Under the pieces are notes generated by a model. That model saw only the letters and a list, made by a program, of their open reading frames with translations, was not told the origin of the DNA and searched no databases. A stretch of DNA of 64,000 nt. Source: a virus. The stretch lies in the IMG/VR virus record IMGVR_UViG_3300008267_000007, positions 47,095 to 111,094 of that record; one strand, 5' to 3'. Position numbers and translations under genes: made by a program. Shown here piece by piece: positions 1 through 64,000 of this stretch. Within the stretch, counting starts at the first letter, position 1. Every line of letters starts with the position of its first letter.

Positions 1-42
1 AATTCGTATATTCAAGTATTAATAAGATAAAAACCAAAACAC

Positions 43-231
43 ATGACATTACAGGTAGTAAATCCAACATTAGAAAAGTTCAACCAATTCAGAACTACAA
101 CTAAAACATTGTTCCAAGATGTTAAGGAACGAGGGTGGAATATAAAAGATTGTAAAGTAACAGAATTAAAAGAGGAATTAATACATACCTTATACCGAAG
201 TGCAGATGGAAAAAACTGTGCCAGGAATTAA
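43..231 (+). CDS. Small early hypothetical protein
   Basis: ORF directly after promoter copy 1. Confidence 0.7.
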   Translation: MTLQVVNPTLEKFNQFRTTTKTLFQDVKERGWNIKDCKVTELKEELIHTLYRSADGKNCARN

Positions 232-279
232 CAACATAATTGTTTCATAACCAATTATTATTTTTTAATTATACTAGTG

Positions 280-310
280 AATGGTCCCTTAAGGGGACCA
301 TTTATGTTTT
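280..310 (+). terminator. Intrinsic terminator hairpin
   Basis: AATGGTCCC-TTAAG-GGGACCATT followed by TATGTTTT. Confidence 0.7.
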
Positions 311-387
311 AAAGAATGAATAGTTTATTATAATATAATTTCGTATATTTAAGTGTTAATAAGATAAATAATTAAAAAATAAAGGTC

Positions 388-666
388 ATGACAAAAGATC
401 AATTCACATCAAGAGAATCATTTAAAGTAAAAGGAGAAGGAAATTACAAAGGGGCTTGCACATTTAAGTTTAATGGAGATCACCTATGGAAAGAGACTAG
501 ATCTTCAATAGATGATTCAGTATTGTTTACTTCTTATCATTTAAACATAGACAAGATAACTAAAGTAGGCTTTGAAGGGTTTGTTTATGTAATGTCTAAG
601 TTAGTGAAAGTTAAATACAGATTTGAGGATTTAGTAGAATTTGAAATCGAGGAAGCGCTTAATTAA
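388..666 (+). CDS. Small early hypothetical protein
   Basis: ORF after promoter copy at 340; AAAGGTCATG start. Confidence 0.8.
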   Translation: MTKDQFTSRESFKVKGEGNYKGACTFKFNGDHLWKETRSSIDDSVLFTSYHLNIDKITKVGFEGFVYVMSKLVKVKYRFEDLVEFEIEEALN

Positions 667-721
667 AAGCGCTTTCGTATATTTAAGTGTTAATAAGATA
701 AATAATTAAAAAACAAAGGTT

Positions 722-988
722 ATGGAAATTAAATTAAATACTGAAGCAAAGGGAAATAGAATTAATAAATTTTACCTTGAGGCATTGGATAAAATAGCTA
801 GCGCTGCTGAAGATGGTTATGATTTAACTGAACATGTATTTCCAAAAGATATATATGATGAAGTGAGAACTAAAATAAATGAACATATGAAAGCATTTAA
901 TGTTGAATTTGTTTGGCCAAGTATAGGTAATATGAGTAGTGTTGCTGTGGGGGACGGTCGTTTAATGAGATTTAAACTATTAAGTTAG
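722..988 (+). CDS. Small early hypothetical protein
   Basis: ORF after promoter copy at 674. Confidence 0.8.
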   Translation: MEIKLNTEAKGNRINKFYLEALDKIASAAEDGYDLTEHVFPKDIYDEVRTKINEHMKAFNVEFVWPSIGNMSSVAVGDGRLMRFKLLS

Positions 989-1047
989 GGTATTTGAGAG
1001 TATAAATTAGTTTCGTATATTCAAGCATAATTAAATAAGTATATATC

Positions 1048-1230
1048 ATGGAAAGCAGATTTGGAATTGAATTAAAGGTATTGGAACAAGCCCTAGAAAA
1101 TATGAAGGTAGGAGGCTATTTAGGTAAGGATAGTACAATTGAGGATTTGGAGGACATGGCATATTCATGTTGTGAAGGAATAGATTGGTATGCCAAAAAG
1201 AAGTTATATCAATGGGCGAGTGAACTATAA
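1048..1230 (+). CDS. Small early hypothetical protein
   Basis: ORF after promoter copy at 1012. Confidence 0.75.
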   Translation: MESRFGIELKVLEQALENMKVGGYLGKDSTIEDLEDMAYSCCEGIDWYAKKKLYQWASEL

Positions 1231-1248
1231 TTTAAAAAATCAAAGGTT

Positions 1249-1401
1249 ATGAAAAATGAATTAGAATTATTATTAGAAAAATTAGAAGCAGTTGAACTTC
1301 AATTAGTTGAAAATAATATTATCCAAGATGAAGGTAGATTGAGTGATGCTTTAGGTGTTATCAAAAGTAAAATAATGGATAAAATAAATAAGGCATATTA
1401 G
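1249..1401 (+). CDS. 50-aa hypothetical protein (MKNELELLLEKLEAVE...), not in ORF track
   Basis: AAAGGTTATG leader; open frame to TAG; heptad-like Leu pattern. Confidence 0.7.
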   Translation: MKNELELLLEKLEAVELQLVENNIIQDEGRLSDALGVIKSKIMDKINKAY

Positions 1402-1452
1402 AGTATAAATACATTTCGTATATTCAAGTATAATAATAAAAAATAAAATGTT

Positions 1453-1539
1453 ATGAAAGCAATTAAGGTATTATCAGTTAAAGTTGGAATTGTATTGAGA
1501 GAAATGGCTAGTGGAGCAGGTACTGCTTTGAGATCATAA
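1453..1539 (+). CDS. 28-aa peptide (MKAIKVLSVKVGIVLREMASGAGTALRS), not in ORF track
   Basis: Sole ORF between promoter copies 1415 and 1546; GTTATG start. Confidence 0.6.
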   Translation: MKAIKVLSVKVGIVLREMASGAGTALRS

Positions 1540-1583
1540 AAACAGTTCGTATATTTAAGTGTAATAATTAAAAAACAAAGGTT

Positions 1584-1895
1584 ATGTTAAATACAACTTA
1601 TTTAGGTAGAGAAATCACAAGACGTGATAACGTGAAAGTAGAAGGTACATTCAGCTCAGTTCATGAAGCAGAAAAACGATTGAAGGGAATGGGTTATATA
1701 ATAGGAAGTATGTGTGGGGGTGATCCAATAGGGTTCGCATGTGAGGAAAAATATAACTACATCTCAAAGTGGCATAACATGAATAGAGAAGATCAAAACA
1801 AATTAGATGGGGTAATGATCTCTAGTAATTGGAGAGAAGGCAGTGTTGAAATAATATGGTTTATGGAACCAAAAACCGCAAAACAAGACATATAA
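1584..1895 (+). CDS. Early hypothetical phage protein
   Basis: ORF after promoter copy 1546; GY-x-x-GSM and KW-x-N motifs typical of a widespread small phage family. Confidence 0.8.
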   Translation: MLNTTYLGREITRRDNVKVEGTFSSVHEAEKRLKGMGYIIGSMCGGDPIGFACEEKYNYISKWHNMNREDQNKLDGVMISSNWREGSVEIIWFMEPKTAKQDI

Positions 1896-2026
1896 TATCA
1901 GCAACACGGGGGACGAGAAGAATAATACTACACACGTGGGGGAAAGATATCAAAAGGCATAACGTATTATAAATCAATTTCGTATATTCAAGTATAAGAA
2001 AGATAAATAATATAAAAACAAAGGTT

Positions 2027-2215
2027 ATGAAAACAGAAATGGGGTTAATCGACAAAGTAATTGTTATAGATGGAATGTTAAACAAATTGGGGTATGACAC
2101 TTCTAAAATGACGATGGATGAAATGCTGGATATAAAAAATGCTATAGAAAAGGCGGTGGTAAAGGCACAACTGCCTGTGAAGGGTTATGAACACCCATCT
2201 AAGGTATTAGTTTAA
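2027..2215 (+). CDS. Small early hypothetical protein
   Basis: ORF after promoter copy 1979. Confidence 0.75.
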   Translation: MKTEMGLIDKVIVIDGMLNKLGYDTSKMTMDEMLDIKNAIEKAVVKAQLPVKGYEHPSKVLV

Positions 2216-2228
2216 GTAATGTGGAGAG

Positions 2229-2268
2229 ACTTCCCCGCGGTGGAAACACTGTTGGGGAAGTTTTATTT
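2229..2268 (+). terminator. Intrinsic terminator with GAAA tetraloop
   Basis: ACTTCCCCGCGGTG-GAAA-CACTGTTGGGGAAGT then TTTATTT. Confidence 0.75.
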
Positions 2269-2452
2269 AAAATAATGTGGTATGTGGAGAACTGAGAGAC
2301 GTGATGTGGAACATGGGGGGCAGGGTATGCTTTTTCTTCCCTAGACACCCTAGTTCCCTCCCCTAAAACAAAAGTATATACTATTTAAACAAGGGAATGT
2401 GAGGATTAAGTTGCATTTCGTATATTTAAGTATAAATTAAAATAAAAAGGTT

Positions 2453-2614
2453 ATGAGAAAAGAAATAAAAAATTTGGCAGATGACTTATTTTTAAAAGGT
2501 AATAAAAGAAAGGCATTTATACTTGAATTTGAAAGTGCAGTGGTTTTAATGCGAGAAAATGATTTTGATCAATTCTATGCTTTCGCCGATATTATAATGC
2601 AAAAATATAATTAA
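2453..2614 (+). CDS. 53-aa early hypothetical protein (MRKEIKNLADDLF...), not in ORF track
   Basis: After promoter copy 2417; AAAGGTTATG. Confidence 0.72.
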   Translation: MRKEIKNLADDLFLKGNKRKAFILEFESAVVLMRENDFDQFYAFADIIMQKYN

Positions 2615-2626
2615 AATAAAAAGGTT

Positions 2627-2848
2627 ATGAGAATAATTAAATTGACAAGTCAGGACAAATCCCTAATTTACATTAATGTGGAACATATAGGGCATTTTTA
2701 TGAAGTAGCAGATAAAATGGAGTATGGAAGAGTTACAGAAGTAAAACATACCAGAGTGGGGGTAACAACTCACAACAACGGGGGTTTCAAAGTAACTGAA
2801 AGTGTATCCAAAATTCTTAAATTAATTAGTGAGAGTAAAGGAATTTGA
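2627..2848 (+). CDS. Small protein resembling the FlbD/SwrD-like family
   Basis: Pattern IKLT...IYIN.EHI...FKVTES.SKIL matches the FlbD-like motif layout. Confidence 0.6.
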   Translation: MRIIKLTSQDKSLIYINVEHIGHFYEVADKMEYGRVTEVKHTRVGVTTHNNGGFKVTESVSKILKLISESKGI

Positions 2849-2897
2849 TGTTATAAATCAGTTTCGTATATTCAAGTATAATTAAAAAGATAATATC

Positions 2898-3071
2898 ATG
2901 ACATTAGAACAAATGAATACCGAAAACAAATTGATGGAGGAAAAACACCTTGTAGTGAAGGAATTAATGAATTACCTACATGAAGCTCAATTTGATAGAA
3001 CTACCTTAACAAGTGTAATGTTGAGAGAGTTGAGACATAAAGTTAATGAAATGTTAAAAAACGATTTCTAA
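2898..3071 (+). CDS. 57-aa early hypothetical protein (MTLEQMNTENK...), not in ORF track
   Basis: After promoter copy 2863. Confidence 0.72.
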   Translation: MTLEQMNTENKLMEEKHLVVKELMNYLHEAQFDRTTLTSVMLRELRHKVNEMLKNDF

Positions 3072-3148
3072 AAAGGAATATGATTAGTAAAATCAGTTTC
3101 GTATATTTAAGTGTTAAAAAGAAATAATAATTATAAAAAATAAAGGTT

Positions 3149-3550
3149 ATGAACAGAATTGAAATTATTGCCCGTGTAAAAGAATTAGGTTTAACAACTG
3201 AAAAACCTGCTCAACAATGTAAAACTGCTTACTTGGAGGAATTGTTAAATGCAAGTCACAGCATTACAGTAAAAACATCTAAACGTGGAAGGCCAGCCAA
3301 CCCTGAAAGTGCTGCATTTAAACGTAAAGCGGATTTGGAAGCAAGACGCGCCGCGGGGGAATTGAAACGTGGTAGACCAGTTGAAACAACAAGTGAACGT
3401 CAAATCAGATTATCACTACAGGGAACATTACCATTAGGTAGAAAACCAAATCCTGAAAGTGCTGCATACAAACGTAAGGCTGAATTAGAGGCAAGACGTG
3501 CCGCTGGTACATTAAAGAGAGGTAGACCAGCTGCCCCTAAAGCAGAGTAA
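3149..3550 (+). CDS. AT-hook repeat DNA-binding protein
   Basis: Three KRGRP motifs plus LGRKP; internal duplication NPESAA(F/Y)KRKA(D/E)LEARRAAG.LKRGRP. Confidence 0.8.
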   Translation: MNRIEIIARVKELGLTTEKPAQQCKTAYLEELLNASHSITVKTSKRGRPANPESAAFKRKADLEARRAAGELKRGRPVETTSERQIRLSLQGTLPLGRKPNPESAAYKRKAELEARRAAGTLKRGRPAAPKAE

Positions 3551-3561
3551 TAATGTATAAT

Positions 3562-3590
3562 GGGGGGTTAATAGTTAGCCCCCCTTTAAC
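3562..3590 (+). terminator. Intrinsic terminator hairpin
   Basis: GGGGGGTTA-ATAGT-TAGCCCCCC-TTT after the AT-hook gene. Confidence 0.65.
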
Positions 3591-3605
3591 TTAACAATTA
3601 TTATA

Positions 3606-3839
3606 TTGGAGACCTCTACCGTATCAAACAGGAAATACGTTGACAATTATAAAAAACAGAAAAACACTCCACCACCACCCTCATCACCGCTTGTGGGATG
3701 CATTTACCAGGGAAAAACCACGTCAAATAACAAAGTAATAGGCATGTTAATGGAGTATGGCGAGGCCAATTCAATCATTAAAGATAAACATGGTAAATCG
3801 CATGTTATACTCTCCAACACACTATTAAGCATCCAATAA
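3606..3839 (+). CDS. Hypothetical protein (start uncertain)
   Basis: TTG-start ORF filling the gap before promoter copy 3863. Confidence 0.45.
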   Translation: METSTVSNRKYVDNYKKQKNTPPPPSSPLVGCIYQGKTTSNNKVIGMLMEYGEANSIIKDKHGKSHVILSNTLLSIQ

Positions 3840-3897
3840 GGAATTTGATGTTATAACTTAATTTCGTATATTTAAGTGTAATTAAAAAATAAATGTT

Positions 3898-3984
3898 ATG
3901 GAAGCAGTTTTATTATGGGGGTTAGTTATAGTGTTATGTTGGGTGAAATTTTTAGTATTTAAACATATAACAGATAAAAAATAA
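3898..3984 (+). CDS. 28-aa single-TM peptide (MEAVLLWGLVIVLCWVKFLVFKHITDKK)
   Basis: After promoter copy 3863; hydrophobic helix; not in ORF track. Confidence 0.6.
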   Translation: MEAVLLWGLVIVLCWVKFLVFKHITDKK

Positions 3985-3988
3985 TATC

Positions 3989-4084
3989 ATGAAAAAATTA
4001 TCATTACAGCAAACGGCCAACATATTAAAAGTATTAGTAATTATTATTTGGGTTTGGTTCATGTATTCCTTCATTACGTCATAA
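3989..4084 (+). CDS. 31-aa single-TM peptide (MKKLSLQQTANILKVLVIIIWVWFMYSFITS)
   Basis: TAATATCATG start like other early genes; hydrophobic helix; not in ORF track. Confidence 0.6.
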   Translation: MKKLSLQQTANILKVLVIIIWVWFMYSFITS

Positions 4085-4170
4085 AATAAATTTGGAGTAT
4101 TAAAAATAATTTCGTATATTTAAGTGTTAAAAAGAAATAATAATAATAATAATAATAAAAAATCAAGGTT

Positions 4171-4404
4171 ATGAAAAATTTTAAAATTAAATCGGTATTT
4201 GAACAAATTGCATCTGAAGTATTCACAATGCGTGATGTAAACAAGGCAAAATCATTCATTAATGAGTTTATAACAAGTAAAGGCATAAACGGCGTAGACA
4301 AACAAATAATTGTTAATAACGTTGCCAATTGCAAAAGCATATCAGCAATTCAAACTTACATTTGTAATTCATTGCTTAAATACGAAGGCATGAGTTTAAA
4401 TTAA
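4171..4404 (+). CDS. Small early hypothetical protein
   Basis: After promoter copy 4111. Confidence 0.8.
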   Translation: MKNFKIKSVFEQIASEVFTMRDVNKAKSFINEFITSKGINGVDKQIIVNNVANCKSISAIQTYICNSLLKYEGMSLN

Positions 4405-4433
4405 ATACCCGCCATACAAATTAGTATATGCCA

Positions 4434-4461
4434 GGGGACCTAGAAATAGGTCCCTTTTTTT
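4434..4461 (+). terminator. Intrinsic terminator closing the early cassette region
   Basis: GGGACCTA-GAAA-TAGGTCCC-TTTTTTT. Confidence 0.85.
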
Positions 4462-4686
4462 CTTCTCAAAACAATTTCGGTCCGGCATTGGATGCTAGCG
4501 GGACAGGACTGGATGCCCACGCAGCGTTGAGGTCCATCGGCGGTCGTGTGTGGTTCCGGAAAAAATTTCCCCACTCTTCAGATCGAAAACGATCTTTACA
4601 CCAAATCCCCATATATACGAATATATCAAAGTAAATGCAGTTCTCCCAATGGGGTACATACTTATACGAAACTTAAAAAACACAAA

Positions 4687-4917
4687 ATGAAACAGATGAA
4701 AGTCCTATTGATGGCAAATAAAACTTTATCTTTGATGATGGAAGATTTAGCCACACTATTAGAAGGAATGGATAACCTTGATTTAGTAACGGATCTTGAA
4801 GACAATGTCCTCTCCTCTTTAGAAGATGCTCAAGCACAACTTGACATGATAATTGATGATATAGATGAGGGCGCGTATGAAAGTATGCCAGATGAAGATT
4901 TCGAAGAGTGGAATTAA
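4687..4917 (+). CDS. Highly acidic small protein
   Basis: Likely start 4687 (A-rich leader), not the GTG at 4546; 21 D/E in 76 aa. Confidence 0.75.
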   Translation: MKQMKVLLMANKTLSLMMEDLATLLEGMDNLDLVTDLEDNVLSSLEDAQAQLDMIIDDIDEGAYESMPDEDFEEWN

Positions 4918-4964
4918 TATATTTTCCATAAATTCGTAAAAAAGAGATTTTAAAAAGATTTTTG

Positions 4965-5004
4965 GCCCTCCCCACATATATACTTGTGCGGAGGGCTTGG
5001 TTTT
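4965..5004 (+). terminator. Hairpin, probable terminator abutting the next promoter
   Basis: GCCCTCC-C-CACA / TGTG-C-GGAGGGC then TTGGTTTT. Confidence 0.5.
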
Positions 5005-5053
5005 CCAAAATATGCTTCGTATATTATATATTGATAATTTAAATAAAAATGTT

Positions 5054-5281
5054 ATGACACCAAAGGAAAAAGCTCAAGAGTTAGTTGATAAGTTTATGGA
5101 TATAAAAAATGTAAAGCTATCAGACTACTCAGTAATATACTTACCAACAGCTAAGCAGTGTGCATTAATAACAGTAAATTATATAATGTCATCAAACCCA
5201 CATAGTAATCTATTTGATACAGAAGGTAAATCAACTATATCTTATTGGATGTTAACTAAACAAGAAATACAGAACCTATGA
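5054..5281 (+). CDS. MTPKEKA-family hypothetical protein, copy 1
   Basis: Start reassigned to 5054 by paralogy; after promoter variant at 5016. Confidence 0.85.
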   Translation: MTPKEKAQELVDKFMDIKNVKLSDYSVIYLPTAKQCALITVNYIMSSNPHSNLFDTEGKSTISYWMLTKQEIQNL

Positions 5282-5514
5282 CACCAAAAGAAAAGGCAAG
5301 AGACTTAGTAGATACATTTTACTATTCACTTCCTAATAATGGAAGTACAGAAGGAATAAACAGTACTACAAGAAGGTATGCAGAAGCTAAACAATGTGCT
5401 TCAATATCAGTTGATGAGATAATTAATTGTGATACATTTTTTAAAACACTACAAGATAGTAAAGATTTTATATATTATTGGTATAAAGTACATCAAGAAA
5501 TAGAAAACCTATGA
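5278..5514 (+). CDS. MTPKEKA-family hypothetical protein, copy 2
   Basis: MTPKEKA...AKQCA..VDEI...YW..V.QEIENL; ATGA overlap. Confidence 0.85.
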   Translation: MTPKEKARDLVDTFYYSLPNNGSTEGINSTTRRYAEAKQCASISVDEIINCDTFFKTLQDSKDFIYYWYKVHQEIENL

Positions 5515-5741
5515 CACCAAAAGAAAAAGCATCTTATCTATTCCAGAAGTATCTTCCATACACCGATGGAAGTAATGTAGAAAGAATTAGATACAATACA
5601 TTAGTTTGTGCATTGATAGTGGTAGATGAAATATTAGAGGAGTTAGAACCCCTATTAGATGCAGACGAACGAGCAAATGCAGCTACATTTTATTCATGGG
5701 AGTTTTGGAAAGAAGTTAAAGAAGAACTACACAAGATATGA
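5511..5741 (+). CDS. MTPKEKA-family hypothetical protein, copy 3
   Basis: MTPKEKA...CALIVVDEI...FWKEVKEE; ATGA overlap. Confidence 0.85.
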   Translation: MTPKEKASYLFQKYLPYTDGSNVERIRYNTLVCALIVVDEILEELEPLLDADERANAATFYSWEFWKEVKEELHKI

Positions 5742-5959
5742 AAACAATCATTCACGTAAACCAGCATGTAATAAAAGCTAATAAGAAGAATGGGGTAGAA
5801 AATCCTGTTCTTACTGTTAAGACTTATAAAAGCAATACTTACGCACATGAAGTTGATATCAAAGGCGATAGTAAGATAATATATAGCCCCGATAAGCCTC
5901 TAAGTTGTGGAGCACATGTTTGGATTGAAACACATAACGAAGTAGTGATAGTAAAATGA
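5738..5959 (+). CDS. Conserved phage hypothetical protein
   Basis: IHVNQH.I...P.LTVK...YSPDKPLSCGA.VWIET motif set. Confidence 0.85.
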   Translation: MKTIIHVNQHVIKANKKNGVENPVLTVKTYKSNTYAHEVDIKGDSKIIYSPDKPLSCGAHVWIETHNEVVIVK

Positions 5960-6144
5960 GAAAGTTATACTATAGGCTAGTTAGGTTAATAGGATACACC
6001 TTCCTGTTAGAAGATAGATACAACCCCGAAACATTTGAACTAGATAAAAAGTACTCTAGCTTATCACTTTACAAGTTCATAGGAAACTACAAGCACGACG
6101 GCAGTTTAAGAATGATTCGTATTTGGCAAATTAAAATAAAATAA
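5956..6144 (+). CDS. Hypothetical protein
   Basis: ATGA-coupled ORF in operon. Confidence 0.65.
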   Translation: MRKLYYRLVRLIGYTFLLEDRYNPETFELDKKYSSLSLYKFIGNYKHDGSLRMIRIWQIKIK

Positions 6145-6147
6145 GTT

Positions 6148-6789
6148 ATGAAAAAGGTTTTGTTAGTAGGGTTATTATTTTCATTAGCGGCATGTTCGTT
6201 AGACCCCTTTTCTCCCAACGTTTGCCTAGATGGCTCATGTGATGCAGCTTTTCTTGTTGACACAAATATTAATCCAGGCTCTTATCTGGATAATAAAAAT
6301 GTATGGCATATAAAACGCTCAAAACAAAATTACTTTACTGTAAAAGGAATCGCAGATAAGCTCTCACCAGAATATGTAGTAAACGGAGTACCGTTAATTG
6401 AGACGGGGTATGACTCGGATTTCTTTTTTACTCCCACAAATATTCAATGGACTTATCCTGTGTATTCCTTTTTAGGTTTATTCTCAAATAATACCTTAAC
6501 TACTGCTATTCCTTATGGTTATATAACTATAACATTGCCACAAATATTAGGAACAACTTCTGTTACTAATTTAGTGGGATATGAAATGAATTCGCATACA
6601 ACATTCGATAAACCATACTCTCCCACGTTACTTTCAACGTATAGTAAGTATAACTACTCCCCTCAACATAATATGATATTTTTACCTAGTTTCGTTGGTA
6701 AATCCGCTGAAATTCATATTCGAGTAGTTTGGGGAGAAGGTAGAAGTGAAACTAAATTTTATAAATTGAAAATAATTTTTGAAAATTAA
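6148..6789 (+). CDS. Lipoprotein
   Basis: Signal peptide MKKVLLVGLLFS with lipobox LAA|C. Confidence 0.8.
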   Translation: MKKVLLVGLLFSLAACSLDPFSPNVCLDGSCDAAFLVDTNINPGSYLDNKNVWHIKRSKQNYFTVKGIADKLSPEYVVNGVPLIETGYDSDFFFTPTNIQWTYPVYSFLGLFSNNTLTTAIPYGYITITLPQILGTTSVTNLVGYEMNSHTTFDKPYSPTLLSTYSKYNYSPQHNMIFLPSFVGKSAEIHIRVVWGEGRSETKFYKLKIIFEN

Positions 6790-6842
6790 GTATATATGTA
6801 CGCAAGGCGTGGTGCAGATGGGTGCAATTAAATTAGATAAAT

Positions 6843-7031
6843 ATGGATTACATTATTAATTACCTTATTATAGGGTACTTTATTTCATTAGGTTTCCACT
6901 TAATGATATACTTTTCACCGGTGCCAGAAAAATTTACTGCTAAAGATGCCCTTAGTACAATGGTTCTTTGGCCTTTAGTTACTTATGGATTTATAAAAGA
7001 ATTAATTAAAAGACATTATGATGGAGAATGA
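6843..7031 (+). CDS. Small two-TM membrane protein
   Basis: YLIIG... and ...LWP hydrophobic segments. Confidence 0.75.
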   Translation: MDYIINYLIIGYFISLGFHLMIYFSPVPEKFTAKDALSTMVLWPLVTYGFIKELIKRHYDGE

Positions 7032-7272
7032 TTTAGAAAAACAACTTATTCCTTATTTGGAACCTATAATTAATCAAACATTAGATATGATTGAGGGAAT
7101 GTTTAATGAAGGAAATTTTGATGAAGGAGAAATAAATGAATTGCTTTATCAACTACAAGATGATTTTGGTGAATATATTAATATGCTATCACCGCAAATT
7201 CGTGGTAGAATCTCAAAGATACACGATAAACTATTAAATTTGGATAATATATATGACTCAAAAGATTTATAG
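7018..7272 (+). CDS. Acidic hypothetical protein
   Basis: Overlaps upstream stop; acidic helical composition. Confidence 0.7.
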   Translation: MMENDLEKQLIPYLEPIINQTLDMIEGMFNEGNFDEGEINELLYQLQDDFGEYINMLSPQIRGRISKIHDKLLNLDNIYDSKDL

Positions 7273-7384
7273 CGTAATATGCGACTCTCTAATAATTCAA
7301 AAACTTATGACAAGAAGCTTGGCTTTTAGAGAAATGGGTTGTATAATTGAGGAGGGGAAAAGGTAAAACAAAAATGATAGAAAA

Positions 7385-7684
7385 ATGGAAAATGAGAAAA
7401 GGGGAGGGGGGATGATGGAAATAACGTTATACACGTTGGAAATGTGTAACAGATGTAACGAGATAAAAGATGAATTGGATAAAAGAGGTATAAGGTATCA
7501 AAATATTAACATAAGTAACAATGATAGATTAGGAGATACTTTGGAAGATGTATATAAATGCTCTTCGTACCCTATGGTTCTAAAGAACAATATTATGTTT
7601 TTACCTTATACCTCTTTACCTATTACTCCTAATATTAAAATATATAATTCAATTGCTGAATTAGTACAATTACTTAACAAATAA
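7385..7684 (+). CDS. Glutaredoxin-like protein
   Basis: ITLYT..CNRC..IK..L...GI.Y..INI and YP cis-Pro motif; start may be 7412/7415. Confidence 0.8.
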   Translation: MENEKRGGGMMEITLYTLEMCNRCNEIKDELDKRGIRYQNINISNNDRLGDTLEDVYKCSSYPMVLKNNIMFLPYTSLPITPNIKIYNSIAELVQLLNK

Positions 7685-7690
7685 AATAAA

Positions 7691-7864
7691 ATGAGATATA
7701 AACAATTAGTTTCGGACAAATTAGAACAATTAGACAACAGTTTTCAACAATTAGCTTATTTAATTAATACTCAAGACATATATCAAGCTAAGGATTTTAT
7801 GGATAAAATGAGAGAGAAAATAGCTGATATTCAAACACTTATTAACACTAATACTGAAGATTAA
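7691..7864 (+). CDS. 57-aa hypothetical protein (MRYKQLVSDKLEQLDNS...), not in ORF track
   Basis: Fills the gap exactly; A-rich leader; 1 nt before the next ATG. Confidence 0.75.
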   Translation: MRYKQLVSDKLEQLDNSFQQLAYLINTQDIYQAKDFMDKMREKIADIQTLINTNTED

Positions 7865-7865
7865 T

Positions 7866-8627
7866 ATGGAAGTTAAATTAACAGCACAACAAATATCTGA
7901 GAATTGGGATATTTTAATGTCTAGAATAGATTCTTATATTGCTGAACCAAGATGTACTCAATTAAAAGAATTTTATTCTAAATTTCAAGAACGTATTATA
8001 ATGATGCCTGCTTCTTATAAGAAAGAATACCATAACGCATTCCCAGGGGGGTACGTTGATCATGTTATAAGAGTTATAGATGGTGCCCTTAAATTAAATA
8101 AAGTTTGGAAGGATATGGGAGTAGATGACTCTACTTATACTATTGAAGAATTAGTATTTTCAGCTTTAAACCATGATTTAGGTAAAATAGGAGATGAAGA
8201 AAATGAATCTTATATCCCTCAGACTGACCAATGGAGGAAAGATAAATTAGGAGAAGATTATATGTTTAATGAGAAATTAGCTTTTGCTTCTGTTCCTGAT
8301 AGATCACTATTTACACTTCAGTCATATGGCATTAAATATACTTTTAATGAAATGGTTGCCATCCAGACACATGATGGAATTTATGATGAGGGAAATAAAA
8401 AATATTTTATGTCGTTCACCCCAGGACAAAAACCAAGAACATCTTTACCTTTTATTTTACATCAAGCTGATTTAATGGCTTCACGTATTGAATTTGAGAA
8501 AGAATGGTTACCTAAATTAGGTAAAGATAAAAAAGTAGAAGTAAAAGCTCCTGCTAAATATTCTTCTAAAACACCTACTTTATCTAATGCTAATGCACCT
8601 TTTGCTAATCTTTTAAATAATTTATAA
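7866..8627 (+). CDS. HD-domain metal-dependent phosphohydrolase
   Basis: YHNAFPGGYVDH, NHDLGKIG, HDG and HQAD motifs. Confidence 0.9.
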   Translation: MEVKLTAQQISENWDILMSRIDSYIAEPRCTQLKEFYSKFQERIIMMPASYKKEYHNAFPGGYVDHVIRVIDGALKLNKVWKDMGVDDSTYTIEELVFSALNHDLGKIGDEENESYIPQTDQWRKDKLGEDYMFNEKLAFASVPDRSLFTLQSYGIKYTFNEMVAIQTHDGIYDEGNKKYFMSFTPGQKPRTSLPFILHQADLMASRIEFEKEWLPKLGKDKKVEVKAPAKYSSKTPTLSNANAPFANLLNNL

Positions 8628-8629
8628 AA

Positions 8630-8908
8630 ATGGAATTAATTTATATTAATTTAGGAGTAATTATATTAGGAGTTATAACCTATGTAATTTGGAATCTGCT
8701 TAAAAAAGTAGAAAAACTTGAAAATCAAATTACAGTTCAAGAAAAATATATTTTAGAATTTTATGACTTAATTAAACAATCTGAGTTTAAAATTAAAGAA
8801 ATAGACAACAAACAATTATTTCAATCAGATGATGAAGTAGGTTTTTTCTTTACTAATTTAAAAACTATCCAAGAAGCACTTTCGGATTATATAAAATTTA
8901 TAAAATAG
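8630..8908 (+). CDS. Membrane-anchored coiled-coil protein
   Basis: N-terminal TM helix followed by coiled coil. Confidence 0.75.
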   Translation: MELIYINLGVIILGVITYVIWNLLKKVEKLENQITVQEKYILEFYDLIKQSEFKIKEIDNKQLFQSDDEVGFFFTNLKTIQEALSDYIKFIK

Positions 8909-8909
8909 T

Positions 8910-9710
8910 ATGGAAGTAGATTTAAATATAAAAAATGTATTGCTAGTACCCCAGGAAGAAACTGGGGTACAATTTACAAAGAAAGGAACAGTCCGAAAAA
9001 GAAAACCTAAAGAAAAGAAACAATACTTTACTCAAGATACTGAAGATGCTATTATTGAGTATTTAGCTGAAACTGATCCTATAAAAAGGAATAAAATATA
9101 CAATGAACGTATTGATTATAGTTTTCATAAATTAACTGAAAATATAATTCATACTTTTAAATTTTATTATACTGAAGTAGAAACTATATCTGAACTTCAA
9201 CATGAAGTAACATCATTTTTACTTGAAAAACTTCATTTATATAATCAATCAAAAGGGAAAGCTTTTTCATATTTTGGTACAATTGCTAAAAGGTATCTTA
9301 TTTTATATAATAATAAGAATTATGAGAAGTTAAAAAATAAAGCTGAAGTTGAAGCTATAGATGAAGACCAAACTATTGTTTTAAATATAATAAATAATTC
9401 AAAAGAAGCAGATGATGTTTTAATGGGTGAAAGTTATTTTATAGATAAATTTATAACTTATACTGATGCTCATTTATTTAAAATATTCCCTGATTGTGAA
9501 GATGCTAAAACTGCAGATGCTATTATTCAGCTATTTAAACATAGAGAGAATTTAGATATTTTTAATAAGAAAGGAATTTACATTTATATTAGAGAGCAAA
9601 CAGATCAAGATACTCCTCAAATTACTAAAGTAATTAAATCTCTTAAAAAAGTTCATTATAGATTATTACAACAATACTTAGATTATGGATACGTTAATTT
9701 AAATTATTAA
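8910..9710 (+). CDS. Phage sigma factor, probable gp55-like late sigma
   Basis: Region-2-like LEKLHLYNQSKGKAFSYFGTIAKRYLI; directly precedes the first ATATTTAT-driven block. Confidence 0.75.
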   Translation: MEVDLNIKNVLLVPQEETGVQFTKKGTVRKRKPKEKKQYFTQDTEDAIIEYLAETDPIKRNKIYNERIDYSFHKLTENIIHTFKFYYTEVETISELQHEVTSFLLEKLHLYNQSKGKAFSYFGTIAKRYLILYNNKNYEKLKNKAEVEAIDEDQTIVLNIINNSKEADDVLMGESYFIDKFITYTDAHLFKIFPDCEDAKTADAIIQLFKHRENLDIFNKKGIYIYIREQTDQDTPQITKVIKSLKKVHYRLLQQYLDYGYVNLNY

Positions 9711-9747
9711 AAATTATAAAATTCCATATTTATAATAAAAACATATT

Positions 9748-10113
9748 ATGGATTTCAACTCAGTAGTATTATTTGGTAAAAAAACATTTGCCGATTTATT
9801 AAAAGAGATACACTCAAATTCTTCTAATAAGGAAAAACAAATAAAAGAAATGATTGAGCAATTAAAACCGTTTATCACCTCCGCAGGTGATGCGGTTATT
9901 ATTGTCCCATTAATTAAGGATTATTTAGATGTATCAGTGAAAAATGATGATTTATTAATCAAAATGGCAGGTATTGTTCAAAGATCTATGAATACTAAAA
10001 ATGGAGAAGATGAAGGATTTTTATCTGAAGGTGAAAAAGAACAACTTTTTCAATCCATTAAAGAATTAGATGAACAAGCAAAACAAGTAGCAGTAAAAGA
10101 ATTAAATGAGTAG
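9748..10113 (+). CDS. Hypothetical late protein
   Basis: First gene after late promoter 9726. Confidence 0.8.
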   Translation: MDFNSVVLFGKKTFADLLKEIHSNSSNKEKQIKEMIEQLKPFITSAGDAVIIVPLIKDYLDVSVKNDDLLIKMAGIVQRSMNTKNGEDEGFLSEGEKEQLFQSIKELDEQAKQVAVKELNE

Positions 10114-10957
10114 TTTATATCCTAGTTTACAGGGTGCCATATCTAACATAGCTCAAGGTAAAGGGAATAAAGGTCAAAGTTTATTTTTTTTCGCTCGAGT
10201 TAATGATATTTTATTATCTGTTAATACTAATACTAAAGATTTCTTTAAAGATGGAGGAGGTTGGGCTGGATTAGGTTCAATTAAATTTACTCCCACAGGT
10301 ACTACACCTGATGAAGGTAAACCTACTAAATTAATAGCTAAACCCTTATTTAATAATATTTCTAAATATCCTATTTTAAATGAATTAGTACTTATATTAA
10401 GTGCTCCTTCTTATGGATTAAATGAGGATCCTCAAGCTCAAACCTTTTATTATCTAACTACAGTAGGATTGTGGAATAGTGTTCATCATAACGCTTTTCC
10501 TGATATATCAACGTATAAAGGTGGTGAACTAAATTTTGGCCGTACATTTACCGAAAAAGAAGATATACGCAGTTTATTACCTGAAGAAGGAGATATATTA
10601 TTAGAAGGTAGATGGGGTAATTCAATTAGATTTTCTTCTACTACTAAACAAAAGCAGCCTAATAATCCTTGGAGTTCACAAGGAGAAATAGGGATGCCTA
10701 TTACTATCATAAGAAATAACCAATCTAATATAGATATAAACCCTGACCCTTGGGTCCCAGTTTATGAAGATCCTAATAATGATGGATCATCAATCTACTT
10801 ATGTGCTGGACAGGATATACCTTTAGAATTAGCTTCTAAAAATTTACAATCGTTTGGAGTAACAGTAGGTGCAGCCTTTAACAGTTCACTTCAGATTCCT
10901 GATCCTAAATTCCCATCACCTGACGTTTCACCTAAACAAGCAGATAATCTTAGATAA
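10106..10957 (+). CDS. Baseplate hub/spike (gp5-like) N-terminal protein
   Basis: AKPL..NI..YP..NE.V and EGD.LLEGRWGNSIRF motifs; upstream of gp25/gp6. Confidence 0.6.
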   Translation: MSSLYPSLQGAISNIAQGKGNKGQSLFFFARVNDILLSVNTNTKDFFKDGGGWAGLGSIKFTPTGTTPDEGKPTKLIAKPLFNNISKYPILNELVLILSAPSYGLNEDPQAQTFYYLTTVGLWNSVHHNAFPDISTYKGGELNFGRTFTEKEDIRSLLPEEGDILLEGRWGNSIRFSSTTKQKQPNNPWSSQGEIGMPITIIRNNQSNIDINPDPWVPVYEDPNNDGSSIYLCAGQDIPLELASKNLQSFGVTVGAAFNSSLQIPDPKFPSPDVSPKQADNLR

Positions 10958-10959
10958 CT

Positions 10960-11391
10960 ATGTCACTATATAAACCCGAATTCCCTTATTTGGGAGACCA
11001 TATAATAATCAATTCAGGTAGAGTTACTCTTAATTCTAAGGATGATTCTATATTTCTATTTGCTAAAGAGGCAATTGGTTTTTCTTCTGCAGGAGTAATT
11101 AACTTTGATTGTGATGATACTTTAACTATTAATGCTCCACTAATTCACTTAGGATTAGAAAGTGATGTTGATAAGTTACAATCTGCAATAAAAGGAGATA
11201 ATTTAGTGTACTTACTAGATAGATTATTATCTTCTTTACAGGATTTAGGAACAGGATTAAGTTATGCTATTGATAGCAATGGGATAGAAATCCCATCAGT
11301 ATCTGTACCAGGAGAAAATATACAAAGTGATGCAACTAATTTACTAACCTTATTAGAGGGAATTAAATCTGATAAAACCTTTTTAATATAA
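10960..11391 (+). CDS. Baseplate spike C-terminal-like protein
   Basis: Beta-helix-like IIINSGRVTLNSK...INAP.IHLG...A.KGD.L pattern. Confidence 0.55.
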   Translation: MSLYKPEFPYLGDHIIINSGRVTLNSKDDSIFLFAKEAIGFSSAGVINFDCDDTLTINAPLIHLGLESDVDKLQSAIKGDNLVYLLDRLLSSLQDLGTGLSYAIDSNGIEIPSVSVPGENIQSDATNLLTLLEGIKSDKTFLI

Positions 11392-12881
11392 TGGCCGTAC
11401 CTAAAGGATTATCTAGAATACTAAATGATGTGGCACCTAAAAGAATTAATAAGGTATCACAACAAATTATAAAAATTTTATTTAAAATTAATAGTGTTTT
11501 AAGTGAAATTAATTCTATTGACTTTTGTAATCCCTTAGGATACATTTTAACTAAAGCTTTACCTCCTGGAGGATTTTTAGAAGGTAAACTTTTAAAATAT
11601 GGTAAAGATGCTTTAGATTTTGTAAACAATTTAGGAGATAAATTAAATCCTCTAAGATTAGAAAGCGAAACTATTACATCAGATGATACTCCTGAGAAAA
11701 TAGCAGCTAAAGATGCAGCTTATAAAACCCGAATTCAATCCTACCAAGCATCTATTGAGGAAATAAGATTATCTCTAGAAGACATCATCCCTCCAGATGA
11801 TTTAATTGAAATTATCCCTGGTGGGGAGGGTTTAGCAAAAACTATCCAATCTATAAATTTAGCTTTAGTAGCTACTAGTGATGCTATAGATCCTACTACT
11901 GATATTGTGAATAAGATCACTATATTAAAATCATTTGCTAGAAAATTAAGTCCTTTTTTATCCCCAATTAACATAGCTACTTTAGCTTTAGGGGGGCAAG
12001 AAGCTGAAATTAATAAGAAGTTAGCTGGTATTATTCAACCTGAAAGGTTTAGAGAAAGTGTCGGTTTTTTAGTTAATCAAGTTAAAGCCATTGATAAAGC
12101 TATCGTACAAATACAAGCTACAGTAAAACTTATTAATACAATTTTAAAAGTCATCAATGTATTAATTAAAATTTATAAATTTGTAGTTAAAATATTAACT
12201 AAACTCCAAACCCCACTAGCTGTAGGAGGTGGGGGATCTCCAGTTATATCACAAACTAATGCTGTAGTCAATACCCAATCTGACAGAATTTCTAAAACTA
12301 ATCAAATTACTGACGATTTACAAAAAATAATTAGTCAAATAACTACATTTTTAAGTGGTACTATTCTACTGAATATGAGAAGGATAAGAAGGGAAATATT
12401 AAGGCTATTAAAGGGTCTTGATATTCTATATAAAAATCTCCAAGAGTGTGGGTATACTAACAATGATGATGCCCTTTTAAAAGCAGTACAAGGTAGTATT
12501 ACTTCATTAAAAAATAACTTAATTACTTTAGAAGAATTATTCCCTACATTAGGTAATAGAGCTAATTTACCTTCTTTATATAATGGGTACACAATTGATA
12601 TTATAAAAGAGGAAGTAGCAGATGAAGGAATTACTTTATTAAGAAGGAGAGTAGTAGTAGCAGATCAAAGAGGAGTTATCCAATATGAAGGTACACCTAC
12701 TTATGCTCCAGATGATCAAGTACTATTAAAAGAGGGGCAATATTATGTAAATAAGCAAGATCAAATTAGTACTAGTGATGAAGGTAATGATTCACCTACA
12801 GATCAAGAAGTAATAGATATAGTATCATTAACAGGATTGGATCCTAATAATACTATTGTGGGTTCTGTAACACCTGATTAA
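11391..12881 (+). CDS. Hypothetical helical virion-associated protein
   Basis: Long ORF in baseplate operon. Confidence 0.7.
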   Translation: MAVPKGLSRILNDVAPKRINKVSQQIIKILFKINSVLSEINSIDFCNPLGYILTKALPPGGFLEGKLLKYGKDALDFVNNLGDKLNPLRLESETITSDDTPEKIAAKDAAYKTRIQSYQASIEEIRLSLEDIIPPDDLIEIIPGGEGLAKTIQSINLALVATSDAIDPTTDIVNKITILKSFARKLSPFLSPINIATLALGGQEAEINKKLAGIIQPERFRESVGFLVNQVKAIDKAIVQIQATVKLINTILKVINVLIKIYKFVVKILTKLQTPLAVGGGGSPVISQTNAVVNTQSDRISKTNQITDDLQKIISQITTFLSGTILLNMRRIRREILRLLKGLDILYKNLQECGYTNNDDALLKAVQGSITSLKNNLITLEELFPTLGNRANLPSLYNGYTIDIIKEEVADEGITLLRRRVVVADQRGVIQYEGTPTYAPDDQVLLKEGQYYVNKQDQISTSDEGNDSPTDQEVIDIVSLTGLDPNNTIVGSVTPD

Positions 12882-12911
12882 AATAAGTTTTAATATTAAA
12901 TATTTATAAAC

Positions 12912-13397
12912 ATGAATTTAGACGCTTTTAGAAAAGTAATTAGAGAAGAAGTAAAAAAGGCTATTCAAGAAGAAATGAGAGAAGTTCTACTTGAAGCAGT
13001 TAAATCTGCTAGTAACCCTAAACCTTTAACCCAACAATATGCTCGTACTGAAGAGCCAACAAAACCCAAATTCTCAGAAGTAATTGCTGAACAACGATAC
13101 ACAGCACCAAAACCTCTACCTTCAACCGGTAATCCCATGTTAGACATCTTAAATGAAACTGCTCAAGCAGGTGAATGGAGAACTTTAAATGGTGGTGACT
13201 ATAATGCTTCAGATGCTGTAAGTTGGGCTGGAGGTATGCCAGGTATGGCAGGCGGATCAAATACTCCTGTAGTAGCATCAGTAGATGAAATGATTAAATC
13301 TCAAGGTCCAGTACGTGATATAAATGATGTACATATAGATGTTGTACCTGATTTTACTAAATTAATGGGTGCTTTAAAAGAAAAAGGTAGTTTATAA
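12912..13397 (+). CDS. Hypothetical late protein with amphipathic leader
   Basis: After late promoter; FRKVIREEVKKAIQEE...LLE. Confidence 0.75.
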   Translation: MNLDAFRKVIREEVKKAIQEEMREVLLEAVKSASNPKPLTQQYARTEEPTKPKFSEVIAEQRYTAPKPLPSTGNPMLDILNETAQAGEWRTLNGGDYNASDAVSWAGGMPGMAGGSNTPVVASVDEMIKSQGPVRDINDVHIDVVPDFTKLMGALKEKGSL

Positions 13398-13810
13398 TGG
13401 CTTATAATATAGTAAATATTAATCCTTTAGATCTATCTCCTAGTAAGGGGGTAGGAATCCAAGTACCTTTTAATGGTCCTACTGGATTAAATATTACTTA
13501 TACTACAAAAGAAGCTACTAAATCTAATATATTCAATTTTTTCCTTACAGGGAGAAGAGAGAGAGTAATGAACCCTACATTTGGTTCTGGTATTAGAGAA
13601 CAATTATTTGAACAGATTACTCAAGGTACTGTTCAAAATATAGAAGATATAATAAAATTTGGATTAAATGATTATTTTCCCCAAATAACAGTAAATAATT
13701 TGACAGTTAAAACGTCACCTGATCAAAATATAATTCAAGTTTATTTTAGTTATTCTATAAATAATACTAACATACAAGACGAAATTTTAATAAATTTCAA
13801 TAATGGCTAA
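13397..13810 (+). CDS. gp25: Baseplate wedge subunit, gp25-like
   Basis: K.NI.N..LT..RER.MNP.FGS.I...LFE motif. Confidence 0.88.
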   Translation: MAYNIVNINPLDLSPSKGVGIQVPFNGPTGLNITYTTKEATKSNIFNFFLTGRRERVMNPTFGSGIREQLFEQITQGTVQNIEDIIKFGLNDYFPQITVNNLTVKTSPDQNIIQVYFSYSINNTNIQDEILINFNNG

Positions 13811-15683
13811 TACAAAGACAGTACAATACTTAAATCGCGATTTTGATAGTTTAAAAGCACAGTTAGTTAACTTTGCTAAAATATATTATCCCAACACTTA
13901 TAATGATTTTACTGAGGCATCACCTGGTATGATGCTTATAGAAATGGCTTCATATGTGGGAGATGTTATGTCTTTCTATATTGATAATCAAATTCAAGAA
14001 AATTTTCTACAATTTGCTAAACAAAGAAAAAACTTATTAGCCTTAGCATATAATTTTGGATATCGCCCTAAAGTAACAAGTGCTGCTTCAACTGTAGTTA
14101 GTGTTTATCAAGTAGTACCATCTACTATGGTATCTGGTAGAGTTGAACCTGACTTTAATTATACTCTAATTTTAGAAGAAGGAACACAACTTCAATCAAG
14201 TCTAGACTCATCTATATCATTTTACATAGATGAAAGAGTTGATTTTTCAACTGCAGAAACTTCCTCAGATACTGAAATTTCGGTATATTCTACTGATATA
14301 GATGGTAGACCTAATCTTTATTTACTTAAGAAACAGGTAAAAGCTACATCAGGAACCCTAACTTCGACAACATTTACATTTGGTAACCCTGAGCGTTATC
14401 CTACCGTGACTCTTAATGATAGTAACATACTAAACATATTAAGTGTAACCGATTCTGATAATAATTTGTGGTATGAAGTACCATATTTAGCACAAGATAC
14501 AATATTTGAATCTACAGCTAATATTGCTTCAAATGATCCTAATTTATCCCAATACAACGACACAACACCTTATTTACTTAAATTAAAAAAAGTACCTAGA
14601 AGATTTGTATCTCGTTTTAAATCTAACAATTCCTTAGAACTTCAATTTGGGCCTGGTATATCAACCGGGGCAGATGAAGAAATTATTCCTAATTCTGATA
14701 ATATAGGTTTAGGTTTACCTTATGGGGTTAACAAAATGAATACTGCTTGGGATCCTTCAAACTTTTTATATACTCAAACTTATGGAATTTCTCCTTCGAA
14801 TACTACTTTAACAGTAAATTATTTAAAGGGAGGAGGGGCAGTATCAAATACTCCTTCTAATACACTAACTAACAAAATTGGTGGTACAGTATCTTTTTCT
14901 AGTAGTAATAGAGATGGTGGGTTATCAACAACAGTTCTAAATTCACTTGCTTTCACAAATGAAAATGCAGCTGTGGGTGGGGGAGATGGAGATACAAATG
15001 AAGATATTCGTTTAAATACTTTAGCTACTTACCCAACTCAATTAAGAGCTATAACTAAAGATGACTATATAATTAGAACCCTATCTTTACCTTCTAAGTT
15101 TGGTTTAGTTTCTAAGGCTTATGTTAATCAAGATTCAAGTATAGATGTTAATTTTAGAACAGGTTTACTTGCTACTCAAAACCCAAATGCTATATCATTA
15201 TATATCCTATCTAAAGATAGTAATGGAAACCTAGCAGCACCTAGTCCTGCTCTTAAAGAAAATGTAAAAACTTACTTATCCGAATTTCGAATGATAACGG
15301 ATGCAGTAAACATCAAAGAGGCTTTTATTATTAATATAGGAGTAAATTTTGATATAATAGTTAGACCTAACTATAATAATAAATTAGTATTAAATAATTG
15401 CTTAACTACACTACAATCATTCTTTAATATTGATAAATGGCAAATCAATCAACCAATCATATTCTCAGATATTTATAGTTTACTAGATCAAGTAGAGGGG
15501 GTACAAACTGTACAAAAAGTAGATATTATTAATAAAGCTGGAACTACCTCAGGATACTCACAATTTTCTTACGATATTAAAGGAGCTACTATTAATAATA
15601 TTTTATATCCTTCTTTAGATCCTAGTGTTTTTGAAGTTAAAAATTTAACAACTGATCTTCAAGGTAGGGTAGTAACTTTATAA
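13803..15683 (+). CDS. gp6: Baseplate wedge subunit, gp6-like
   Basis: DFDSLK..L..F, DF.E.S.G..L.E..SY, GG.D.D, Q.RA.T.DDY motifs. Confidence 0.88.
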   Translation: MANTKTVQYLNRDFDSLKAQLVNFAKIYYPNTYNDFTEASPGMMLIEMASYVGDVMSFYIDNQIQENFLQFAKQRKNLLALAYNFGYRPKVTSAASTVVSVYQVVPSTMVSGRVEPDFNYTLILEEGTQLQSSLDSSISFYIDERVDFSTAETSSDTEISVYSTDIDGRPNLYLLKKQVKATSGTLTSTTFTFGNPERYPTVTLNDSNILNILSVTDSDNNLWYEVPYLAQDTIFESTANIASNDPNLSQYNDTTPYLLKLKKVPRRFVSRFKSNNSLELQFGPGISTGADEEIIPNSDNIGLGLPYGVNKMNTAWDPSNFLYTQTYGISPSNTTLTVNYLKGGGAVSNTPSNTLTNKIGGTVSFSSSNRDGGLSTTVLNSLAFTNENAAVGGGDGDTNEDIRLNTLATYPTQLRAITKDDYIIRTLSLPSKFGLVSKAYVNQDSSIDVNFRTGLLATQNPNAISLYILSKDSNGNLAAPSPALKENVKTYLSEFRMITDAVNIKEAFIINIGVNFDIIVRPNYNNKLVLNNCLTTLQSFFNIDKWQINQPIIFSDIYSLLDQVEGVQTVQKVDIINKAGTTSGYSQFSYDIKGATINNILYPSLDPSVFEVKNLTTDLQGRVVTL

Positions 15684-15723
15684 AAGATATTTCTAATGTA
15701 TATTTATGTTATATATTAGATTT

Positions 15724-16725
15724 ATGGCCATTTATAAAATATTTTCTGAAAAAGATACTTTTATTTCTAAATATCGTAGTACTCAAAATTTTGGTAGAGA
15801 CGAAATTTTAGAAATTTCAAACGAAACTGATATTACATCCTTAAATGCTGATGTAACTCGTACTTTAATTAAGTTTTCTCCTTCCCAAATAAGCAATGTT
15901 TTAACTAATATAGTAAGTGGGAGTTTCACATCTAATTTAAAATTATTTTTGGCTAACGCCACTTTACCTGTAGATTATACTATATATGCTTACCCAATCT
16001 CACAGAGTTGGGATATGGGATTAGGTAAATCTGCTGATAAACCCATTACTACCGTTGGAGTTACATGGGATACTGCGCCATTATATATCACTTCATCCGG
16101 AGCATCCCAATCTTTTTCATACCCTGATAATAAAGATATTAATCTTAATTTAACTACCATTGTCAGTCAATGGAATTCAGGTTCACTTAGCAATCATGGA
16201 GTATTATTAAAACTTTCTTCTAGTATAGAAGATAGTAATACACCTCTAATTACTAGTTTCTTCTCAATGGACACTCATACTATTTACCCACCTCAATTAG
16301 AATTTAGATGGGATGATAGTTCATATAGCTCTTCACTAACTCAGGTGACAACAACTGATTTTACTTCTGTAATTTCTAACAACAAACCTGAGTTTGAAGA
16401 GAATACAACTTATAATTTTAGAATTAAATCCCGAGATAGATTTCCTGCTAGGGCATTTCAAACTTCTTCTGTATACTTAAATGTAAAAGCTTTACCTTCA
16501 TCTTCATATTGGGCATTAAAAGATGTTAAAACTGAAGAAATGGTAATTGATTTTGATACTAATTACACTAAAATAAGTTGTGATAATGTTAGTAATTACT
16601 TTAGAATATATATGGGTGGTTTAGAGCCTGAAAGATATTATCAAATTTTAATAAAAACTATACTCCCAGATGGTGAAGTTATAGTTATAGATAATGAATC
16701 AAATTATTTTAAAATAGTTAGATAA
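15724..16725 (+). CDS. Virion structural protein (DNRLRE-like beta-sandwich)
   Basis: KDTFI...QNFG.DEIL, RTLIKF, N.G.LLK, P.LE..WD; start at 15724 after the late promoter. Confidence 0.65.
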   Translation: MAIYKIFSEKDTFISKYRSTQNFGRDEILEISNETDITSLNADVTRTLIKFSPSQISNVLTNIVSGSFTSNLKLFLANATLPVDYTIYAYPISQSWDMGLGKSADKPITTVGVTWDTAPLYITSSGASQSFSYPDNKDINLNLTTIVSQWNSGSLSNHGVLLKLSSSIEDSNTPLITSFFSMDTHTIYPPQLEFRWDDSSYSSSLTQVTTTDFTSVISNNKPEFEENTTYNFRIKSRDRFPARAFQTSSVYLNVKALPSSSYWALKDVKTEEMVIDFDTNYTKISCDNVSNYFRIYMGGLEPERYYQILIKTILPDGEVIVIDNESNYFKIVR

Positions 16726-17066
16726 TGGCTGAGATAGTTCAATTAAATAAAACAGTTTATGGTAAAATCACATATCCAAATGTGATTGATACTCAATTTA
16801 CTCAATTATTAAAACCCCAAACTGAAGTTACTTCATCTGCGATGACAATAAATCAATTTTTTCAGGGGTATAATGATTTATTTTATGAAATCCCTACTGA
16901 AGGAGATTTCCATTCACATTTAGAATTAATAAAACGAAGTACAGAATATGTTGGAGTTAACCAAAATTCAGGAGAAATAGATGCTTTATTGGATGAAATA
17001 AACCAATTAAGACTCGAAAATTTAACCCAACAACAAACTATAGATGATTTAACAGCATCAAAATAA
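16725..17066 (+). CDS. Hypothetical virion protein
   Basis: TAATG-coupled in baseplate operon; C-terminal coiled coil. Confidence 0.75.
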   Translation: MAEIVQLNKTVYGKITYPNVIDTQFTQLLKPQTEVTSSAMTINQFFQGYNDLFYEIPTEGDFHSHLELIKRSTEYVGVNQNSGEIDALLDEINQLRLENLTQQQTIDDLTASK

Positions 17067-20000
17067 TGGAAGTAACAAACATATCAGTATTAAATCCTAC
17101 TCAATTTATTAATCAAGATTATAATTTACAAGATGAGTCTTTATTAAACTCATTAAATGTAAATAAAGAATTTGGTTTACCTGAAGATAAAGTAGAAGTT
17201 CATGTTATATCACCTAATGGAGATTTAATAGATTCAGTTTATGATTTTAGGAATTATACTACACGACAAACCTATGAAGATACTTCTTTATACAATCAAA
17301 TTGAACTAGACCCTAAATCTGATTTAGAATCATTTAGTTTAAACCAGGGTCAATATGATATAATTTACAACTTTTATAGACAGTTATTTTTAAGTTCTGA
17401 GGCAAATAAATTCTACATAACAGAAATATCATCTGATAGAACTGAGATAAAAATATCTACCAATAATACTTCATATAATGATCTAGGTCAGTCATATTTA
17501 AAATTTGTAACTGAAAGAAACTCAAGAGCATTCTACTCAGATTTTATTTTAAATTTTGGTAATAATAAAACTTACATTGGGGTTAATGTTGCATTAGATA
17601 ATGTTAATACTACACTACCTAGTTTATATATTAAACTTTATGAGCCATTACCTTCTAATTTTAAGTTAAAAGATACTTTTTGGATTGTAGAAAGCATTTC
17701 TGAGCCTTTTTCATTTCAAGTAAATACTGAATTTATAGCTGAAGCAATATCTGATACAACTCCTTTAAGAGGTCCAAATGTTAGTATTGAATTAGCTGAA
17801 AAAAATAACTTAACTACACCTTATTTAAATTTATCTACACTTCTAGATCCTTCTACTTCATCTACATACCAACAATTACAATCTTGGATAGAAGAAAAAA
17901 GTATAGAGATAACAGTTGATTATAACGAATTTAGTAATTTTGTACACTTTTCATCTGCTCAAGAAAGATTAGAAAATTTTAAGTATAAATTAACCCAAAT
18001 CCAATCATTACAATCTGATATTGATTCATTAAATAATCTAAATGCTTTAACAAGTCAAGGTTATATAACTGTTAGTAAAGATAGTTTACAATCTCGTATT
18101 GATACCCTTATTGCTAAGTTTGACGGGTATGAGTATTTTTTATACTTTGAATCGGGTTCAAATTGTTGGCCTAAATCTAATTCAACCAAACCTTATACTA
18201 ATTATAATGTAACTTCACCATCATCTTCAAATTGGTTTGAGGCACAATCCAATACAGCTTACAATTACGATGTTGAAAATAGAGACTACATATGGAATAG
18301 TCTACCAGAATATATTAGAGAAGACACGCAAAATTCCAACTTAGAATTATTTGTTGCCATGCTTGGCCAACACTATGATTATATTTGGACTTACGTTAGA
18401 GATATCACGGATTTACAAGTAGCTGATAATAGAGTTGATTTTGGAATCTCAAAAGATTTAGTTGCTGATACCTTAAGAAACTTTGGTATAAAACTATATA
18501 CAAATTCAAGGGGACAAGAAGATTTATATCTTTCATTATTAGGTATAGATAAAAATTATGGTACTTTACCTTCAACCGGTTCTTATGTAATTGAAAATTA
18601 TGTAACAGCTTCCCAATATACTATACCAGATAATGATATTGTAAAAGAAACCTATAAGAGAATTTATCATAACTTGCCTTATTTACTTAAAACTAAGGGT
18701 ACTAGAAGGGGATTAAGAGCTTTAATCAACTGTTTTGGTATTCCTGAGACTATTTTAAAAGTAAAAGAATATGGTGGTAATAAAAAAGATCAAAACATAA
18801 TTGAACAGTTCAATGAAAAGTTTAATTATAGTTTAAATTTAAATAGTACTGCTAGTTTAGCTATACCTTTTGAACCTTCTTATAAACAATATCTAAATAG
18901 TGGAAGTATCATATACCCTGATACTATAGAATATAGATTTAAACTAGATGGAACTCTTCCAACTCAATCCTTATTAGAAAATAGTACAAATAACCTAAAT
19001 ATAAAAGTTACACACACTTCAGGATCATATTCTAATATAGATTTTAGGATTTCTGGTAGTTTAGGTTGGGTATCTTCTACTCCTATTAATTTACCTTTAA
19101 ATAATAATGATTGGTGGACTTTAAACCTGACAAGAGAAACAGGAAGTACTGATATTTTTGATCTTAACCCCAATACCTATACTTTAACTATTGGTAATAA
19201 AAATACTAGTGGAATACAGTTTTTAGCTTCTAGCTCACTTACTCCTCCTACTACTATGCTTAATACTTATAACGCTGCTTTTAATAATATAAGTACGTTA
19301 TATCCTGGAGGAAATAATATTAATTATCCATTTTCTGGTTCTATTCAAGAATTTAGATATTGGGTTGGTTCTATTTCATCATCTAATTTTACTGACCATA
19401 TTTTAAACCCACAATCTATTTCTAATAGTGGAGTAACGGGTTCATATGATAAATTAATATTTAGATTACCTTTAGGGAGTGAATTAGATAACACTTTAAA
19501 TTCAACCTTAACATCTGTACATCCATCTTATACTGCTTCTTTTTGGAATGGTTATAGTAATTCATCTACAGCATCTTTAAACTCATCATCATCTGCTACT
19601 TATGTAGCTAATCATGAATTATTTCTAGTTAATACTCCTAATATTGGTACTATTACTGAAATAGATGAAAAAGTAAGAATATCAAACCCCAATCTAGTAC
19701 CTGGAGATGTACTAACACCTTATATCTCTATTCAAAAACCCGAAGTATACCCATACACACCAGATTTATCTATTGTAGAGGTAGCTATTTCTCCTCAGGA
19801 TTCAATTAATGAGGATATAATTTCACAATTAGGTTCATTTAATATTGATGAATATATTGGTGATCCTAGGTTAGATTCTTATAACACTTATCCTGCTTTA
19901 AATGAATTAAGAGATTTTTATTTTAAAAAGTATTCTAACTCTCAAAATTTATTTGATATAATAAAACTTTTATCTTATTTTGATAATTCTTTATTCAAAA

Positions 20001-22606
20001 TGATAAAAGATTTTGTGCCTGCTAGAACTAATCTTTCTACTGGTTTAGTTATTAAATCTCACATGTTAGAGAGAAACAAGTTAGCTAGACACGAACCTGT
20101 ATTAACTTTTGTAAATTATAGTGGGTCAATTGAAACAGCTTTCATGTCTGGTTCTAACGGTTTAAACCTGGACTTAAACACAGATAACACTACAACAACT
20201 CAATACATATCAGGCAGTATTTCTAAATTAAATACTGATCGAAGAGAATTAATTACTGGAGAATTAGGTGGTACTATAATAACAGCATACACCCAATCCC
20301 CAGATAATATTGTATATGAATTAAATTACATAGCAGCTTCATCATCACAGGCTTTACATGATAGATTTTATAGATTACCTTTAAATCCTACATTAAACAA
20401 TATTTCTCAAGCTAGAACTACTCCAAAATACTTGGATATAGATTATGCTTATAATCCTATTACACCTGTCAATTTCAATTTCTTAACTGCCAGTTTAGAA
20501 TCAAATCTAAGTAATCCTGCATTTCCATTTTTAAATGCAACTGTTCAAGATAGTAATTATACTTTAAAACGACATACTCAACCTAGATATGAGGGAAGTA
20601 AATTAATAGGAACTAAATACAATACTTATACTACCGGGGATATATCTTATGGTTCTGACCCGGTTATAAATGCTCACCCTATCAAATTTGCTTATTTTAA
20701 AGAAATAACGTCACAGTCATTAACTCTACCAGGAAGAACTAATATTAATGTTAAGTACTTAATTGATAGTGCTTCTAATGTAATTGAATTAACTGAGGCT
20801 AATAAAAACATATTTGATGTTCAAAATATATTTAACAGAACTAATGCCAATATCGCATTAGATAATGTTAATCAACCTTCAAAACAAAAATCTTTAAATG
20901 GTTTAAAAGGGATTTATGCTGGTGGGTTTAGATATGAACCTATACTCCAAAACTACTCTACAGCTGTTTCAACTCATAATAGTTTAGATTTTACATATCT
21001 AAATGATATTGAAATCCCTAATCCTGCGACTGGAAGTTTAGTAACTCAAAGTATTGAAAGTAGTATAACAATAGGTCAACCCTATCTAACAACTAATCTA
21101 GGTTCCACCTCATTAAATACTTTAAGTAATTTCTTAACAGCAACATTAAACTCAGGAATAACCTTTCCTGTAATCAGAAATACAACATATACTGGAAAAC
21201 TAACCCAAAGAGTAACAGGTAGTTTAAAGGTAACCTTTAAAGTATCACCACCAGTTGACCAAAAAATTCAATTGTGGGATGAATTTAGTGGTGGTAGTCC
21301 TACTACTGTTCCGTATTTAACTGATATACCAATAAGTGATTGGGAAGATTTAAGAGATTTATCTTATACTAAAGATGGGCAACCCATAGTCCCTAATCCT
21401 ACTCTTTATGATAATCTTAGATATGCGTTAGTTCCTATAGGACATACTTTATATCATGATAACTATAGTAATGGAAATGTTACTGGAACCCTAGTGGGTA
21501 ATGGAGTTAAAACCCAAATAACTAATTGGGCTATTAATAATGGTATAGATAAGATAAAAGTACTAACTAATGATACAAGTGCTTCATTTACTACTTCAGG
21601 AATAAGTAATAATTTAATATCATCTAATAACTTATCAAATTTAATTTCACTTTCACCAAATATTGGGACATATGGGGTACCCGGAATTGATGGTTTAGTA
21701 ATTGAAGCTACTTACCCTTTTGAGGGTGAAATAGTATTAGATGCTGGTGTGGGGAATTCAACAACTGCTACTCCAATCCAGCTAAAAAATCTAAATGGTA
21801 TTATAGGTAAACTAACAACATCATTTGTATTCACTAGAGTATCAACTAGCCCTCAATTGCAGTTCACAACAGCACCATCATATGATGTAAATCCTTTATA
21901 CATAGGAAGACCTTATTATATGACAGAAGCCCCATCTAAAATATACCTTACAGGTACATCAGATAGAGGATTCAATTCCGGCTCATCTAATAATAATTGG
22001 TATTTTGAAAGAGGAAATAAAGTAGAAAGTGGTAGTGTATTTACTTTAATGACAGCATCTGCTGATTTATCCAGATTATACTATGATCATTATGTTCCTG
22101 GAAATTCATATTATGGGAATCCCATAATACAAACCCTTCCTACAGAAAGTATAAATGCTGGTTATCAACAAATTACTGAATATTTTAATCCTAAAAAAGG
22201 TGATTTAATAAGATTTTATAATCATGATAGTGGCAGATTCCCATTTTCATCAATATTTGAAAGAGAAATAATTAATATATATCCCCCACAAGGTCAAATA
22301 ATTGGAACTGGATCTAATGGTACAGGATCATATGAAAATAGATTAGTATTTGAAGTATCTGGAGATTTGGGTAACACTGAAGACAATATCCCTAATCAAG
22401 CATGTACCACATCAGGATCATATGCTCATATCATGAATTTTATCATGCTTTCTAAAGTACCAGATGAAACTAATATAGTAATATCATCTGATAAGAGAGA
22501 TGGACAAACTTCTGCGGGTATAGTACTTCCTGAAAGTATATCTATAACTCTCAAAAACGAAGCTGGTAATATAGTTAAAGATTTAAAATCTAAAAACTTA
22601 ATTTAA
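17066..22606 (+). CDS. Large baseplate structural protein (gp7-like core plus LamG-like domain)
   Basis: LP.YI..D, YLLKTKGT.RGL..L...FG wedge motifs; F.GSIQEFRYW LamG-like segment. Confidence 0.7.
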   Translation: MEVTNISVLNPTQFINQDYNLQDESLLNSLNVNKEFGLPEDKVEVHVISPNGDLIDSVYDFRNYTTRQTYEDTSLYNQIELDPKSDLESFSLNQGQYDIIYNFYRQLFLSSEANKFYITEISSDRTEIKISTNNTSYNDLGQSYLKFVTERNSRAFYSDFILNFGNNKTYIGVNVALDNVNTTLPSLYIKLYEPLPSNFKLKDTFWIVESISEPFSFQVNTEFIAEAISDTTPLRGPNVSIELAEKNNLTTPYLNLSTLLDPSTSSTYQQLQSWIEEKSIEITVDYNEFSNFVHFSSAQERLENFKYKLTQIQSLQSDIDSLNNLNALTSQGYITVSKDSLQSRIDTLIAKFDGYEYFLYFESGSNCWPKSNSTKPYTNYNVTSPSSSNWFEAQSNTAYNYDVENRDYIWNSLPEYIREDTQNSNLELFVAMLGQHYDYIWTYVRDITDLQVADNRVDFGISKDLVADTLRNFGIKLYTNSRGQEDLYLSLLGIDKNYGTLPSTGSYVIENYVTASQYTIPDNDIVKETYKRIYHNLPYLLKTKGTRRGLRALINCFGIPETILKVKEYGGNKKDQNIIEQFNEKFNYSLNLNSTASLAIPFEPSYKQYLNSGSIIYPDTIEYRFKLDGTLPTQSLLENSTNNLNIKVTHTSGSYSNIDFRISGSLGWVSSTPINLPLNNNDWWTLNLTRETGSTDIFDLNPNTYTLTIGNKNTSGIQFLASSSLTPPTTMLNTYNAAFNNISTLYPGGNNINYPFSGSIQEFRYWVGSISSSNFTDHILNPQSISNSGVTGSYDKLIFRLPLGSELDNTLNSTLTSVHPSYTASFWNGYSNSSTASLNSSSSATYVANHELFLVNTPNIGTITEIDEKVRISNPNLVPGDVLTPYISIQKPEVYPYTPDLSIVEVAISPQDSINEDIISQLGSFNIDEYIGDPRLDSYNTYPALNELRDFYFKKYSNSQNLFDIIKLLSYFDNSLFKMIKDFVPARTNLSTGLVIKSHMLERNKLARHEPVLTFVNYSGSIETAFMSGSNGLNLDLNTDNTTTTQYISGSISKLNTDRRELITGELGGTIITAYTQSPDNIVYELNYIAASSSQALHDRFYRLPLNPTLNNISQARTTPKYLDIDYAYNPITPVNFNFLTASLESNLSNPAFPFLNATVQDSNYTLKRHTQPRYEGSKLIGTKYNTYTTGDISYGSDPVINAHPIKFAYFKEITSQSLTLPGRTNINVKYLIDSASNVIELTEANKNIFDVQNIFNRTNANIALDNVNQPSKQKSLNGLKGIYAGGFRYEPILQNYSTAVSTHNSLDFTYLNDIEIPNPATGSLVTQSIESSITIGQPYLTTNLGSTSLNTLSNFLTATLNSGITFPVIRNTTYTGKLTQRVTGSLKVTFKVSPPVDQKIQLWDEFSGGSPTTVPYLTDIPISDWEDLRDLSYTKDGQPIVPNPTLYDNLRYALVPIGHTLYHDNYSNGNVTGTLVGNGVKTQITNWAINNGIDKIKVLTNDTSASFTTSGISNNLISSNNLSNLISLSPNIGTYGVPGIDGLVIEATYPFEGEIVLDAGVGNSTTATPIQLKNLNGIIGKLTTSFVFTRVSTSPQLQFTTAPSYDVNPLYIGRPYYMTEAPSKIYLTGTSDRGFNSGSSNNNWYFERGNKVESGSVFTLMTASADLSRLYYDHYVPGNSYYGNPIIQTLPTESINAGYQQITEYFNPKKGDLIRFYNHDSGRFPFSSIFEREIINIYPPQGQIIGTGSNGTGSYENRLVFEVSGDLGNTEDNIPNQACTTSGSYAHIMNFIMLSKVPDETNIVISSDKRDGQTSAGIVLPESISITLKNEAGNIVKDLKSKNLI

Positions 22607-22652
22607 AAGAATAAAAGACGCACATATTTATAACTGCAATTAATAACAACTT

Positions 22653-23312
22653 ATGGGATTTCTTAACAATCAATCAGTAACCGTAGATGCAATTCTTACT
22701 AAAAAGGGTAGAGAATTGTTAGCAAAGAATGACGGTTCATTCAGAATTACTCAATTTTCATTATCTGATGATGAAATTGACTATACACTATATAATCCTT
22801 ACCACCCATCAGGTTCAGCCTATTATGGTGAAGCTATTGAAGCTATGCCTATATTAGAAGCATTTCCTGATGAAACTCAAATAATGAAGTATAAATTATT
22901 AACCCTTCCAAGAGGTACAGCTAAATTGCCTGTATTAGATGTTGGATACACTTCTATTACTTTGCGTCAAGGTGCTTCATTAGCTATTACACCTCAAACT
23001 TTAAATTATTTAGGAGCATCTACAGCTTATGAATCTTCAGGATACACAGCTACTATTGGTGATTCAAGAATCTTATCAACATTCAATGCTGTTGGTGTAA
23101 ATACAGCTGAAGCTCAAGCTTTGAATTCTTCAACTACAATTGGAACTAATGTTTCAAGAACAGTAGTAGGAACAACAATAAACTTAACAGCTACAACTGT
23201 TAATACCTTATTTGGAACTAGAAGTTCTTTATCTACAATACTAACAATTACAGGTAGAGATTCAGGAGCTAGACTAACAGTTCCAGTAACAATAACAAAA
23301 GTAACTAGCTAA
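22653..23312 (+). CDS. Virion structural protein (baseplate/tail base)
   Basis: AILTKKGRELLA...ITQF.L.DDE.DY pattern; own late promoter. Confidence 0.7.
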   Translation: MGFLNNQSVTVDAILTKKGRELLAKNDGSFRITQFSLSDDEIDYTLYNPYHPSGSAYYGEAIEAMPILEAFPDETQIMKYKLLTLPRGTAKLPVLDVGYTSITLRQGASLAITPQTLNYLGASTAYESSGYTATIGDSRILSTFNAVGVNTAEAQALNSSTTIGTNVSRTVVGTTINLTATTVNTLFGTRSSLSTILTITGRDSGARLTVPVTITKVTS

Positions 23313-23324
23313 TAAAAACATAAT

Positions 23325-24365
23325 ATGAGCTTTATCCCATTAAATGCTGAAGATTTTGTAGTGAGTTCGGATTCAATTACTTCTACCTTATGGAGTAATA
23401 ACGTAACATCCTTAACTGCTATATACACTTCTTCTACTGCTATTAATAACAATGCATACTTACAAGTATATAGTGAACCTACTTCTAATGCTTCTGCTTT
23501 ACCTCAATTTTCTATTTCTTATGGTCAATTACAAGGTTCAGGTTCAGCACCTATAAATGCTTCTATCCCTGGATTATCTCCAACTAGAATTACTTATGGT
23601 CAATTTCGTACCTTAATTAATGGGGACGAAAATACTAACATTAACTTTGGAGCTGGAAATACTAATTCTCCTGATTTTTATGTTATAAGCTTAAATAGAG
23701 CAAATTATAAAGAAAAACTATTCCCTGGTACTTTCAATTTAGCTCTTTCGGGATCTGATGGTACTGATAATAGACTAATTAGATTAACCGATAATAGTGT
23801 TAATACAACTACATTAACATACTGTGATGCTGGTAGAGTATTTGACATAGTTAGTGGATCTAATGGATCAGCTATGACATCAATTACATCTGGAAGTAGT
23901 GCTGCTGGGTATACAGTGTCAGGTTCATATGGTAAATTCCTACCGGATGTTGGTTTAATTCTATTGAATGCTAGAGCTTTAGCTTTATCTTGTAGTCTTG
24001 GTGGTATAGGATTAACTCCTGGAACCTCAAATACTTCACCTACCCTAGGAACCATAAACACTAATTTATTCAATGCCATCAACTCTGGTAAAAGCTTCTC
24101 ATTAAATAGTGAAGAAACAATCACATCAGATTATATATTTGTAAGAATTAAAAATAATGATTTTAATTATACTACTAATCCTTCTATGATAAGTGGTAGT
24201 GGTGAATTTTATTACCCCTCATTAATTAACAATCCACAAACTTATATTACGACAGTTGGGTTATACAATAACAATAATGAGTTATTAGGTGTAGCTAAAT
24301 TATCAAAACCTCTAGTAAAGGATTTTACTAAAGAAGCACTAATTCGTGTAAAATTAGACTTTTAA
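23325..24365 (+). CDS. Virion structural protein (baseplate/fibre attachment)
   Basis: C-terminal YITTVGLYN...ELL.VAKLS.PL.K motif. Confidence 0.72.
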   Translation: MSFIPLNAEDFVVSSDSITSTLWSNNVTSLTAIYTSSTAINNNAYLQVYSEPTSNASALPQFSISYGQLQGSGSAPINASIPGLSPTRITYGQFRTLINGDENTNINFGAGNTNSPDFYVISLNRANYKEKLFPGTFNLALSGSDGTDNRLIRLTDNSVNTTTLTYCDAGRVFDIVSGSNGSAMTSITSGSSAAGYTVSGSYGKFLPDVGLILLNARALALSCSLGGIGLTPGTSNTSPTLGTINTNLFNAINSGKSFSLNSEETITSDYIFVRIKNNDFNYTTNPSMISGSGEFYYPSLINNPQTYITTVGLYNNNNELLGVAKLSKPLVKDFTKEALIRVKLDF

Positions 24366-24368
24366 TGA

Positions 24369-26468
24369 ATGAGTTTTTCATATAAAACATTAAATTCAAC
24401 TGATATAACATTAACCTCCTATATTGCTAATAAACAATGGGAGGTTAATAATTCTACCTTATCCCAAAATGGGATAACAATCTATATAGGGGAAAATCTT
24501 CCTATTGATAGAAATCACCCATTTGATCCAATAGATGATGTAGAAACATCAAATGACGAATATAGAAGACTAATTTTTGAATCTGTAAAACACCTATATT
24601 ACGAAAATTATACTACTGGATCTTTAACTGGTCAATTCTTTAAATCATCTTCATACGTAAACTATGAGCAAACTACCCTAATATCAGGGTCAATGCTCTC
24701 AGCCTTTAAAAATCTAACAACAGTTACTGGTAGCGCTTATGACCCATCTGACCCATCATTTTATGATGGTACTCTATATGATATGTCATCGAGTATTTAC
24801 GATGAAACAACGTTTGACTTGGATAGGGGAGGAAAAGTAGCAATTATATCGATAGATAAAGAAATATTTGGTTCTGGACTAAAACCCCATACTGTTAACA
24901 TTTCAGGCTCAGGATATTATTTAAGAGATGATGGTGAGGGTAATATATTTAATTTTAATAATCCTGATAATTATGCTAGATATAATTCTGCCATATATGA
25001 TAAGGATATTTATTTAGAATTATTAAACAGTAACTTCCCACAATTGGAATATGTGGGTAATGTTTTTTATTCTCATGGTTTAATTATAATAACAAATTCT
25101 GATTACTTATGTGCTTTTGGTTCACCACCAACTGCTGTAAATAATTATTTTTCATATAATAATATGACCCCAACTTTCAACTTAGATATATTATCTAATG
25201 ACTTTTCAGATTGCGGGTTAATTAATTATGATAGCTTTATATCAACTGGTGGTACATTTCCTGATTACACATATATTAATGGATTCTTAAATATAACCCC
25301 TAATCAAACCTGTGTAATACCTGGAACATATCAATTGGGGTATACTATATCTAATTCATCTGGTATTAGAAGTAATACTGGTTCTATTAATTTAATTATT
25401 AAATCTGAACCACTACAAATAAATAATATAATCTCTTCTTCTGTATGTTTTGGGGATACTTCTATAAGACCTGTAACTTTTTCTATTAATTATGGAGTAC
25501 CATATTATAGTTATTCTTTGGATAATGGTTTAAACTATACTGGAGTAAGTAATTTATTCAACGTTACTGTTAGTGGTAGTGTAACAGCTTCAAATACTAA
25601 CATAATATATGTTAAAGATTATTTAGGAGAAATTATAACATCATCATTCTCATCATGGCTCCCAGAAGTAAGTTATACTACAACTATTATTAAAAATCCA
25701 TGTTCTAACATTAGTGAAGACGGTATTGTAAGGTTTGATCCGATTAATGGTCAAAATGATATAGCCATTAAAGTTAATGGGGAACCTTCATGGAATGAAC
25801 TTCCAATGGAATATACAGGTTTAGGTACTTTAGGTAATACTATACAAGTAAAAGATTTTAATAATAATTGTACTACTAGTTCAATCTTAACTTTATCTCC
25901 AACCCCACAATTGAATATAGATGCTTTTAAATCTGATGTGAATTGTTATGGAGGGCGTAATGGGAATTTAGCTATTGAAGTTTCAAATGTAGTAGATACT
26001 TTATTTGTTACTTTATTAGATCCAACTTCTAGTGCTATTTATAATAACGTTCCATTAAGTTCATTTACTAATAATTACATAACTGCTTCTAATTTGAGTA
26101 CTGGAAGTTATAGTTTAACTTTAACTACTACTGGTTCATATGGTTGCCAAAATTATAGTAATATCTATAACATATACAGTCCAAACCCTGTAACATTCTC
26201 ATCTACAGCTTCTTATATAGATTCTTGTTCTAATGCTATGATATTTAATGCTACTGGAGGAACACCACCTTATACTTATTTTGCTCAAAACTCAAGCAGT
26301 TTCCAATTATACTCTTCTGATTCATCATCAGTGACATTAAATGGGTTAAATTCTGGAAGTTATAACTTATGGGTAAGAGATAGTTTATTATGTGCTTCAA
26401 CAATACAAACAGTTGAAGTTTATGGTAGAGGGTATATTTATAGTGGATCTAATTGTGAAATAATATAG
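24369..26468 (+). CDS. Virion protein: baseplate N-domain, Ig/cadherin-like domain and SprB-like repeats
   Basis: N part paralogous to 23325; PPTAVNN..DIL.ND Ig-like; DVNCYGGRNG and ATGGTPPYTY SprB-type motifs. Confidence 0.7.
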   Translation: MSFSYKTLNSTDITLTSYIANKQWEVNNSTLSQNGITIYIGENLPIDRNHPFDPIDDVETSNDEYRRLIFESVKHLYYENYTTGSLTGQFFKSSSYVNYEQTTLISGSMLSAFKNLTTVTGSAYDPSDPSFYDGTLYDMSSSIYDETTFDLDRGGKVAIISIDKEIFGSGLKPHTVNISGSGYYLRDDGEGNIFNFNNPDNYARYNSAIYDKDIYLELLNSNFPQLEYVGNVFYSHGLIIITNSDYLCAFGSPPTAVNNYFSYNNMTPTFNLDILSNDFSDCGLINYDSFISTGGTFPDYTYINGFLNITPNQTCVIPGTYQLGYTISNSSGIRSNTGSINLIIKSEPLQINNIISSSVCFGDTSIRPVTFSINYGVPYYSYSLDNGLNYTGVSNLFNVTVSGSVTASNTNIIYVKDYLGEIITSSFSSWLPEVSYTTTIIKNPCSNISEDGIVRFDPINGQNDIAIKVNGEPSWNELPMEYTGLGTLGNTIQVKDFNNNCTTSSILTLSPTPQLNIDAFKSDVNCYGGRNGNLAIEVSNVVDTLFVTLLDPTSSAIYNNVPLSSFTNNYITASNLSTGSYSLTLTTTGSYGCQNYSNIYNIYSPNPVTFSSTASYIDSCSNAMIFNATGGTPPYTYFAQNSSSFQLYSSDSSSVTLNGLNSGSYNLWVRDSLLCASTIQTVEVYGRGYIYSGSNCEII

Positions 26469-26469
26469 T

Positions 26470-27426
26470 ATGGCTAACTCAGGATATATAACAAGTTCAG
26501 GAATACAACAAGTGTTTACTTCAGGTCCCTATTTGGGATCTGTAGTAACTTCTAGTTATGGTAATAGTGGCCCTACAGTTAATTTCTCACAACCATTCAT
26601 TTCAGGTACTACCGATTCAATATCACCTTGTAGTACAACCTATTTTAGATACTATCAAGATCTAATTAGTTGTCCAATTAATGGGTGTACTCCCCCAATA
26701 TTAATATCTGCTAATAGAATAGATTGTATTGGTACTGACCCAATATACATTGTACCTTACAATTCAAGTTCTACATCAGCATTATATACTGTAATAAAGT
26801 ATAGTACTGATCCCTCATTTTTAACTAATAGTGGATCCCAAATTTATAATAATTCTAGCCCAGTTAGCTTAAATGTAGATGTATCAACTCTTCCTCTTCA
26901 ACCAACAGCTTATACTACAGTATATTTTCAAGCTTACAATAGTTGTAGTAGTGGTCTTACATCATCTTTGAGTAATATAGTCACAGCATCTTGTACTGCA
27001 ACAGTACTCCCCGAACCTGAACCCTTCTTCATAACAATGGTTAATGGTACCGACCAACCTATATACTACAGAAGAGATGATTCACTTACCCAATATGCTA
27101 TATTAGCTGGGGCAAGTCAATCCGTTGGTACTAGGTTATTGACCTGTGACCTATATTTTAGTACAACACCTAACCCACTTTTACCCGATCTTAGAAATTT
27201 TGTAAGTTTAGATAAAATTGGATTTAATGATGGAGATATAAGTGTAACATTAAATGACCTCAATTTCACTACACCTGTCACTACAACAACTTTTCCTTAC
27301 AACAACTTCCAGTGGTTAGATGATGATATAATTAGCACTAATGATTTGTGGATAAATGTAGATAGAACTACTTACCCAAATGGGGGAACATTAACATTGG
27401 ATTTTACTGTAGATTTACCTCTATAA
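26470..27426 (+). CDS. S/T-rich virion protein with FN3-like segment
   Basis: YST...F, L.P...VYFQAYNSC..G.TS..SN.V pattern. Confidence 0.6.
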   Translation: MANSGYITSSGIQQVFTSGPYLGSVVTSSYGNSGPTVNFSQPFISGTTDSISPCSTTYFRYYQDLISCPINGCTPPILISANRIDCIGTDPIYIVPYNSSSTSALYTVIKYSTDPSFLTNSGSQIYNNSSPVSLNVDVSTLPLQPTAYTTVYFQAYNSCSSGLTSSLSNIVTASCTATVLPEPEPFFITMVNGTDQPIYYRRDDSLTQYAILAGASQSVGTRLLTCDLYFSTTPNPLLPDLRNFVSLDKIGFNDGDISVTLNDLNFTTPVTTTTFPYNNFQWLDDDIISTNDLWINVDRTTYPNGGTLTLDFTVDLPL

Positions 27427-27447
27427 TATTCAAAAATATAATTAAGA

Positions 27448-27753
27448 ATGGGAGCTATAACACAAGATATAAACGCTGTATTATCATTTAAAAATGAACA
27501 TATCATTTATGAGAATGAAATACGTTGCAAAGTAAATGAAAACGAATTTAATCTTTCTCACAATCCAACATTAACCACAGATAATTCAGGATCATTAAGA
27601 TCTTTTGCAACAGCATCTGCATTTTCTCCTTATGTTACAACTGTTGGGCTTTATAATGAAAGAAGTGAATTATTAGCTGTAGCTAAACTATCACAAGCAT
27701 TACCCTTATCCTCAGTAACAGATACCACTTTTGTGGTAAAATACGATTTATAA
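27448..27753 (+). CDS. Stand-alone C-terminal baseplate domain, paralog of the 23325 C-terminus
   Basis: EFN.S.NP, PYVTTVGLYN.RSELLAVAKLS. Confidence 0.75.
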   Translation: MGAITQDINAVLSFKNEHIIYENEIRCKVNENEFNLSHNPTLTTDNSGSLRSFATASAFSPYVTTVGLYNERSELLAVAKLSQALPLSSVTDTTFVVKYDL

Positions 27754-27756
27754 AAT

Positions 27757-28194
27757 ATGTGGTTATATAAAAACGAAGAAATAAAAGAATTAACAGATAT
27801 GCCCGAAAATACTTTCGGGTTTATTTATGAAGTGACTCATATCCCAACAGGGAGAAAGTACTTAGGTAGAAAACAATTAATATCAGTCCAAAGAAAAGCA
27901 TTAGGTAAAAAGGAATTAGCTTTAATTACTGATAAACGATCTTCAAAGAAGAAAACCGTTACCAAAGAAACTGATTGGAAAACTTATTATGGGTCACATC
28001 CTGAAATAAAACAAATGATAAAAGATGGAAAGGGGTTTGAATTTACAAGAGAAATTCTTATGTTTGTTCCTTCTAAAAAGTTACTAACCTATTATGAAGA
28101 TAAATATCTTTATGTAAATGGTGTAGTAGAAATAGGATCTAACTATTTTAATGATAATATTTCGGGTCGTTTTTTTAAAAAAGACTTCTTATAA
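27757..28194 (+). CDS. GIY-YIG family endonuclease
   Basis: FGFIYEVT...GRKYLG, YYGS, F.REIL, Y.N.NI. Confidence 0.82.
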   Translation: MWLYKNEEIKELTDMPENTFGFIYEVTHIPTGRKYLGRKQLISVQRKALGKKELALITDKRSSKKKTVTKETDWKTYYGSHPEIKQMIKDGKGFEFTREILMFVPSKKLLTYYEDKYLYVNGVVEIGSNYFNDNISGRFFKKDFL

Positions 28195-28198
28195 AGTA

Positions 28199-28228
28199 TT
28201 TGGCTCCTATAGGGAGCCTTATTATATT
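28199..28228 (+). promoter_or_regulatory. Palindromic promoter TTTGGCTCC-N5-GGAGCC-TTAT-TATATT, copy 1
   Basis: TTTG-N20-TATATT; upstream of primase operon. Confidence 0.75.
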
Positions 28229-28248
28229 CCCCTAAAAAATTATATATT

Positions 28249-28401
28249 ATGAAATTATACGGTCTATATTACAAAAATTCTACTGAGCCCATAAATCAAA
28301 TACGATTTAAATCCCTTGATGAGGCAAAATTGTTTTTTTCACAACAAAAACGCTTAGTTTTAGAAAAATTTGAACCAATTTTTGATGTAAGAGAAGTATA
28401 A
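28249..28401 (+). CDS. 50-aa hypothetical protein (MKLYGLYYKNSTEPIN...), not in ORF track
   Basis: First ORF after the promoter; fills gap before primase. Confidence 0.7.
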   Translation: MKLYGLYYKNSTEPINQIRFKSLDEAKLFFSQQKRLVLEKFEPIFDVREV

Positions 28402-28416
28402 AAATAAATAAAGGTT

Positions 28417-29349
28417 ATGGTAAATGGAATTTTATTAGGTCTATTGCAATCTGTAATAGGAAAGGGTACTGTTACTTCAAGAGGTAATTATGCATTTAAT
28501 TGCCCCTTTTGTAAGCATCGAAAACCTAAATTAGAAATTAATTTAATCCCAACAACCAAGAATGAAAATCCATGGCATTGTTGGGCTTGTGATGCTAAAG
28601 GTAAAACCATATCCACTCTATTTAAAGGTTTAAAAGTAGAGGGAAGTAAATACACTGAATTAAATTCTATATTAGGTACAACTTATAAGACAGATAGAAT
28701 TGAACTTAATAATAATATTGAGTTGCCCAAAGAATACACTCCTTTATTCAACATATCTAAATCTGACATAACAGCTAGACAGGCCTTAGCTTATCTTAAA
28801 AAACGTAACATAGGCCCAATTGATATATTAAAATATCAAATAGGATATTGTGAGCAAGGAAAATACTCCAATAAAATAATAATACCCAATTATAATTCAG
28901 AAGGTAAACTAGATTACTTTATAGCACGCTCATTTGAAGAAGACCCATTTAAGAAATATGATGCTCCTTCAGCTGACAAGAATAATATAATTGGGTTTGA
29001 AAACCTCATTAATTGGAGTTTACCTGTAATTTTATGTGAGGGAGCATTTGATGCTATAGCTATTAAACGTAATGCTATACCCTTATATGGAAAAACATTA
29101 TCAAGAAAATTAACCAAAAGATTACTAAATAATGATATCAAAGATGTCTATTTAGCCCTAGACAGTGATGCTTTAAAAAGTACACTTAAAATTGCCGGAG
29201 ATATACTCCAATCAGGAAAAACATTACATGTGATTAAACTAGATAGTAAAGACCCCAGTGATATGGGGTTTGAACAATTTACTCATTTAGTACAACAATC
29301 TCAAGAATTTACTTTTTCTGATCTATTTTCACTTAAACTATCTATTTAA
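28417..29349 (+). CDS. DNA primase (Zn finger + TOPRIM)
   Basis: CPFC...HCW.C; EG.FDA; D.DA; KDP.D. Confidence 0.92.
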   Translation: MVNGILLGLLQSVIGKGTVTSRGNYAFNCPFCKHRKPKLEINLIPTTKNENPWHCWACDAKGKTISTLFKGLKVEGSKYTELNSILGTTYKTDRIELNNNIELPKEYTPLFNISKSDITARQALAYLKKRNIGPIDILKYQIGYCEQGKYSNKIIIPNYNSEGKLDYFIARSFEEDPFKKYDAPSADKNNIIGFENLINWSLPVILCEGAFDAIAIKRNAIPLYGKTLSRKLTKRLLNNDIKDVYLALDSDALKSTLKIAGDILQSGKTLHVIKLDSKDPSDMGFEQFTHLVQQSQEFTFSDLFSLKLSI

Positions 29350-29352
29350 ATT

Positions 29353-30111
29353 ATGAGTTACGAAAGAATCCTAAAAATTTCAGACGATCACCAACAAATT
29401 ACTTTACCAGATTCTAGATTTTATCAAAGAAATGGTGAGTATTACCCATCAATTACCCATGTTTTATCTTCATATCCTAAAGGTAAACATTTTGAAGACT
29501 GGTTAAAGAAAGTAGGATACTCATCTGAATACATTGTTAAAAAAGCAGCAGAAGAAGGTACTCAAACACACCAACTGTGTGAGGATTATTTAAATGGTAA
29601 AGAATGTACTTTTTTAGATCCATATTATAAGCCTAAATACATACCTGAGGTATGGAAAATGTTTATAAAATTCGTTGAATTTTGGGAAACACATAAACCT
29701 AAACTGATAGAAACTGAAGTACATTTATTTTCTGATGAAATTAAAGTAGCAGGTACTTGTGATTTAGTAGTTGAAATTGAAGATGAATTATGGGTTATAG
29801 ACTTAAAAACTTCAAACCACTTACAAACTACTTATGATTTACAAACGGCTATCTATAGCAAATGTTATGAAGAGGATTTTGGAAAAAAAGTAAATAGAAG
29901 AGGAGTATTATGGTTAAAATCAGCTAAACGTGGTATTGATAAATCAGGTAAGAAAATGCAAGGTAAAGGTTGGGAAATAGTTGAATCAGATAGAACTCAA
30001 GATGAAGATTTAGAAATTTTTAGGTGTGTTAAAACCCTATTTGATTTAGAAAATCCAAATCCTAAACCTCATATTGAAGAATTAAAAACTGTAATCAAAA
30101 GAGAAGTATAA
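29353..30111 (+). CDS. PD-(D/E)XK exonuclease
   Basis: PSIT.VL, GT..H, AGT.D, IDLKTS, Q...Y. Confidence 0.88.
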   Translation: MSYERILKISDDHQQITLPDSRFYQRNGEYYPSITHVLSSYPKGKHFEDWLKKVGYSSEYIVKKAAEEGTQTHQLCEDYLNGKECTFLDPYYKPKYIPEVWKMFIKFVEFWETHKPKLIETEVHLFSDEIKVAGTCDLVVEIEDELWVIDLKTSNHLQTTYDLQTAIYSKCYEEDFGKKVNRRGVLWLKSAKRGIDKSGKKMQGKGWEIVESDRTQDEDLEIFRCVKTLFDLENPNPKPHIEELKTVIKREV

Positions 30112-30141
30112 ATATTTATATTAATAACATAACTATACAAT

Positions 30142-31140
30142 ATGATTATTTCTGAAAGAAAACAATTAGGTACGGTATACCACTTTACTAAAATAACTTC
30201 TATAAAATCCATATTAGAATCTAATTCATTTAAGGGGTCTGAAGTAGGAACCTGGAATTTTGAAAGAGATTTCCAATTTTTTAAAAAAGATGAGAAATTT
30301 TTTATCGATAAAGGTATAACCCACTTATATTTTTTCTCTACTACACGTAATAAGTTATTTTACAAAAGACCTTCTCATGGTGTTGGTGGAATGACTGCTC
30401 GTATTGTATTAGATGGGGACAAAATATCCGATAAATATAGATTTGTCCCTTTTAGATATTATGATGATGAACCTAAACATGAAGGTTCAGATGAATCCGA
30501 AGAAAGAATTATATTAGGTCTTAAAAGAGAATTACCTAACGCTAAAAGTTATATTAAAGAGATCCATGTAATGTTGGATTTAATAGAAGATAATGAAGCG
30601 TATTTACAGGAAGCTGAGAAATTGTATAATTATGATCCTTCATTAATTAAGTTTTATTATAAAGAAAAAGAAACTACTTTAGAAGATTATAGAACTAATA
30701 TCTTACCTACTATAGAACCTTATAGAGAAGACGAAATGGATGAAAATGATTCATTTGAGTATAGAGGAGGACCAATATTGCATGAGGGATTTACATCTCA
30801 AAAAGCACCACTAATGGGTAAATTTGTTGATTATACTTGTAGTAGATTAAATATAGATAAACCCAAAATTTCTATTATAAATTCACCTTTATACTCTCAA
30901 AAACATAAAAGTTTTGGAGGATACATGCCATCAGAACAATCAATAAAAGTAGTAGTGCATAATAGAAACATGGCTGATATTTTAAGAACATTAGCTCATG
31001 AGTTAGTACACCATATGCAAAACCTAACTGGAAAAGAATTAAATGGGGAAGATGGGTCAGACATTGAAAATGAAGCTAATGCAATGGCCGGAGTAATAAT
31101 GAGAGAATTTGGACGTGAAAACCCAGAAATATTTGAATAA
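30142..31140 (+). CDS. ADP-ribosyltransferase-like domain fused to a zincin metallopeptidase
   Basis: YHFT...STTR...ESEER (ART-like, tentative); LAHELVH...ENEAN (clear HExxH). Confidence 0.65.
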   Translation: MIISERKQLGTVYHFTKITSIKSILESNSFKGSEVGTWNFERDFQFFKKDEKFFIDKGITHLYFFSTTRNKLFYKRPSHGVGGMTARIVLDGDKISDKYRFVPFRYYDDEPKHEGSDESEERIILGLKRELPNAKSYIKEIHVMLDLIEDNEAYLQEAEKLYNYDPSLIKFYYKEKETTLEDYRTNILPTIEPYREDEMDENDSFEYRGGPILHEGFTSQKAPLMGKFVDYTCSRLNIDKPKISIINSPLYSQKHKSFGGYMPSEQSIKVVVHNRNMADILRTLAHELVHHMQNLTGKELNGEDGSDIENEANAMAGVIMREFGRENPEIFE

Positions 31141-31142
31141 TA

Positions 31143-31313
31143 ATGGATGGTAGATTTAGAGAGGCTCTTTATATGCTAAGAATATTAATGGCAGTAGAAA
31201 ATGAATTTGATATTATAATACAAGACACTGAAGTAGAATTTATAAATACTTTTGAAGATCTAATAAACTTAATACAAGAAAAAGAAAATGATATCAATAA
31301 AGGAATTATTTAA
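31143..31313 (+). CDS. 56-aa truncated acyl-carrier-protein-like protein lacking the Ppant serine, not in ORF track
   Basis: EALYMLRILMAVENEFDIIIQDTEVEFINTFEDLINLI aligns with ACP helices II-IV. Confidence 0.65.
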   Translation: MDGRFREALYMLRILMAVENEFDIIIQDTEVEFINTFEDLINLIQEKENDINKGII

Positions 31314-31824
31314 AGAAGAGTTATCTAAAGCTTACACTATCTATTGTGATATGGATGGTGTACTTTGTGATTTCGAAGCTCGCTTTGAACATTTCACAGG
31401 TTTATCCCCAGATCAATATCGAGCAAAAACTCAAAAAGAATATGGTGATAAAAAAGCAGATGAAATGTTTTGGGATGTAATTGATCACCAAGTAGGAATG
31501 AGATTTTGGAGAGGGATGCATTGGATGCCTGAAGGTAGAGCTTTGTGGGATTATATAAAACCTCATAAACCTACTCTACTCACAGCACCTTCATGGCATG
31601 ACTCTAGTAAAGAAGGGAAAAAAGCCTGGGTTGAAGATCACATACCTGGAACTCCTATAGTTTTTAAACCCGCAGACAAAAAAGCAGATTTATCCGGTCC
31701 TAATACAATTCTTATTGACGATAGAGAAGACACTATTATGAGTTGGAAAGCTAAAAATGGTATAGGAATTTTATATAAAAATACCGAACAAACAATAAAT
31801 GAATTAAAACACTTAGGACTATAA
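31288..31824 (+). CDS. HAD-family 5'(3')-deoxyribonucleotidase-like protein
   Basis: IYCDMDGVL.DF, LTAP, K..W, LIDDR. Confidence 0.88.
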   Translation: MISIKELFKEELSKAYTIYCDMDGVLCDFEARFEHFTGLSPDQYRAKTQKEYGDKKADEMFWDVIDHQVGMRFWRGMHWMPEGRALWDYIKPHKPTLLTAPSWHDSSKEGKKAWVEDHIPGTPIVFKPADKKADLSGPNTILIDDREDTIMSWKAKNGIGILYKNTEQTINELKHLGL

Positions 31825-31827
31825 GTT

Positions 31828-32400
31828 ATGTCAACACAATTAAATAGAGAATTCTCAGAACGCGACATACAACGTATGCGTAATATTATTAGTAAAAAAA
31901 CTGGTGATGGTACTCGAATTCAAGCTGGTTATGCCAAAGCACAAATTACTCATATTGAAGGAGATGTTTGGGAAGAAAATGGTAAGACTTGGACTCTTAA
32001 AAACGGTATCAAGCAAACTGTCACTAAACATGATGCCTTAAAAGCTATGGTGGAATTTCCACTTACATGCCCATGTTGTAGTAAGCCAATGAAAGATCAA
32101 CCATTGAATAGAAAAATGTATTCTATACACAACAAGTGTTTTGATTGTGTTATTGAAATGGAAACTAAACTTCGATTAGAGGGTAAATATGATGAATATG
32201 TTAAGGGGATGTTAAACAGTAATAAAAATTCCTCTTTAAATGATGTCGAACAAATGTTTGATGAGTATTTCAACAGTAAGAAAGAAACATATGTTACTGA
32301 GGCAGGTGATATAGAAAAATGGGATGGTGGTAGCATTGACCCTGAATACATAAAAATGGTCAAAGAAAATATAAAACGCCTTAAAGAAACAGAGATATAA
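31828..32400 (+). CDS. Hypothetical protein with CxxC...CxxC Zn motif
   Basis: CPCC and CFDC; GDVWEE.GK.W. Confidence 0.8.
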   Translation: MSTQLNREFSERDIQRMRNIISKKTGDGTRIQAGYAKAQITHIEGDVWEENGKTWTLKNGIKQTVTKHDALKAMVEFPLTCPCCSKPMKDQPLNRKMYSIHNKCFDCVIEMETKLRLEGKYDEYVKGMLNSNKNSSLNDVEQMFDEYFNSKKETYVTEAGDIEKWDGGSIDPEYIKMVKENIKRLKETEI

Positions 32401-32422
32401 ATATTTATACCAAAACCTAACC

Positions 32423-33055
32423 ATGAAAAAAGAATTCTTAAAGAACATAATTAAAGAAAGCATAACTGATTATCTATCAGCTTTAAATGAAACTAATGCA
32501 GATCCTAGCGTACCTGAAGATTCAACCGATATGGCTTTGGATATGATGAAGAATGGATTACCTACCCAAACTAAAGAATCATTAACATCTACTCCCGGTA
32601 TGATGTTTGAAGATAAAGTAACTAAAGATAGTCATATCTATTTAGTTAAAAAAGCAATGAATGAGTCTACTGAAAAAGATTTAGTTGAGAAAAAATTATT
32701 ATTAGATCTAATTGGTGAAGGATTATATGAAGGTGCTTATTTAAATGAAGCTGCTGCTATGAATGCTGCTAAAAAAGCTCTTAAAGGTAGAGACACACAG
32801 ATTAAAGAAAATGTTAAAAGAGGTAATTCTAAGATATCTGAATTAGAGGATCAAATTGAAGACTTGAAAATTGACATTAAAGCTAAACAAAGTAAAGCTA
32901 TAGACGAACCTGGAATGAGAGATAGTTTAGTAGCTGATGTTGAGGGTTTAATGGCTAAATTAGATAAAAAAGAAGCAGTATTAGAAAAATTAAAAGCTGC
33001 TTTAGAAAAATCTGCACCTAAAAAAGAAAAGAAAGAAACTAAAGATGAAGAATAA
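32423..33055 (+). CDS. Putative internal head protein
   Basis: Late promoter; leader LKNIIKES...LNE; charged coiled coil. Confidence 0.65.
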   Translation: MKKEFLKNIIKESITDYLSALNETNADPSVPEDSTDMALDMMKNGLPTQTKESLTSTPGMMFEDKVTKDSHIYLVKKAMNESTEKDLVEKKLLLDLIGEGLYEGAYLNEAAAMNAAKKALKGRDTQIKENVKRGNSKISELEDQIEDLKIDIKAKQSKAIDEPGMRDSLVADVEGLMAKLDKKEAVLEKLKAALEKSAPKKEKKETKDEE

Positions 33056-34592
33056 TTATACTGAAATTTTATCTAAACATCTATATACTCTAATTAAAGA
33101 GGAACTTGAAGATGGTGAAGATGATCAAGCTAAGAAATATGCTGAGTATGATGTAGTATTAATTCCGGAAGATGTTAGTAAGGCTATTGAAGCCCTATCT
33201 AATGTTAAGAATTATGGACCTTATGCTCAAAATCTAAGAGATCCTAAAACCATTGAACAAGTATTTGGACCAACTACTCCTGCAACTAAAGGTAGAGTAG
33301 CTAAAGAAACATGGAATAAATTTTCAGAAGGTGAAAAACGTGCTAAGGTACTAGATATTAAGTCTAGAGCTCCTCAAGATTTTGCTTCTGTTGAAACACA
33401 ATTAAATCCTAACTTCCAAACTTGGTCTGAAGAGAATGAAGGGGATTTTATTGATTTCTTAATATCACTTCCTGGAGAATCCTTACCAATGAGTTTTTAT
33501 GGTAAGTATGGTGCTAATTTCTTTCTAACTAAAACGCCTGAAAATCTTAAAAAATATAGTGGTGTAATGTCTAAAGGTGTTCACTACACAGCGGATGAAA
33601 ATGAATTAACCTTTCCTAATAATTGGAATCCATTTAAATCTAAAGATTATCTTAAAAAAGTATTAAAACTTATAATGGATGCTGCTGGAGTAGAATATGT
33701 TTTTTCTGAACAAGAATCAGCAGAACAACCTAAAGAAAAAGCAACTAGTATTACTTCACCTGAAAAACCAGGTCAAATAAATTTCGTTAAAACATTCACT
33801 GATGATGAAGGCGAACCAGATAATGATCTAGCTTTAAAATTCAGAAAATTAGTACCAGATGAATTCAAATTTAAAACCAAAGTTGAAAACGGTAAGATTA
33901 CAGTAAGTGATATATCAGCATCTGAAAAGAAAGCTTTGATTAATGCCTCAATTAAATTCCAAGAAAAATATAGTAACCTTTACGAAAATACCAACACAAT
34001 GAAAGACCAATTAAGAACACAGTTAACTTCTATGATTAAAGAAGTTCTTTTAGAAAAAAAATTAACTCCTGCTCAACTTAAGAAAAGAAATAAAGAGGCA
34101 GAAGTTATTAAAAAGAAAAACCCTAAAATCGATAAAGGTGAAGCATATGCAATTGCTACTAAACATTTGAAAGAAGATAAAGGTGATACTTCATTAGATG
34201 ATATTGTAATGTCGTTTGAAGCTGCTCTTGATATTGAGGATGAAGCTAGACAAAAACAAGCTTTAGCTGCGGTTTATAATGAATTAAAAAATAAAGTAAA
34301 AGGTAAAATTAATAAAGCTGTTGATTGGGCTAAAGAAAAAGCACAGGCCTATGATGATAGTTTAGGAGAAGGTCTAAATGAACCTACCCAATTAGCTGCT
34401 ACTCAACAAAATAAAGCTAAATCTAATATAACTAATATTAAAACTTTTTCTCAAGCCGTTAAAGATTTGATAACTCAACTACAAGCAGGAGAAGAAGCAG
34501 ATTATGTAAACACCCCAACTTTTAAATCAGTTATGCAATATTTAGATAAAGCCATAGGGGCTAAAGACACCCCAAAAGCACCCACAAAATAA
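33045..34592 (+). CDS. Putative internal head polyprotein
   Basis: Leader LYTLIKEE; internal second leader MKDQLRTQLTSMIKEVLLE. Confidence 0.65.
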   Translation: MKNNYTEILSKHLYTLIKEELEDGEDDQAKKYAEYDVVLIPEDVSKAIEALSNVKNYGPYAQNLRDPKTIEQVFGPTTPATKGRVAKETWNKFSEGEKRAKVLDIKSRAPQDFASVETQLNPNFQTWSEENEGDFIDFLISLPGESLPMSFYGKYGANFFLTKTPENLKKYSGVMSKGVHYTADENELTFPNNWNPFKSKDYLKKVLKLIMDAAGVEYVFSEQESAEQPKEKATSITSPEKPGQINFVKTFTDDEGEPDNDLALKFRKLVPDEFKFKTKVENGKITVSDISASEKKALINASIKFQEKYSNLYENTNTMKDQLRTQLTSMIKEVLLEKKLTPAQLKKRNKEAEVIKKKNPKIDKGEAYAIATKHLKEDKGDTSLDDIVMSFEAALDIEDEARQKQALAAVYNELKNKVKGKINKAVDWAKEKAQAYDDSLGEGLNEPTQLAATQQNKAKSNITNIKTFSQAVKDLITQLQAGEEADYVNTPTFKSVMQYLDKAIGAKDTPKAPTK

Positions 34593-35149
34593 TGATTAAA
34601 TTAGCTGATATACTAAAAGAGATAGAGGAACCTGTAAATTTTTCAGCATTAGCAAATATAGATGATGTTGTAAAAAAGGAACTAGAAAAAGCACAAGAAG
34701 ACCAACCTGTAAATGAAGTAGTTGGTTTAACAGTAGCTGCATTTATTATAGCTTTACCAGGAATGATTAATGGTATATTTAGAATTATAAAAGCTATAAA
34801 AGATAAAGCTCCTCCAAGATTTAATCTATCTAAATCAGATGATAATCAATCTCATATTGATTATATAATTGATTTTACTAATAAAATGGATGAGTATCTT
34901 GACACTCCTTTTAGATTGATGTTAACCCCTTTTATAAAAGACGAAACAAAAAGAGATAAAGTAGCAAAACTTATAAAAGCTCTAACATTATTAATAATGT
35001 CATTGGGAATAGATATAACAAAATCCCCAAATATAATGGCCGTAGGTAAAGAATTAGCGGGTGATAAATTTACAGATTTAGCTTTTAGTAAAACAACAGC
35101 TGATTTAATAATTAAAGTAAAACCTATAATACAAAATATCTTCAAATAA
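34592..35149 (+). CDS. Putative internal head protein with hydrophobic segments
   Basis: Leader MIKLADILKE; hydrophobic helix after VNE. Confidence 0.65.
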   Translation: MIKLADILKEIEEPVNFSALANIDDVVKKELEKAQEDQPVNEVVGLTVAAFIIALPGMINGIFRIIKAIKDKAPPRFNLSKSDDNQSHIDYIIDFTNKMDEYLDTPFRLMLTPFIKDETKRDKVAKLIKALTLLIMSLGIDITKSPNIMAVGKELAGDKFTDLAFSKTTADLIIKVKPIIQNIFK

Positions 35150-35977
35150 ATGGATCAATCAGATTTAAGAAATATAATTAGAGAAACCATAGAACATATC
35201 TTTCAAGAAAGTAAAGTATCTTCTCTTCAAGAAAATGTTTTATTAACTGAAGATAAAGTCTCTAAAAACCTACAATACCATTTAGATAAAAACATCCCAT
35301 TACATGAGAATGCTTTTAGATATGGTACTGAAGCTCAATTATCTTTATTCAAAGAAGTAAGAAAACTTTATAATGAAGATAAACTGTATTTAAATCCTGA
35401 AGATAGGTGGTTAGTTGAAAACACTGATATTGGGAATTATGGTTTATTTGAAGGTCAATTTGTAGCTTTAGATGTACCAATGATTGAAGAGGATGTTAAT
35501 CCTACTGATACAATTACAATGGATGTTCCATTATTTATTCGCATGCTAGAATATGCTAGAGAGGATGCTAAGACCGATATGGACTTACATGATGTGGCAG
35601 AAAAAGCGCTTGCTTTGAGTACTACTGGCGCTACATTAACTATGGCGAATTATGAGAGTATTGCGGGTAAATCGTTGAATGAAGCTGAATATCAAGGTAA
35701 AGAAGTTAAATTAAGTAAACCAAAACGTGGTGGGTCTAAAAAATTCTATGTTTATGTTAAGGACGGAGACAAAGTAAAAAAAGTTTCATTTGGAGCAGCA
35801 GGTGGTGGTCAAAATTTAGCAGTTAAGATTAGAGATCCTAAAGCAAGAAGAGCATTCGCTGCTCGCCAAAATTGTGATAGAAAAAAAGATAAAACAACTC
35901 CTGGATATTGGTCTTGTAATATAGGTCGTTATTGGAAATCATTAGGTGGAGGTTCAAACTTTAGCGGATACTGGTAG
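35150..35977 (+). CDS. Putative internal head polyprotein with basic C-terminal domain (DUF6321-like)
   Basis: Leader LRNIIRE; KKFYVYVK...V.FG...AR..F.AR..C...YWSC. Confidence 0.7.
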   Translation: MDQSDLRNIIRETIEHIFQESKVSSLQENVLLTEDKVSKNLQYHLDKNIPLHENAFRYGTEAQLSLFKEVRKLYNEDKLYLNPEDRWLVENTDIGNYGLFEGQFVALDVPMIEEDVNPTDTITMDVPLFIRMLEYAREDAKTDMDLHDVAEKALALSTTGATLTMANYESIAGKSLNEAEYQGKEVKLSKPKRGGSKKFYVYVKDGDKVKKVSFGAAGGGQNLAVKIRDPKARRAFAARQNCDRKKDKTTPGYWSCNIGRYWKSLGGGSNFSGYW

Positions 35978-36360
35978 TGGATGATTTAAACGAAAAAAAG
36001 AAAAAACGTGATAGATGTTTACGTATAGCTGATCGAAAATATAATAAACCATCAGCTTATAAATCAGCTGCTGCTGAAAGATGTCGTCAGGGTGATATAT
36101 GGAAAGATTTAAAAGAAGCCTTTAAACAAGTTCTTCAAGAAGATGAATCACTTTATAAATGGCTTAAAAGACAAGGCCCACCAGGTAAAGAAGGAGGATG
36201 GGTAGATTGTAATACTTGTCGTAAAGTAGACGGTAAAACAAAATGTAAAGCATGTGGTAGGAAAAAAGGAGAAAAACGTGCAAAATATCCTTCATGCCGT
36301 CCTACACCTAAAAAATGTAAAGATCCTGGAAAGGGTAAAACTTGGGGAAAAACAAAATGA
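35977..36360 (+). CDS. Basic Cys-rich protein
   Basis: PSAY.S, W.D, CGR, YP.CRP motifs; GTG start. Confidence 0.75.
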   Translation: MDDLNEKKKKRDRCLRIADRKYNKPSAYKSAAAERCRQGDIWKDLKEAFKQVLQEDESLYKWLKRQGPPGKEGGWVDCNTCRKVDGKTKCKACGRKKGEKRAKYPSCRPTPKKCKDPGKGKTWGKTK

Positions 36361-36602
36361 TAAAACTACAAGACATATTAACAGAAAATTATGGTGGACC
36401 AGGTGAAATGGTTTTACCTCCAAACCATAAAGCAGGATTAAAAGTACCTAAAGGTGGTTCATGTTGTGCTAATTGTAAATGGTGGAAACAAGAAGAAAAA
36501 ATTTGTGTTAGTACTTATTATGTTGAGTGGGCGGGTACAAATACTATACCATATGCCGCTGATGAATATTGCACAAATTGGTGGGAACCTATAACTAAAT
36601 AA
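36357..36602 (+). CDS. Small Cys-rich protein with MIKL leader
   Basis: Start 36357 (ATGA overlap), MIKLQDILTE; C.NC.WW...C...C.WW. Confidence 0.75.
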   Translation: MIKLQDILTENYGGPGEMVLPPNHKAGLKVPKGGSCCANCKWWKQEEKICVSTYYVEWAGTNTIPYAADEYCTNWWEPITK

Positions 36603-36606
36603 TATC

Positions 36607-36951
36607 ATGATAAAATTAAACAACTTACTAAACGAAGCTACCCTCGACAAAATATTCCACATTAATGGAACTCTTATTGTTGATGATAATGCTAGAAACC
36701 AAAAAGACATCCTTTCAGATGTTCGAGCTTTACCTGGCATTACAGTGGTAAGAAACGTGGAGATGGATCAAGATCCTACCTCAAGATACTTTAGAAGTAG
36801 ATTAGAAGTAAAAATCGATCCCTATCCATACACAAAACAACATAAGTTCAATGGGGAAGAAACTATTCAAACCATTGCGGATAACATAAAAAAGGTACCT
36901 GGTGTAATAGGATTTAAACAAGATGGTGTTACTTATGTTACTGAAGTATAA
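36607..36951 (+). CDS. Hypothetical protein with MIKL leader (ferredoxin-like alpha/beta repeat)
   Basis: MIKLNNLLNE; two R/K.(L/V)PG(I/V) units. Confidence 0.75.
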   Translation: MIKLNNLLNEATLDKIFHINGTLIVDDNARNQKDILSDVRALPGITVVRNVEMDQDPTSRYFRSRLEVKIDPYPYTKQHKFNGEETIQTIADNIKKVPGVIGFKQDGVTYVTEV

Positions 36952-37218
36952 ATGAAACCCTATCAAGAAGTTATAGATAGAGACAATTCACGTTTACGTG
37001 AATTTAAAACTAATATAGATACTCATGAGTTAGTATGGCATAAAGATCAAAAAGATCGTCATATTACTATATTAGAAGGAGGAGGGTGGCAATTTCAAAT
37101 GGATAATGAATTGCCTTTAATTCTTCAAAAAGGAGATAATATATTTATACCTAAAGAGACCTACCATAGAGTAATAAAGGGTTCTTCTGATTTATTAATT
37201 AGCATAATAGAAACATAA
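36952..37218 (+). CDS. Cupin-domain protein
   Basis: WH.D...R...G.GW.FQ...GD..FIPK..YHR. Confidence 0.8.
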   Translation: MKPYQEVIDRDNSRLREFKTNIDTHELVWHKDQKDRHITILEGGGWQFQMDNELPLILQKGDNIFIPKETYHRVIKGSSDLLISIIET

Positions 37219-37953
37219 ATGAGTATTAAACAATACAAATTAAAAGATTTACCTGATAAAGTAAGGAACCCCCATACAAGTATTAGATTTAAAGGAGATA
37301 AAACAACCTATTCTAGCATATTTGTAACTTCTAGTAATAAGTCTGTTAGAGTGAAAAATGAACAAACTGGTGAAACCAGAACTTTCCCTATTAAAGATAT
37401 AATTAGAATAGGTAATGATGATATTCAAATTGTTAATGAGAGTTTAGAACTCCTTAAGCAAATTATCAAAGAGGAAATTGAGGATTTCAAATCTTCTGAA
37501 CCTCTTACATTTGAAGGTAACCCATTAGAATTTATCTTACAAAAATATGATACATTAGACGCTACAATGATTGATCTAATGACACCATCATTTAGAGATT
37601 ACATAACTGGGATATTCATTATAGCACCTAAACCAACCACTTTTAGAGTATTGCTTCATAATAACCAAGAATTCCATTTAATATACGGTCCTCAGGCTTA
37701 CATTGCTAGAATATCAGGTAAAAAATATAACTTAATTAATTTGTCTGAAGAGGAATTTGCTATCAAATCTATAGCCCAATTATTAGAGTTAGGTATGCCT
37801 CCAGGAAGTGAAGGTCCAGCTGAAGAGAATAAAAATGAAGCGGACTTACAAAGCAATTCCCAAGAAGAGACCCAAGCCGAAACACCACCTGAAGAAGAAA
37901 CACCTCCAGCTGATTTAAAAGAATCAATTAAAAAATTTAGAATAAAATTATAA
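37219..37953 (+). CDS. Hypothetical protein with internal leader-like motif
   Basis: VNESLELLKQIIKEEIE; acidic Pro-rich tail. Confidence 0.7.
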   Translation: MSIKQYKLKDLPDKVRNPHTSIRFKGDKTTYSSIFVTSSNKSVRVKNEQTGETRTFPIKDIIRIGNDDIQIVNESLELLKQIIKEEIEDFKSSEPLTFEGNPLEFILQKYDTLDATMIDLMTPSFRDYITGIFIIAPKPTTFRVLLHNNQEFHLIYGPQAYIARISGKKYNLINLSEEEFAIKSIAQLLELGMPPGSEGPAEENKNEADLQSNSQEETQAETPPEEETPPADLKESIKKFRIKL

Positions 37954-37958
37954 ATAAA

Positions 37959-37988
37959 TTTGGCTCCCCAAAGGAGCCTTATTATATT
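37959..37988 (+). promoter_or_regulatory. Palindromic promoter, copy 2
   Basis: TTTGGCTCC-CCAAA-GGAGCC-TTAT-TATATT. Confidence 0.75.
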
Positions 37989-38010
37989 ATACTAATTTAA
38001 CAAATCTGTT

Positions 38011-38796
38011 ATGAACAAAATTAATAAAAAGAGATTATTTTTTGACATCGAAACCAGCCCAAACATTGGATTTTTCTGGCAATCGGGATATAAATTAAAT
38101 ATACCATATGGTAATATTATTAAAGAGAGAGCCATTATTTGTATTTGTTATAAATGGGAAGGTGACGATAAGGTATATTCTTTAAATTGGGATAAAAACC
38201 AAGATGATAAAGAATTATTAGAAAAATTTATTACTGTAGCTAATGATGCCCATGAATTAGTAGGTCACAATGGGGATAAATTTGATTTGCCTTGGATTAG
38301 AACACGTTGTCTATTCCATGGTATTCCTTGTTTCCCTAATTACACTACAATTGATACTTTAAAACAAGCTCGTTCTAAATTTAGATTCAATAGTAATACT
38401 TTGAATTACATTGCCCAATATTTAAATGTTGGTGAAAAATCTGAAACTGGTGGATTTGATTTGTGGAAAGATATTGTATTAAACAATAGTCAAACTGCAA
38501 TGAAAACCATGGTAGATTATTGTAAAAATGATGTAGTAATTCTAGAGAAAGTATTCCACCATCTTAAAAATTATGTTCCTCATAAATCTCATTTTGGAGT
38601 ATTAGCAACAGGTGAAAAAACATCTTGTCCCGAATGTGGATCAGAAGATTTAAAACATTCTCAAACTCGTTATTCAGCCGCTGGAACTCCACGTGTTCAA
38701 ATGCAGTGTAGAGATTGTCACAAATACCACACAGTAGCTAATAGAACTTATGAAGCCATAACAGCCCAACAATTACAAGAGGGGGTAAAAAAGTAA
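38011..38796 (+). CDS. DnaQ/RNase H-like 3'-5' exonuclease with C-terminal Zn ribbon
   Basis: FDIET, HNGDKFD, IDTLK, YC.NDV; CPECG...CRDC. Confidence 0.88.
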   Translation: MNKINKKRLFFDIETSPNIGFFWQSGYKLNIPYGNIIKERAIICICYKWEGDDKVYSLNWDKNQDDKELLEKFITVANDAHELVGHNGDKFDLPWIRTRCLFHGIPCFPNYTTIDTLKQARSKFRFNSNTLNYIAQYLNVGEKSETGGFDLWKDIVLNNSQTAMKTMVDYCKNDVVILEKVFHHLKNYVPHKSHFGVLATGEKTSCPECGSEDLKHSQTRYSAAGTPRVQMQCRDCHKYHTVANRTYEAITAQQLQEGVKK

Positions 38797-38817
38797 TATT
38801 TATTTGTAAACCATACT

Positions 38818-39042
38818 ATGAAATTAAACGAATACCTAAAAGAAATACAAGAAGTCCAAATAAAAGTTGGAGATAGTTTTGCTTTAAGAGGAGATATTGG
38901 TATATTCAAAAAGGGAGAAACAGTGGAAGTTATTGATAAAAAATCTTATGGTAATGATATTGAATTAACATTGTCTAACAACAAAGGTAAAGAAGATAAG
39001 TTTTATTTAGATAAAAACGATGACTTTGAAGAACTAGGATAA
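38818..39042 (+). CDS. Small late protein with leader
   Basis: MKLNEYLKEIQE; SH3-like beta pattern. Confidence 0.7.
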   Translation: MKLNEYLKEIQEVQIKVGDSFALRGDIGIFKKGETVEVIDKKSYGNDIELTLSNNKGKEDKFYLDKNDDFEELG

Positions 39043-39497
39043 TGAAAAGATCAGAATTAAAAGAGATTATTAGAGAAGAGTTCAAAAGGATTCTTAGAGA
39101 ACAAGACCCTGAACAAGACCCTGAACTTAGTATTGGAGACAGAATAGAACCTGAACCCGAGGCTGAACCTTCACCTGAACCCGATAAACCAGAAACTGAA
39201 ATCCCCGAAGAACAACCACTTCAAAATATTTCTAAGTTAGATGCAGCTCAAAAGATAAGGGATACTAAAGGAAGAATGTTTACAGTTACTTTTATTAAAA
39301 AGTCAAATGGTCAAAAGAGGGTAATGAATGCCCGTTTAGGAGTTAAAGCATATCTAAGAGGAGGAGTATTACCTTACGATCCTAATACAAAAGGATTAAT
39401 TCCTTGCTATGATGTGCAGAAAAAAGATTACACAATGATTAACATCCCAGGTATTGTTAATTTAAAAGTTGGGGGAGTAGAATATAATGTAATATAA
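39042..39497 (+). CDS. Leader, PE-rich linker and SH3/WYL-like beta-barrel domain
   Basis: MKRSELKEIIREE; FTVTFIKK.NG..R.M.AR.GV...YD..K..Y. Confidence 0.72.
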   Translation: MKRSELKEIIREEFKRILREQDPEQDPELSIGDRIEPEPEAEPSPEPDKPETEIPEEQPLQNISKLDAAQKIRDTKGRMFTVTFIKKSNGQKRVMNARLGVKAYLRGGVLPYDPNTKGLIPCYDVQKKDYTMINIPGIVNLKVGGVEYNVI

Positions 39498-39518
39498 AAT
39501 AATAAACTAATTAATAAG

Positions 39519-39548
39519 TTTGGCTCCGTAAAGGAGCCTTCTTACATT
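39519..39548 (+). promoter_or_regulatory. Palindromic promoter, copy 3
   Basis: TTTGGCTCC-GTAAA-GGAGCC-TTCT-TACATT. Confidence 0.72.
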
Positions 39549-39568
39549 TAACCATAAAATTTAAACAT

Positions 39569-40867
39569 ATGAATAAACAAATTGTAATTGTAGGAGCTGG
39601 AGTAGCTGGTATAAATGCCGCTACTAAACTAGTAGATAACAATTTTAAGGGTAAAATAACAATTATCGATATGGGGAAAGACCCCCATAAACGATTGCCA
39701 AGTGAAGTAATGACTGGCATGTTAGGTGCTGGTGGTTGGTCTGATGGTAAATTAACGTACCACACAGCTATTGGTGGTCAATTATCAAAGTACTGCGGTG
39801 AAGAAAAAGCCATGGAGTTAATGGATCAAGTTATTACTAACTTTAAACGTTTCCACCCTAAACCTGAAGAAGTACAATGCTCAAATCCAGTTGCTGAACC
39901 TGATTTTATTAAACCACAATTTGGTTTACGTTTATTTCCTGTATGGCATGTTGGAACTGATTATTTATTAGAAATTGCTAAAAATTGGTACCAATATTTA
40001 GTTGATAATGGAGTTGAATTTGTATGGGAAACTAAAGTAACTGATATATTATTTAATATTAATGCAATTCATCTACAAGGAGGAAGTATTATAAAATATG
40101 ATGAACTTATATTTGGTGTAGGTAAATCAGGTATTGACTTTGGTAAAATATTAGCTGAAAAGTACGACTTACCAACTGAACCTAAATCAGTACAAATAGG
40201 TGTTCGCTTTGAAGCACCACAAAAACACTTCCAAAAATTGATTGATGTATCATATGACTTTAAATTATATAGAAAATTTGAAGACAAAGGAGTATCATTA
40301 CGTTCATTCTGTACTAACAATAATGCGGCGTATGTTGCAGTAGAAGAAACATACGGAAACTTTTCATATAATGGTCATGCTAAAAAAGATGAGAAGTATA
40401 GAAATGATATGACTAACTTTGGTATCATAATGGAGTTAAATGGAATTGAAGATCCATTTACTTGGAGTAGAGATTTAGTTAAACAATTGCAAATTGGTGG
40501 TAAGGGATTATATTACTCCCCATCACGCAAACCATCATTTACTTCAGAAGGAAATCATGTAGAAACAACTCAAATCGATAATGCTGCAATGCATGAAGTA
40601 AGAGAAGCATTTGAGGGGTATTTTAACTACATTGATAGCTTTATTGAAGGGATGAAAGAAGTATTTCCTACATTAAAAGACGATTGGGGTATGTACATAC
40701 CTGAAGTAAAATATCTATCTCCAGAACCACTTGTTGATTATACTAACTTAGCTTTGACTAAATATCCAAACGTGCATTTCGTTGGTGATGCTCTTTCTGC
40801 TAGAGGTATAACAGTAAGTGGAGCACAAGGGATTTATGTTGCCGAAGATATTTTGAGATACGAATAA
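39569..40867 (+). CDS. FAD-dependent oxidoreductase
   Basis: IVGAGVAG, G.LGAG.WSDGKL, GVRFE, RSFC.N, VGDA...RGI. Confidence 0.9.
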   Translation: MNKQIVIVGAGVAGINAATKLVDNNFKGKITIIDMGKDPHKRLPSEVMTGMLGAGGWSDGKLTYHTAIGGQLSKYCGEEKAMELMDQVITNFKRFHPKPEEVQCSNPVAEPDFIKPQFGLRLFPVWHVGTDYLLEIAKNWYQYLVDNGVEFVWETKVTDILFNINAIHLQGGSIIKYDELIFGVGKSGIDFGKILAEKYDLPTEPKSVQIGVRFEAPQKHFQKLIDVSYDFKLYRKFEDKGVSLRSFCTNNNAAYVAVEETYGNFSYNGHAKKDEKYRNDMTNFGIIMELNGIEDPFTWSRDLVKQLQIGGKGLYYSPSRKPSFTSEGNHVETTQIDNAAMHEVREAFEGYFNYIDSFIEGMKEVFPTLKDDWGMYIPEVKYLSPEPLVDYTNLALTKYPNVHFVGDALSARGITVSGAQGIYVAEDILRYE

Positions 40868-40886
40868 TTTTTATTATATTAAACAC

Positions 40887-41141
40887 ATGGAAGAACAAGA
40901 ACAAAAACAAGATTACAAATCAAGAACACTTACTACTGAAGACGGTAGAACAATTATATATTTTGACGGAAAACTCCATTCATGGGATGAACCGGCTCTT
41001 AAATACAAAAAAGAATTAAAAAAGAAAGATGAATATTATTTGTATGGTTTTCAATACACTAAAGAAGAATGGTTGGAAGCACGTAGAGACAGACACGGAG
41101 TACCACCAGAGAAAAACCCACAAGTAACATCAAGATTTTAA
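40887..41141 (+). CDS. Hypothetical protein
   Basis: GKLH.WD.PA...EYYLYG motif; TTTG-N19-TATATT upstream. Confidence 0.78.
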   Translation: MEEQEQKQDYKSRTLTTEDGRTIIYFDGKLHSWDEPALKYKKELKKKDEYYLYGFQYTKEEWLEARRDRHGVPPEKNPQVTSRF

Positions 41142-41149
41142 TAAATAAA

Positions 41150-41179
41150 TTTGGCTCCCATAGGGAGCCTTATTATATT
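41150..41179 (+). promoter_or_regulatory. Palindromic promoter, copy 4
   Basis: TTTGGCTCC-CATAG-GGAGCC-TTAT-TATATT. Confidence 0.75.
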
Positions 41180-41206
41180 GTATAAATAAAACTAATAAAA
41201 TAAGTT

Positions 41207-41737
41207 ATGAGAATAGGATTAACCGGTACCGTGTCTGTAGGCAAAACAACATTAGTTAATGCTTTAAAAGAATTACCACAATTTAAAGATTATCATTTTG
41301 CTACTGAACGTAGTAAATATTTAAGAGATTTAGGTATTCCATTAAACACTGATTCTACATTAAAGGGTCAAACTGTGTTTTTAGCTGAACGATGTGCAGA
41401 ATTGATTAATGAAAATTTAATTACTGATAGAACAGTTATTGATGTAATGGCATTTACTCAAAATGCTGAATCCATTGGTCTTACAGATAAAGAAAAATTT
41501 AGAAAGTATGCTTCTGATTTTATCAAAGAATATGATTATATTTTTTACATCTCTCCTGAAGGAGTAGAAATTGAAGATAATGGGGTGCGCACTATTGATG
41601 CTGAATATAGAGAACTAATTGATTCAACTATTAGACATTTTATCAATACATACAATGGCAAACTACAAAACTGCAAACAAATATCAGGCACTACAGAACA
41701 ACGCATCAAACAAATACTAGAAGTTATTTCTCTATAA
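41207..41737 (+). CDS. P-loop nucleoside/nucleotide kinase (NadR/AAA_28-like)
   Basis: GTVSVGKTT, DRT.ID, EDNGVR. Confidence 0.85.
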   Translation: MRIGLTGTVSVGKTTLVNALKELPQFKDYHFATERSKYLRDLGIPLNTDSTLKGQTVFLAERCAELINENLITDRTVIDVMAFTQNAESIGLTDKEKFRKYASDFIKEYDYIFYISPEGVEIEDNGVRTIDAEYRELIDSTIRHFINTYNGKLQNCKQISGTTEQRIKQILEVISL

Positions 41738-41773
41738 TATTTATATCAAAACCATAACTTAAAAAATAAAAAA

Positions 41774-42421
41774 ATGAACATTAATAATGATTTTGATTTA
41801 AAGAAAGCAAAGAATTTCCTTTTAACTGAAAATTTTGACGCTTCTTACTTACAAGAAGAAGATTTAGATGAGAACGAAGAAGTTTCTCTAGAAGAAATGG
41901 CTAAACTAACTAGTGCAGGAGGTGAATATACTCCACTAGGACAAAAAGTAGCAGCTATTATTAAAGCACAACCTGAATTAGAAAAATCAGCATTGTTGAA
42001 AGTTCTTAATACCGATCCTGAAATTGCTAAAATGTTAGATGATAGCGAAGAAGAATTACATCAAAATCAAACAAATAAATTTGCTGCTTTAGTTCGTGGT
42101 TCAAGAGAATTAGGACAAAGAGGTAGAAAAGCAGATCCAAACAAACCTGCTGCTGAACCAAAAGAGCCAAGAGTTGCTAAAGCCCCGGGAGAAAAGAGAA
42201 TTAAAATCACTACTCCTAAATCTGAACCAACAACAGACGAAACACCAATCGATAATACAATTGGATTAGGTCAAGATGAGATGATTAAAGAAAAACGTAA
42301 ACTTGAAGCTGAAAGAATGGAAGCAGCTAAGGCTTATAAAGCTGGTGATGAGTCAGTTTTACCTAAGATGAAAGAATTAACTGCTCAAATTAACAAATTG
42401 AATAAAAAATTAGGAGTATAA
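41774..42421 (+). CDS. Putative internal head protein
   Basis: Late promoter; FDLKKAKNFLLTE leader; acidic then basic (QRGRK). Confidence 0.65.
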   Translation: MNINNDFDLKKAKNFLLTENFDASYLQEEDLDENEEVSLEEMAKLTSAGGEYTPLGQKVAAIIKAQPELEKSALLKVLNTDPEIAKMLDDSEEELHQNQTNKFAALVRGSRELGQRGRKADPNKPAAEPKEPRVAKAPGEKRIKITTPKSEPTTDETPIDNTIGLGQDEMIKEKRKLEAERMEAAKAYKAGDESVLPKMKELTAQINKLNKKLGV

Positions 42422-42439
42422 AAATTCCTAAATTTAGTT

Positions 42440-44044
42440 ATGTCTGAAATACAACCACAACTTCCTTTAAAGGAAATTATAAAACAAGAGTGGGTCCGCT
42501 GTTCACAGGACCCAGTCTATTTTATGAAAAAATACTATTGGATCCAACACCCACAACGGGGTAGGATCCAATTTAATTTATACCCATTTCAAGAAAAGGT
42601 ACTTTACCAACTTCAAAAGAATGAGTATACAATCATAAACAAATCTCGTCAGTTAGGTATATCAACATTAGCCTCGGCCTATGCTTTGTGGTTAATGATA
42701 TTTAATAAAGACCGAAATGTTTTATGTATTGCTACCAAGCAGGAAACTGCTAAAAATATGGTTACTAAGGTACGTTTTGCCTATGAATCATTACCCAAAT
42801 GGTTAAAATCAGGAGATAAACCATCTGAAAATAATAAATTATCATTAAAGTTAAATAATGGTTCTCAGATTAAAGCAGTAGGTGCAACCGCAGATGCTGG
42901 TCGATCAGAAGCCGTTTCTTTTCTTATTATTGATGAGGCTGCTTTTATTGAGGGTATTGATGAAATTTTTGCTTCGGCTCAACAGACCTTAGCTACTGGA
43001 GGACAATGTCTTGCTTTATCTACACCTTATGGTACAGGTAACTGGTTTCATAAATCCTTTACTAAAGCCCAAAATAAAGAAAATAAATTTGTTCCTTTAT
43101 CCTTACCATGGACCGTTCATCCTGAACGAAACCAACAATGGAGAGATGACCAAAATGAAATTCTAGGATTACGTCACGCCGCACAAGAGTGTGATTGCGA
43201 TTTTAGTACATCTGGAGATACAGTAATTGAACCCGATATGCTTAATTTCTTAGAATCCGCATTCACATCAGATCCTATAGAAAGAAGAGGACCAGAAGGT
43301 GCTTTATGGCTTTGGGAACAACCAGATTATAGTAAAGACTATATGATAGTAGCCGACGTTGCTAGAGGTGATGGAAGTGACTACTCAGCATTCCATATTT
43401 TTGATGTTGAAGCTGCTAAACAAATAGGTGAATATAAGGCCCAAGTTCAAACAAAAGACTATGCCAATATTTTATTTTCAATAGCAACAGAATATAATGA
43501 TGCTTTATTAGTAGTAGAAAACGCTAATGTTGGTTGGAGTGTTTTAGAACATTTGATAGAAAGAGGATATAGAAATCTATATTATTCATCTAAAGCCGAT
43601 ACTACAATGGGTGCTAATGAAAACCAATTAGCTAGAATGGAGAATGGGCAGGGTATGGTACCTGGATTTACAACATCTCAAAAAACTCGTCCATTATGTG
43701 TATCAAAGTTGATATCATATATTCAAGAAAAATCTGTTACAATACAGTCTAAAAGGTTATTAGATGAATTAAGAACTTTTGTGTGGAAACACGGTAAAGC
43801 TCAATCTCAAAATGGCTATAATGATGACTTAGTGATGGCATTCAGTATTGGTTTATTTTTACGTGATACCGCGCTAAGATTTAGACAACAGGGTATGGAT
43901 TTAACCAGAGCTACATTAGGTAGTTTTCATTCTACTAAGCAACAGGCCCCTGGAGTATTTTCATACAATCCCCAAAATCAAAATCCATATCAAATTGATG
44001 ATGGTATGGGGGGTAAAGAAAATATAGATTGGCTTTTAGGTTAA
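42440..44044 (+). CDS. terL: Terminase large subunit (gp17-like)
   Basis: KSRQLGIST Walker A, IIDEAAF Walker B, LSTP.G, DVARGDG.DYSA, DDLVMA. Confidence 0.96.
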   Translation: MSEIQPQLPLKEIIKQEWVRCSQDPVYFMKKYYWIQHPQRGRIQFNLYPFQEKVLYQLQKNEYTIINKSRQLGISTLASAYALWLMIFNKDRNVLCIATKQETAKNMVTKVRFAYESLPKWLKSGDKPSENNKLSLKLNNGSQIKAVGATADAGRSEAVSFLIIDEAAFIEGIDEIFASAQQTLATGGQCLALSTPYGTGNWFHKSFTKAQNKENKFVPLSLPWTVHPERNQQWRDDQNEILGLRHAAQECDCDFSTSGDTVIEPDMLNFLESAFTSDPIERRGPEGALWLWEQPDYSKDYMIVADVARGDGSDYSAFHIFDVEAAKQIGEYKAQVQTKDYANILFSIATEYNDALLVVENANVGWSVLEHLIERGYRNLYYSSKADTTMGANENQLARMENGQGMVPGFTTSQKTRPLCVSKLISYIQEKSVTIQSKRLLDELRTFVWKHGKAQSQNGYNDDLVMAFSIGLFLRDTALRFRQQGMDLTRATLGSFHSTKQQAPGVFSYNPQNQNPYQIDDGMGGKENIDWLLG

Positions 44045-44076
44045 AAAATTAATATTTATAATTATAATAAAATTTT

Positions 44077-46005
44077 ATGGTAGATACATCATTTTTTGGT
44101 AGATTACAACGATTATTCTCAACAGACGTTATAATAAGAAACGTTGGGGGTAACCAATTAAAAGTAATGGATACAGATCGTATCCAACAACTTGGTACTA
44201 TCCAAACAAACTCTCTCTATGACAGATACAATAAAGTATACACTACTACAGGTGGTTTAAACTTTAACTTCAATAATGATACTTCATATCCAACAACACG
44301 TATTCAACTTTATACTGACTATGAATTGATGGATAGTGATTCTATTATTGCTTCTACATTAGATATCTTAGCTGATGAGACATGCTTGAGAAATGATATG
44401 GGAGAAGTATTACAAATACGTTCTTCTGATGAAACTATACAAAAAATACTTTATAACTTATTTTACGATGTATTAAACATTGAGTTTAATCTTTGGTCTT
44501 GGACTCGTAATATGTGTAAGTATGGTGACTTCTATCTAAAATTAGAAATATCAGAAAAATTTGGAGTATATGGTGTAATACCATTCTCATCTTACTCTAT
44601 CATTAGGTTAGAGGGTAGAAATCCAGAACGCCCACAAGAAGTAAAATTTAAATACGACCCTACTTTCTCATCTCAACAGTCTACAACGGGTCCTCAAAAC
44701 ATTTCTCAATATAACCAAAACCGAGATACTAATATTGAGTTTGATAATTTCGAAATGGCCCACTTCCGATTATTATCGGATTTTAACTATTTACCATATG
44801 GTAGATCATTTATTGAACCCGCTCGTAAGATTTTTAAACAATTAACATTAATGGAAGATGCGATGTTAATACATCGTATTGTTAGAGCACCTGAAAAACG
44901 TACATTCTTTGTTAATGTGGGTAATATTCCACCTAATGAGGTAGAAAATTTCATGCAGCGTACTATTAATAAAATGAAAAAAACACCTTATGTTGATCCA
45001 AACACTGGTGAATACAATTTGAAGTACAACATGCAGAATATTCTTGAGGATTTTTATATTCCTGTAAGGGGTGGTGATGCTACAACTAGAATTGAAACTA
45101 CAAAAGGTTTAGATTATACTGCTATTGAAGATGTTAATTACCTAAAAGATAAATTATTCGCTGCTTTAAAAGTACCAAAAGCTTACTTTGGATATGAAAA
45201 AGACTTAACAGGTAAAGCTACATTAGCCGCTGAAGATATTAGATTTGCTCGTACAGTAGAAAGACTTCAACGTATATTAATATCAGAATTAACAAAAATA
45301 GCTTTAGTTCACTTATATGCACAAGGGTATGATGGAGAATCATTAACTAATTTTGATTTATCTTTAACTGTTCCTTCTATTATATATGAACAAGAAAAAA
45401 TAGCATTATTTAAGGAAAAGGCATCATTAGCCGTTGAATTACTTCAAAATAAAATAGTACCATCTGATTGGGTTTATGATCATATTTTTCAATTTAGCGA
45501 AGATCAATTTGATGAATACCGAGACTTAATGATCGAAGACGCTAAACGCAAATTCCGAATAGACCAAATAGAAACTGAAGGGAATGACCCCTATAAAACC
45601 GGAGAAGCATACGGTACACCACACGCCTTAGCATCACTTTATGGTCCAGGTAGATATCCAGGAACCGAAGGTACTCCTAAAGGATATGATGAAAGGGGTG
45701 ATACTTATCCTGATCAAGTATTAGGTCGTCCTAAAGAAAAGGCATCAACAATGGGTACTCAAGATAGTGCTTTAGGTAAAGATAGATTAGGTAGAGATGC
45801 TATGAGAAAAGATGATTCTGAGACTAAGGGATTTAAAACTGCCCATAAAGGTGGTTCACCATTAGCATTAGAAAATATGAATGCTCAAACTGTGTATCAC
45901 CAAATGTCAAACTCTTTGAAAAATATGTTTCCTAAACAAAAAGTTAAATTGTTTGAAGAAAGTAATTTATTAAATGAGGATAACCTCTTAAAGGAAGATA
46001 AATAA
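44077..46005 (+). CDS. gp20: Portal protein (T4 gp20-like)
   Basis: EDAMLIHRI.RAPE.R.F, EDF.IP.RG, L..ALKVP. Confidence 0.95.
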   Translation: MVDTSFFGRLQRLFSTDVIIRNVGGNQLKVMDTDRIQQLGTIQTNSLYDRYNKVYTTTGGLNFNFNNDTSYPTTRIQLYTDYELMDSDSIIASTLDILADETCLRNDMGEVLQIRSSDETIQKILYNLFYDVLNIEFNLWSWTRNMCKYGDFYLKLEISEKFGVYGVIPFSSYSIIRLEGRNPERPQEVKFKYDPTFSSQQSTTGPQNISQYNQNRDTNIEFDNFEMAHFRLLSDFNYLPYGRSFIEPARKIFKQLTLMEDAMLIHRIVRAPEKRTFFVNVGNIPPNEVENFMQRTINKMKKTPYVDPNTGEYNLKYNMQNILEDFYIPVRGGDATTRIETTKGLDYTAIEDVNYLKDKLFAALKVPKAYFGYEKDLTGKATLAAEDIRFARTVERLQRILISELTKIALVHLYAQGYDGESLTNFDLSLTVPSIIYEQEKIALFKEKASLAVELLQNKIVPSDWVYDHIFQFSEDQFDEYRDLMIEDAKRKFRIDQIETEGNDPYKTGEAYGTPHALASLYGPGRYPGTEGTPKGYDERGDTYPDQVLGRPKEKASTMGTQDSALGKDRLGRDAMRKDDSETKGFKTAHKGGSPLALENMNAQTVYHQMSNSLKNMFPKQKVKLFEESNLLNEDNLLKEDK

Positions 46006-46045
46006 AGTTAATATTTATAATTAGTAGTTAACTATATAAAACATA

Positions 46046-46900
46046 ATGGCTAATATTAAGCATAATAAATATCGTAATACTGGTATCCTATTTGAACTTC
46101 TTGTAAGAAAAATTACAGCTGATACTATGTCTAACCAAGACTCCAAAGCTGTATCTTTAATTAAGAAATACTTTGTTAATACTGAATTATCAAAAGAAAA
46201 CAAATTATATCAATCTATATCAAGAGTTCAAAATATTAGTGAGGCCAAAGCTGAATCTATTATTTCTACTATATTAGAAATAAATAAATCTTTAAATCAA
46301 GTTAAATTATCTAAAGAAAAGTTTAATTTGATAAAAGAGATTAAGGCTAATTTTGACATAGATGATTTTTTTAAAGCGAAAATTAGTAACTACAAGTTAT
46401 TATCTTCAACTTATACTTTATTAGAGGCAAATTTGTTTCCTTCACACCATGTGGATACTATAATTAATTCTAAGATGAACATCTTAGAACATATAGCTCA
46501 GTCACAACTTGTAAAAGAAATACAACCTACAGTTAGTGAATTTGAGTTATTAGACAAAGGAACTCGCGCATTAGTTTATAAATTGATGTTGGAAAAATTC
46601 AATACCAAATTTGAAGTATTATCTGATGATCAAAAAGATGTGTTAAAAGAATACATTAATAACATCTCTAATACTACTAATCTTAAAAAGTATGTAGATG
46701 TTAAGTTTACATCGTTAAAGGAATCTCTTTTAAAATTATTACCTAAAATAGAGGATGCTACTATTAAAATTAAAGTAAATGAGACCATAAATCTTATTAA
46801 CCCTATTCTAGAATCTAAAACATTAAAAGACGATAATATTATTGCTCTATTACAATATCAGGAACTGCATAGTGAGTTAAAAAAGATTCATAATGGATAA
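46046..46900 (+). CDS. Hypothetical head-module protein
   Basis: After portal with own late promoter. Confidence 0.75.
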   Translation: MANIKHNKYRNTGILFELLVRKITADTMSNQDSKAVSLIKKYFVNTELSKENKLYQSISRVQNISEAKAESIISTILEINKSLNQVKLSKEKFNLIKEIKANFDIDDFFKAKISNYKLLSSTYTLLEANLFPSHHVDTIINSKMNILEHIAQSQLVKEIQPTVSEFELLDKGTRALVYKLMLEKFNTKFEVLSDDQKDVLKEYINNISNTTNLKKYVDVKFTSLKESLLKLLPKIEDATIKIKVNETINLINPILESKTLKDDNIIALLQYQELHSELKKIHNG

Positions 46901-47603
46901 AGATAAATTAAGAGAATTAGTAAAACAGTGTATAGAAGAAATGTCTGCCACTGCGGGTGCTGGGGGGTTTATGGGCAGAGTAATGCTTAAAAAACCCAAA
47001 TATGAAAGCACCACTAAAGCTTTTACTCGTAATCCTGCTCGTCCGGTAACTGATCAAGATAAAAACTCACCTGCTGGATTTGAAACCATGCCTGATTCTG
47101 CTAAAACTTATATTAAAGGAGGATTTAGAGCAATTAAACCCAAAGAGAGAATTGATGCCAAAGATTTATGGAAGGGCCAACATTTAGAAGAAAAAATTGC
47201 TGTCCTAACTCCCAAAGCATTCAGAAAATCTAAAAAACAACATGAGACTTCTAAATCAGGACATGAAGATTTACCTAATCTCGATAAATATTTTGAACTA
47301 GTGAAATTTAAAATAGTTGACTCAAAAAAAGAAGAAGAACAACTTAATGAGGTTCGTTATTCTCAATTTAAAAATGAGACTAAAAACAGAAAACCCCAAG
47401 AGCAATTGCATATGGGTGTTAAAGAAATCCAACGTAAGTTAGAGGAGATTAATAAATTAGTTGATTTTACTTCTCGTATGAAAACTGAATTAAAAGGTGA
47501 TGAGGATCAAATGAACTATTTAAAACGTACTCATAATGCGTTGTTTAGAATAAATGAAAAAATCCAAGAAATTAATAATAAAATTAAAGGTTTAACTGAA
47601 TAA
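46893..47603 (+). CDS. Putative prohead core/internal protein
   Basis: Leader LRELVKQCIEE; multiple L-x-E sites. Confidence 0.65.
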   Translation: MDKDKLRELVKQCIEEMSATAGAGGFMGRVMLKKPKYESTTKAFTRNPARPVTDQDKNSPAGFETMPDSAKTYIKGGFRAIKPKERIDAKDLWKGQHLEEKIAVLTPKAFRKSKKQHETSKSGHEDLPNLDKYFELVKFKIVDSKKEEEQLNEVRYSQFKNETKNRKPQEQLHMGVKEIQRKLEEINKLVDFTSRMKTELKGDEDQMNYLKRTHNALFRINEKIQEINNKIKGLTE

Positions 47604-47746
47604 TGGCAGCAAAAGTAAAATCGAATTCAACCGGGGTAAAAACCGAAGTCTCGAAAGTTAAAAGACCTGGTGTTCATGCCAAGTGTAAAACATCTAAGTT
47701 GAAAAGTTCTAAAAATTATAAAAAACTTTATAAAGGACAAGGATAA
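47603..47746 (+). CDS. 47-aa basic protein ending YKGQG, not in ORF track
   Basis: TAATG coupling; Lys-rich; C-terminal Y(K/R)GQG motif seen in small phage proteins. Confidence 0.75.
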   Translation: MAAKVKSNSTGVKTEVSKVKRPGVHAKCKTSKLKSSKNYKKLYKGQG

Positions 47747-47764
47747 AAAATAATATTTATACAC

Positions 47765-48979
47765 ATGACAGTTCAAAATTTATATACTCAATATTTAGAT
47801 GGTAAAGTTACCAAAGCTAAATTTCTTTACGAGGTGCGTAGAGATCAAAATCTTACTATGATTTCACATCATAATAATTTTGATGATACCGTTAAAATCC
47901 TTAAAAACAAAAACATCATCTCAGAAAAAGCTTCAAAAGAATCTACTGGGAAACAAGAAGTAGATATCATAGCTAAAACTATTGATATGGTTAACCCATA
48001 TGAGTATTCTAGAGGTATGAAATATGAACTTGAAATGGTAGATGTTCCTACTAGAACTGATTTAACTGAAGAAGAAGTACTTAAAGCACAGAAAAAAGTA
48101 TTAGCTAACCTAACTAAAAATCCACAATTTTATTTTGATAAATTGAATGGTAAAGGTGAAGTAAGTGATAAATGGATTGAAACTACTAAGAAAAACATCG
48201 ATGCTATTGGTAAAGGAAAAGCTGCTAAACTTATTAGAGAAGGTGAAATGTCAGATAGAGTAATAGCTAGAAAAGCTATTAACTTATATGATAAAGGGGA
48301 AGAATTATACTTACAAGGCAAAACCCAAGAAGCTGAAAAGTATAGACAACAAGCTTTACAAATTGCTGGTGAAGTAGGAATGGGAGAAGCTGAATTTCCT
48401 AAATATCAAAATCATATTAGAGAAGGATACGAAAATGATGGTCTAGTAAAAGAAGATCAACAAAATGCTATTTTTAAAAAATACGCTCAAGCTACAGGTA
48501 TTCCAATTGATAATTTAAAATCAATGGTTAGAGACGCTAAGGAAAAACAAATAGAAGAACATGGGTCACGTTTTGATAGAGTAGCTGATGTTAATGCTGA
48601 TTCTAGTCCAATAAGTGAAGATATAGATTTAGGTCATCAAGATAACGAACCTCACATGATCAAAGCTGAATTATATTTAATTGCTAAACAAGCAACTGAA
48701 TTATATAAAACTATTGATGCCATAGACAACATGGGAGAAATTGATTTTCCTCACTGGTGGCAAGCAAAAATTGTCTTAGCTAAAAACTATTTAACTGGAG
48801 CTAAAGATTATTTAGACGGAGCACTATCCGTAGGTAATGAAGACGGGGAAATTGAAGAGGCTATTGCTTTAAAAGATAAAGCTGGTAACACCCAATATGC
48901 TAAAGATTCAACTGAAGCTACAAATATAGAAAGAGCAGCTAGAACCAAAGGTGTAATCTTAACAAAAACTACAGTATAA
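47765..48979 (+). CDS. Putative internal head polyprotein
   Basis: Modules separated by ISE, IRE, VKE and IEE sites; immediately before the protease. Confidence 0.65.
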
Positions 48980-49596
48980 TGAGTAAATCATTATTAATAG
49001 AATACGCTCTATTCACCCCTAAATCCGCAGTATTAACTGAGGGTAAGGGTGATAGAAATTTAATGGTTGAAGGTGTAATTCAAAGAGCTGACTCTAAAAA
49101 CCAAAATGGTAGAGTTTACCCTAAAGATATTCTTGAAAGGGAAGTTGAAAAATATATCCAAGGACCAGTTACCGAAAATAGAGCTTTAGGTGAATTAGAT
49201 CACCCAGAATCTATGGTAATTAACCTAAAAAATGTATCCCACAACATCAAAAAATTATGGTGGAATGGAGATGATTTAATGGGTAAAGTGGAAGTACTAC
49301 CAACACCTTCAGGTAACATTTTAAAAGAATTGTTTTTAAATAAAATTACTGTAGGTATTTCATCTCGTGGTATGGGCTCTGTTCAATCATTAGGAGAAGG
49401 TACAGTAGAAGTACAAGATGATTTTGAATTGCTTTGTTGGGATTTTGTTTCAACTCCATCAACACAAGGGGCTTTTATGACACCAACAGGATTAAGTGAG
49501 GGATATAAACCCCAACATAATAACAAATACTCAAAAATAAATACATTAGTATCAGACATCATCTGTTCCCAATCAGGTGTATGTTGTATAAGATAA
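48979..49596 (+). CDS. gp21: Prohead core protease (T4 gp21-like)
   Basis: NQNGRVYP, LGELDHP, SH.I, TP.G, GISSRG.G, DFV..PS. Confidence 0.95.
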   Translation: MSKSLLIEYALFTPKSAVLTEGKGDRNLMVEGVIQRADSKNQNGRVYPKDILEREVEKYIQGPVTENRALGELDHPESMVINLKNVSHNIKKLWWNGDDLMGKVEVLPTPSGNILKELFLNKITVGISSRGMGSVQSLGEGTVEVQDDFELLCWDFVSTPSTQGAFMTPTGLSEGYKPQHNNKYSKINTLVSDIICSQSGVCCIR

Positions 49597-49628
49597 ATAA
49601 CCACCCTCCTTCTACATTTATGTAGAGC

Positions 49629-49664
49629 AATGCACTCCTTAAAAAAGAGTGCATTTTTTGTTTT
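49629..49664 (+). terminator. Intrinsic terminator
   Basis: AATGCACTC-CTTAAAAAA-GAGTGCATT-TTTTG. Confidence 0.8.
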
Positions 49665-49775
49665 CCCCCTAATATTTATGGATATCTTAATGATAGATTA
49701 TCTTAATATAATCTCCCTCAAATAAAAAATTCTATATTACTTCTCAATAAGTAATCACAATCAAAAAACAATTTT

Positions 49776-50729
49776 ATGTCAAACACAAACACTAAAATTT
49801 TTAGTGAAGCAATTGCTGAAGCTAAATCTATTAGAGAAACAGCAATGGCCAACGCCAAGCTAGCACTTGAAGAAGCTTTCGCTCCTCGTATGCAAGAAAT
49901 GATGTCTTCTAGATTAGAAGCCTTAGCTGAAGACGACGAAGAAATAGAAGAAAATTTCAAAAAATCAAATGGTGAAATGCCTGGAGATGAGCCAATTGAA
50001 GAAATTTCATTAGAAGAACTTTTAGCTGAACTTGAAGCACTTGAAGAAGGTGAAGAGGAAGGTCACGAAGAAGAGAAAATGGAAGAAAACCAAATCTTCG
50101 AAGAAGCTGAAGATGACGACACAGTAGGAGAAATTACAGTTGAGGATCTTAAAGACATCGTCAGAGAAGTAGTTTCAGACCTAATGGGTAGTTCAGAAGA
50201 AGAAGCTCCAGAAGAAGAAGAAGGTGAAGAGGAAGAAGCAGGTGAAGAAGAAGCTCCTGAAATGGAAGATGAATTCAATCTTGAAGAAATCCTAGCTGAA
50301 ATTGAATTAGAAGAAGCAGCTGCACACGAAGCTGGTGAAGCTAAAATTCAAGAAAAAGTTGAAGATGATAAAGTTAATGAAGAATTAGAAGAGGCAATGA
50401 ACACTATCGCTACTTTACGTTCTGAATTAAACGAAGTTAATCTTTTGAATGCTAAATTACTTTACGTTAACAAGTTATTCAAATCTAAGAATTTAACAGA
50501 AGCTCAAAAAGTAAAAGTAATTAACGCTTTTGATAGAGCTGAAACAGTTAAAGAAACTAAGAATATTTTTGAAACGTTACAAGAATCTCTAAACGTAGCA
50601 CCAGCTAAGAATTCCATAAAAGAATCTCTTTCATACGCTTCTAAACCAGTTGGAGTTGCTGATAGAAAACCAATCGTTGAAAACAATGATTTTATGTTAA
50701 GAATGCAAAAACTTGCAGGAATTATTTAA
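49776..50729 (+). CDS. Prohead scaffolding/core protein (gp22-like position)
   Basis: Very acidic coiled-coil protein between protease and capsid genes; many L/I-x-E sites. Confidence 0.8.
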   Translation: MSNTNTKIFSEAIAEAKSIRETAMANAKLALEEAFAPRMQEMMSSRLEALAEDDEEIEENFKKSNGEMPGDEPIEEISLEELLAELEALEEGEEEGHEEEKMEENQIFEEAEDDDTVGEITVEDLKDIVREVVSDLMGSSEEEAPEEEEGEEEEAGEEEAPEMEDEFNLEEILAEIELEEAAAHEAGEAKIQEKVEDDKVNEELEEAMNTIATLRSELNEVNLLNAKLLYVNKLFKSKNLTEAQKVKVINAFDRAETVKETKNIFETLQESLNVAPAKNSIKESLSYASKPVGVADRKPIVENNDFMLRMQKLAGII

Positions 50730-50765
50730 AAAATTAAAAACTAAAAACTAAAAAAACACATTACT

Positions 50766-52412
50766 ATGTCAAACATGATTAATTCATTATTAGAGACATC
50801 TAACCCTTACCAATCAGTACAAAAAGACGCTAGCAGATTAGCATCTAAATGGGGTAAGTCAGGTCTTTTAGAAGGTATTTCTAACGAAACAGATAAGTCT
50901 AACATGGCTATCATCTTAGAAAACCAAGCAAAACAATTAGTAGTAGAATCTTCTTCTACTGGAACAGGTGGTACTTTTACTGCTGGAACAGGTGAGCAAT
51001 ATGCTGCTGTAGCATTACCATTAGTACGTAAAGTATTTGGTCAAATCGCTGCTAAAGAATTTGTTTCTGTTCAACCAATGAGCTTACCAGCTGGTTTGGT
51101 ATTCTTCTTAGATTTCCAATACGGATCTAGCGTAAAACCATTTACTAGCGGTGATTCACTTTATGGTACTCCTTCAGCTAACTTTGGTAACGAAGCAGCA
51201 GGTGGTTTATATGGTGCAGGTAGATTTGGATACTCAGTTAACGAATTCTCAGCTTCAGATGCTGTAGTTTCTGGTTCAGAAATTGCTATCTCAACTGCGT
51301 TCTCTGATGTTAACTATACAGCAGAATTATCAGCTTCTTTTGTAAATTCTCAAATTCTTAAAGTATTAGTAGCTACATCATCTTTATCAGGATTTGATGT
51401 TAACGCTGTTAGATCATTCATTCCTACATCAGGATCATTCCAAGCTGCTAACTTACTTCCAGCATTTACTAAAGTAAATGGTGCTAATATTGAGTTCTTC
51501 TTTACAGGTTCAGCTACTGGAACTATCACAACTGGAAGTAACACTTTCACAGTATACTACAGCAAAGGTCCTAGAGATAACTCAAGAGGTGATTTCGAAG
51601 ATGCTTCTGGAGCAGGTTTCCCTAACGCACAATCTAACACTGAAATCGCTATTCCTGAAATCAATGTTCAAATGCGTTCAGAGGCTATCGTTGCGAAAAC
51701 TCGTAAATTGAAAGCACAATGGACACCAGAATTCTCTCAAGATCTTAATGCATTCCATTCACTTGATGCTGAAGCTGAATTGACTTCTATCTTATCAGAG
51801 TATATCTCATTAGAGATTGATCTTGAAATCTTAGATATGTTGATCCAAAACGTTCCAACAAACCAAGTTGAAGTATGGTCTGCTAAAGTAGGTAACCAAC
51901 TTAACAATGCTAAAACAGGATTTGATGCTAATACATCTGGTGTATACTACACTCAAATGTCTTGGTTCCAAACTCTTGGAATTAAATTGCAAAAAATCTC
52001 TAACACTATTCACCAAAGAACTTTAAGAGGTGGTGCTAACTTCATCGTTATTTCTCCAACTGTTGCTACTATCTTGGAATCTATTCCTGGATTTGCTGCT
52101 GATACAGATGGTGATTCAGCTAAAATGACTTACGCATTTGGTGTTCAGAAAATTGGTCAATTAAACTCTAGATATAAAGTTTATAAAAACCCATACATGA
52201 CAGAAAACACTATCTTGATGGGATTCAGAGGTAACCAATTCTTGGAATCAGGTGCAGTTTATGCTCCATACGTTCCGTTGATCATGACTCCATTAGTATA
52301 CGATCCAGCTACCTTCACACCAAGAAAAGGTATTATGACTCGTTACGCTAAGAAAATGGTACGTCCGGAATTCTACGGTAAAGTATTAGTTGCTGATTTA
52401 AATGCAATCTAA
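50766..52412 (+). CDS. gp23: Major capsid protein (T4 gp23-like)
   Basis: LENQ, VQPM..P.GL.F, RKLKA.WT.E..QDL.A.H, YAPYVPL, P..G..TRY. Confidence 0.97.
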   Translation: MSNMINSLLETSNPYQSVQKDASRLASKWGKSGLLEGISNETDKSNMAIILENQAKQLVVESSSTGTGGTFTAGTGEQYAAVALPLVRKVFGQIAAKEFVSVQPMSLPAGLVFFLDFQYGSSVKPFTSGDSLYGTPSANFGNEAAGGLYGAGRFGYSVNEFSASDAVVSGSEIAISTAFSDVNYTAELSASFVNSQILKVLVATSSLSGFDVNAVRSFIPTSGSFQAANLLPAFTKVNGANIEFFFTGSATGTITTGSNTFTVYYSKGPRDNSRGDFEDASGAGFPNAQSNTEIAIPEINVQMRSEAIVAKTRKLKAQWTPEFSQDLNAFHSLDAEAELTSILSEYISLEIDLEILDMLIQNVPTNQVEVWSAKVGNQLNNAKTGFDANTSGVYYTQMSWFQTLGIKLQKISNTIHQRTLRGGANFIVISPTVATILESIPGFAADTDGDSAKMTYAFGVQKIGQLNSRYKVYKNPYMTENTILMGFRGNQFLESGAVYAPYVPLIMTPLVYDPATFTPRKGIMTRYAKKMVRPEFYGKVLVADLNAI

Positions 52413-52436
52413 GAATAACCAATTCTTAATATTAAG

Positions 52437-52465
52437 AGACCTAGCGCAAGCTAGGTCTTTTTTTT
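52437..52465 (+). terminator. Intrinsic terminator after capsid gene
   Basis: AGACCTAGC-GCAA-GCTAGGTCT-TTTTTTT. Confidence 0.9.
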
Positions 52466-52507
52466 GTTTATTTGCTATATTTATGTTAAATCAAACGTTA
52501 TTAACTT

Positions 52508-53194
52508 ATGGCTTCAAACCATCACACAGATGAAGTTTTCACGCAAAAGAGAAAACCAAAAACTCCAATCAAATTTAATTTAGTTCTTAACGAAGAACAA
52601 AAACAAGCAAAAGCGATTATTTTAGAGAATCCAGTAACCGTCTTAAAAGGGATGGCTGGAAGTGGGAAAACACTTGTAGCAGTACAAGCAGCATTAGATT
52701 TACTATTCAACAAAGAAATAGAAAAGATAGTTATAACAAGACCAACCGTATCTAAGGAAGAAATAGGATTTCTACCAGGAGATATAAAAGAAAAGATGGA
52801 TCCTTGGTTAGCACCAATTTATCATAACTTATATGCTTTATACAATAAAGACAAAGTTGATAAAGAATTAGAGAATGGAAACATAGAAATTGTACCATTT
52901 GCTTTTATGAGAGGACGTACATTCTTAAACTCATTTGTAATTGTAGATGAGGCACAGAACGTAACTCACGATCAAATGGAAACAGTTATTGGAAGGTTAG
53001 GTAAAAATTCTAAGATGGCAATTTGTGGGGATATGGCCCAAATTGATTTAAAAATAAAAAAAGAAACAGGTTTCTCTTTCTTATCAAGAATTGAAGAACA
53101 AGTAGTAGGATTTAGAGTATTTGAATTAAAACAAAACCACAGACACGAGATCGTATCTCCAATCTTAAAAGTATATCAAGAATTTAGAGATTAA
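52508..53194 (+). CDS. phoH: PhoH-family ATPase
   Basis: G.AGSGKT, GFLPG, RGRT, DEAQN, GD..Q.D. Confidence 0.95.
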   Translation: MASNHHTDEVFTQKRKPKTPIKFNLVLNEEQKQAKAIILENPVTVLKGMAGSGKTLVAVQAALDLLFNKEIEKIVITRPTVSKEEIGFLPGDIKEKMDPWLAPIYHNLYALYNKDKVDKELENGNIEIVPFAFMRGRTFLNSFVIVDEAQNVTHDQMETVIGRLGKNSKMAICGDMAQIDLKIKKETGFSFLSRIEEQVVGFRVFELKQNHRHEIVSPILKVYQEFRD

Positions 53195-53227
53195 TCATCT
53201 CTTAATATTTATATTAAATAATACAAC

Positions 53228-54394
53228 ATGGCTAATTCACAATTATGGACAGGAACTGCCACCTTTACTCAAGGCTCGGCAACTTCATTTGGATTTTATG
53301 ACAACGATTTTCAATTCCAGCAGGACGCTGTACGTGTAGCAAAATTTTGTGCTACCCGTTTAGGGTACCCTTCAATGGACGTTGAAATGGGAAGTGGTTC
53401 ATTCTTTACTTGTTTTGAAGAAGCTGTAACTACATATGGGAATGAGCTCTACTTGTATCAAATCAGAAATAATTTTTTATCTCTAGAAGCTAACCCCAAT
53501 GATGTTGTACTTAATGATAAGGTTATAACACCATCATTAGGTAATTTAATTAGAATGGCTCAAGACTATGGTAGTGAAGCTGGTGTAGGAGGTAATACAG
53601 CCTACTACACAGGTTCTATAGATATGGCAGCGGGGGTTCAAGACTATGATTTAAAAGCATGGGCTTCATCTTCTGGAGTAATATCACCTGATGATTCAAT
53701 TGAGATAAAAACCATATTCTACGAAAACGCCCCAGCTATTGTTCGTTATTTTGACCCATATGCTGGTACAGGATACGGTTCACAACAATTATTAGACGCC
53801 TTTGGGTTTGGTAATAAATCTCCTGCTATTAACTTTATGTTAATGCCTTTAAATTATGATATCGGTACTATTCAAGCAATTGAACTGAATGACCAAATTA
53901 GGAGATCAGCATTTTCATTTCAAATTGTAAACAACAAACTAAAAATCTTTCCTATTCCTACATCTGATAAAAGATTATTCTTTGAATATATCAAAGTATC
54001 AGAACGTAATAGTGTTGTTGCGACAAACGGGCCAGGATCAGGCGATAACTTAATTACAGATATATCTAATGTACCCTATAATAACCCTACTTATTCCAAC
54101 ATAAATGCGCCTGGAAGATACTGGATATTTGAATACACATTAGCATTAGCAGCAGAAACATTAGCCTTTATTAGAGGTAAATACACACAAGTACCTATCC
54201 CTGGAGCTGAAGTAACTTTGAATCAAGCTGATTTATTAGGTAAAGCAAAAGACTTACAGTTAGCATTAATTGAAAAGTTAAGAGCTGATTTAGATGAATC
54301 ATCACGTAAGATGCAATTAGAAAGAAAAAAGGCTGAAAATGATGCTATGCAATCTACATTACAGAATATCCCCATGAATATCTTCATAGGCTAA
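53228..54394 (+). CDS. Neck/head-completion protein (gp13-like)
   Basis: RLGYP..DVE, W..EY.LA, RGKY...IPG..VTLN. Confidence 0.8.
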   Translation: MANSQLWTGTATFTQGSATSFGFYDNDFQFQQDAVRVAKFCATRLGYPSMDVEMGSGSFFTCFEEAVTTYGNELYLYQIRNNFLSLEANPNDVVLNDKVITPSLGNLIRMAQDYGSEAGVGGNTAYYTGSIDMAAGVQDYDLKAWASSSGVISPDDSIEIKTIFYENAPAIVRYFDPYAGTGYGSQQLLDAFGFGNKSPAINFMLMPLNYDIGTIQAIELNDQIRRSAFSFQIVNNKLKIFPIPTSDKRLFFEYIKVSERNSVVATNGPGSGDNLITDISNVPYNNPTYSNINAPGRYWIFEYTLALAAETLAFIRGKYTQVPIPGAEVTLNQADLLGKAKDLQLALIEKLRADLDESSRKMQLERKKAENDAMQSTLQNIPMNIFIG

Positions 54395-55062
54395 TGGTAT
54401 ATTTAATCTACATAACTACTAACTTAATAAATGGGAAAAAATATATAGGTTCGCATTTAACTTCTAATATTAATGACAATTATTTAGGAAGTGGGGTTAT
54501 TTTAAAGAAAGCTATTGAAAAGTATGGTAAATCTAATTTTCAACGTGAAATTCTAGCTCAATTAGATAACATTGGTGATATGAAAGAATTAGAAGAATAT
54601 TATATTGAATATTATAATGCTTACAATTCAAATTTATTTTATAACGCTACTAAGTATGCCGCGGGTATTACTAAATGCACTTGGGGTGATAAAATAAGTA
54701 AGAGTATGATGGGTCATACCTTTAATTTAGGTAAAACCCAATCCCAAGATACTAAAAACAAAATTAGTAAGTCTAATAATGGTAAAACTCGTTCTAAAGA
54801 ATTTAAATTGAATAGAAGTAAACAAATGTTAGGAAACACTTGTGCTTTAGGTAATAAATTATCTCTAGAGACCTGCAATTTAATAAGTAAAAATAAATCA
54901 AAACCCATAATCCAATATTCTATCAATTTAGATTTTATAAAAGAATGGCCTAGTACTATTGAAGTATCTAATATTTTGAAAATTGATGGGGCGGGTATAT
55001 CTAATGTTCTAAATGGGAAGAGAAAAACTGCTGGTGGATTTATTTGGAAATTTAAAAAATAA
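54394..55062 (+). mobile_element. Free-standing GIY-YIG homing endonuclease with NUMOD3-like repeats and NUMOD1 HTH
   Basis: IY.TTNLINGKKYIG, YLGSG, KYG..NF.REIL; S..TK.KIS repeats; RKTAGGF.W. Confidence 0.88.
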
Positions 55063-55067
55063 TTAAA

Positions 55068-55565
55068 ATGGCATATTTTGGACGAAGTCGCGACATCAGT
55101 ATGTTCTCAAACATCAACAATGAATTGTTGGGGCAAGTTATAGAACAAAAAGTAGGATACTATCAAGTAATATTAGATGAAACCCCACCAAACATATATG
55201 GTGAGAGTTTAAGTAAAAAATATAGTGGTCCAGTATTAATAACATGTTTATTAGAAAGAGGTGATACTACACCCCTAACTGATGATTTTGGTATGGATGT
55301 TGAGAGAAAATTAACAGTAAGATTCTTCCAACCCCATTTAATAAAAGCTAATGTAGAACCTTCAATAGGTGATGTTATTCTTTGGAATGAGGATTACTAT
55401 GAAGTAAATAACGTTAATGAGAACCAATTAGTAGTAGGTAAAGACCCACTATACGCTTACACAGACGAAAATGGTGTACCGGATGCAGGTACTAGTTTAT
55501 CTATAATATTAGAATGTTTCTATGTGCGCCCAGAAAAAGTAGGAATAAGAGAAAACCGATTATAA
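55068..55565 (+). CDS. Neck/head-closure protein (gp14-like)
   Basis: Position after gp13-like gene; N.YGE, FG.D, P..GD.I...YYEV. Confidence 0.72.
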   Translation: MAYFGRSRDISMFSNINNELLGQVIEQKVGYYQVILDETPPNIYGESLSKKYSGPVLITCLLERGDTTPLTDDFGMDVERKLTVRFFQPHLIKANVEPSIGDVILWNEDYYEVNNVNENQLVVGKDPLYAYTDENGVPDAGTSLSIILECFYVRPEKVGIRENRL

Positions 55566-55566
55566 A

Positions 55567-56442
55567 ATGGATTTTAAACCAACACCTCTAAATAAACGAG
55601 AATTTTTAACTAGCCTCTCAGAGCCTTATCAGCAACCTGAGAAGGATATTCAACCTTATTCAAATCCTAATTCTACTTTTTCTCAAAATGCTCAACCTGG
55701 GCAACCCAACTTTAATAGAGCTGAACAAACATCTTTAAAGGGAGATGACAGTAAAACTATTAATATTACTTTAGAGGACCATGATAATACTGTATTATAT
55801 TACTTAGAAAATGTAATCAAACCCACGGTAACTCAAAACGATAAACAAATAACAGTCCCAGTTATATATGGTTCACCGGAAAGATGGAAGTCGATACAAT
55901 ACGACGGTTTTTATCGTGATAAAAATGGTAAAACCATGGTTCCATTAATCATGTTTAAAAGAGAATCATTTGAGAAAAATAGAAATCTAGGTAATAAATT
56001 AGATGGTAATTTAGTTCATAATGTTCAATATTTTGAAAAGGGGTACTCAAGACGAAATGTGTATGATAATTTTGATGTATTAAACAATCAAAAACCCCAA
56101 AAAGAATACATTTTAGGTATTATACCTGATTATATTACTATAACCTATAAATTATCTATATTTACAGATTATATCCAACAAATGAACCCAATAATAGAAG
56201 CATTAGAATTTTCATCAGATTCATATTGGGGTGATCCTGAAAAATTTCTATTTAGAGCATCAATTACATCTTTTCCTACTCCAACATTGTTAGAAAACTC
56301 CACAGACAGAGCTAGTAAAAGTGAATTAACACTTACCTTGCAAGGGTATATTATACCTAAAACTATAAATGTTGCTCAAGCCGGGCCAAACCCTAAATCT
56401 TATAATGTAACTAAAACTACATTCACCGAAAGGATTATATAA
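55567..56442 (+). CDS. Tail terminator/sheath stabilizer (gp15-like)
   Basis: VP.IYG.PE.W, P.I...R, Y.L.I.T...QMN.IIE. Confidence 0.72.
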   Translation: MDFKPTPLNKREFLTSLSEPYQQPEKDIQPYSNPNSTFSQNAQPGQPNFNRAEQTSLKGDDSKTINITLEDHDNTVLYYLENVIKPTVTQNDKQITVPVIYGSPERWKSIQYDGFYRDKNGKTMVPLIMFKRESFEKNRNLGNKLDGNLVHNVQYFEKGYSRRNVYDNFDVLNNQKPQKEYILGIIPDYITITYKLSIFTDYIQQMNPIIEALEFSSDSYWGDPEKFLFRASITSFPTPTLLENSTDRASKSELTLTLQGYIIPKTINVAQAGPNPKSYNVTKTTFTERII

Positions 56443-56518
56443 CTAAACCAAGTTCCTTTATGCTTTTTAATATTTATTGAGGAGATAATACATCTTTCCC
56501 AATAAAACATAAAAATTA

Positions 56519-57604
56519 ATGGCAAAAATTAGTACAACAGGTATAGGTAGTGGTAGCATTATCTACCCAGAACATGTTCTAAGACCTATTGAAGCTCTTA
56601 GAGGAGATACTGGTTACGATTTTGTAATATCCGGATCTCTACTAGTATCCGCTTCTACAGTTCAAATAAAAACATTATTACAAAATAATCAAGTAAGTGC
56701 TATTGTAGGGTACAACACTTCATCAGGAGATCTATACTACACTACAGGTAGTTATGCAGGTCCTGCAGGACCATCAGGTTCAGCCGGCCCTTCTGGTTCA
56801 GCTGGAGCACCGGGCCCTTCAGGCTCAGCAGGTAATGGTATTGATGATGTAGTAAATAATGGAGATGGAACTCTTACATTTGTCTTCACCGACTCAACTT
56901 CCTATACTACTCCCAATCTAACAGGACCTTCAGGTTCAGCGGGTCCACAAGGACCTCCAGGAACCGCGATATTAAATGGTTTAGATGTTTATAATTCCCA
57001 AACGCGATATGTAGCTTATTCAGGTTCATCTGCAGAAAGAGTAGAAATTCTATCTACTGCTGATAACTTTACACGAAAAGTGTGGTCTCGTTCTTCAACT
57101 ACATTAACCATAGCAGCTACTTCACATAGTTTATCAAATGGTGATTATGTAGTAGTAAGAAACGCTAGTATCGATTACACATACGCTCCTCTCTCAGTAA
57201 TAGATGCACATAATTTCTCAATTACTGTACCTAATTCAGGAGGAACATCAGGAACTTTAGCATCATATACACCAGCATTTAAAGTAACAGGTTTCTCTCA
57301 AGGAGGTATAACAATTGTTGCTCCTGCTACAGGTAGTGCACAAGTTAATTCAATAAATGTATCTACTGGGATTAAGTCTACTTCAACATTTCTATTAATC
57401 CTACCTAACTCTATAAGTAATGGTGCAGGATCTAATGATAACTTGATTACACAAAACCCACCAATACTTCAAGCCTATAGATTAAGTAATGGTACTTTAA
57501 TTAACACTGCTGCTCTTACTTTAAACACTTCAAATAATTTTAATCAATTTAATATAGGAGGTTTAGCGTCTTTGGTAAACAATTTAATTAGATTTACATT
57601 CTAA
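56519..57604 (+). CDS. Fibre protein with short collagen-like (G-X-Y) repeats
   Basis: GPAGPSGSAGPSGSAGAPGPSGSAG and GPSGSAGPQGPPG. Confidence 0.78.
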   Translation: MAKISTTGIGSGSIIYPEHVLRPIEALRGDTGYDFVISGSLLVSASTVQIKTLLQNNQVSAIVGYNTSSGDLYYTTGSYAGPAGPSGSAGPSGSAGAPGPSGSAGNGIDDVVNNGDGTLTFVFTDSTSYTTPNLTGPSGSAGPQGPPGTAILNGLDVYNSQTRYVAYSGSSAERVEILSTADNFTRKVWSRSSTTLTIAATSHSLSNGDYVVVRNASIDYTYAPLSVIDAHNFSITVPNSGGTSGTLASYTPAFKVTGFSQGGITIVAPATGSAQVNSINVSTGIKSTSTFLLILPNSISNGAGSNDNLITQNPPILQAYRLSNGTLINTAALTLNTSNNFNQFNIGGLASLVNNLIRFTF

Positions 57605-57617
57605 AAACTATACTCTA

Positions 57618-59828
57618 ATGGCATATGTGAATCAACAATTCTTTGGGGCTGTAACTGCTGATGATATCATCAAAGAAAACTTAATCGTTATCACAGGTAG
57701 TATTACAACTAACTCTAATACTATTACTAACGCTTCAGCCTTAAATACTTACGATTTTAATTTATTAAGAGTATCTCAATCTGTATATTCATTATCCAAT
57801 GGTATCACCTCTTCTGCTTATATTACAAATATAAGTGGTAGTACTATAACATTATCTAAGACTTCATCTTTAACCCAAGGGGATACAATAGGATTTAGCA
57901 CCCCACCAGGAACCTATTTTTTTAAATCTGCTAGTTTTACAGATCCTAACAATCTTATAACAGTAAACGATATTTCGGGTAGTGATTTTGGTAAAGATTA
58001 TGCTGTAGTAGCTCAAGCCCAAAGAGATAATTCATTAATTACAGGTCGATTCCACTTATATAAAATATCTGAAGTAACTCACAGATCAGCAGCAGATTCA
58101 CACTTATCATTTTTTGTAGAGTGGGGAGAACCTTATACTGAAGCTGAATCTGGAGATATTATTAGATTAGATGGTAAAAATTTAGCTATAGTAGATTTAA
58201 CAGACTTAAGTTCTCTATCCCCAGAATTCTCCAGAGAAATTCCAGGAATGGAAAATATCCCTATTGGTAGTGACTCAGCAGCTTGGAATATTGCTTTAAA
58301 TAATTATTTGGAAGCACTTGAAACTTCATTTACACCCATAGCTGACTTTAATTCATTTACTTCATCATATAATACCGGTTCATTTACAGGAAGTTTTATA
58401 GGAAGTGGGGCAGGTTTATATAATATATCAGCTTCAGGAATTATAGGATTAAACTTATCACAGATATCATCAGGTTCTGTATCAGCGAGTATATCCCCTC
58501 AAAATGGATTACAAGTTAATACAAACGTAACTGCAACTTCGTTCACAGGTTCATTTTCAGGTTCAGGAGAGAATCTATATAATATACCAGCCTCAGGAAT
58601 AACAGGACTAAATCTATCACAAATATCATCAGGAAGTGTATCCGCAAGTATCTCACCAGATAGTGGAGTACAAATCAATACAAATGTAACTGCAACATCA
58701 TTTACCGGAAGTTTATTTGGAACGGCATCTTATGCACAAACTGCATCAGTAGCGCCAAACTATTTACCCCTAACTGGAGGAACTATTGCCGGTTCATTAA
58801 TAGTACAAAATAACTTAACAGTACTAGGATCAGCCTCAATACAATATATATCAGAATCAACACTTAATATTGGTACAAATTTAATTACAGTAAACACTTT
58901 TAATCCCTCAATAAGATTTGGAGGACTAGCAGTAATAGATTCTGGATCATCACCAACTGTCTCAGCATCCTTTCTGTATGATTCATTACAAGATGAATTT
59001 ATATTTGTACATAAGGGGACATCAACAAGTGCTATAACATCATCACACTTTATATTAGGCCCAGAAACCTATAATGATATGGGTAATGAGTTATACATAT
59101 CACAAAATAGATTACCAAAAGGAGTTGGAAATGAACACTTAAACGATAGTAATATTACAGATGATGGAACAGTAGTATCCATCAATAGTAATACTCAAGT
59201 AACGGGTTCATTAACTGTAACTGAAGGTATAACCGGTTCACTATTTGGTACTGCTTCACATGCTATAAATCAATTAGTAACTTCTTCACTTATTGATTCT
59301 TATATAGGAACTAGAATTTTTCCAACAAGTACTACTTCAAATGGATTTGCAGTTGATAGAGATGTAAATGGAGCTGTAGGACTAGTAATTAGAAATTCAG
59401 ATACAAGTGGTAATGGAGCTTATAGTGCAGTGTCACTTTCACCATCAGGAAGTTGGTACAATAGTGGGACTTCTTTAATATATTTTAATGATGGGTATTA
59501 TGTAACTTCTTTAAGAAACACAGGAGGTATATTTTCAAGTGTAAATAGTAATATATTACTATTAAATAATAAAGATTTTTCTGTACAAACCGGAGCTACC
59601 CTAACTACTCTTTCAACTAAATTCAAAGTCAGTGGAAGCGGTAATGTATATATACCATTAGGTGATTTAGAAATTACAGGATCATTAAGAGTATCAGGAT
59701 CAATAACAGGTTCACTATTCGGAACAGCATCTTATGCTTTAAACGGGTTAAGCAGTTCATACTCAATAAATTCAACAAGCGCATCATACGCAGTAACTGC
59801 AAGTTTTATAGACGGAGGTTATTACTAA
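57618..59828 (+). CDS. Tail fibre-like protein with TGSLFGTAS repeats
   Basis: 53-aa tandem duplication (about 58380-58697); ends IDGGYY. Confidence 0.78.
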   Translation: MAYVNQQFFGAVTADDIIKENLIVITGSITTNSNTITNASALNTYDFNLLRVSQSVYSLSNGITSSAYITNISGSTITLSKTSSLTQGDTIGFSTPPGTYFFKSASFTDPNNLITVNDISGSDFGKDYAVVAQAQRDNSLITGRFHLYKISEVTHRSAADSHLSFFVEWGEPYTEAESGDIIRLDGKNLAIVDLTDLSSLSPEFSREIPGMENIPIGSDSAAWNIALNNYLEALETSFTPIADFNSFTSSYNTGSFTGSFIGSGAGLYNISASGIIGLNLSQISSGSVSASISPQNGLQVNTNVTATSFTGSFSGSGENLYNIPASGITGLNLSQISSGSVSASISPDSGVQINTNVTATSFTGSLFGTASYAQTASVAPNYLPLTGGTIAGSLIVQNNLTVLGSASIQYISESTLNIGTNLITVNTFNPSIRFGGLAVIDSGSSPTVSASFLYDSLQDEFIFVHKGTSTSAITSSHFILGPETYNDMGNELYISQNRLPKGVGNEHLNDSNITDDGTVVSINSNTQVTGSLTVTEGITGSLFGTASHAINQLVTSSLIDSYIGTRIFPTSTTSNGFAVDRDVNGAVGLVIRNSDTSGNGAYSAVSLSPSGSWYNSGTSLIYFNDGYYVTSLRNTGGIFSSVNSNILLLNNKDFSVQTGATLTTLSTKFKVSGSGNVYIPLGDLEITGSLRVSGSITGSLFGTASYALNGLSSSYSINSTSASYAVTASFIDGGYY

Positions 59829-59843
59829 AAATAAATTAAATCT

Positions 59844-61931
59844 ATGGGAATTAGAATAACAAGTACATCAGGAGGAGGTTCATTTAAAGTAAGAAATCAA
59901 GGTAGTGGAGGAACTTTTAAAGCAACTGGGAATACAGGAACTAATGAAGTTTCAGATTGGATAAGACCTTCAGATTGGTTAGAAATGCCTACAGTAGGTA
60001 CTCAAGAGTTTATAGGATTATTAGCAATTACAGATGATGAGGTGAATCATATAGCATTACTATGTAGAGGTGCTTATACAGTAGATTGGGGTGATGGTGT
60101 TGTGGAAAACTTTGTAGATAACGTAAAGGCTAACCACTCATACACTTATTCAGCAATAAGCAACTCAACAATAAGTTCAAGAGGATACAAACAAGTAATA
60201 GTTAGAGTTACACCACAAGCTGGTCAAAATTTAACAACAGTAAACCTACAACAACAAAATAGTATTTTAGCTAGAACTCATACTGTGGGGTGGTTAGATA
60301 TTTCCGTAAATGGTTCGAATATTACCACACTATCTTTAGGTGGTAGCACTATTAGACTGGGAATATGCGAAAGAGTTAATATAGGGAGTATTGGTGTAAT
60401 TACAAATTTTAATAATTTCTTTTGGCAATGTCATTCACTACAATCAGTATCCCTATTCAATACATCTGCTGGAACTAATTTTTCTCAAATGTTTAGAGAT
60501 TGTTATATGTTAAAATCAATACCTTTATTTGTAACATCTGCTGGAACTAATTTTTCGTCGATGTTTCATGATTGTCGATTATTAAATACAATTCCTTTAT
60601 TAAACACAGCGATAGGGACTAATTTTTCGTCGATGTTTCAAAATTGTCGCTCATTACAAACAATACCATTAATTAATACTATTTTAGGGAATAATTTTGC
60701 AACGATGTTTTCGGGTTGCAATAGTCTTAGTTCAATACCGTTAATCAATACTCAAGCAGGTCTAACTTTTGATACTATGTTTGGAGAGTGTTCTTCATTA
60801 CAAACTATACCTTTACTAAATACAGCAGCGGGAACTAATTTTTATAATATGTTTGTATCTTGCACAAACTTAACTACAATACCACTTTTAAATACATCTG
60901 CTGCTACAACTGTTCAAAGAATGTTCTTGTATTGTAATTCAATTCAAGAAATACCAAACTTAAATACAGCAGCATCAACAAACTTTGCAGATATTTTTGC
61001 AAACTGTTATTCTGTTGCTAAAGGAGCACTTCAAGGAACACGATATTCTATAAATTACGCAAATATGTGTTTAAGTAGAAATGCGGTAATAGATATATTT
61101 AACGGATTAGGAACTGCTGTAGGTACTCCAACAATAACCATTACAACTAATCCAGGATTTAATGCAAAACCCCTAAACATTGTTGGAGGTAACTGGAGAG
61201 GTGTAACTGTCCAAAGTTCATCACAAGATGTTTATATTTCTAATGTAACTACTGGATATATTCATAAACAGACAGGTGGTGTAGGTCCATTTGTGATTGA
61301 TAATAGTCAATCCAGCTTTCTTGGTGGTATGGGTACTGACATATATGGGAATATCTATTGTGCTAGACCAGGTACAGGTACTTACTTAAAGAAAACAGGT
61401 GGTGTAGGTTCGTGGGCGACTATAAGCACAGATGTTTCAGGAATGGGTCAAATGAGTGGTGACTTTTTAGGTAACTTATATTTTGCAAGTAATGCAGGGT
61501 TGTACAAACAAACCGCTATGACAGGTTCGTCTGTTCAAGTTTATTCAGGTGTTGTACAATCATTTGTGATATCACCAATTGACGGTAGTATATATGTTAC
61601 GGATAGAGGGGCAACTGGTACGATATATAAACAAACCGCAGGGACAGGTTCATTTGTTGCTGTACAGAATCTCCCGTATTTTGGAAGTCTTCTTTGTTCA
61701 ACATCTGGAGATGTTTATGTCACTAATGGGAGTGCATTATTTAAACAAACAGCAGGAACTGGTTCATTTGTATCTATGGGAATATCAACCCCAGGAACAT
61801 TCGGTGGAGTTCAAAAAGCGGATGGAACATTATATACTGTAGACACAGATGTCTATCTAACAGACTTCAACAAAGTAGTAACACCAACAGACAGATTAAT
61901 AGCAACAAACAAAGGTTGGACCATAGCATAA
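59844..61931 (+). CDS. Adhesin-like virion protein: BspA/DUF285-type LRR plus beta-propeller-like repeats
   Basis: About nine 24-aa repeats TNFS.MF..C..L.TIPL.NT; YKQT.GTGSFV repeats. Confidence 0.78.
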   Translation: MGIRITSTSGGGSFKVRNQGSGGTFKATGNTGTNEVSDWIRPSDWLEMPTVGTQEFIGLLAITDDEVNHIALLCRGAYTVDWGDGVVENFVDNVKANHSYTYSAISNSTISSRGYKQVIVRVTPQAGQNLTTVNLQQQNSILARTHTVGWLDISVNGSNITTLSLGGSTIRLGICERVNIGSIGVITNFNNFFWQCHSLQSVSLFNTSAGTNFSQMFRDCYMLKSIPLFVTSAGTNFSSMFHDCRLLNTIPLLNTAIGTNFSSMFQNCRSLQTIPLINTILGNNFATMFSGCNSLSSIPLINTQAGLTFDTMFGECSSLQTIPLLNTAAGTNFYNMFVSCTNLTTIPLLNTSAATTVQRMFLYCNSIQEIPNLNTAASTNFADIFANCYSVAKGALQGTRYSINYANMCLSRNAVIDIFNGLGTAVGTPTITITTNPGFNAKPLNIVGGNWRGVTVQSSSQDVYISNVTTGYIHKQTGGVGPFVIDNSQSSFLGGMGTDIYGNIYCARPGTGTYLKKTGGVGSWATISTDVSGMGQMSGDFLGNLYFASNAGLYKQTAMTGSSVQVYSGVVQSFVISPIDGSIYVTDRGATGTIYKQTAGTGSFVAVQNLPYFGSLLCSTSGDVYVTNGSALFKQTAGTGSFVSMGISTPGTFGGVQKADGTLYTVDTDVYLTDFNKVVTPTDRLIATNKGWTIA

Positions 61932-61937
61932 AAAATT

Positions 61938-62105
61938 ATGATAGTAAATACAATACCTAACTTCTACATTCAAGTCATTGCAGACCCTGGTAAACAATTA
62001 GTAAGCGGAGAGACAAGAGTTAAAGAAATATCAGTTCCATTAAATGGAGATTACTCAATGTGGATTGAAGAAGACGAAATTATAGAAGATATACCTACTT
62101 CTTAG
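61938..62105 (+). CDS. 55-aa protein, possible fibre assembly partner, not in ORF track
   Basis: MIVNTIPNFYIQVIADPGKQL...W.E; follows adhesin gene. Confidence 0.65.
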   Translation: MIVNTIPNFYIQVIADPGKQLVSGETRVKEISVPLNGDYSMWIEEDEIIEDIPTS

Positions 62106-62128
62106 AATATTTATAATAAAACAATGAT

Positions 62129-63502
62129 ATGCCAAATATACTACTAAAAAGAAGTCTAACATCTGGATCACTTCCAACAACTGTCTCACTTACTGAGGGA
62201 GAGTTGGCAATGAATGTACCTGATGGAAGAATATTTTTACGAAAATCAGGAAGTGGAACAGATACAATAGAATCGGCAATAACAACTGGGGCTAAAAACT
62301 CTGGAAGTGTACAACTTACTGGTTCAATGAGCATATCAGGATCAGGAGATGTTTTAACAGCTCAAGGAGATAACATCTACTTCACAGGAAACCTAATGGA
62401 ATTCTCAGGAGATGTTTTTGAGATGACAGGAAGTGTAAAAATATTAGGTAATACCTCAATGACAGGGTCTTTGGGAGTATCAGGATCAATAACTGCTACA
62501 CAAGGAATAACTGGATCTTTATTTGGGACGGCATCTTATGCATTAAATTCAAATAGCGCTTCCTATTCTATAAGCTCATCATATGCCTTAACCGCATCCT
62601 ATGCCTTAAATGGGGGGGGTGGAGCAGCATTCCCATATACAGGATCGGCACAAATTACAGGATCATTAGGAGTAACAGGTTCAATAAATGTTACTCAAGG
62701 TATAACAGGTTCACTATTTGGAACTGCTTCGTATGCATCAAATGGGCTAAGTTCTTCTTATGCACTAAGCGCTTCTTACGCCACTACAGCATCTTATTGG
62801 AGTGGTTCAATACTAAACGCAACAAGTGCATCATATGCCTTAACTGCATCCTATGCGTTAAATGGTGGAGGTGGAGCAGCATTCCCCTATACAGGATCAG
62901 CACAAATAACAGGTTCATTAGGAATAACAGGATCGCTTTCTGTAACACAAAACATAACAGGTTCAAGAGTTTTCCTATCAGGATCAAACAGCACTGCATC
63001 AGGATCAATACTGACAGTGTATGGTTCAGGTTCAACTCAACCAATACTTACAGTACAAGGTTCACAGGGTGAATTATTCTCAATAACAGACTCACTTTCA
63101 GGATCTCTATTCTCAGTAAATGATATATCAGGTTTACCTATCCTAGAGGTATTCTCAGATGGTACAACACTATTGGGTAATTATCAAGATCCAATGTTAA
63201 TTACAACTGCAAAAAGTGTACTGACAAGCTCAGGACCATTTACACTTTACAGCATACCTACTGCATCTTACGACACAGCATTCTTCGAATACTCTGTAAG
63301 ATCTGGTTCAAATGCAAGAGCAGGACAGATCATGGCTATTCAAAGTGGTTCATCAGTAAACTATACAGAAACAACAACAACTAATTTTGGAACAACTTCA
63401 GGATTGACATTAGGAGTTTTCATTTCAGGTTCAAATATGGTATTAACAGGTTCAGCTACAACAACAGCATGGACTATTAAATCTATTATAAAAGCAATAT
63501 AA
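62129..63502 (+). CDS. Tail fibre-like protein
   Basis: N-terminal LKRS...P...L..GELA.N..DG.IF fibre motif; ASYA/TGS repeats; ~100 bp duplication 62579-62679 / 62831-62931. Confidence 0.8.
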   Translation: MPNILLKRSLTSGSLPTTVSLTEGELAMNVPDGRIFLRKSGSGTDTIESAITTGAKNSGSVQLTGSMSISGSGDVLTAQGDNIYFTGNLMEFSGDVFEMTGSVKILGNTSMTGSLGVSGSITATQGITGSLFGTASYALNSNSASYSISSSYALTASYALNGGGGAAFPYTGSAQITGSLGVTGSINVTQGITGSLFGTASYASNGLSSSYALSASYATTASYWSGSILNATSASYALTASYALNGGGGAAFPYTGSAQITGSLGITGSLSVTQNITGSRVFLSGSNSTASGSILTVYGSGSTQPILTVQGSQGELFSITDSLSGSLFSVNDISGLPILEVFSDGTTLLGNYQDPMLITTAKSVLTSSGPFTLYSIPTASYDTAFFEYSVRSGSNARAGQIMAIQSGSSVNYTETTTTNFGTTSGLTLGVFISGSNMVLTGSATTTAWTIKSIIKAI

Positions 63503-63505
63503 GTT

Positions 63506-64000
63506 ATGGCGTTTAATTTTTCACCTAAAATAGTTACAGATAGCTTAACTATGTACTTAGATGCCGCTAATACAAAATCATATGTTAGTGGTTCAACCAT
63601 TTGGAATGATATCTATACAAGAGGTCTTGTCGGTACATTAACAAACGGACCAACGTTTAGTAACGATAAACTAGGTAGTATTGTTTTTGATGGTGTGGAC
63701 GATTACGTAGACATCCTTATATCACCTATTGTTAATGATTCTTATAATAATTGGACAATAGATGTTTGGATGAAACCTGGCAATCAAGCTAGTAGGTTTA
63801 TAACACCAAATTCAAATGGTGTTGACCAATTTTTAGCATATGATAATACAAATCAAAGAGTTAATGTTCAGATTACTGAAAGTGCCGATGTTAATAACCG
63901 ATTTAGAGCTGGAACAACAGGTAGTGTTCCTATTGGTGTTTGGTCTATGGTAACGGTTTCTATTAATAATTTGAATATCAAAATTTATGTTAATGGTTTA
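63506..64000 (+). CDS. LamG/concanavalin-A-like virion protein (partial, runs off window)
   Basis: PKIVTD.L..YLDAAN.KSY, L.NGPTF, FDG.DDY, TI..W.K. Confidence 0.85.
   Translation, partial: MAFNFSPKIVTDSLTMYLDAANTKSYVSGSTIWNDIYTRGLVGTLTNGPTFSNDKLGSIVFDGVDDYVDILISPIVNDSYNNWTIDVWMKPGNQASRFITPNSNGVDQFLAYDNTNQRVNVQITESADVNNRFRAGTTGSVPIGVWSMVTVSINNLNIKIYVNGL

Follow-up and report, generated by a model that had tools for sequence, protein, structure and literature searches.

Why do neighboring genes of a phage begin with much the same short peptide when the rest of each protein is unrelated? We addressed this question in an uncultured T4-related water phage (genome of 111,094 bp, 173 ORFs, 30% G+C), focusing on positions 30142-42421 of the window, a 64,000-nucleotide stretch of that genome. 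Positions are those of the window unless given as genome positions. A preliminary description of the stretch had proposed that the peptide is a portable tag that loads proteins into the phage head, and each N-terminus that it quoted was found at its coordinate when we re-read the sequence.

A leader peptide recurs at the N-termini of adjacent genes

The leaders are amphipathic peptides of 9-19 residues with the pattern hydrophobic-x-x-hydrophobic-[ILF]-x-Glu. Those of 10 residues share L4, I7 or L7, L8, and E10. About 11-14 genes in the 111-kb genome are tagged in this way, with at least four leader types. The genes in or near the tagged array, whose products are candidate cargo unless described otherwise, are as follows.

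31288..31824, + strand: tagged NT5C/HAD 5'-deoxyribonucleotidase; leader MISIKELFKE at 31288-31317
32423..33055, + strand: tagged, 210 aa, acidic and coiled-coil-like; leader MKKEFLKNIIKE; PSSM 10.6
33045..34592, + strand: tagged, 515 aa; longer leader, with LYTLIKE ending at residue 19
34592..35149, + strand: tagged, 185 aa, all-helical bundle; leader MIKLADILKE; PSSM 21.6
35150..35977, + strand: tagged, 275 aa, C-terminal basic domain phrog_7595; leader MDQSDLRNIIRE; PSSM 14.2
35977..36360, + strand: basic Cys-rich protein (pI 10.0, 8 Cys, GTG start); remnant leader (M)DDLNE only
36357..36602, + strand: tagged, 81 aa, Cys-rich; leader MIKLQDILTE
36607..36951, + strand: tagged, 114 aa, ferredoxin/ACT-like fold; leader MIKLNNLLNE
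37219..37953, + strand: 244-aa protein; internal leader-like LELLKQIIKE at residues 76-85 (37444-37473)
38818..39042, + strand: tagged, 74 aa; leader MKLNEYLKE, a regex match
39042..39497, + strand: tagged, 151 aa, acidic Pro-rich linker, then a phrog_2267 domain; leader MKRSELKEIIRE; PSSM 15.3
41774..42421, + strand: tagged, mostly low-complexity protein directly upstream of TerL; leader MNINNDFDLKKAKNFLLTE (..FDLKKAKNFLLTE)

We searched for the regex [LIFMYV]..[LIFMYV][LIF].E, with the match ending at residue 8-13; both this pattern and the classes of leader were drawn up after the data had been seen. Across the whole 111,094-bp genome, 12 of the 173 ORFs have such an N-terminus, versus 2.36 expected from the internal rate (Poisson, 7e-6) and a mean of 2.0-2.3 (maximum 8) in composition-preserving residue shuffles. 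Eight of the 12 lie among 14 consecutive ORFs at 31143-39497 (hypergeometric, 8e-8). A PSSM trained only on the leaders of relatives gives a partly independent test of the enrichment: among the ~33,600 positions of this proteome, its ranks 1-7 are all N-termini, and the leader of 36357 has the highest match of all (23.1). This confirms that the pattern is real and far beyond chance. The conserved L4 is encoded by several synonymous codons (TTA 11, CTA 9, CTT 2, and CTG 1), and this variety at conserved residues shows that the leader is under selection at the protein level.

The proteins behind the leaders are unrelated, and the nucleotidase and the basic or Cys-rich proteins noticed earlier were borne out by Pfam, PHROG, and composition. 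In the 31288 protein, the Pfam NT5C match spans residues 18-166, and the match to phrog_2643 (E 1.4e-25) begins at residue 13 versus profile position 4, so the protein has ~9-10 extra N-terminal residues. Its orthologue in the isolate Flavobacterium phage immuto (vB_FspM_immuto) is likewise extended at the N-terminus, with LLE at the end of the extension. To our knowledge, a head-packed nucleotidase has no precedent. The phrog_2267 match of the 39042 protein spans residues 68-149, and profile and database searches with the 33045 protein found no Pfam, PHROG, or Atlas relative. The 34592 protein had been described as hydrophobic; its AF2 model is instead a soluble-looking all-helical bundle. 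By composition, most mature cargo would be near-neutral or acidic.

Conservation centers on the leader. Among the homologues of 36607 (n = 27), M1, L7, and E10 never vary, and the leader is followed by an indel; among the positional homologues of 41774 (n = 12), the leader Glu (E19) is the sole invariant column and F7 is nearly invariant. The AF2 models of 34592 (pLDDT 85) and 36607 (pLDDT 81, with only generic fold matches) both drop to 52 at residues 1-10. This low confidence, together with the variable linker after the leader, suggests an exposed peptide, which we count in favor of a tag.

The leader matches the C-terminal tail of the putative scaffold

The head module contains the following features.

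46893..47603, + strand: protein of the head module, encoded between portal and protease; begins with MDKDKLRELVKQCIEE, then MSATAGAGG
48979..49596, + strand: gp21-type prohead protease (phrog_207, E 1.5e-55); N-terminus MSKSLLIE
49776..50729, + strand: putative scaffold, pI 4.1, 21 [IL]xE sites; C-terminal tail NNDFMLRMQKLAGII at 50682-50726
50766..52412, + strand: gp23-type major capsid protein (MCP; tblastn to T4-like MCPs, BLAST to T4 gp23)
50766-50948, + strand: probable MCP propeptide, up to VVE-61, from the N-terminal sequence

The protease is 35% identical to T4 gp21, which also has a site near its N-terminus (LIE-9; PMC9026906). Of the motifs reported outside the span, those of the protease and 46893 hold up, and those of the MCP (MINSLLE) and of ORF 12912 (N-terminus MNLDAFRKVIRE, low PSSM score) are weak. 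The 6-residue remnant of 35977 is likewise a weak member. LLE-10 of the MCP is probably not the maturation site, for which its sequence makes VVE-61 the better candidate.

We regard 49776 as a putative scaffold by gene position and composition only; it has no sequence similarity to T4 gp22, and a PHROG search gave no match. The cores of the leaders (MIKLADIL, KRMQQLAGII) match its extreme C-terminal tail (..RMQKLAGII), and MQKLAGII there is the best non-N-terminal match to the leader PSSM in the proteome. Directly before the tail, at 50673-50681, is I-V-E (..PIVE-NNDFMLRMQKLAGII). Among 1058 ORFs, [KR][LM][QK]xLAG[IL] is confined to two places, the N-terminal ~24 residues and scaffold-type C-termini. 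All relatives examined, including immuto and Microcystis phage Mel-JY01, retain the tail, usually after an I-V-E site, and in 18 of 20 distinct tails an [ILV]-x-E site lies 13-17 residues from the C-terminus. This identity of leader and scaffold tail is new and was absent from the preliminary description. The tag copies the phage's own scaffold tail and therefore most probably serves as an address that brings cargo into the head.

The leader is tied to a structural-gene promoter motif

The tagged genes and their untagged neighbors follow different upstream elements.

30111..30119, + strand: AATATTTAT promoter-type motif, heading the operon 30142-32400
32400..32408, + strand: AATATTTAT motif, at the head of the main tagged operon (32423-37953)
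37962..37978, + strand: GGCTCC..GGAGCC hairpin terminator with TTATTATATT, preceding the exonuclease gene 38011-38796, which is untagged
38795..38803, + strand: AATATTTAT motif, heading the operon 38818-39497
39522..39538, + strand: GGCTCC..GGAGCC hairpin terminator-promoter unit, preceding the gene of an FAD/NAD oxidoreductase (39569-40867), which is untagged
41153..41169, + strand: GGCTCC..GGAGCC hairpin terminator-promoter unit, preceding the gene of an AAA_28 NTPase (41207-41737), which is untagged
41736..41744, + strand: AATATTTAT motif, upstream of 41774 and of the gene for the large terminase

There are 14 exact + strand copies of AATATTTAT (four within the span), all in non-coding DNA (7% of the genome) and all 13-105 nt 5' of a start codon. 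The portal, scaffold, and other head and tail genes have this motif upstream as well, which shows that the leader is tied to the promoter motif of structural genes. The untagged enzymes within the tagged stretch, such as the exonuclease (Pfam RNase_H_2 and PolB exonuclease domains), follow the hairpin terminator-promoter unit and not AATATTTAT. An individual promoter is the exception among the tagged genes, most of which are translationally packed. The earlier claim that tagged genes lie behind late promoters holds, with exceptions: early-type TTCGTATATT promoters precede two strong leaders (genome positions 32061 and 33178) and a weak one (45374).

The leader is portable

Metagenomic relatives and immuto also have arrays of leader-bearing genes. 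Across 80 terminase-anchored loci, at least 34 unrelated body families bear a leader. Tagged bodies include DUF5872, Zeta_toxin/AAA_33, LRR, RimK, Phage_lysozyme2, Peptidase_M23, NUDIX, RNase_T, and NT5C. All 99 matches in IMG/VR to the DNA pattern for MIKLxDILxE stand at the start of an ORF, and the match is at the first ATG in 93. Orthologous bodies swap leader types, so the description of the tag as portable was apt. For example, orthologues of 34592 carry either the MIKLADILKE type or xxEFKRMQFLAGIIKEN, with M1, L4, and E10 invariant, and one relative in the body family of 35150 bears MIKLLKLLSE instead. All four members of the 36357 family are tagged. Relatives of the 35977 body (..KKDRCxRIADRKY..) have full leaders (e.g., MIRLTDILLESLLE and MINLKDILVEALLE). 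The internal LELLKQIIKE of 37219 is the best internal PSSM match (13.9), and relatives of that body have the motif at the N-terminus instead. In the literature searched, we found no proteomic, cleavage, or packaging data on this phage or its relatives.

A probable packaging tag and its alternatives

The sequences show a portable tag that is specific in position, conserved as protein, identical to the scaffold tail, and linked to structural-gene promoters, in a genome that also encodes the protease. The reading that best accounts for this is a much expanded T4-type capsid-targeting and prohead-protease system that works by scaffold-tail mimicry. We give it a probability of roughly 75%. Against it count the early-type promoters of some tagged genes, the mostly non-basic composition of the candidate cargo, and the novelty that a head-packed nucleotidase would be. 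Late in infection, the leader would bind whatever the scaffold tail binds in the assembling prohead, presumably the core or the interior surface of the shell, and the attached protein would be co-assembled. The gp21-type protease would then cut after the leader Glu and remove the scaffold tail at the conserved I-V-E. The folded mature cargo may stay in the head with the DNA and be ejected into the next host. Such cargo would include the NT5C nucleotidase, small domains, and proteins that are basic and Cys-rich; among relatives it would extend to kinases, cell-wall hydrolases, NUDIX proteins, and ATP-grasp proteins. As far as sequences can tell, the proposal of a packaging tag is supported, and every computable prediction came out in its favor (the protease, the length and positions of IPIII, the regex control on T4, the leader swaps, and the promoters).

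The tagged proteins might instead be accessory parts of the core or scaffold that are chopped and expelled at maturation, like T4 gp22, gp67, and gp68, rather than injected. Several are acidic, coiled-coil-like, or low-complexity, with up to 4.0 (32423) or 2.0 (41774) [IL]xE sites per 100 residues; 46893 occupies the place of T4 gp67/gp68; and the scaffold itself bears the tag sequence. However, common among the tagged bodies are compact folds and enzymes in which internal [IL]xE sites are few or absent (none in 36357 and 36607, 0.6 per 100 residues in 31288 and 34592), and the lysozyme, M23, kinase, NUDIX, and exonuclease domains tagged in relatives make sense as delivered activities and not as disposable scaffold. 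We consider this explanation unlikely.

It is quite improbable that leader and tail serve the prohead protease or another shared partner as a site of docking or regulation, with cleavage timing late enzymes in the cytoplasm and no packaging. The Glu of the protease-type site is the only strictly invariant feature of the leader, and on enzymes the tag is an N-terminal extension, as such a site could be. But T4-type prohead proteases are active only within assembled proheads (as for T4 gp21; PMC9026906, PMC5694885), the hydrophobic positions 4 and 7, which in T4 serve targeting and not processing, are conserved as much as the cleavage site, and a peptide common to the scaffold tail points to assembly.

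Already disfavored, and very improbable, is the absence of any protein signal, with the pattern a by-product of AT-rich codons, of selection on mRNA initiation, or of a recombining promoter-leader DNA cassette: K, I, L, N, and E are common because the genome has 30% G+C, and the promoter and leader DNA of one cassette pair are alike (103/127 nt), but shuffles give ~2 matches versus 12, synonymous codons vary, most tagged genes are promoterless and packed, and the same peptide is at the scaffold C-terminus. Hardly credible either is a role in secretion, in insertion into a membrane, or in targeting to a phage compartment: the leader is N-terminal, short, and amphipathic, but the leader sequences inspected have acidic residues and no hydrophobic core, lipobox, or twin-arginine motif, and the sequence recurs at the C-terminus of a head-module protein.

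Comparison with known systems

The packaging-tag reading has its closest parallel in T4, where the capsid-targeting sequence (CTS) of the internal proteins IPI, IPII, IPIII, and Alt is removed by gp21 (Mullaney and Black 1996; PMC9026906, PMC3012670, PMC5694885). In IPIII (MKTYQEFIAE), residues 4 and 7 determine targeting and residues 8 and 10 processing (PMC9026906). As a positive control, the same regex applied to T4 retrieves IPII, IPIII, gp24, and Alt; the IPI propeptide (19 residues) is beyond its range. In both phages the leaders are N-terminal (10-19 residues in T4), end in I/L-x-Glu, have hydrophobic residues at 4 and 7, and are on unrelated bodies, one of them in T4 an enzyme (Alt); the tagged genes lie in a variable region, and a gp21-family protease is encoded beside a gp22-position scaffold gene and a gp23-type MCP. 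The N-terminus of T4 gp22, MLKEQLIAEA, resembles a CTS. Unlike T4, this phage is known from sequence alone and has at least four leader types (versus essentially one), about 11-14 tagged genes (versus four known substrates retrieved by the regex), and candidate cargo that is mostly not basic (IPII and IPIII are basic), with no detectable homology to T4 past the pattern. Nor is the match between leader and scaffold tail seen in T4, where gp22 ends in ..VYAKVASRF.

In P1, the N-terminal signal of DarB, an injected anti-restriction protein, has <30 residues and suffices to bring a foreign protein into the head (PMC9024508). No consensus among Dar proteins and no gp21-type cleavage motif was described (PMC9024508), whereas the leaders here have a sharp consensus that ends in a protease-type site. 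In the giant phages phiKZ, 201phi2-1, and SPN3US, many head-internal proteins (of the ejection and inner-body kinds) are cut after Glu by a gp21-related protease, and paralogues have conserved N-termini in common, but the propeptides are mostly >100 residues with an S/A/G-x-E site (PMC5694885, PMC9026906). By contrast, the leaders here have 9-19 residues and I/L/F at P3.

The C-terminal coat-binding peptide of P22 scaffolding protein and the cargo-loading peptides of encapsulins attach to the interior of an HK97-fold shell and can bring in cargo of unrelated kinds. They lie at the C-terminus of the cargo, and no protease takes them off, whereas the leaders are N-terminal, and the tail studied here would have to bind the shell in a similar way. 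As in those systems, the tag is a short terminal peptide, and in this phage it is the sequence of the scaffold tail.

Phage and head module

The source phage is, judging from its genes, a distant relative of T4. The window covers bases 47095-111094 of a single contig of 111,094 bp, the G+C content is about 30%, and nearly all of the genes are on the + strand. BLAST identified homologues of T4 gp17, gp20, gp21, gp23, gp25, gp43, gp44, and gp62. The major capsid protein (MCP, 50766-52412) is 59% identical to its counterpart in the closest isolate by this measure, Flavobacterium phage vB_FspM_immuto, 50% identical to that of Microcystis phage Mel-JY01, and 35% identical to that of Rhodothermus phage RM378. 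A megablast comparison of the late-gene span (about 30142-42421) with 50,697 phage records gave no match.

The terminase, the portal, three or four small genes, the protease, an acidic protein, and the MCP follow the T4 order 17-20-(67, 68)-21-22-23. The protease (48979-49596) is a prohead protease of the gp21 family (phrog_207, “head maturation protease,” E = 1.5e-55), and its N-terminus, MSKSLLIE, is the counterpart of MNEPQLLIE in T4 gp21, which itself has the site LIE-9 (PMC9026906). The acidic protein (49776-50729), whose gene separates those for the protease and the MCP, has a pI of 4.1, is 29% Asp plus Glu, and contains 21 [IL]xE sites. BLASTP found no similarity between this protein and T4 gp22, so we call it the putative scaffold by position and composition. 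In Mel-JY01 (22183-22410), a gene annotated as “RpsU ribosomal protein S21” lies within the head module, with the protease on one side and the gene in the scaffold position on the other. Outside the window, at genome positions 12614-14547, adjoining ORFs of 97 and 545 amino acids have N-termini that resemble GroES and GroEL.

A leader at the N-terminus

The preliminary description proposed that otherwise unrelated late proteins share a short leader that ends in a protease-type site, and every N-terminus that it quoted is present where it had placed it. The genes concerned are listed here by the start of the ORF.

31288, 32423, 34592, 35150, 36357, 36607, 38818, 39042: strong leaders
33045, 41774: longer leaders, 19 residues each
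46893: member of the head module
35977: decayed leader; relatives of the same body have the full MIRLTDILLESLLE
30142: leader lost; it starts with MIISERKQLGTVYHFT and its relatives with MIKLKDILLEAKQVGNLYHFT
37219: leader-like motif that is internal (residues 76-85, from the scan with a position-specific scoring matrix, or PSSM)
12912: weak, with a low PSSM score

All of the listed leaders terminate in [ILF]-x-E, the gp21-type motif, and none of three family alignments shows any variation at the Glu. To count leaders, we used the pattern hydrophobic-x-x-hydrophobic-[LIF]-x-E, ending at residues 8-13, which was devised after the data had been inspected. It matches 12 of the 173 ORFs in the whole genome, as against 2.36 predicted from the internal rate (Poisson, 7e-6). 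If we shuffled whole proteins, or just the first 13 residues, there were on average 2.0-2.3 matches and at most eight. Eight of the 12 matches lie within 14 consecutive ORFs (31143-39497; hypergeometric, 8e-8). Because the pattern was post hoc, we ran a partly independent test with a 10-column PSSM, trained on 54 distinct leaders that all came from relatives. Among about 33,600 positions in the proteome, the top seven were all N-termini, as were eight of the best 12. Among 1058 ORFs from the relatives' loci, the motif ended at residue 10, 12, or 13 in 25, 30, and 36 proteins, respectively, versus about two expected per position. Thus, the leader is a signal of roughly 10-19 residues at the extreme N-terminus.

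Two of the members proposed outside the span are less secure. The N-terminus proposed for 12912 is there; its PSSM score is low, but, comparing N-termini alone, immuto has a probable counterpart (MKLDLLKKLIKE). The MCP begins with MINSLLE, but it is probably not matured at LLE-10: when the sequences are anchored on the shared ..VQPM segment, the T4-equivalent cut falls at or near VVE-61, followed by SSSTGTGG. The protein at 46893-47603 and the MCP (50766-50990) both have a Ser/Thr/Gly-rich stretch immediately after the predicted cleavage Glu (IEE-MSATAGAGGF and VVE-SSSTGTGGTF), and relatives have ..E-MSTTGTGASFAAGSGEQ, which is similar to the MCP's TGTGGTFTAGTGEQ.

Most of the tagged proteins had no family in Pfam or PHROGs searches. 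In the ESM Atlas, there was nothing for 33045, and 35150 matched unnamed viral clusters, with a weak lead to DUF5872 at 0.84. Fold searches found only generic ferredoxin/ACT-like folds for the model of 36607 and no PDB match at E <= 0.001 for the helical bundle of 34592, and indicated no function for either. The ORF at 30142-31140 encodes a 332-amino-acid protein with a C-terminal HExxH (LAHELVHH) and weak matches to DUF3920 and DUF6055; in relatives with a YHFT-type start like this one, a MIKLxDILxE leader comes right before ..QVGxLYHFT.

We weighed 41774 as the small terminase because the gene precedes the large one. Its positional homologues are very divergent and low in complexity, and are conserved in the leader only (the leader Glu is the sole invariant column), and there is no Pfam or PHROG match, so it does not look like a small terminase.

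Relatives carry the leader on unrelated bodies

We fetched 80 IMG/VR loci with the large terminase as the anchor. Upstream of the terminase, these relatives have arrays of genes that start alike. For example, one locus (L074) has seven tagged genes (MIKLTNILRE, MIKLIDILTE, MIKLTELILE, MIKLIDLLKE, MIKLKQVLTE, MIKLVELFNE, and MIKPIDILRE), and another (L068) has six or seven. After the first 20 residues were cut off and the remainders clustered, there were 34 body families with a tagged member, and 19 of these were singletons. Four types of leader are seen repeatedly.

Type 1: MIKLxDILxE
Type 2: MK[KR]SELKxIIxE
Type 3: MxDNFxLKKFLxEN/GKL
Type 4: xNEIKRMQQLAGIIxE

A single body may have either of two leaders. 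Members of the 34592 family begin with MIKLADILKE or xxEFKRMQFLAGIIKEN (M1, L4, and E10 are invariant), and the 35150 body is preceded by MDQSDLRNIIRE or MIKLLKLLSE.

As a degenerate DNA pattern, MIKLxDILxE matched at least 120 IMG/VR contigs. Among the matches listed (80 loci), all 99 begin an open ORF of at least 40 amino acids, 93 of the 99 are at the first ATG past the upstream stop, and 60 of the 80 loci have other genes in common with this phage. Among 97 of these listed proteins, mean column identity outside the leader is 7%. Their Pfam matches include DUF5872, Zeta_toxin/AAA_33, DUF5824, DUF6934, LRR, RimK ATP-grasp, Phage_lysozyme2, Peptidase_M23, Hydrolase_2, NUDIX, RNase_T, and NT5C. 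The claim that the domains downstream of the leader are unrelated is thus borne out by the 34 body families, the 7% identity, the diverse Pfam matches, and the exchange of leaders on one body.

The isolate immuto (host Flavobacterium sp. LMO8) has 15 matches to the leader pattern, versus about three expected, including one on its NT5C, and every one of the leader types is represented. Two of its annotations (NC_055915) look like errors from low-complexity matches: a tagged “cob(I)alamin adenosyltransferase” (25632-26633) that starts with MADNFNLRSFLTENKL and an acidic “DNA polymerase phi-like protein” (33627-34868) in the scaffold position that ends in ..RWQKLAGIIK.

Codons at the conserved residues vary synonymously (L4 is TTA, CTA, CTT, or CTG; L8 is TTA, CTA, or CTT; and I2 is ATT, ATA, or ATC), and the tagged genes are mostly packed stop to start, without promoters of their own. 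Family profiles identify the leader as an add-on: the NT5C PHROG begins at residue 13 of 31288, and the matches to phrog_2267 in 39042 and to phrog_7595 in 35150 begin at residues 68 and 176, respectively. In AF2 models of two tagged families, the bodies are confident (pLDDT 81 and 85), and residues 1-10 form a short, low-confidence helix (pLDDT 52) that is followed by a variable linker.

Promoters and operons

The motif AATATTTAT has 14 copies on the + strand and three on the other. All 14 of the + strand copies fall in non-coding DNA, which makes up 7% of the genome, and lie 13-105 nt ahead of starts. Tagged genes had been said to follow such a motif, and in the span it does precede 30142, 32423, 38818, and 41774; it also precedes the genes for the portal and the scaffold, as well as 46046, 47765, 53228, 56519, and 62129. 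We infer from the genes behind it that AATATTTAT is a late promoter. Copies of the T4 late promoter TATAAATA are not concentrated on the coding strand (nine forward versus 22 reverse). Another motif, TTCGTATATT, has 38 copies and heads small-gene cassettes in the other half of the genome.

Four untagged genes in the span, 38011 (exonuclease), 39569 (FAD/NAD oxidoreductase), 40887, and 41207 (AAA_28), are preceded by hairpin terminators (GGCTCC..GGAGCC), after which comes TTATTATATT or a variant. Of the 16 span genes in AATATTTAT operons, 10-11 are thus tagged, as against none of these four. Four copies of the unit TTTGGCTCC-N5-GGAGCCTT(A/C)TTA(T/C)ATT, which is a terminator hairpin and then a degenerate early-type TTCGTATATT, are at 28202-28218, 37962-37978, 39522-39538, and 41153-41169. 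Each unit heads a run of untagged genes, including primase-like, exonuclease, oxidoreductase, and AAA_28 genes.

A profile scan had been predicted to give matches in late genes only. As judged by promoter motifs, the picture is mixed: tagged operons have AATATTTAT in common with structural genes, and three tagged genes follow early-type promoters. Two of the three, at genome positions 32061 and 33178, have strong leaders, and the element in front of them is a hybrid, TTCGTATATTTATTTAT. These twin cassettes (genome 32004-33612, 13.5-15.1 kb before the window start) have 103 of 127 nt of DNA in common from the promoter through the leader, and then unrelated payloads. The third is a weak match (genome 45374) behind a canonical early-type motif. 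The proteins of 33178 and 41774 have a C-terminal motif in common, AGD-SVLP-(K/Q)-x-K-x-L.

The putative scaffold ends in the same peptide

The C-terminus of the putative scaffold is ..KPIVENNDFMLRMQKLAGII. Among the 1058 ORFs, [KR][LM][QK]xLAG[IL] is found only in the first ~24 residues (type 4 leaders) or, in proteins that occupy the scaffold position, no more than ~16 residues from the end. We also scanned 33,286 positions with a second PSSM of eight columns, made from the relatives' MIKL-type leaders. MQKLAGII (residues 310-317 of the 317 in the scaffold) ranked sixth overall and first among non-N-terminal positions. It has M, K, L, A, and I in common with MIKLADIL, and the eighth position is I or L. 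The type 3 leader NNNFNLKQFLAEG aligns with NNDFMLRMQKLAG. Twenty distinct relatives retain the tail, and in 18 of the 20, [ILV]-x-E is found 13-17 residues ahead of the C-terminus; in this phage the candidate site is I-V-E 302. Immuto (..SRWQKLAGIIK) and Mel-JY01 (..ERMKKLAGIVK) retain it too. Given these matches, the cargo tag and the scaffold's terminal peptide are the same peptide, and each is set off from the rest of its protein by a protease-type site.

How cargo might be loaded

We put the probability that the leader pattern is a T4-type capsid-targeting signal in this phage at roughly three in four. That the tagged cargo is an injected effector protein we consider an even call. A further reading, which we consider somewhat more likely to be wrong than right, is that the leader mimics the scaffold's C-terminal shell-binding peptide and serves as an encapsulin-like general cargo code, with the cargo delivered along with the DNA in an abundant aquatic T4-related lineage.

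In the mechanism that we find most likely, the scaffold would touch the shell or core through its tail. The leaders would take the same site, so the cargo would be co-assembled into the prohead. The protease would then cut the peptide off scaffold and cargo alike, and a folded cargo with few internal sites would remain in the head and exit with the DNA. Internal sites are absent from 36357 and 36607 and occur at 0.6 per 100 residues in 31288 and 34592, as compared to 6.6 in the scaffold. The cell-wall hydrolase domains on the relatives' tagged proteins would fit a role at entry.

On the mimicry reading, any protein fitted with some 10 residues (MIKLxDILxE) could be loaded in place of the scaffold tail, after which the prohead protease would release it. 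A first-strike toolkit of dozens of interchangeable enzymes or binders, including cell-wall hydrolases, zeta-toxin-like kinases, nucleotidases, NUDIX proteins, and LRR proteins, would then enter along with the DNA, and the binding partner of the T4 capsid-targeting sequence (CTS) would be named. With the tag equated to the scaffold tail, the question of what the CTS binds becomes directly testable. Most genes for head-internal or injected proteins in metagenomic phage genomes are labelled “hypothetical,” and the leader offers a simple rule by which to predict such proteins from sequence. It also supplies a catalogue of candidate first-strike effectors.

Comparison with T4 and other known signals

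Knowledge of the T4 CTS dates back to 1996, and the sequence is employed as a protein-delivery tool; in T4, changing Glu10 to Asp prevents cleavage and leaves loading intact. T4 IPIII begins with MKTYQEFIAE and IPI with MKTFKEFTSTTTPVSTITE. The propeptides of the T4 internal proteins (IPs) have 10-19 residues; targeting of IPIII depends on residues 4 and 7 and its processing on residues 8 and 10; and the CTS was suggested to let T4-like phages load varied proteins (PMC9026906). MIKLADILKE, MIKLQDILTE, and MIKLNNLLNE from this phage have the same 10-residue length as the IPIII propeptide, with L4, I/L7, L8, and E10, and the 19-residue leaders of 33045 and 41774 resemble IPI in length. Position 4 is L in 23 of the 25 10-residue leaders and position 7 is I or L in 24 of 25; hence both are hydrophobic, where IPIII has Y4 and F7. 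In T4, the leader pattern matches 11 of 265 ORFs, including IPII, IPIII, gp24 (MAKINELLRE), and Alt, so it picks up true gp21 substrates.

T4 gp61.1 (NC_000866, 18966-19130, - strand), a 54-amino-acid “hypothetical protein,” begins with MKTFKEFIKE, which is nearly the start of IPI (MKTFKEF..) and has a gp21-type I-K-E at residue 10. It may be an overlooked small internal protein. The N-terminus of the T4 scaffold gp22 (locus L087, 9117-9926), MLKEQLIAEA, resembles the IPIII CTS (MKTYQEFIAEA) in having [LF]-I-A-E-A, and ..AIAEAK occurs near the N-terminus of this phage's scaffold too.

Other known signals fit less well. The propeptides of giant phages (phiKZ/SPN3US) are mostly over 100 residues, with an S/A/G-x-E site (PMC5694885). 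The leaders here are 9-19 residues with I, L, or F at P3, so they are not of that type. Sec, Tat, and lipoprotein signals have a hydrophobic core of ~10 or more residues, plus a signal peptidase site, lipobox, or twin arginine, and the leaders, which include acidic residues, lack such a core.

In a literature search, we came across no CTS-like tags described for flavobacterial phages or others distantly related to T4, no paper on any of the features named below as new, and no virion mass spectrometry of the tagged proteins. Because its logic follows the T4 CTS plus gp21, the system is of a kind already known. The sequence evidence points to that logic at a much larger scale in a very widespread lineage that extends to the isolates immuto and Mel-JY01. 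What is new is the occurrence of this logic in an aquatic lineage that is distant, uncultured, and abundant; how many proteins are tagged and how varied they are; that several leader types can replace one another; and that leader and scaffold tail are identical.

Follow-up and report, generated by a model that had tools for sequence, protein, structure and literature searches.

Modules exchanged at hydrophobic-x-Glu junctions suggest candidate polyprotein precursors among the head genes of a T4-like, Immutovirus-related myovirus

The head genes of this virus raise the question of whether some of its ORFs encode single proteins or strings of small ones that are cut apart inside the prohead. A first-pass annotation had proposed the latter, namely that several ORFs are concatenated small proteins released by a gp21-like protease during maturation, which would let modules be gained or lost at cleavage sites. 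The window analysed here is the 3′ 64 kb of the 111-kb genome of a T4-like myovirus whose nearest isolate is Flavobacterium phage immuto, and all features given below with nucleotide coordinates lie on its plus strand. The head module was compared by megablast with 50,697 phage records and had zero matches; relatives were found at the protein level only. The five ORFs at issue (33045, 35150, 37219, 46893 and 47765, named after their first nucleotide) contain no Pfam domain, and profile searches against Pfam and PHROG assigned no function to any module. The features that had been quoted in support of the proposal, including the motifs, the internal leaders and a basic Cys-containing block, were all located where the annotation had placed them.

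The order of the head module (portal, 46046, 46893, 47765, protease, scaffold and major capsid protein, MCP) follows that of T4, where the genes run 20, 67, 68 and 21, and 46893 and 47765 likewise sit between portal and protease. ORF 48979-49596 encodes a T4 gp21-like prohead protease of family S77, the presumed processing enzyme; it matches PF03420 with 112.4 bits (cutoff 27; E 2.6e-32) and phrog_207 (1.5e-55), and it is 35% identical to T4 gp21 over 150 aa, with aligned His-Pro and Ser-Ser-Arg-Gly motifs that hold the catalytic residues. T4-type S77 prohead proteases cut at hydrophobic-x-Glu, and replacing the P1 Glu with Asp at position 10 of the T4 capsid-targeting sequence blocks cleavage. 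The N-terminal propeptide of the gp23-like MCP (50766-52412) carries four such sites (residues 10, 36, 52 and 61), conserved in 22 relatives and aligned with the sites of T4 gp23, a match that points to putative L/I-x-E cutting by the protease encoded here. The acidic scaffold-like protein (49776-50729; 24% Glu), a gp22 analog by position, has 21 [IL]xE sites where 11.3 were expected and many indels among its relatives.

Across approximately 110 metagenomic loci and 69 database proteins, the full-length collinearity that had been named beforehand as evidence against the proposal was not found; homologs are non-collinear, with three to six modules per ORF recombined among relatives and with blocks occurring alone, reordered and within other genes. 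Indels of at least 12 aa are concentrated in the mosaic ORFs and the scaffold: there are 21 in 14 ortholog pairs of 35150, 12 in six pairs of 46893 and eight in three pairs of 47765. Terminase, MCP, protease and 46046 have none (16-25 pairs each), and the portal has two short C-terminal indels in 25 pairs. Gap placement is ambiguous in distant pairwise alignments, and close relatives alone were used; among the cleanly aligned indels of at least 50 aa, five of six extend from site to site. Predicted domain boundaries and indel boundaries coincide with x-x-E sites, as the annotation had expected. Together with the junction conservation described below, this strong comparative evidence supports the suggestion, drawn from sequence, that modules are gained, lost and transferred at x-x-E junctions.

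The motif by itself is non-diagnostic, and counts alone are weak. Compared with shuffles, [IL]xE is above chance in 35150 (8 vs 2.8; z 3.6) and 46893 (8 vs 3.2; z 3.1), scores in the same range as those of known T4 gp21 substrates (gp22, z 4.8; gp21, 3.1; gp68, 2.4), and shows no excess in 33045 (8 vs 6.0), 37219 (4 vs 5.0) or 47765 (8 vs 5.4). General avoidance of sites within modules was not found either ([ILMV]xE, 18 vs 23.7 expected) and holds only for the N-domain of 33045 (internal sites, 0 vs 4.4 expected). ORF 46046 contains 13 [ILMV]xE sites, yet it is collinear across 75 relatives. Plain enrichment was dropped as a criterion because it is non-significant in three of the five ORFs and because the collinear 46046 is equally motif-rich.

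Junctions can also be judged by what surrounds them. In a context test, which scored sites within ±2 residues of the aligned junction over distinct upstream contexts (background 0.115), 12 of the 18 proposed junctions keep hydrophobic-x-Glu despite unrelated upstream contexts (p 0.014 to 1e-14), for example LNE178 (14/17), LNE153 (16/17), IEE114 (15/28) and LGE442 (5/5). The test was non-significant for IRE159, IRE220, VKE230, LEE100, LNE446 and VNE74; the pairs IRE159/IRE220 and LEE100/LNE153 border cassettes that are missing from close relatives. AlphaFold low-confidence linkers coincide with junctions (28/34, 113/114 and 178 in 35150; 54, 159, 220, 230, 265, 285 and 365 in 47765), a coincidence that is weakly specific because linkers are generally Glu-rich and 38% of other x-x-E motifs also lie in them. 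The alignment rows used for folding ended at HSP ends, which may depress confidence at junctions. Starts of HSPs coincide with sites, whereas their ends do not. The ESM Atlas yielded viral clusters of module size, all of them unnamed, which we regard as a lead and not as evidence.

ORF 35150 (35150-35977; 275 aa) illustrates the arrangement. A leader helix (residues 3-18) precedes blocks A (35-114), B (115-178) and C (179-275), the last being basic and Cys-containing, and the sites LTE34, MIEE111-114 and LNE178 place the junction ends at nucleotides 35251, 35491 and 35683. As had been anticipated for such blocks, C also occurs by itself in relatives, as proteins of 106 aa, and B is present in their 46893-, 47765- and 33045-type proteins. 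Contig L087, which is syntenic, shows such a shift: its 35150 ortholog has lost B, which has moved to the C-terminal end of the ortholog of 33045. Foldseek, run with the 35150 model on viral models, recovered only uncharacterised phage proteins, with poor global superpositions.

The two ORFs in the gp67/gp68 position are built similarly, and neither has a PHROG or Pfam match that would indicate homology to gp67 or gp68. ORF 46893 (46893-47603; 236 aa) consists of a leader (1-16), a segment (17-100), a variable cassette (101-153; nt 47193-47351) and a conserved C-module (154-236), with sites IEE16, LEE100 and LNE153. ORF 47765 (47765-48979; 404 aa) comprises an N-domain (1-159), a cassette (160-220; nt 48242-48424), segments spanning 221-285, a mobile block (286-365; nt 48620-48859) and a tail (366-404), with sites IRE159, IRE220, VKE230, IEE265, ISE285 and IEE365. 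The mobile block stands alone in other phages as proteins of 123-132 aa with their own leader, and it is also found in 33045-type proteins and in immuto gp079. Cassette 160-220 is flanked by a 12-nt direct repeat, the left copy of which (48232-48243) encodes the I-R-E-G junction and the right copy of which lies at 48415-48426; the window contains just these two copies, against an expectation of 0.02.

Leaders provide a second thread. Eleven ORFs of the genome, against 1.5 expected, carry the leader motif within their first 12 residues, with hydrophobic residues at positions 4, 7 and 8 and Glu at position 10, and in three ORFs the leader has 10 residues with L4, I/L7, L8 and E10. In the T4 capsid-targeting sequence, positions 4, 7 and 8 and Glu 10 are reported to be decisive (PMC9026906). 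The sequence of the T4 ipII/ipIII leader was itself confirmed, and by sequence the leaders described here fit the pattern. Leader-bearing ORFs outside the five include a 210-aa ORF (32423-33055) with site IKE12 and an enrichment of [IL]xE (9 vs 4.0), a 185-aa ORF (34592-35149) with a 10-residue leader like the T4 targeting sequence ending in LKE10, two small ORFs (36357-36602 and 36607-36951, together 36357-36951) whose 10-residue leaders both end in L-x-E, and two further ORFs (38818-39042 and 39042-39497, together 38818-39497). A paralog of the C-domain of ORF 39042-39497, without a leader, is encoded at another place in the genome. In PHROG and Pfam searches the leader-bearing ORFs matched PHROGs of unknown function at most, with no sequence homology to T4 IPI, IPII, IPIII or Alt. 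On the basis of their leaders, and of modules in common with head-module genes, 33045, 35150 and 37219 are putative head proteins.

In two of these ORFs a leader also lies internally. The 515-aa mosaic ORF 33045 (33045-34592) has a leader (1-19), an N-domain (approximately 20-314), an internal leader (Met319-LLE337; nt 33999-34055) and modules at 338-377, 378-442 and 447-515, with sites LYE314, IKE333/LLE337, LKE377 and LNE446. The annotation had ended a block at LNE446, and this site is indeed present; the conserved junction, however, is LGE442, four residues earlier, and the Pro that follows LNE446 also counts against the latter. ORF 37219 (37219-37953; 244 aa) has an extra N-domain (1-74) ending in VNE74, ahead of a leader (75-85; nt 37441-37473) that ends in IKE85 and a body. 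Most of its relatives start at residue 75-77 and consist of leader and body alone (approximately 157 aa), and Met319 of 33045 corresponds to residue 1 of three aligned database proteins. At the sequence level, the internal leaders thus correspond to the N-termini of shorter relatives.

We consider it rather probable that the mosaic ORFs encode prohead-core and internal-head (cargo) precursors of this T4-like, Immutovirus-related myovirus, which are cut at the junctions. Strings of modules with protease-motif linkers would then probably serve as polyproteins through which cargo enters the capsid. In the scheme that we infer for targeting, cleavage, packaging and the fate of the pieces, each precursor would be a chain of short, independently folding cassettes, mostly of 40-100 aa and one of approximately 270 aa, connected by flexible linkers that end in the S77 protease motif. 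An N-terminal amphipathic leader of 10-20 residues, with internal copies in 33045 and 37219, would bring the precursor into the scaffolding core, and after closure of the shell the protease would trim leaders and cut junctions. Some pieces may remain with the DNA, such as the basic block of 35150, and others may be expelled. T4 offers a model for expulsion: its prohead core proteins are cut into small fragments, and those of gp22, gp67 and gp68 leave the head. Each cassette would move with one flanking junction, so that insertion, deletion, replacement and transfer between genes would leave its neighbours undisturbed. Counting against this explanation, besides the points made above on motif counts, site avoidance, linker composition, non-significant junctions and homology to T4 proteins, are the non-head genes interspersed in the upstream cluster (NT5C, exonuclease, dehydrogenase and AAA_28). 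It is tempting to go further and to suppose, tentatively, a plug-and-play capsid-cargo system of true polyproteins, in which each module would carry its own protease site and often its own targeting helix, and could be added, removed or transferred between genes or phages via the short junction-coding sequence with no loss of packaging or release. We rate this possibility at somewhat below even.

Cutting may of course occur and yet produce no functional polyprotein, if the upstream cassettes were long propeptide or scaffold-like material that undergoes repeated cutting, degradation and expulsion, with no more than one module, as a rule that at the C-terminus, maturing. The gp67/gp68 slot occupied by 46893 and 47765 fits this idea, as do the acidic, helix-rich and scaffold-like cassettes of 47765, the fact that block C of 35150 alone is basic and DNA-binding-like, and the cutting of T4 core proteins to short fragments and of SPN3US propeptides at multiple positions (PMC5694885, PMC10052503). 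Even so, we think it unlikely, given that blocks A and B of 35150 and residues 286-365 of 47765 are conserved, confidently folded in predicted structures, and C-terminal or alone with a leader in relatives, which is unexpected of throw-away spacers. A more conservative proposal is that these are ordinary multidomain proteins never cut internally, losing a leader at most, in which the motif is a helix-end or linker feature or a recombination scar. Glu-rich linkers, the lack of site avoidance inside modules and the unenriched motif in three of the five ORFs are all in keeping with it, and the 12-nt repeat flanking one cassette means that microhomology alone could account for the boundary positions. 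That view is nevertheless improbable in our judgement, because the hydrophobic P3 and the Glu at P1 are retained while P2 and the upstream sequence vary across up to 17 unrelated contexts, because the MCP propeptide sites common with T4 conserve this motif too, and because internal copies of the targeting leader directly follow junctions.

A narrower alternative, concerning the internal leaders alone, holds that 33045 and 37219 are each two genes, the leaders being internal translation starts or the result of fusion through sequencing or assembly error. The alignment of Met319 with the first residue of database proteins invites this reading, and T4 genes 17 and 21 have annotated internal starts. 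Residue 75 of 37219 has no start codon, however, and an internal start would add a product while the long product remained. Assembly artefact was ruled out by independent contigs in which the fused forms are found again at 79-84% identity (33045 in L082, L083 and L084, and 37219 in L082), with L087 joining the 33045 fusion to a different N-domain. We regard the two-gene explanation as very improbable.

Among the means of host takeover and anti-defence, the proteins coinjected with phage DNA are a layer that has been poorly charted. If the precursor reading is true, capsid cargo could diversify fast without new promoters or start sites, and a leader combined with hydrophobic-x-Glu junctions would be a simple rule for predicting packaged proteins of uncultured aquatic phages, and there would be natural design rules by which foreign proteins could be packed into phage heads. 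If the plug-and-play reading holds as well, perhaps these ORFs are a protein-level counterpart of gene-cassette arrays, and in an arms race with the host the injected proteins could then turn over rapidly. Flavobacterium phage immuto is cultured and has the same kind of ORFs, and the idea is therefore directly testable.

Parts of this picture have precedents in T4, where each injected protein is the product of a separate gene with a targeting leader. As in IPI, IPII, IPIII and Alt, a common N-terminal leader of approximately 10 residues, matching at positions 4, 7 and 8 and ending in hydrophobic-x-Glu, precedes diverse and unrelated bodies, and the head module includes a gene for an S77 protease. 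Unlike those proteins, to which no sequence homology was found, the leader-bearing ORFs here number at least 10, leaders also occur inside ORFs, and in place of one leader and one body several modules are chained per ORF with further sites between them. T4 gp22, gp67 and gp68 are similar in being acidic and helical, rich in L/I-x-E, and encoded between portal and protease or beside the scaffold; 46893 and 47765 differ in being three to five times longer, in lacking detectable homology, and in that they hold folded cassettes for which exchange extends to genes beyond the head module.

Other phages offer further parallels. In SPN3US, phiKZ and 201phi2-1, individual head proteins are cut after Glu at several positions by a gp21-related protease, and propeptides are >100 residues long (PMC10052503); those of SPN3US measure 111-254 residues. 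Multiple cuts after Glu within one head protein are likewise predicted here. The giant-phage motif, by contrast, is A/S/G-x-E, descriptions give a single mature product, the C-terminal one, and exchange of cassettes at the sites has not been reported. Polyvalent proteins, which combine 2-15 domains, are highly mosaic and are thought to be packaged, delivered and possibly peptidase-processed (Iyer et al., 2017; PMC5512222), share with the present ORFs a multi-module build and extensive mosaicism. Those proteins, however, are large and consist of recognisable enzymatic or anti-restriction domains, often with a metallopeptidase of their own, whereas the modules here are small and without a Pfam family, and their junctions fit a prohead protease. 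Finally, the internal-protein loci of T-even phages and PeSL cassettes exchange whole genes by means of flanking promoter-like elements (PMC2839356, PMC4122927). The likeness lies in the quick turnover of capsid cargo via short conserved flanks; the difference is that exchange here takes place within ORFs, at junctions that code for protease sites.

Each of the five ORFs considered here, named by start coordinate (33045, 515 aa; 35150, 275 aa; 37219, 244 aa; 46893, 236 aa; 47765, 404 aa), is built of modules that are exchanged at conserved hydrophobic-x-Glu junctions. The comparison used IMG/VR loci surrounding portal homologs (80), 33045 itself (four) and a protein related to 33045 (23), and 33045 was also used in a full HMMER search against 1.8 billion representatives. 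The first-pass annotation had proposed that modules are gained or lost at x-x-E junctions, and this is borne out by non-collinear homologs, indels running from site to site and conserved junctions; when full-length collinearity was looked for, the homologs proved not to be collinear. For example, in ten relatives of 37219 the alignment begins only at residue 75-77; most of these relatives are stand-alone proteins of about 157 aa, in which that point falls at residue 3-5, and elsewhere the same body opens a 634-aa protein. Three database proteins start exactly at Met319 of 33045, its internal leader (a short amphipathic segment ending hydrophobic-x-Glu), and segments of 33045 are joined in other proteins to 47765 block 286-365 or to 35150 block B. 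Searched separately, as had been suggested, the 47765 block was recovered in proteins of 123-132 aa with their own N-terminal leader, ending I-x-N-E.

The blocks of 35150 (A, residues 35-114; B, 115-178; C, 179-275) are also found in other arrangements: A joined to C, C by itself (106 aa), and B within 46893-type and 47765-type proteins. In the syntenic locus L087, the 35150 ortholog is a 218-aa A+C protein, and block B instead forms the C-terminal end of the 33045 ortholog. Block C (35683-35977) and ORF 35977-36360 (127 aa) are both strongly basic and Cys-containing, and may be DNA-binding internal proteins; among the Foldseek matches of block C are proteins of uncultured phages annotated as ChaB and XkdF. 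In the cultured relative Flavobacterium phage immuto (L001), gp079 (7105-9630, 841 aa) is a very long polyprotein-like ORF holding two copies of the 47765 block, the second diverged, a Cys-rich segment and, near its end, the 37219 body preceded by an internal leader; hydrophobic-x-Glu sites separate these segments. It would make a good subject for proteomics.

Among the genes compared, large indels (at least 12 aa, counted across ortholog pairs) were limited to 35150 (21 in 14 pairs), 46893 (12 in 6), 47765 (8 in 3), 37219 (9 in 10) and the scaffold (26 in 15). None was seen in 16-25 pairs each of terminase, capsid protein, protease and 46046, and the portal had two short C-terminal indels in 25 pairs. 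In close relatives, the cassettes that align cleanly extend from site to site. In 46893, the slot that separates a conserved D-x-x-L-W from LNE153 is unoccupied in loci L003, L010 and L017; in L002 it contains the same 53-aa cassette as the window, in L027 and L075 block B of 35150, and in L006 a cassette rich in Cys. Residues 160-220 of 47765, bounded by IRE159 and IRE220, are missing from L002, and L003 and L005 have different sequence in their place; in the window a 12-nt direct repeat flanks this cassette and has no further copy. In L082, a 135-aa cassette lies inside 35150 between duplicated junctions.

All the x-x-E motifs listed by the first-pass annotation were located in the sequence. 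We mapped the aligned position of each proposed junction in every homolog having it internal, grouped homologs by upstream context (P16-P5, <40% identity; contexts not fully independent phylogenetically), and scored as conserved any hydrophobic-x-Glu ending within two residues of the junction, against a background of 0.115 at random internal positions. Conservation across distinct contexts was significant for 12 of 18 junctions: LNE178 (14/17 contexts with the site), LNE153 (16/17), IEE114 (15/28), LGE442 (5/5), IEE265 (5/6), IKE85 (4/4), ISE285 (8/17), LKE377 (6/10), LTE34 (4/6), IEE365 (4/6), LLE337 (3/4) and LYE314 (4/9). It was not significant for IRE159, IRE220, VKE230, LEE100, LNE446 and VNE74; in 33045, LGE442 is a better junction than LNE446. 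Inside modules, sites were not generally avoided (18 vs 23.7 expected), except in the 270-aa N-domain of 33045 (0 vs 4.4 expected, P 0.008).

The bare motif count is weak evidence. Against shuffled expectation, [IL]xE is enriched in 35150 (8 vs 2.8) and 46893 (8 vs 3.2), as it is in the scaffold, the protease, 32423 and 12912, and is not above expectation in 33045, 37219 and 47765; z-scores of T4 gp21 substrates span the same range as those of the window ORFs. ORF 46046-46900 (284 aa), between the portal and 46893, lacks a leader and a known family. Despite its 13 hydrophobic-x-Glu motifs it shows collinearity and no large indels across 75 relatives, and it can be used as the motif's internal negative control. 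Pfam gave no family for any module.

The leaders form a genuine class: 11 ORFs, most of them within 32423-39497, have a leader-like heptad with terminal Glu inside the first 12 residues (1.5 expected). In three 10-residue leaders, positions 4, 7 and 8 are hydrophobic and position 10 is Glu; in the T4 capsid-targeting sequence, targeting and processing depend on these very positions (PMC9026906). The N-termini of T4 ipII and ipIII, which we inspected, are the 10-residue leader of that T4 sequence. Leader-bearing proteins also occur beyond the 32-39 kb cluster, since 12912-13397, a 161-aa ORF amid tail/baseplate genes, has a long multi-site leader and six [IL]xE motifs (1.6 expected). The C-domain of leader-bearing 39042-39497 has a leaderless 88-aa paralog at genome bases 45374-45640, outside the window (36% identity over 64 aa, E 3e-11), and this pair is a naturally occurring control for the proposed targeting.

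Predicted structures bear on the expectation that domain boundaries coincide with E sites. The AlphaFold2 model of 35150 (23-row alignment, mean pLDDT 64) has a leader helix at 3-18 and low-confidence segments at 16-34, 109-120, 174-178 and 217-221, three of which contain junction sites. In 47765 (mean pLDDT 72; low-confidence segments 56-65, 131-137, 147-162, 219-228, 266-298 and 356-364), all six sites proposed earlier, plus ISE54, fall inside or within two residues of such segments. In total, 12 of 22 sites lie in low-confidence segments, with about five expected. Because 38% of other x-x-E motifs also lie within these Glu-rich linkers, and alignment rows ended at HSP ends, the modelled coincidence is supportive, not decisive.

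The window is bases 47095-111094 of one 111,094-bp contig (G+C ~31%). Its T4-type head module comprises large terminase (42440-44044), portal (44077-46005), S77 prohead protease (48979-49596; PF03420, E 2.6e-32), acidic scaffold-like ORF (49776-50729) and gp23-like capsid protein (50766-52412). The order portal, 46046, 46893, 47765, protease, scaffold, MCP parallels T4 20, 67, 68, 21, 22, 23; the 32-39 kb cluster upstream has nucleotide-metabolism and replication genes in between. Judged by the capsid protein, the closest isolates are immuto (59%), Microcystis phage Mel-JY01 (50%) and Rhodothermus phage RM378 (36%); no nucleotide-level match to the head module was found in the phage collection. 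GroES-like and GroEL-like proteins are apparently encoded upstream of the window (genome bases 12614-14547), judging by N-terminal sequences alone, and for window 30142-31140 Pfam gave nothing beyond sub-threshold matches to DUF3920 (1.6e-4) and DUF6055, in the C-terminal third.

Could the junctions be cleaved? The protease shares 35% identity with T4 gp21, the His and Ser motifs align, and three of four capsid propeptide sites correspond in order and flanking residues to T4 gp23 propeptide sites, including LTE65 just before the mature N-terminus; the enzyme thus likely has T4-like specificity. The capsid propeptide (50766-50950) has four conserved protease-type hydrophobic-x-Glu sites rather than one (residues 10, 36, 52 and 61, kept in 22/22 relatives), which suggests that its 61 residues may be cut into pieces. 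The main rival explanation accepts cleavage but regards most cassettes as propeptide or scaffold material to be discarded, for which T4 core proteins and SPN3US propeptides are precedents (PMC5694885, PMC10052503). A second rival is that there is no internal cleavage at all. Putative cutting at the junctions is the most economical explanation, because a gp21-type protease is encoded in the genome, the sites in the capsid propeptide are T4-like, the leaders fit the T4 targeting pattern, and modules are swapped between the upstream cluster and the genes in the gp67/gp68 positions.

In literature on T4 targeting, internal protein (IP) loci, propeptides and polyvalent proteins, we did not find a description of within-gene cassette exchange at putative prohead-protease junctions with repeated internal leaders. 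The precedents found were the T4 capsid-targeting sequence and internal protein diversity (PMC9026906, PMC3012670), IP loci shuffled gene by gene (PMC2839356), propeptides cut at multiple sites (PMC10052503) and polyvalent proteins (PMC5512222).
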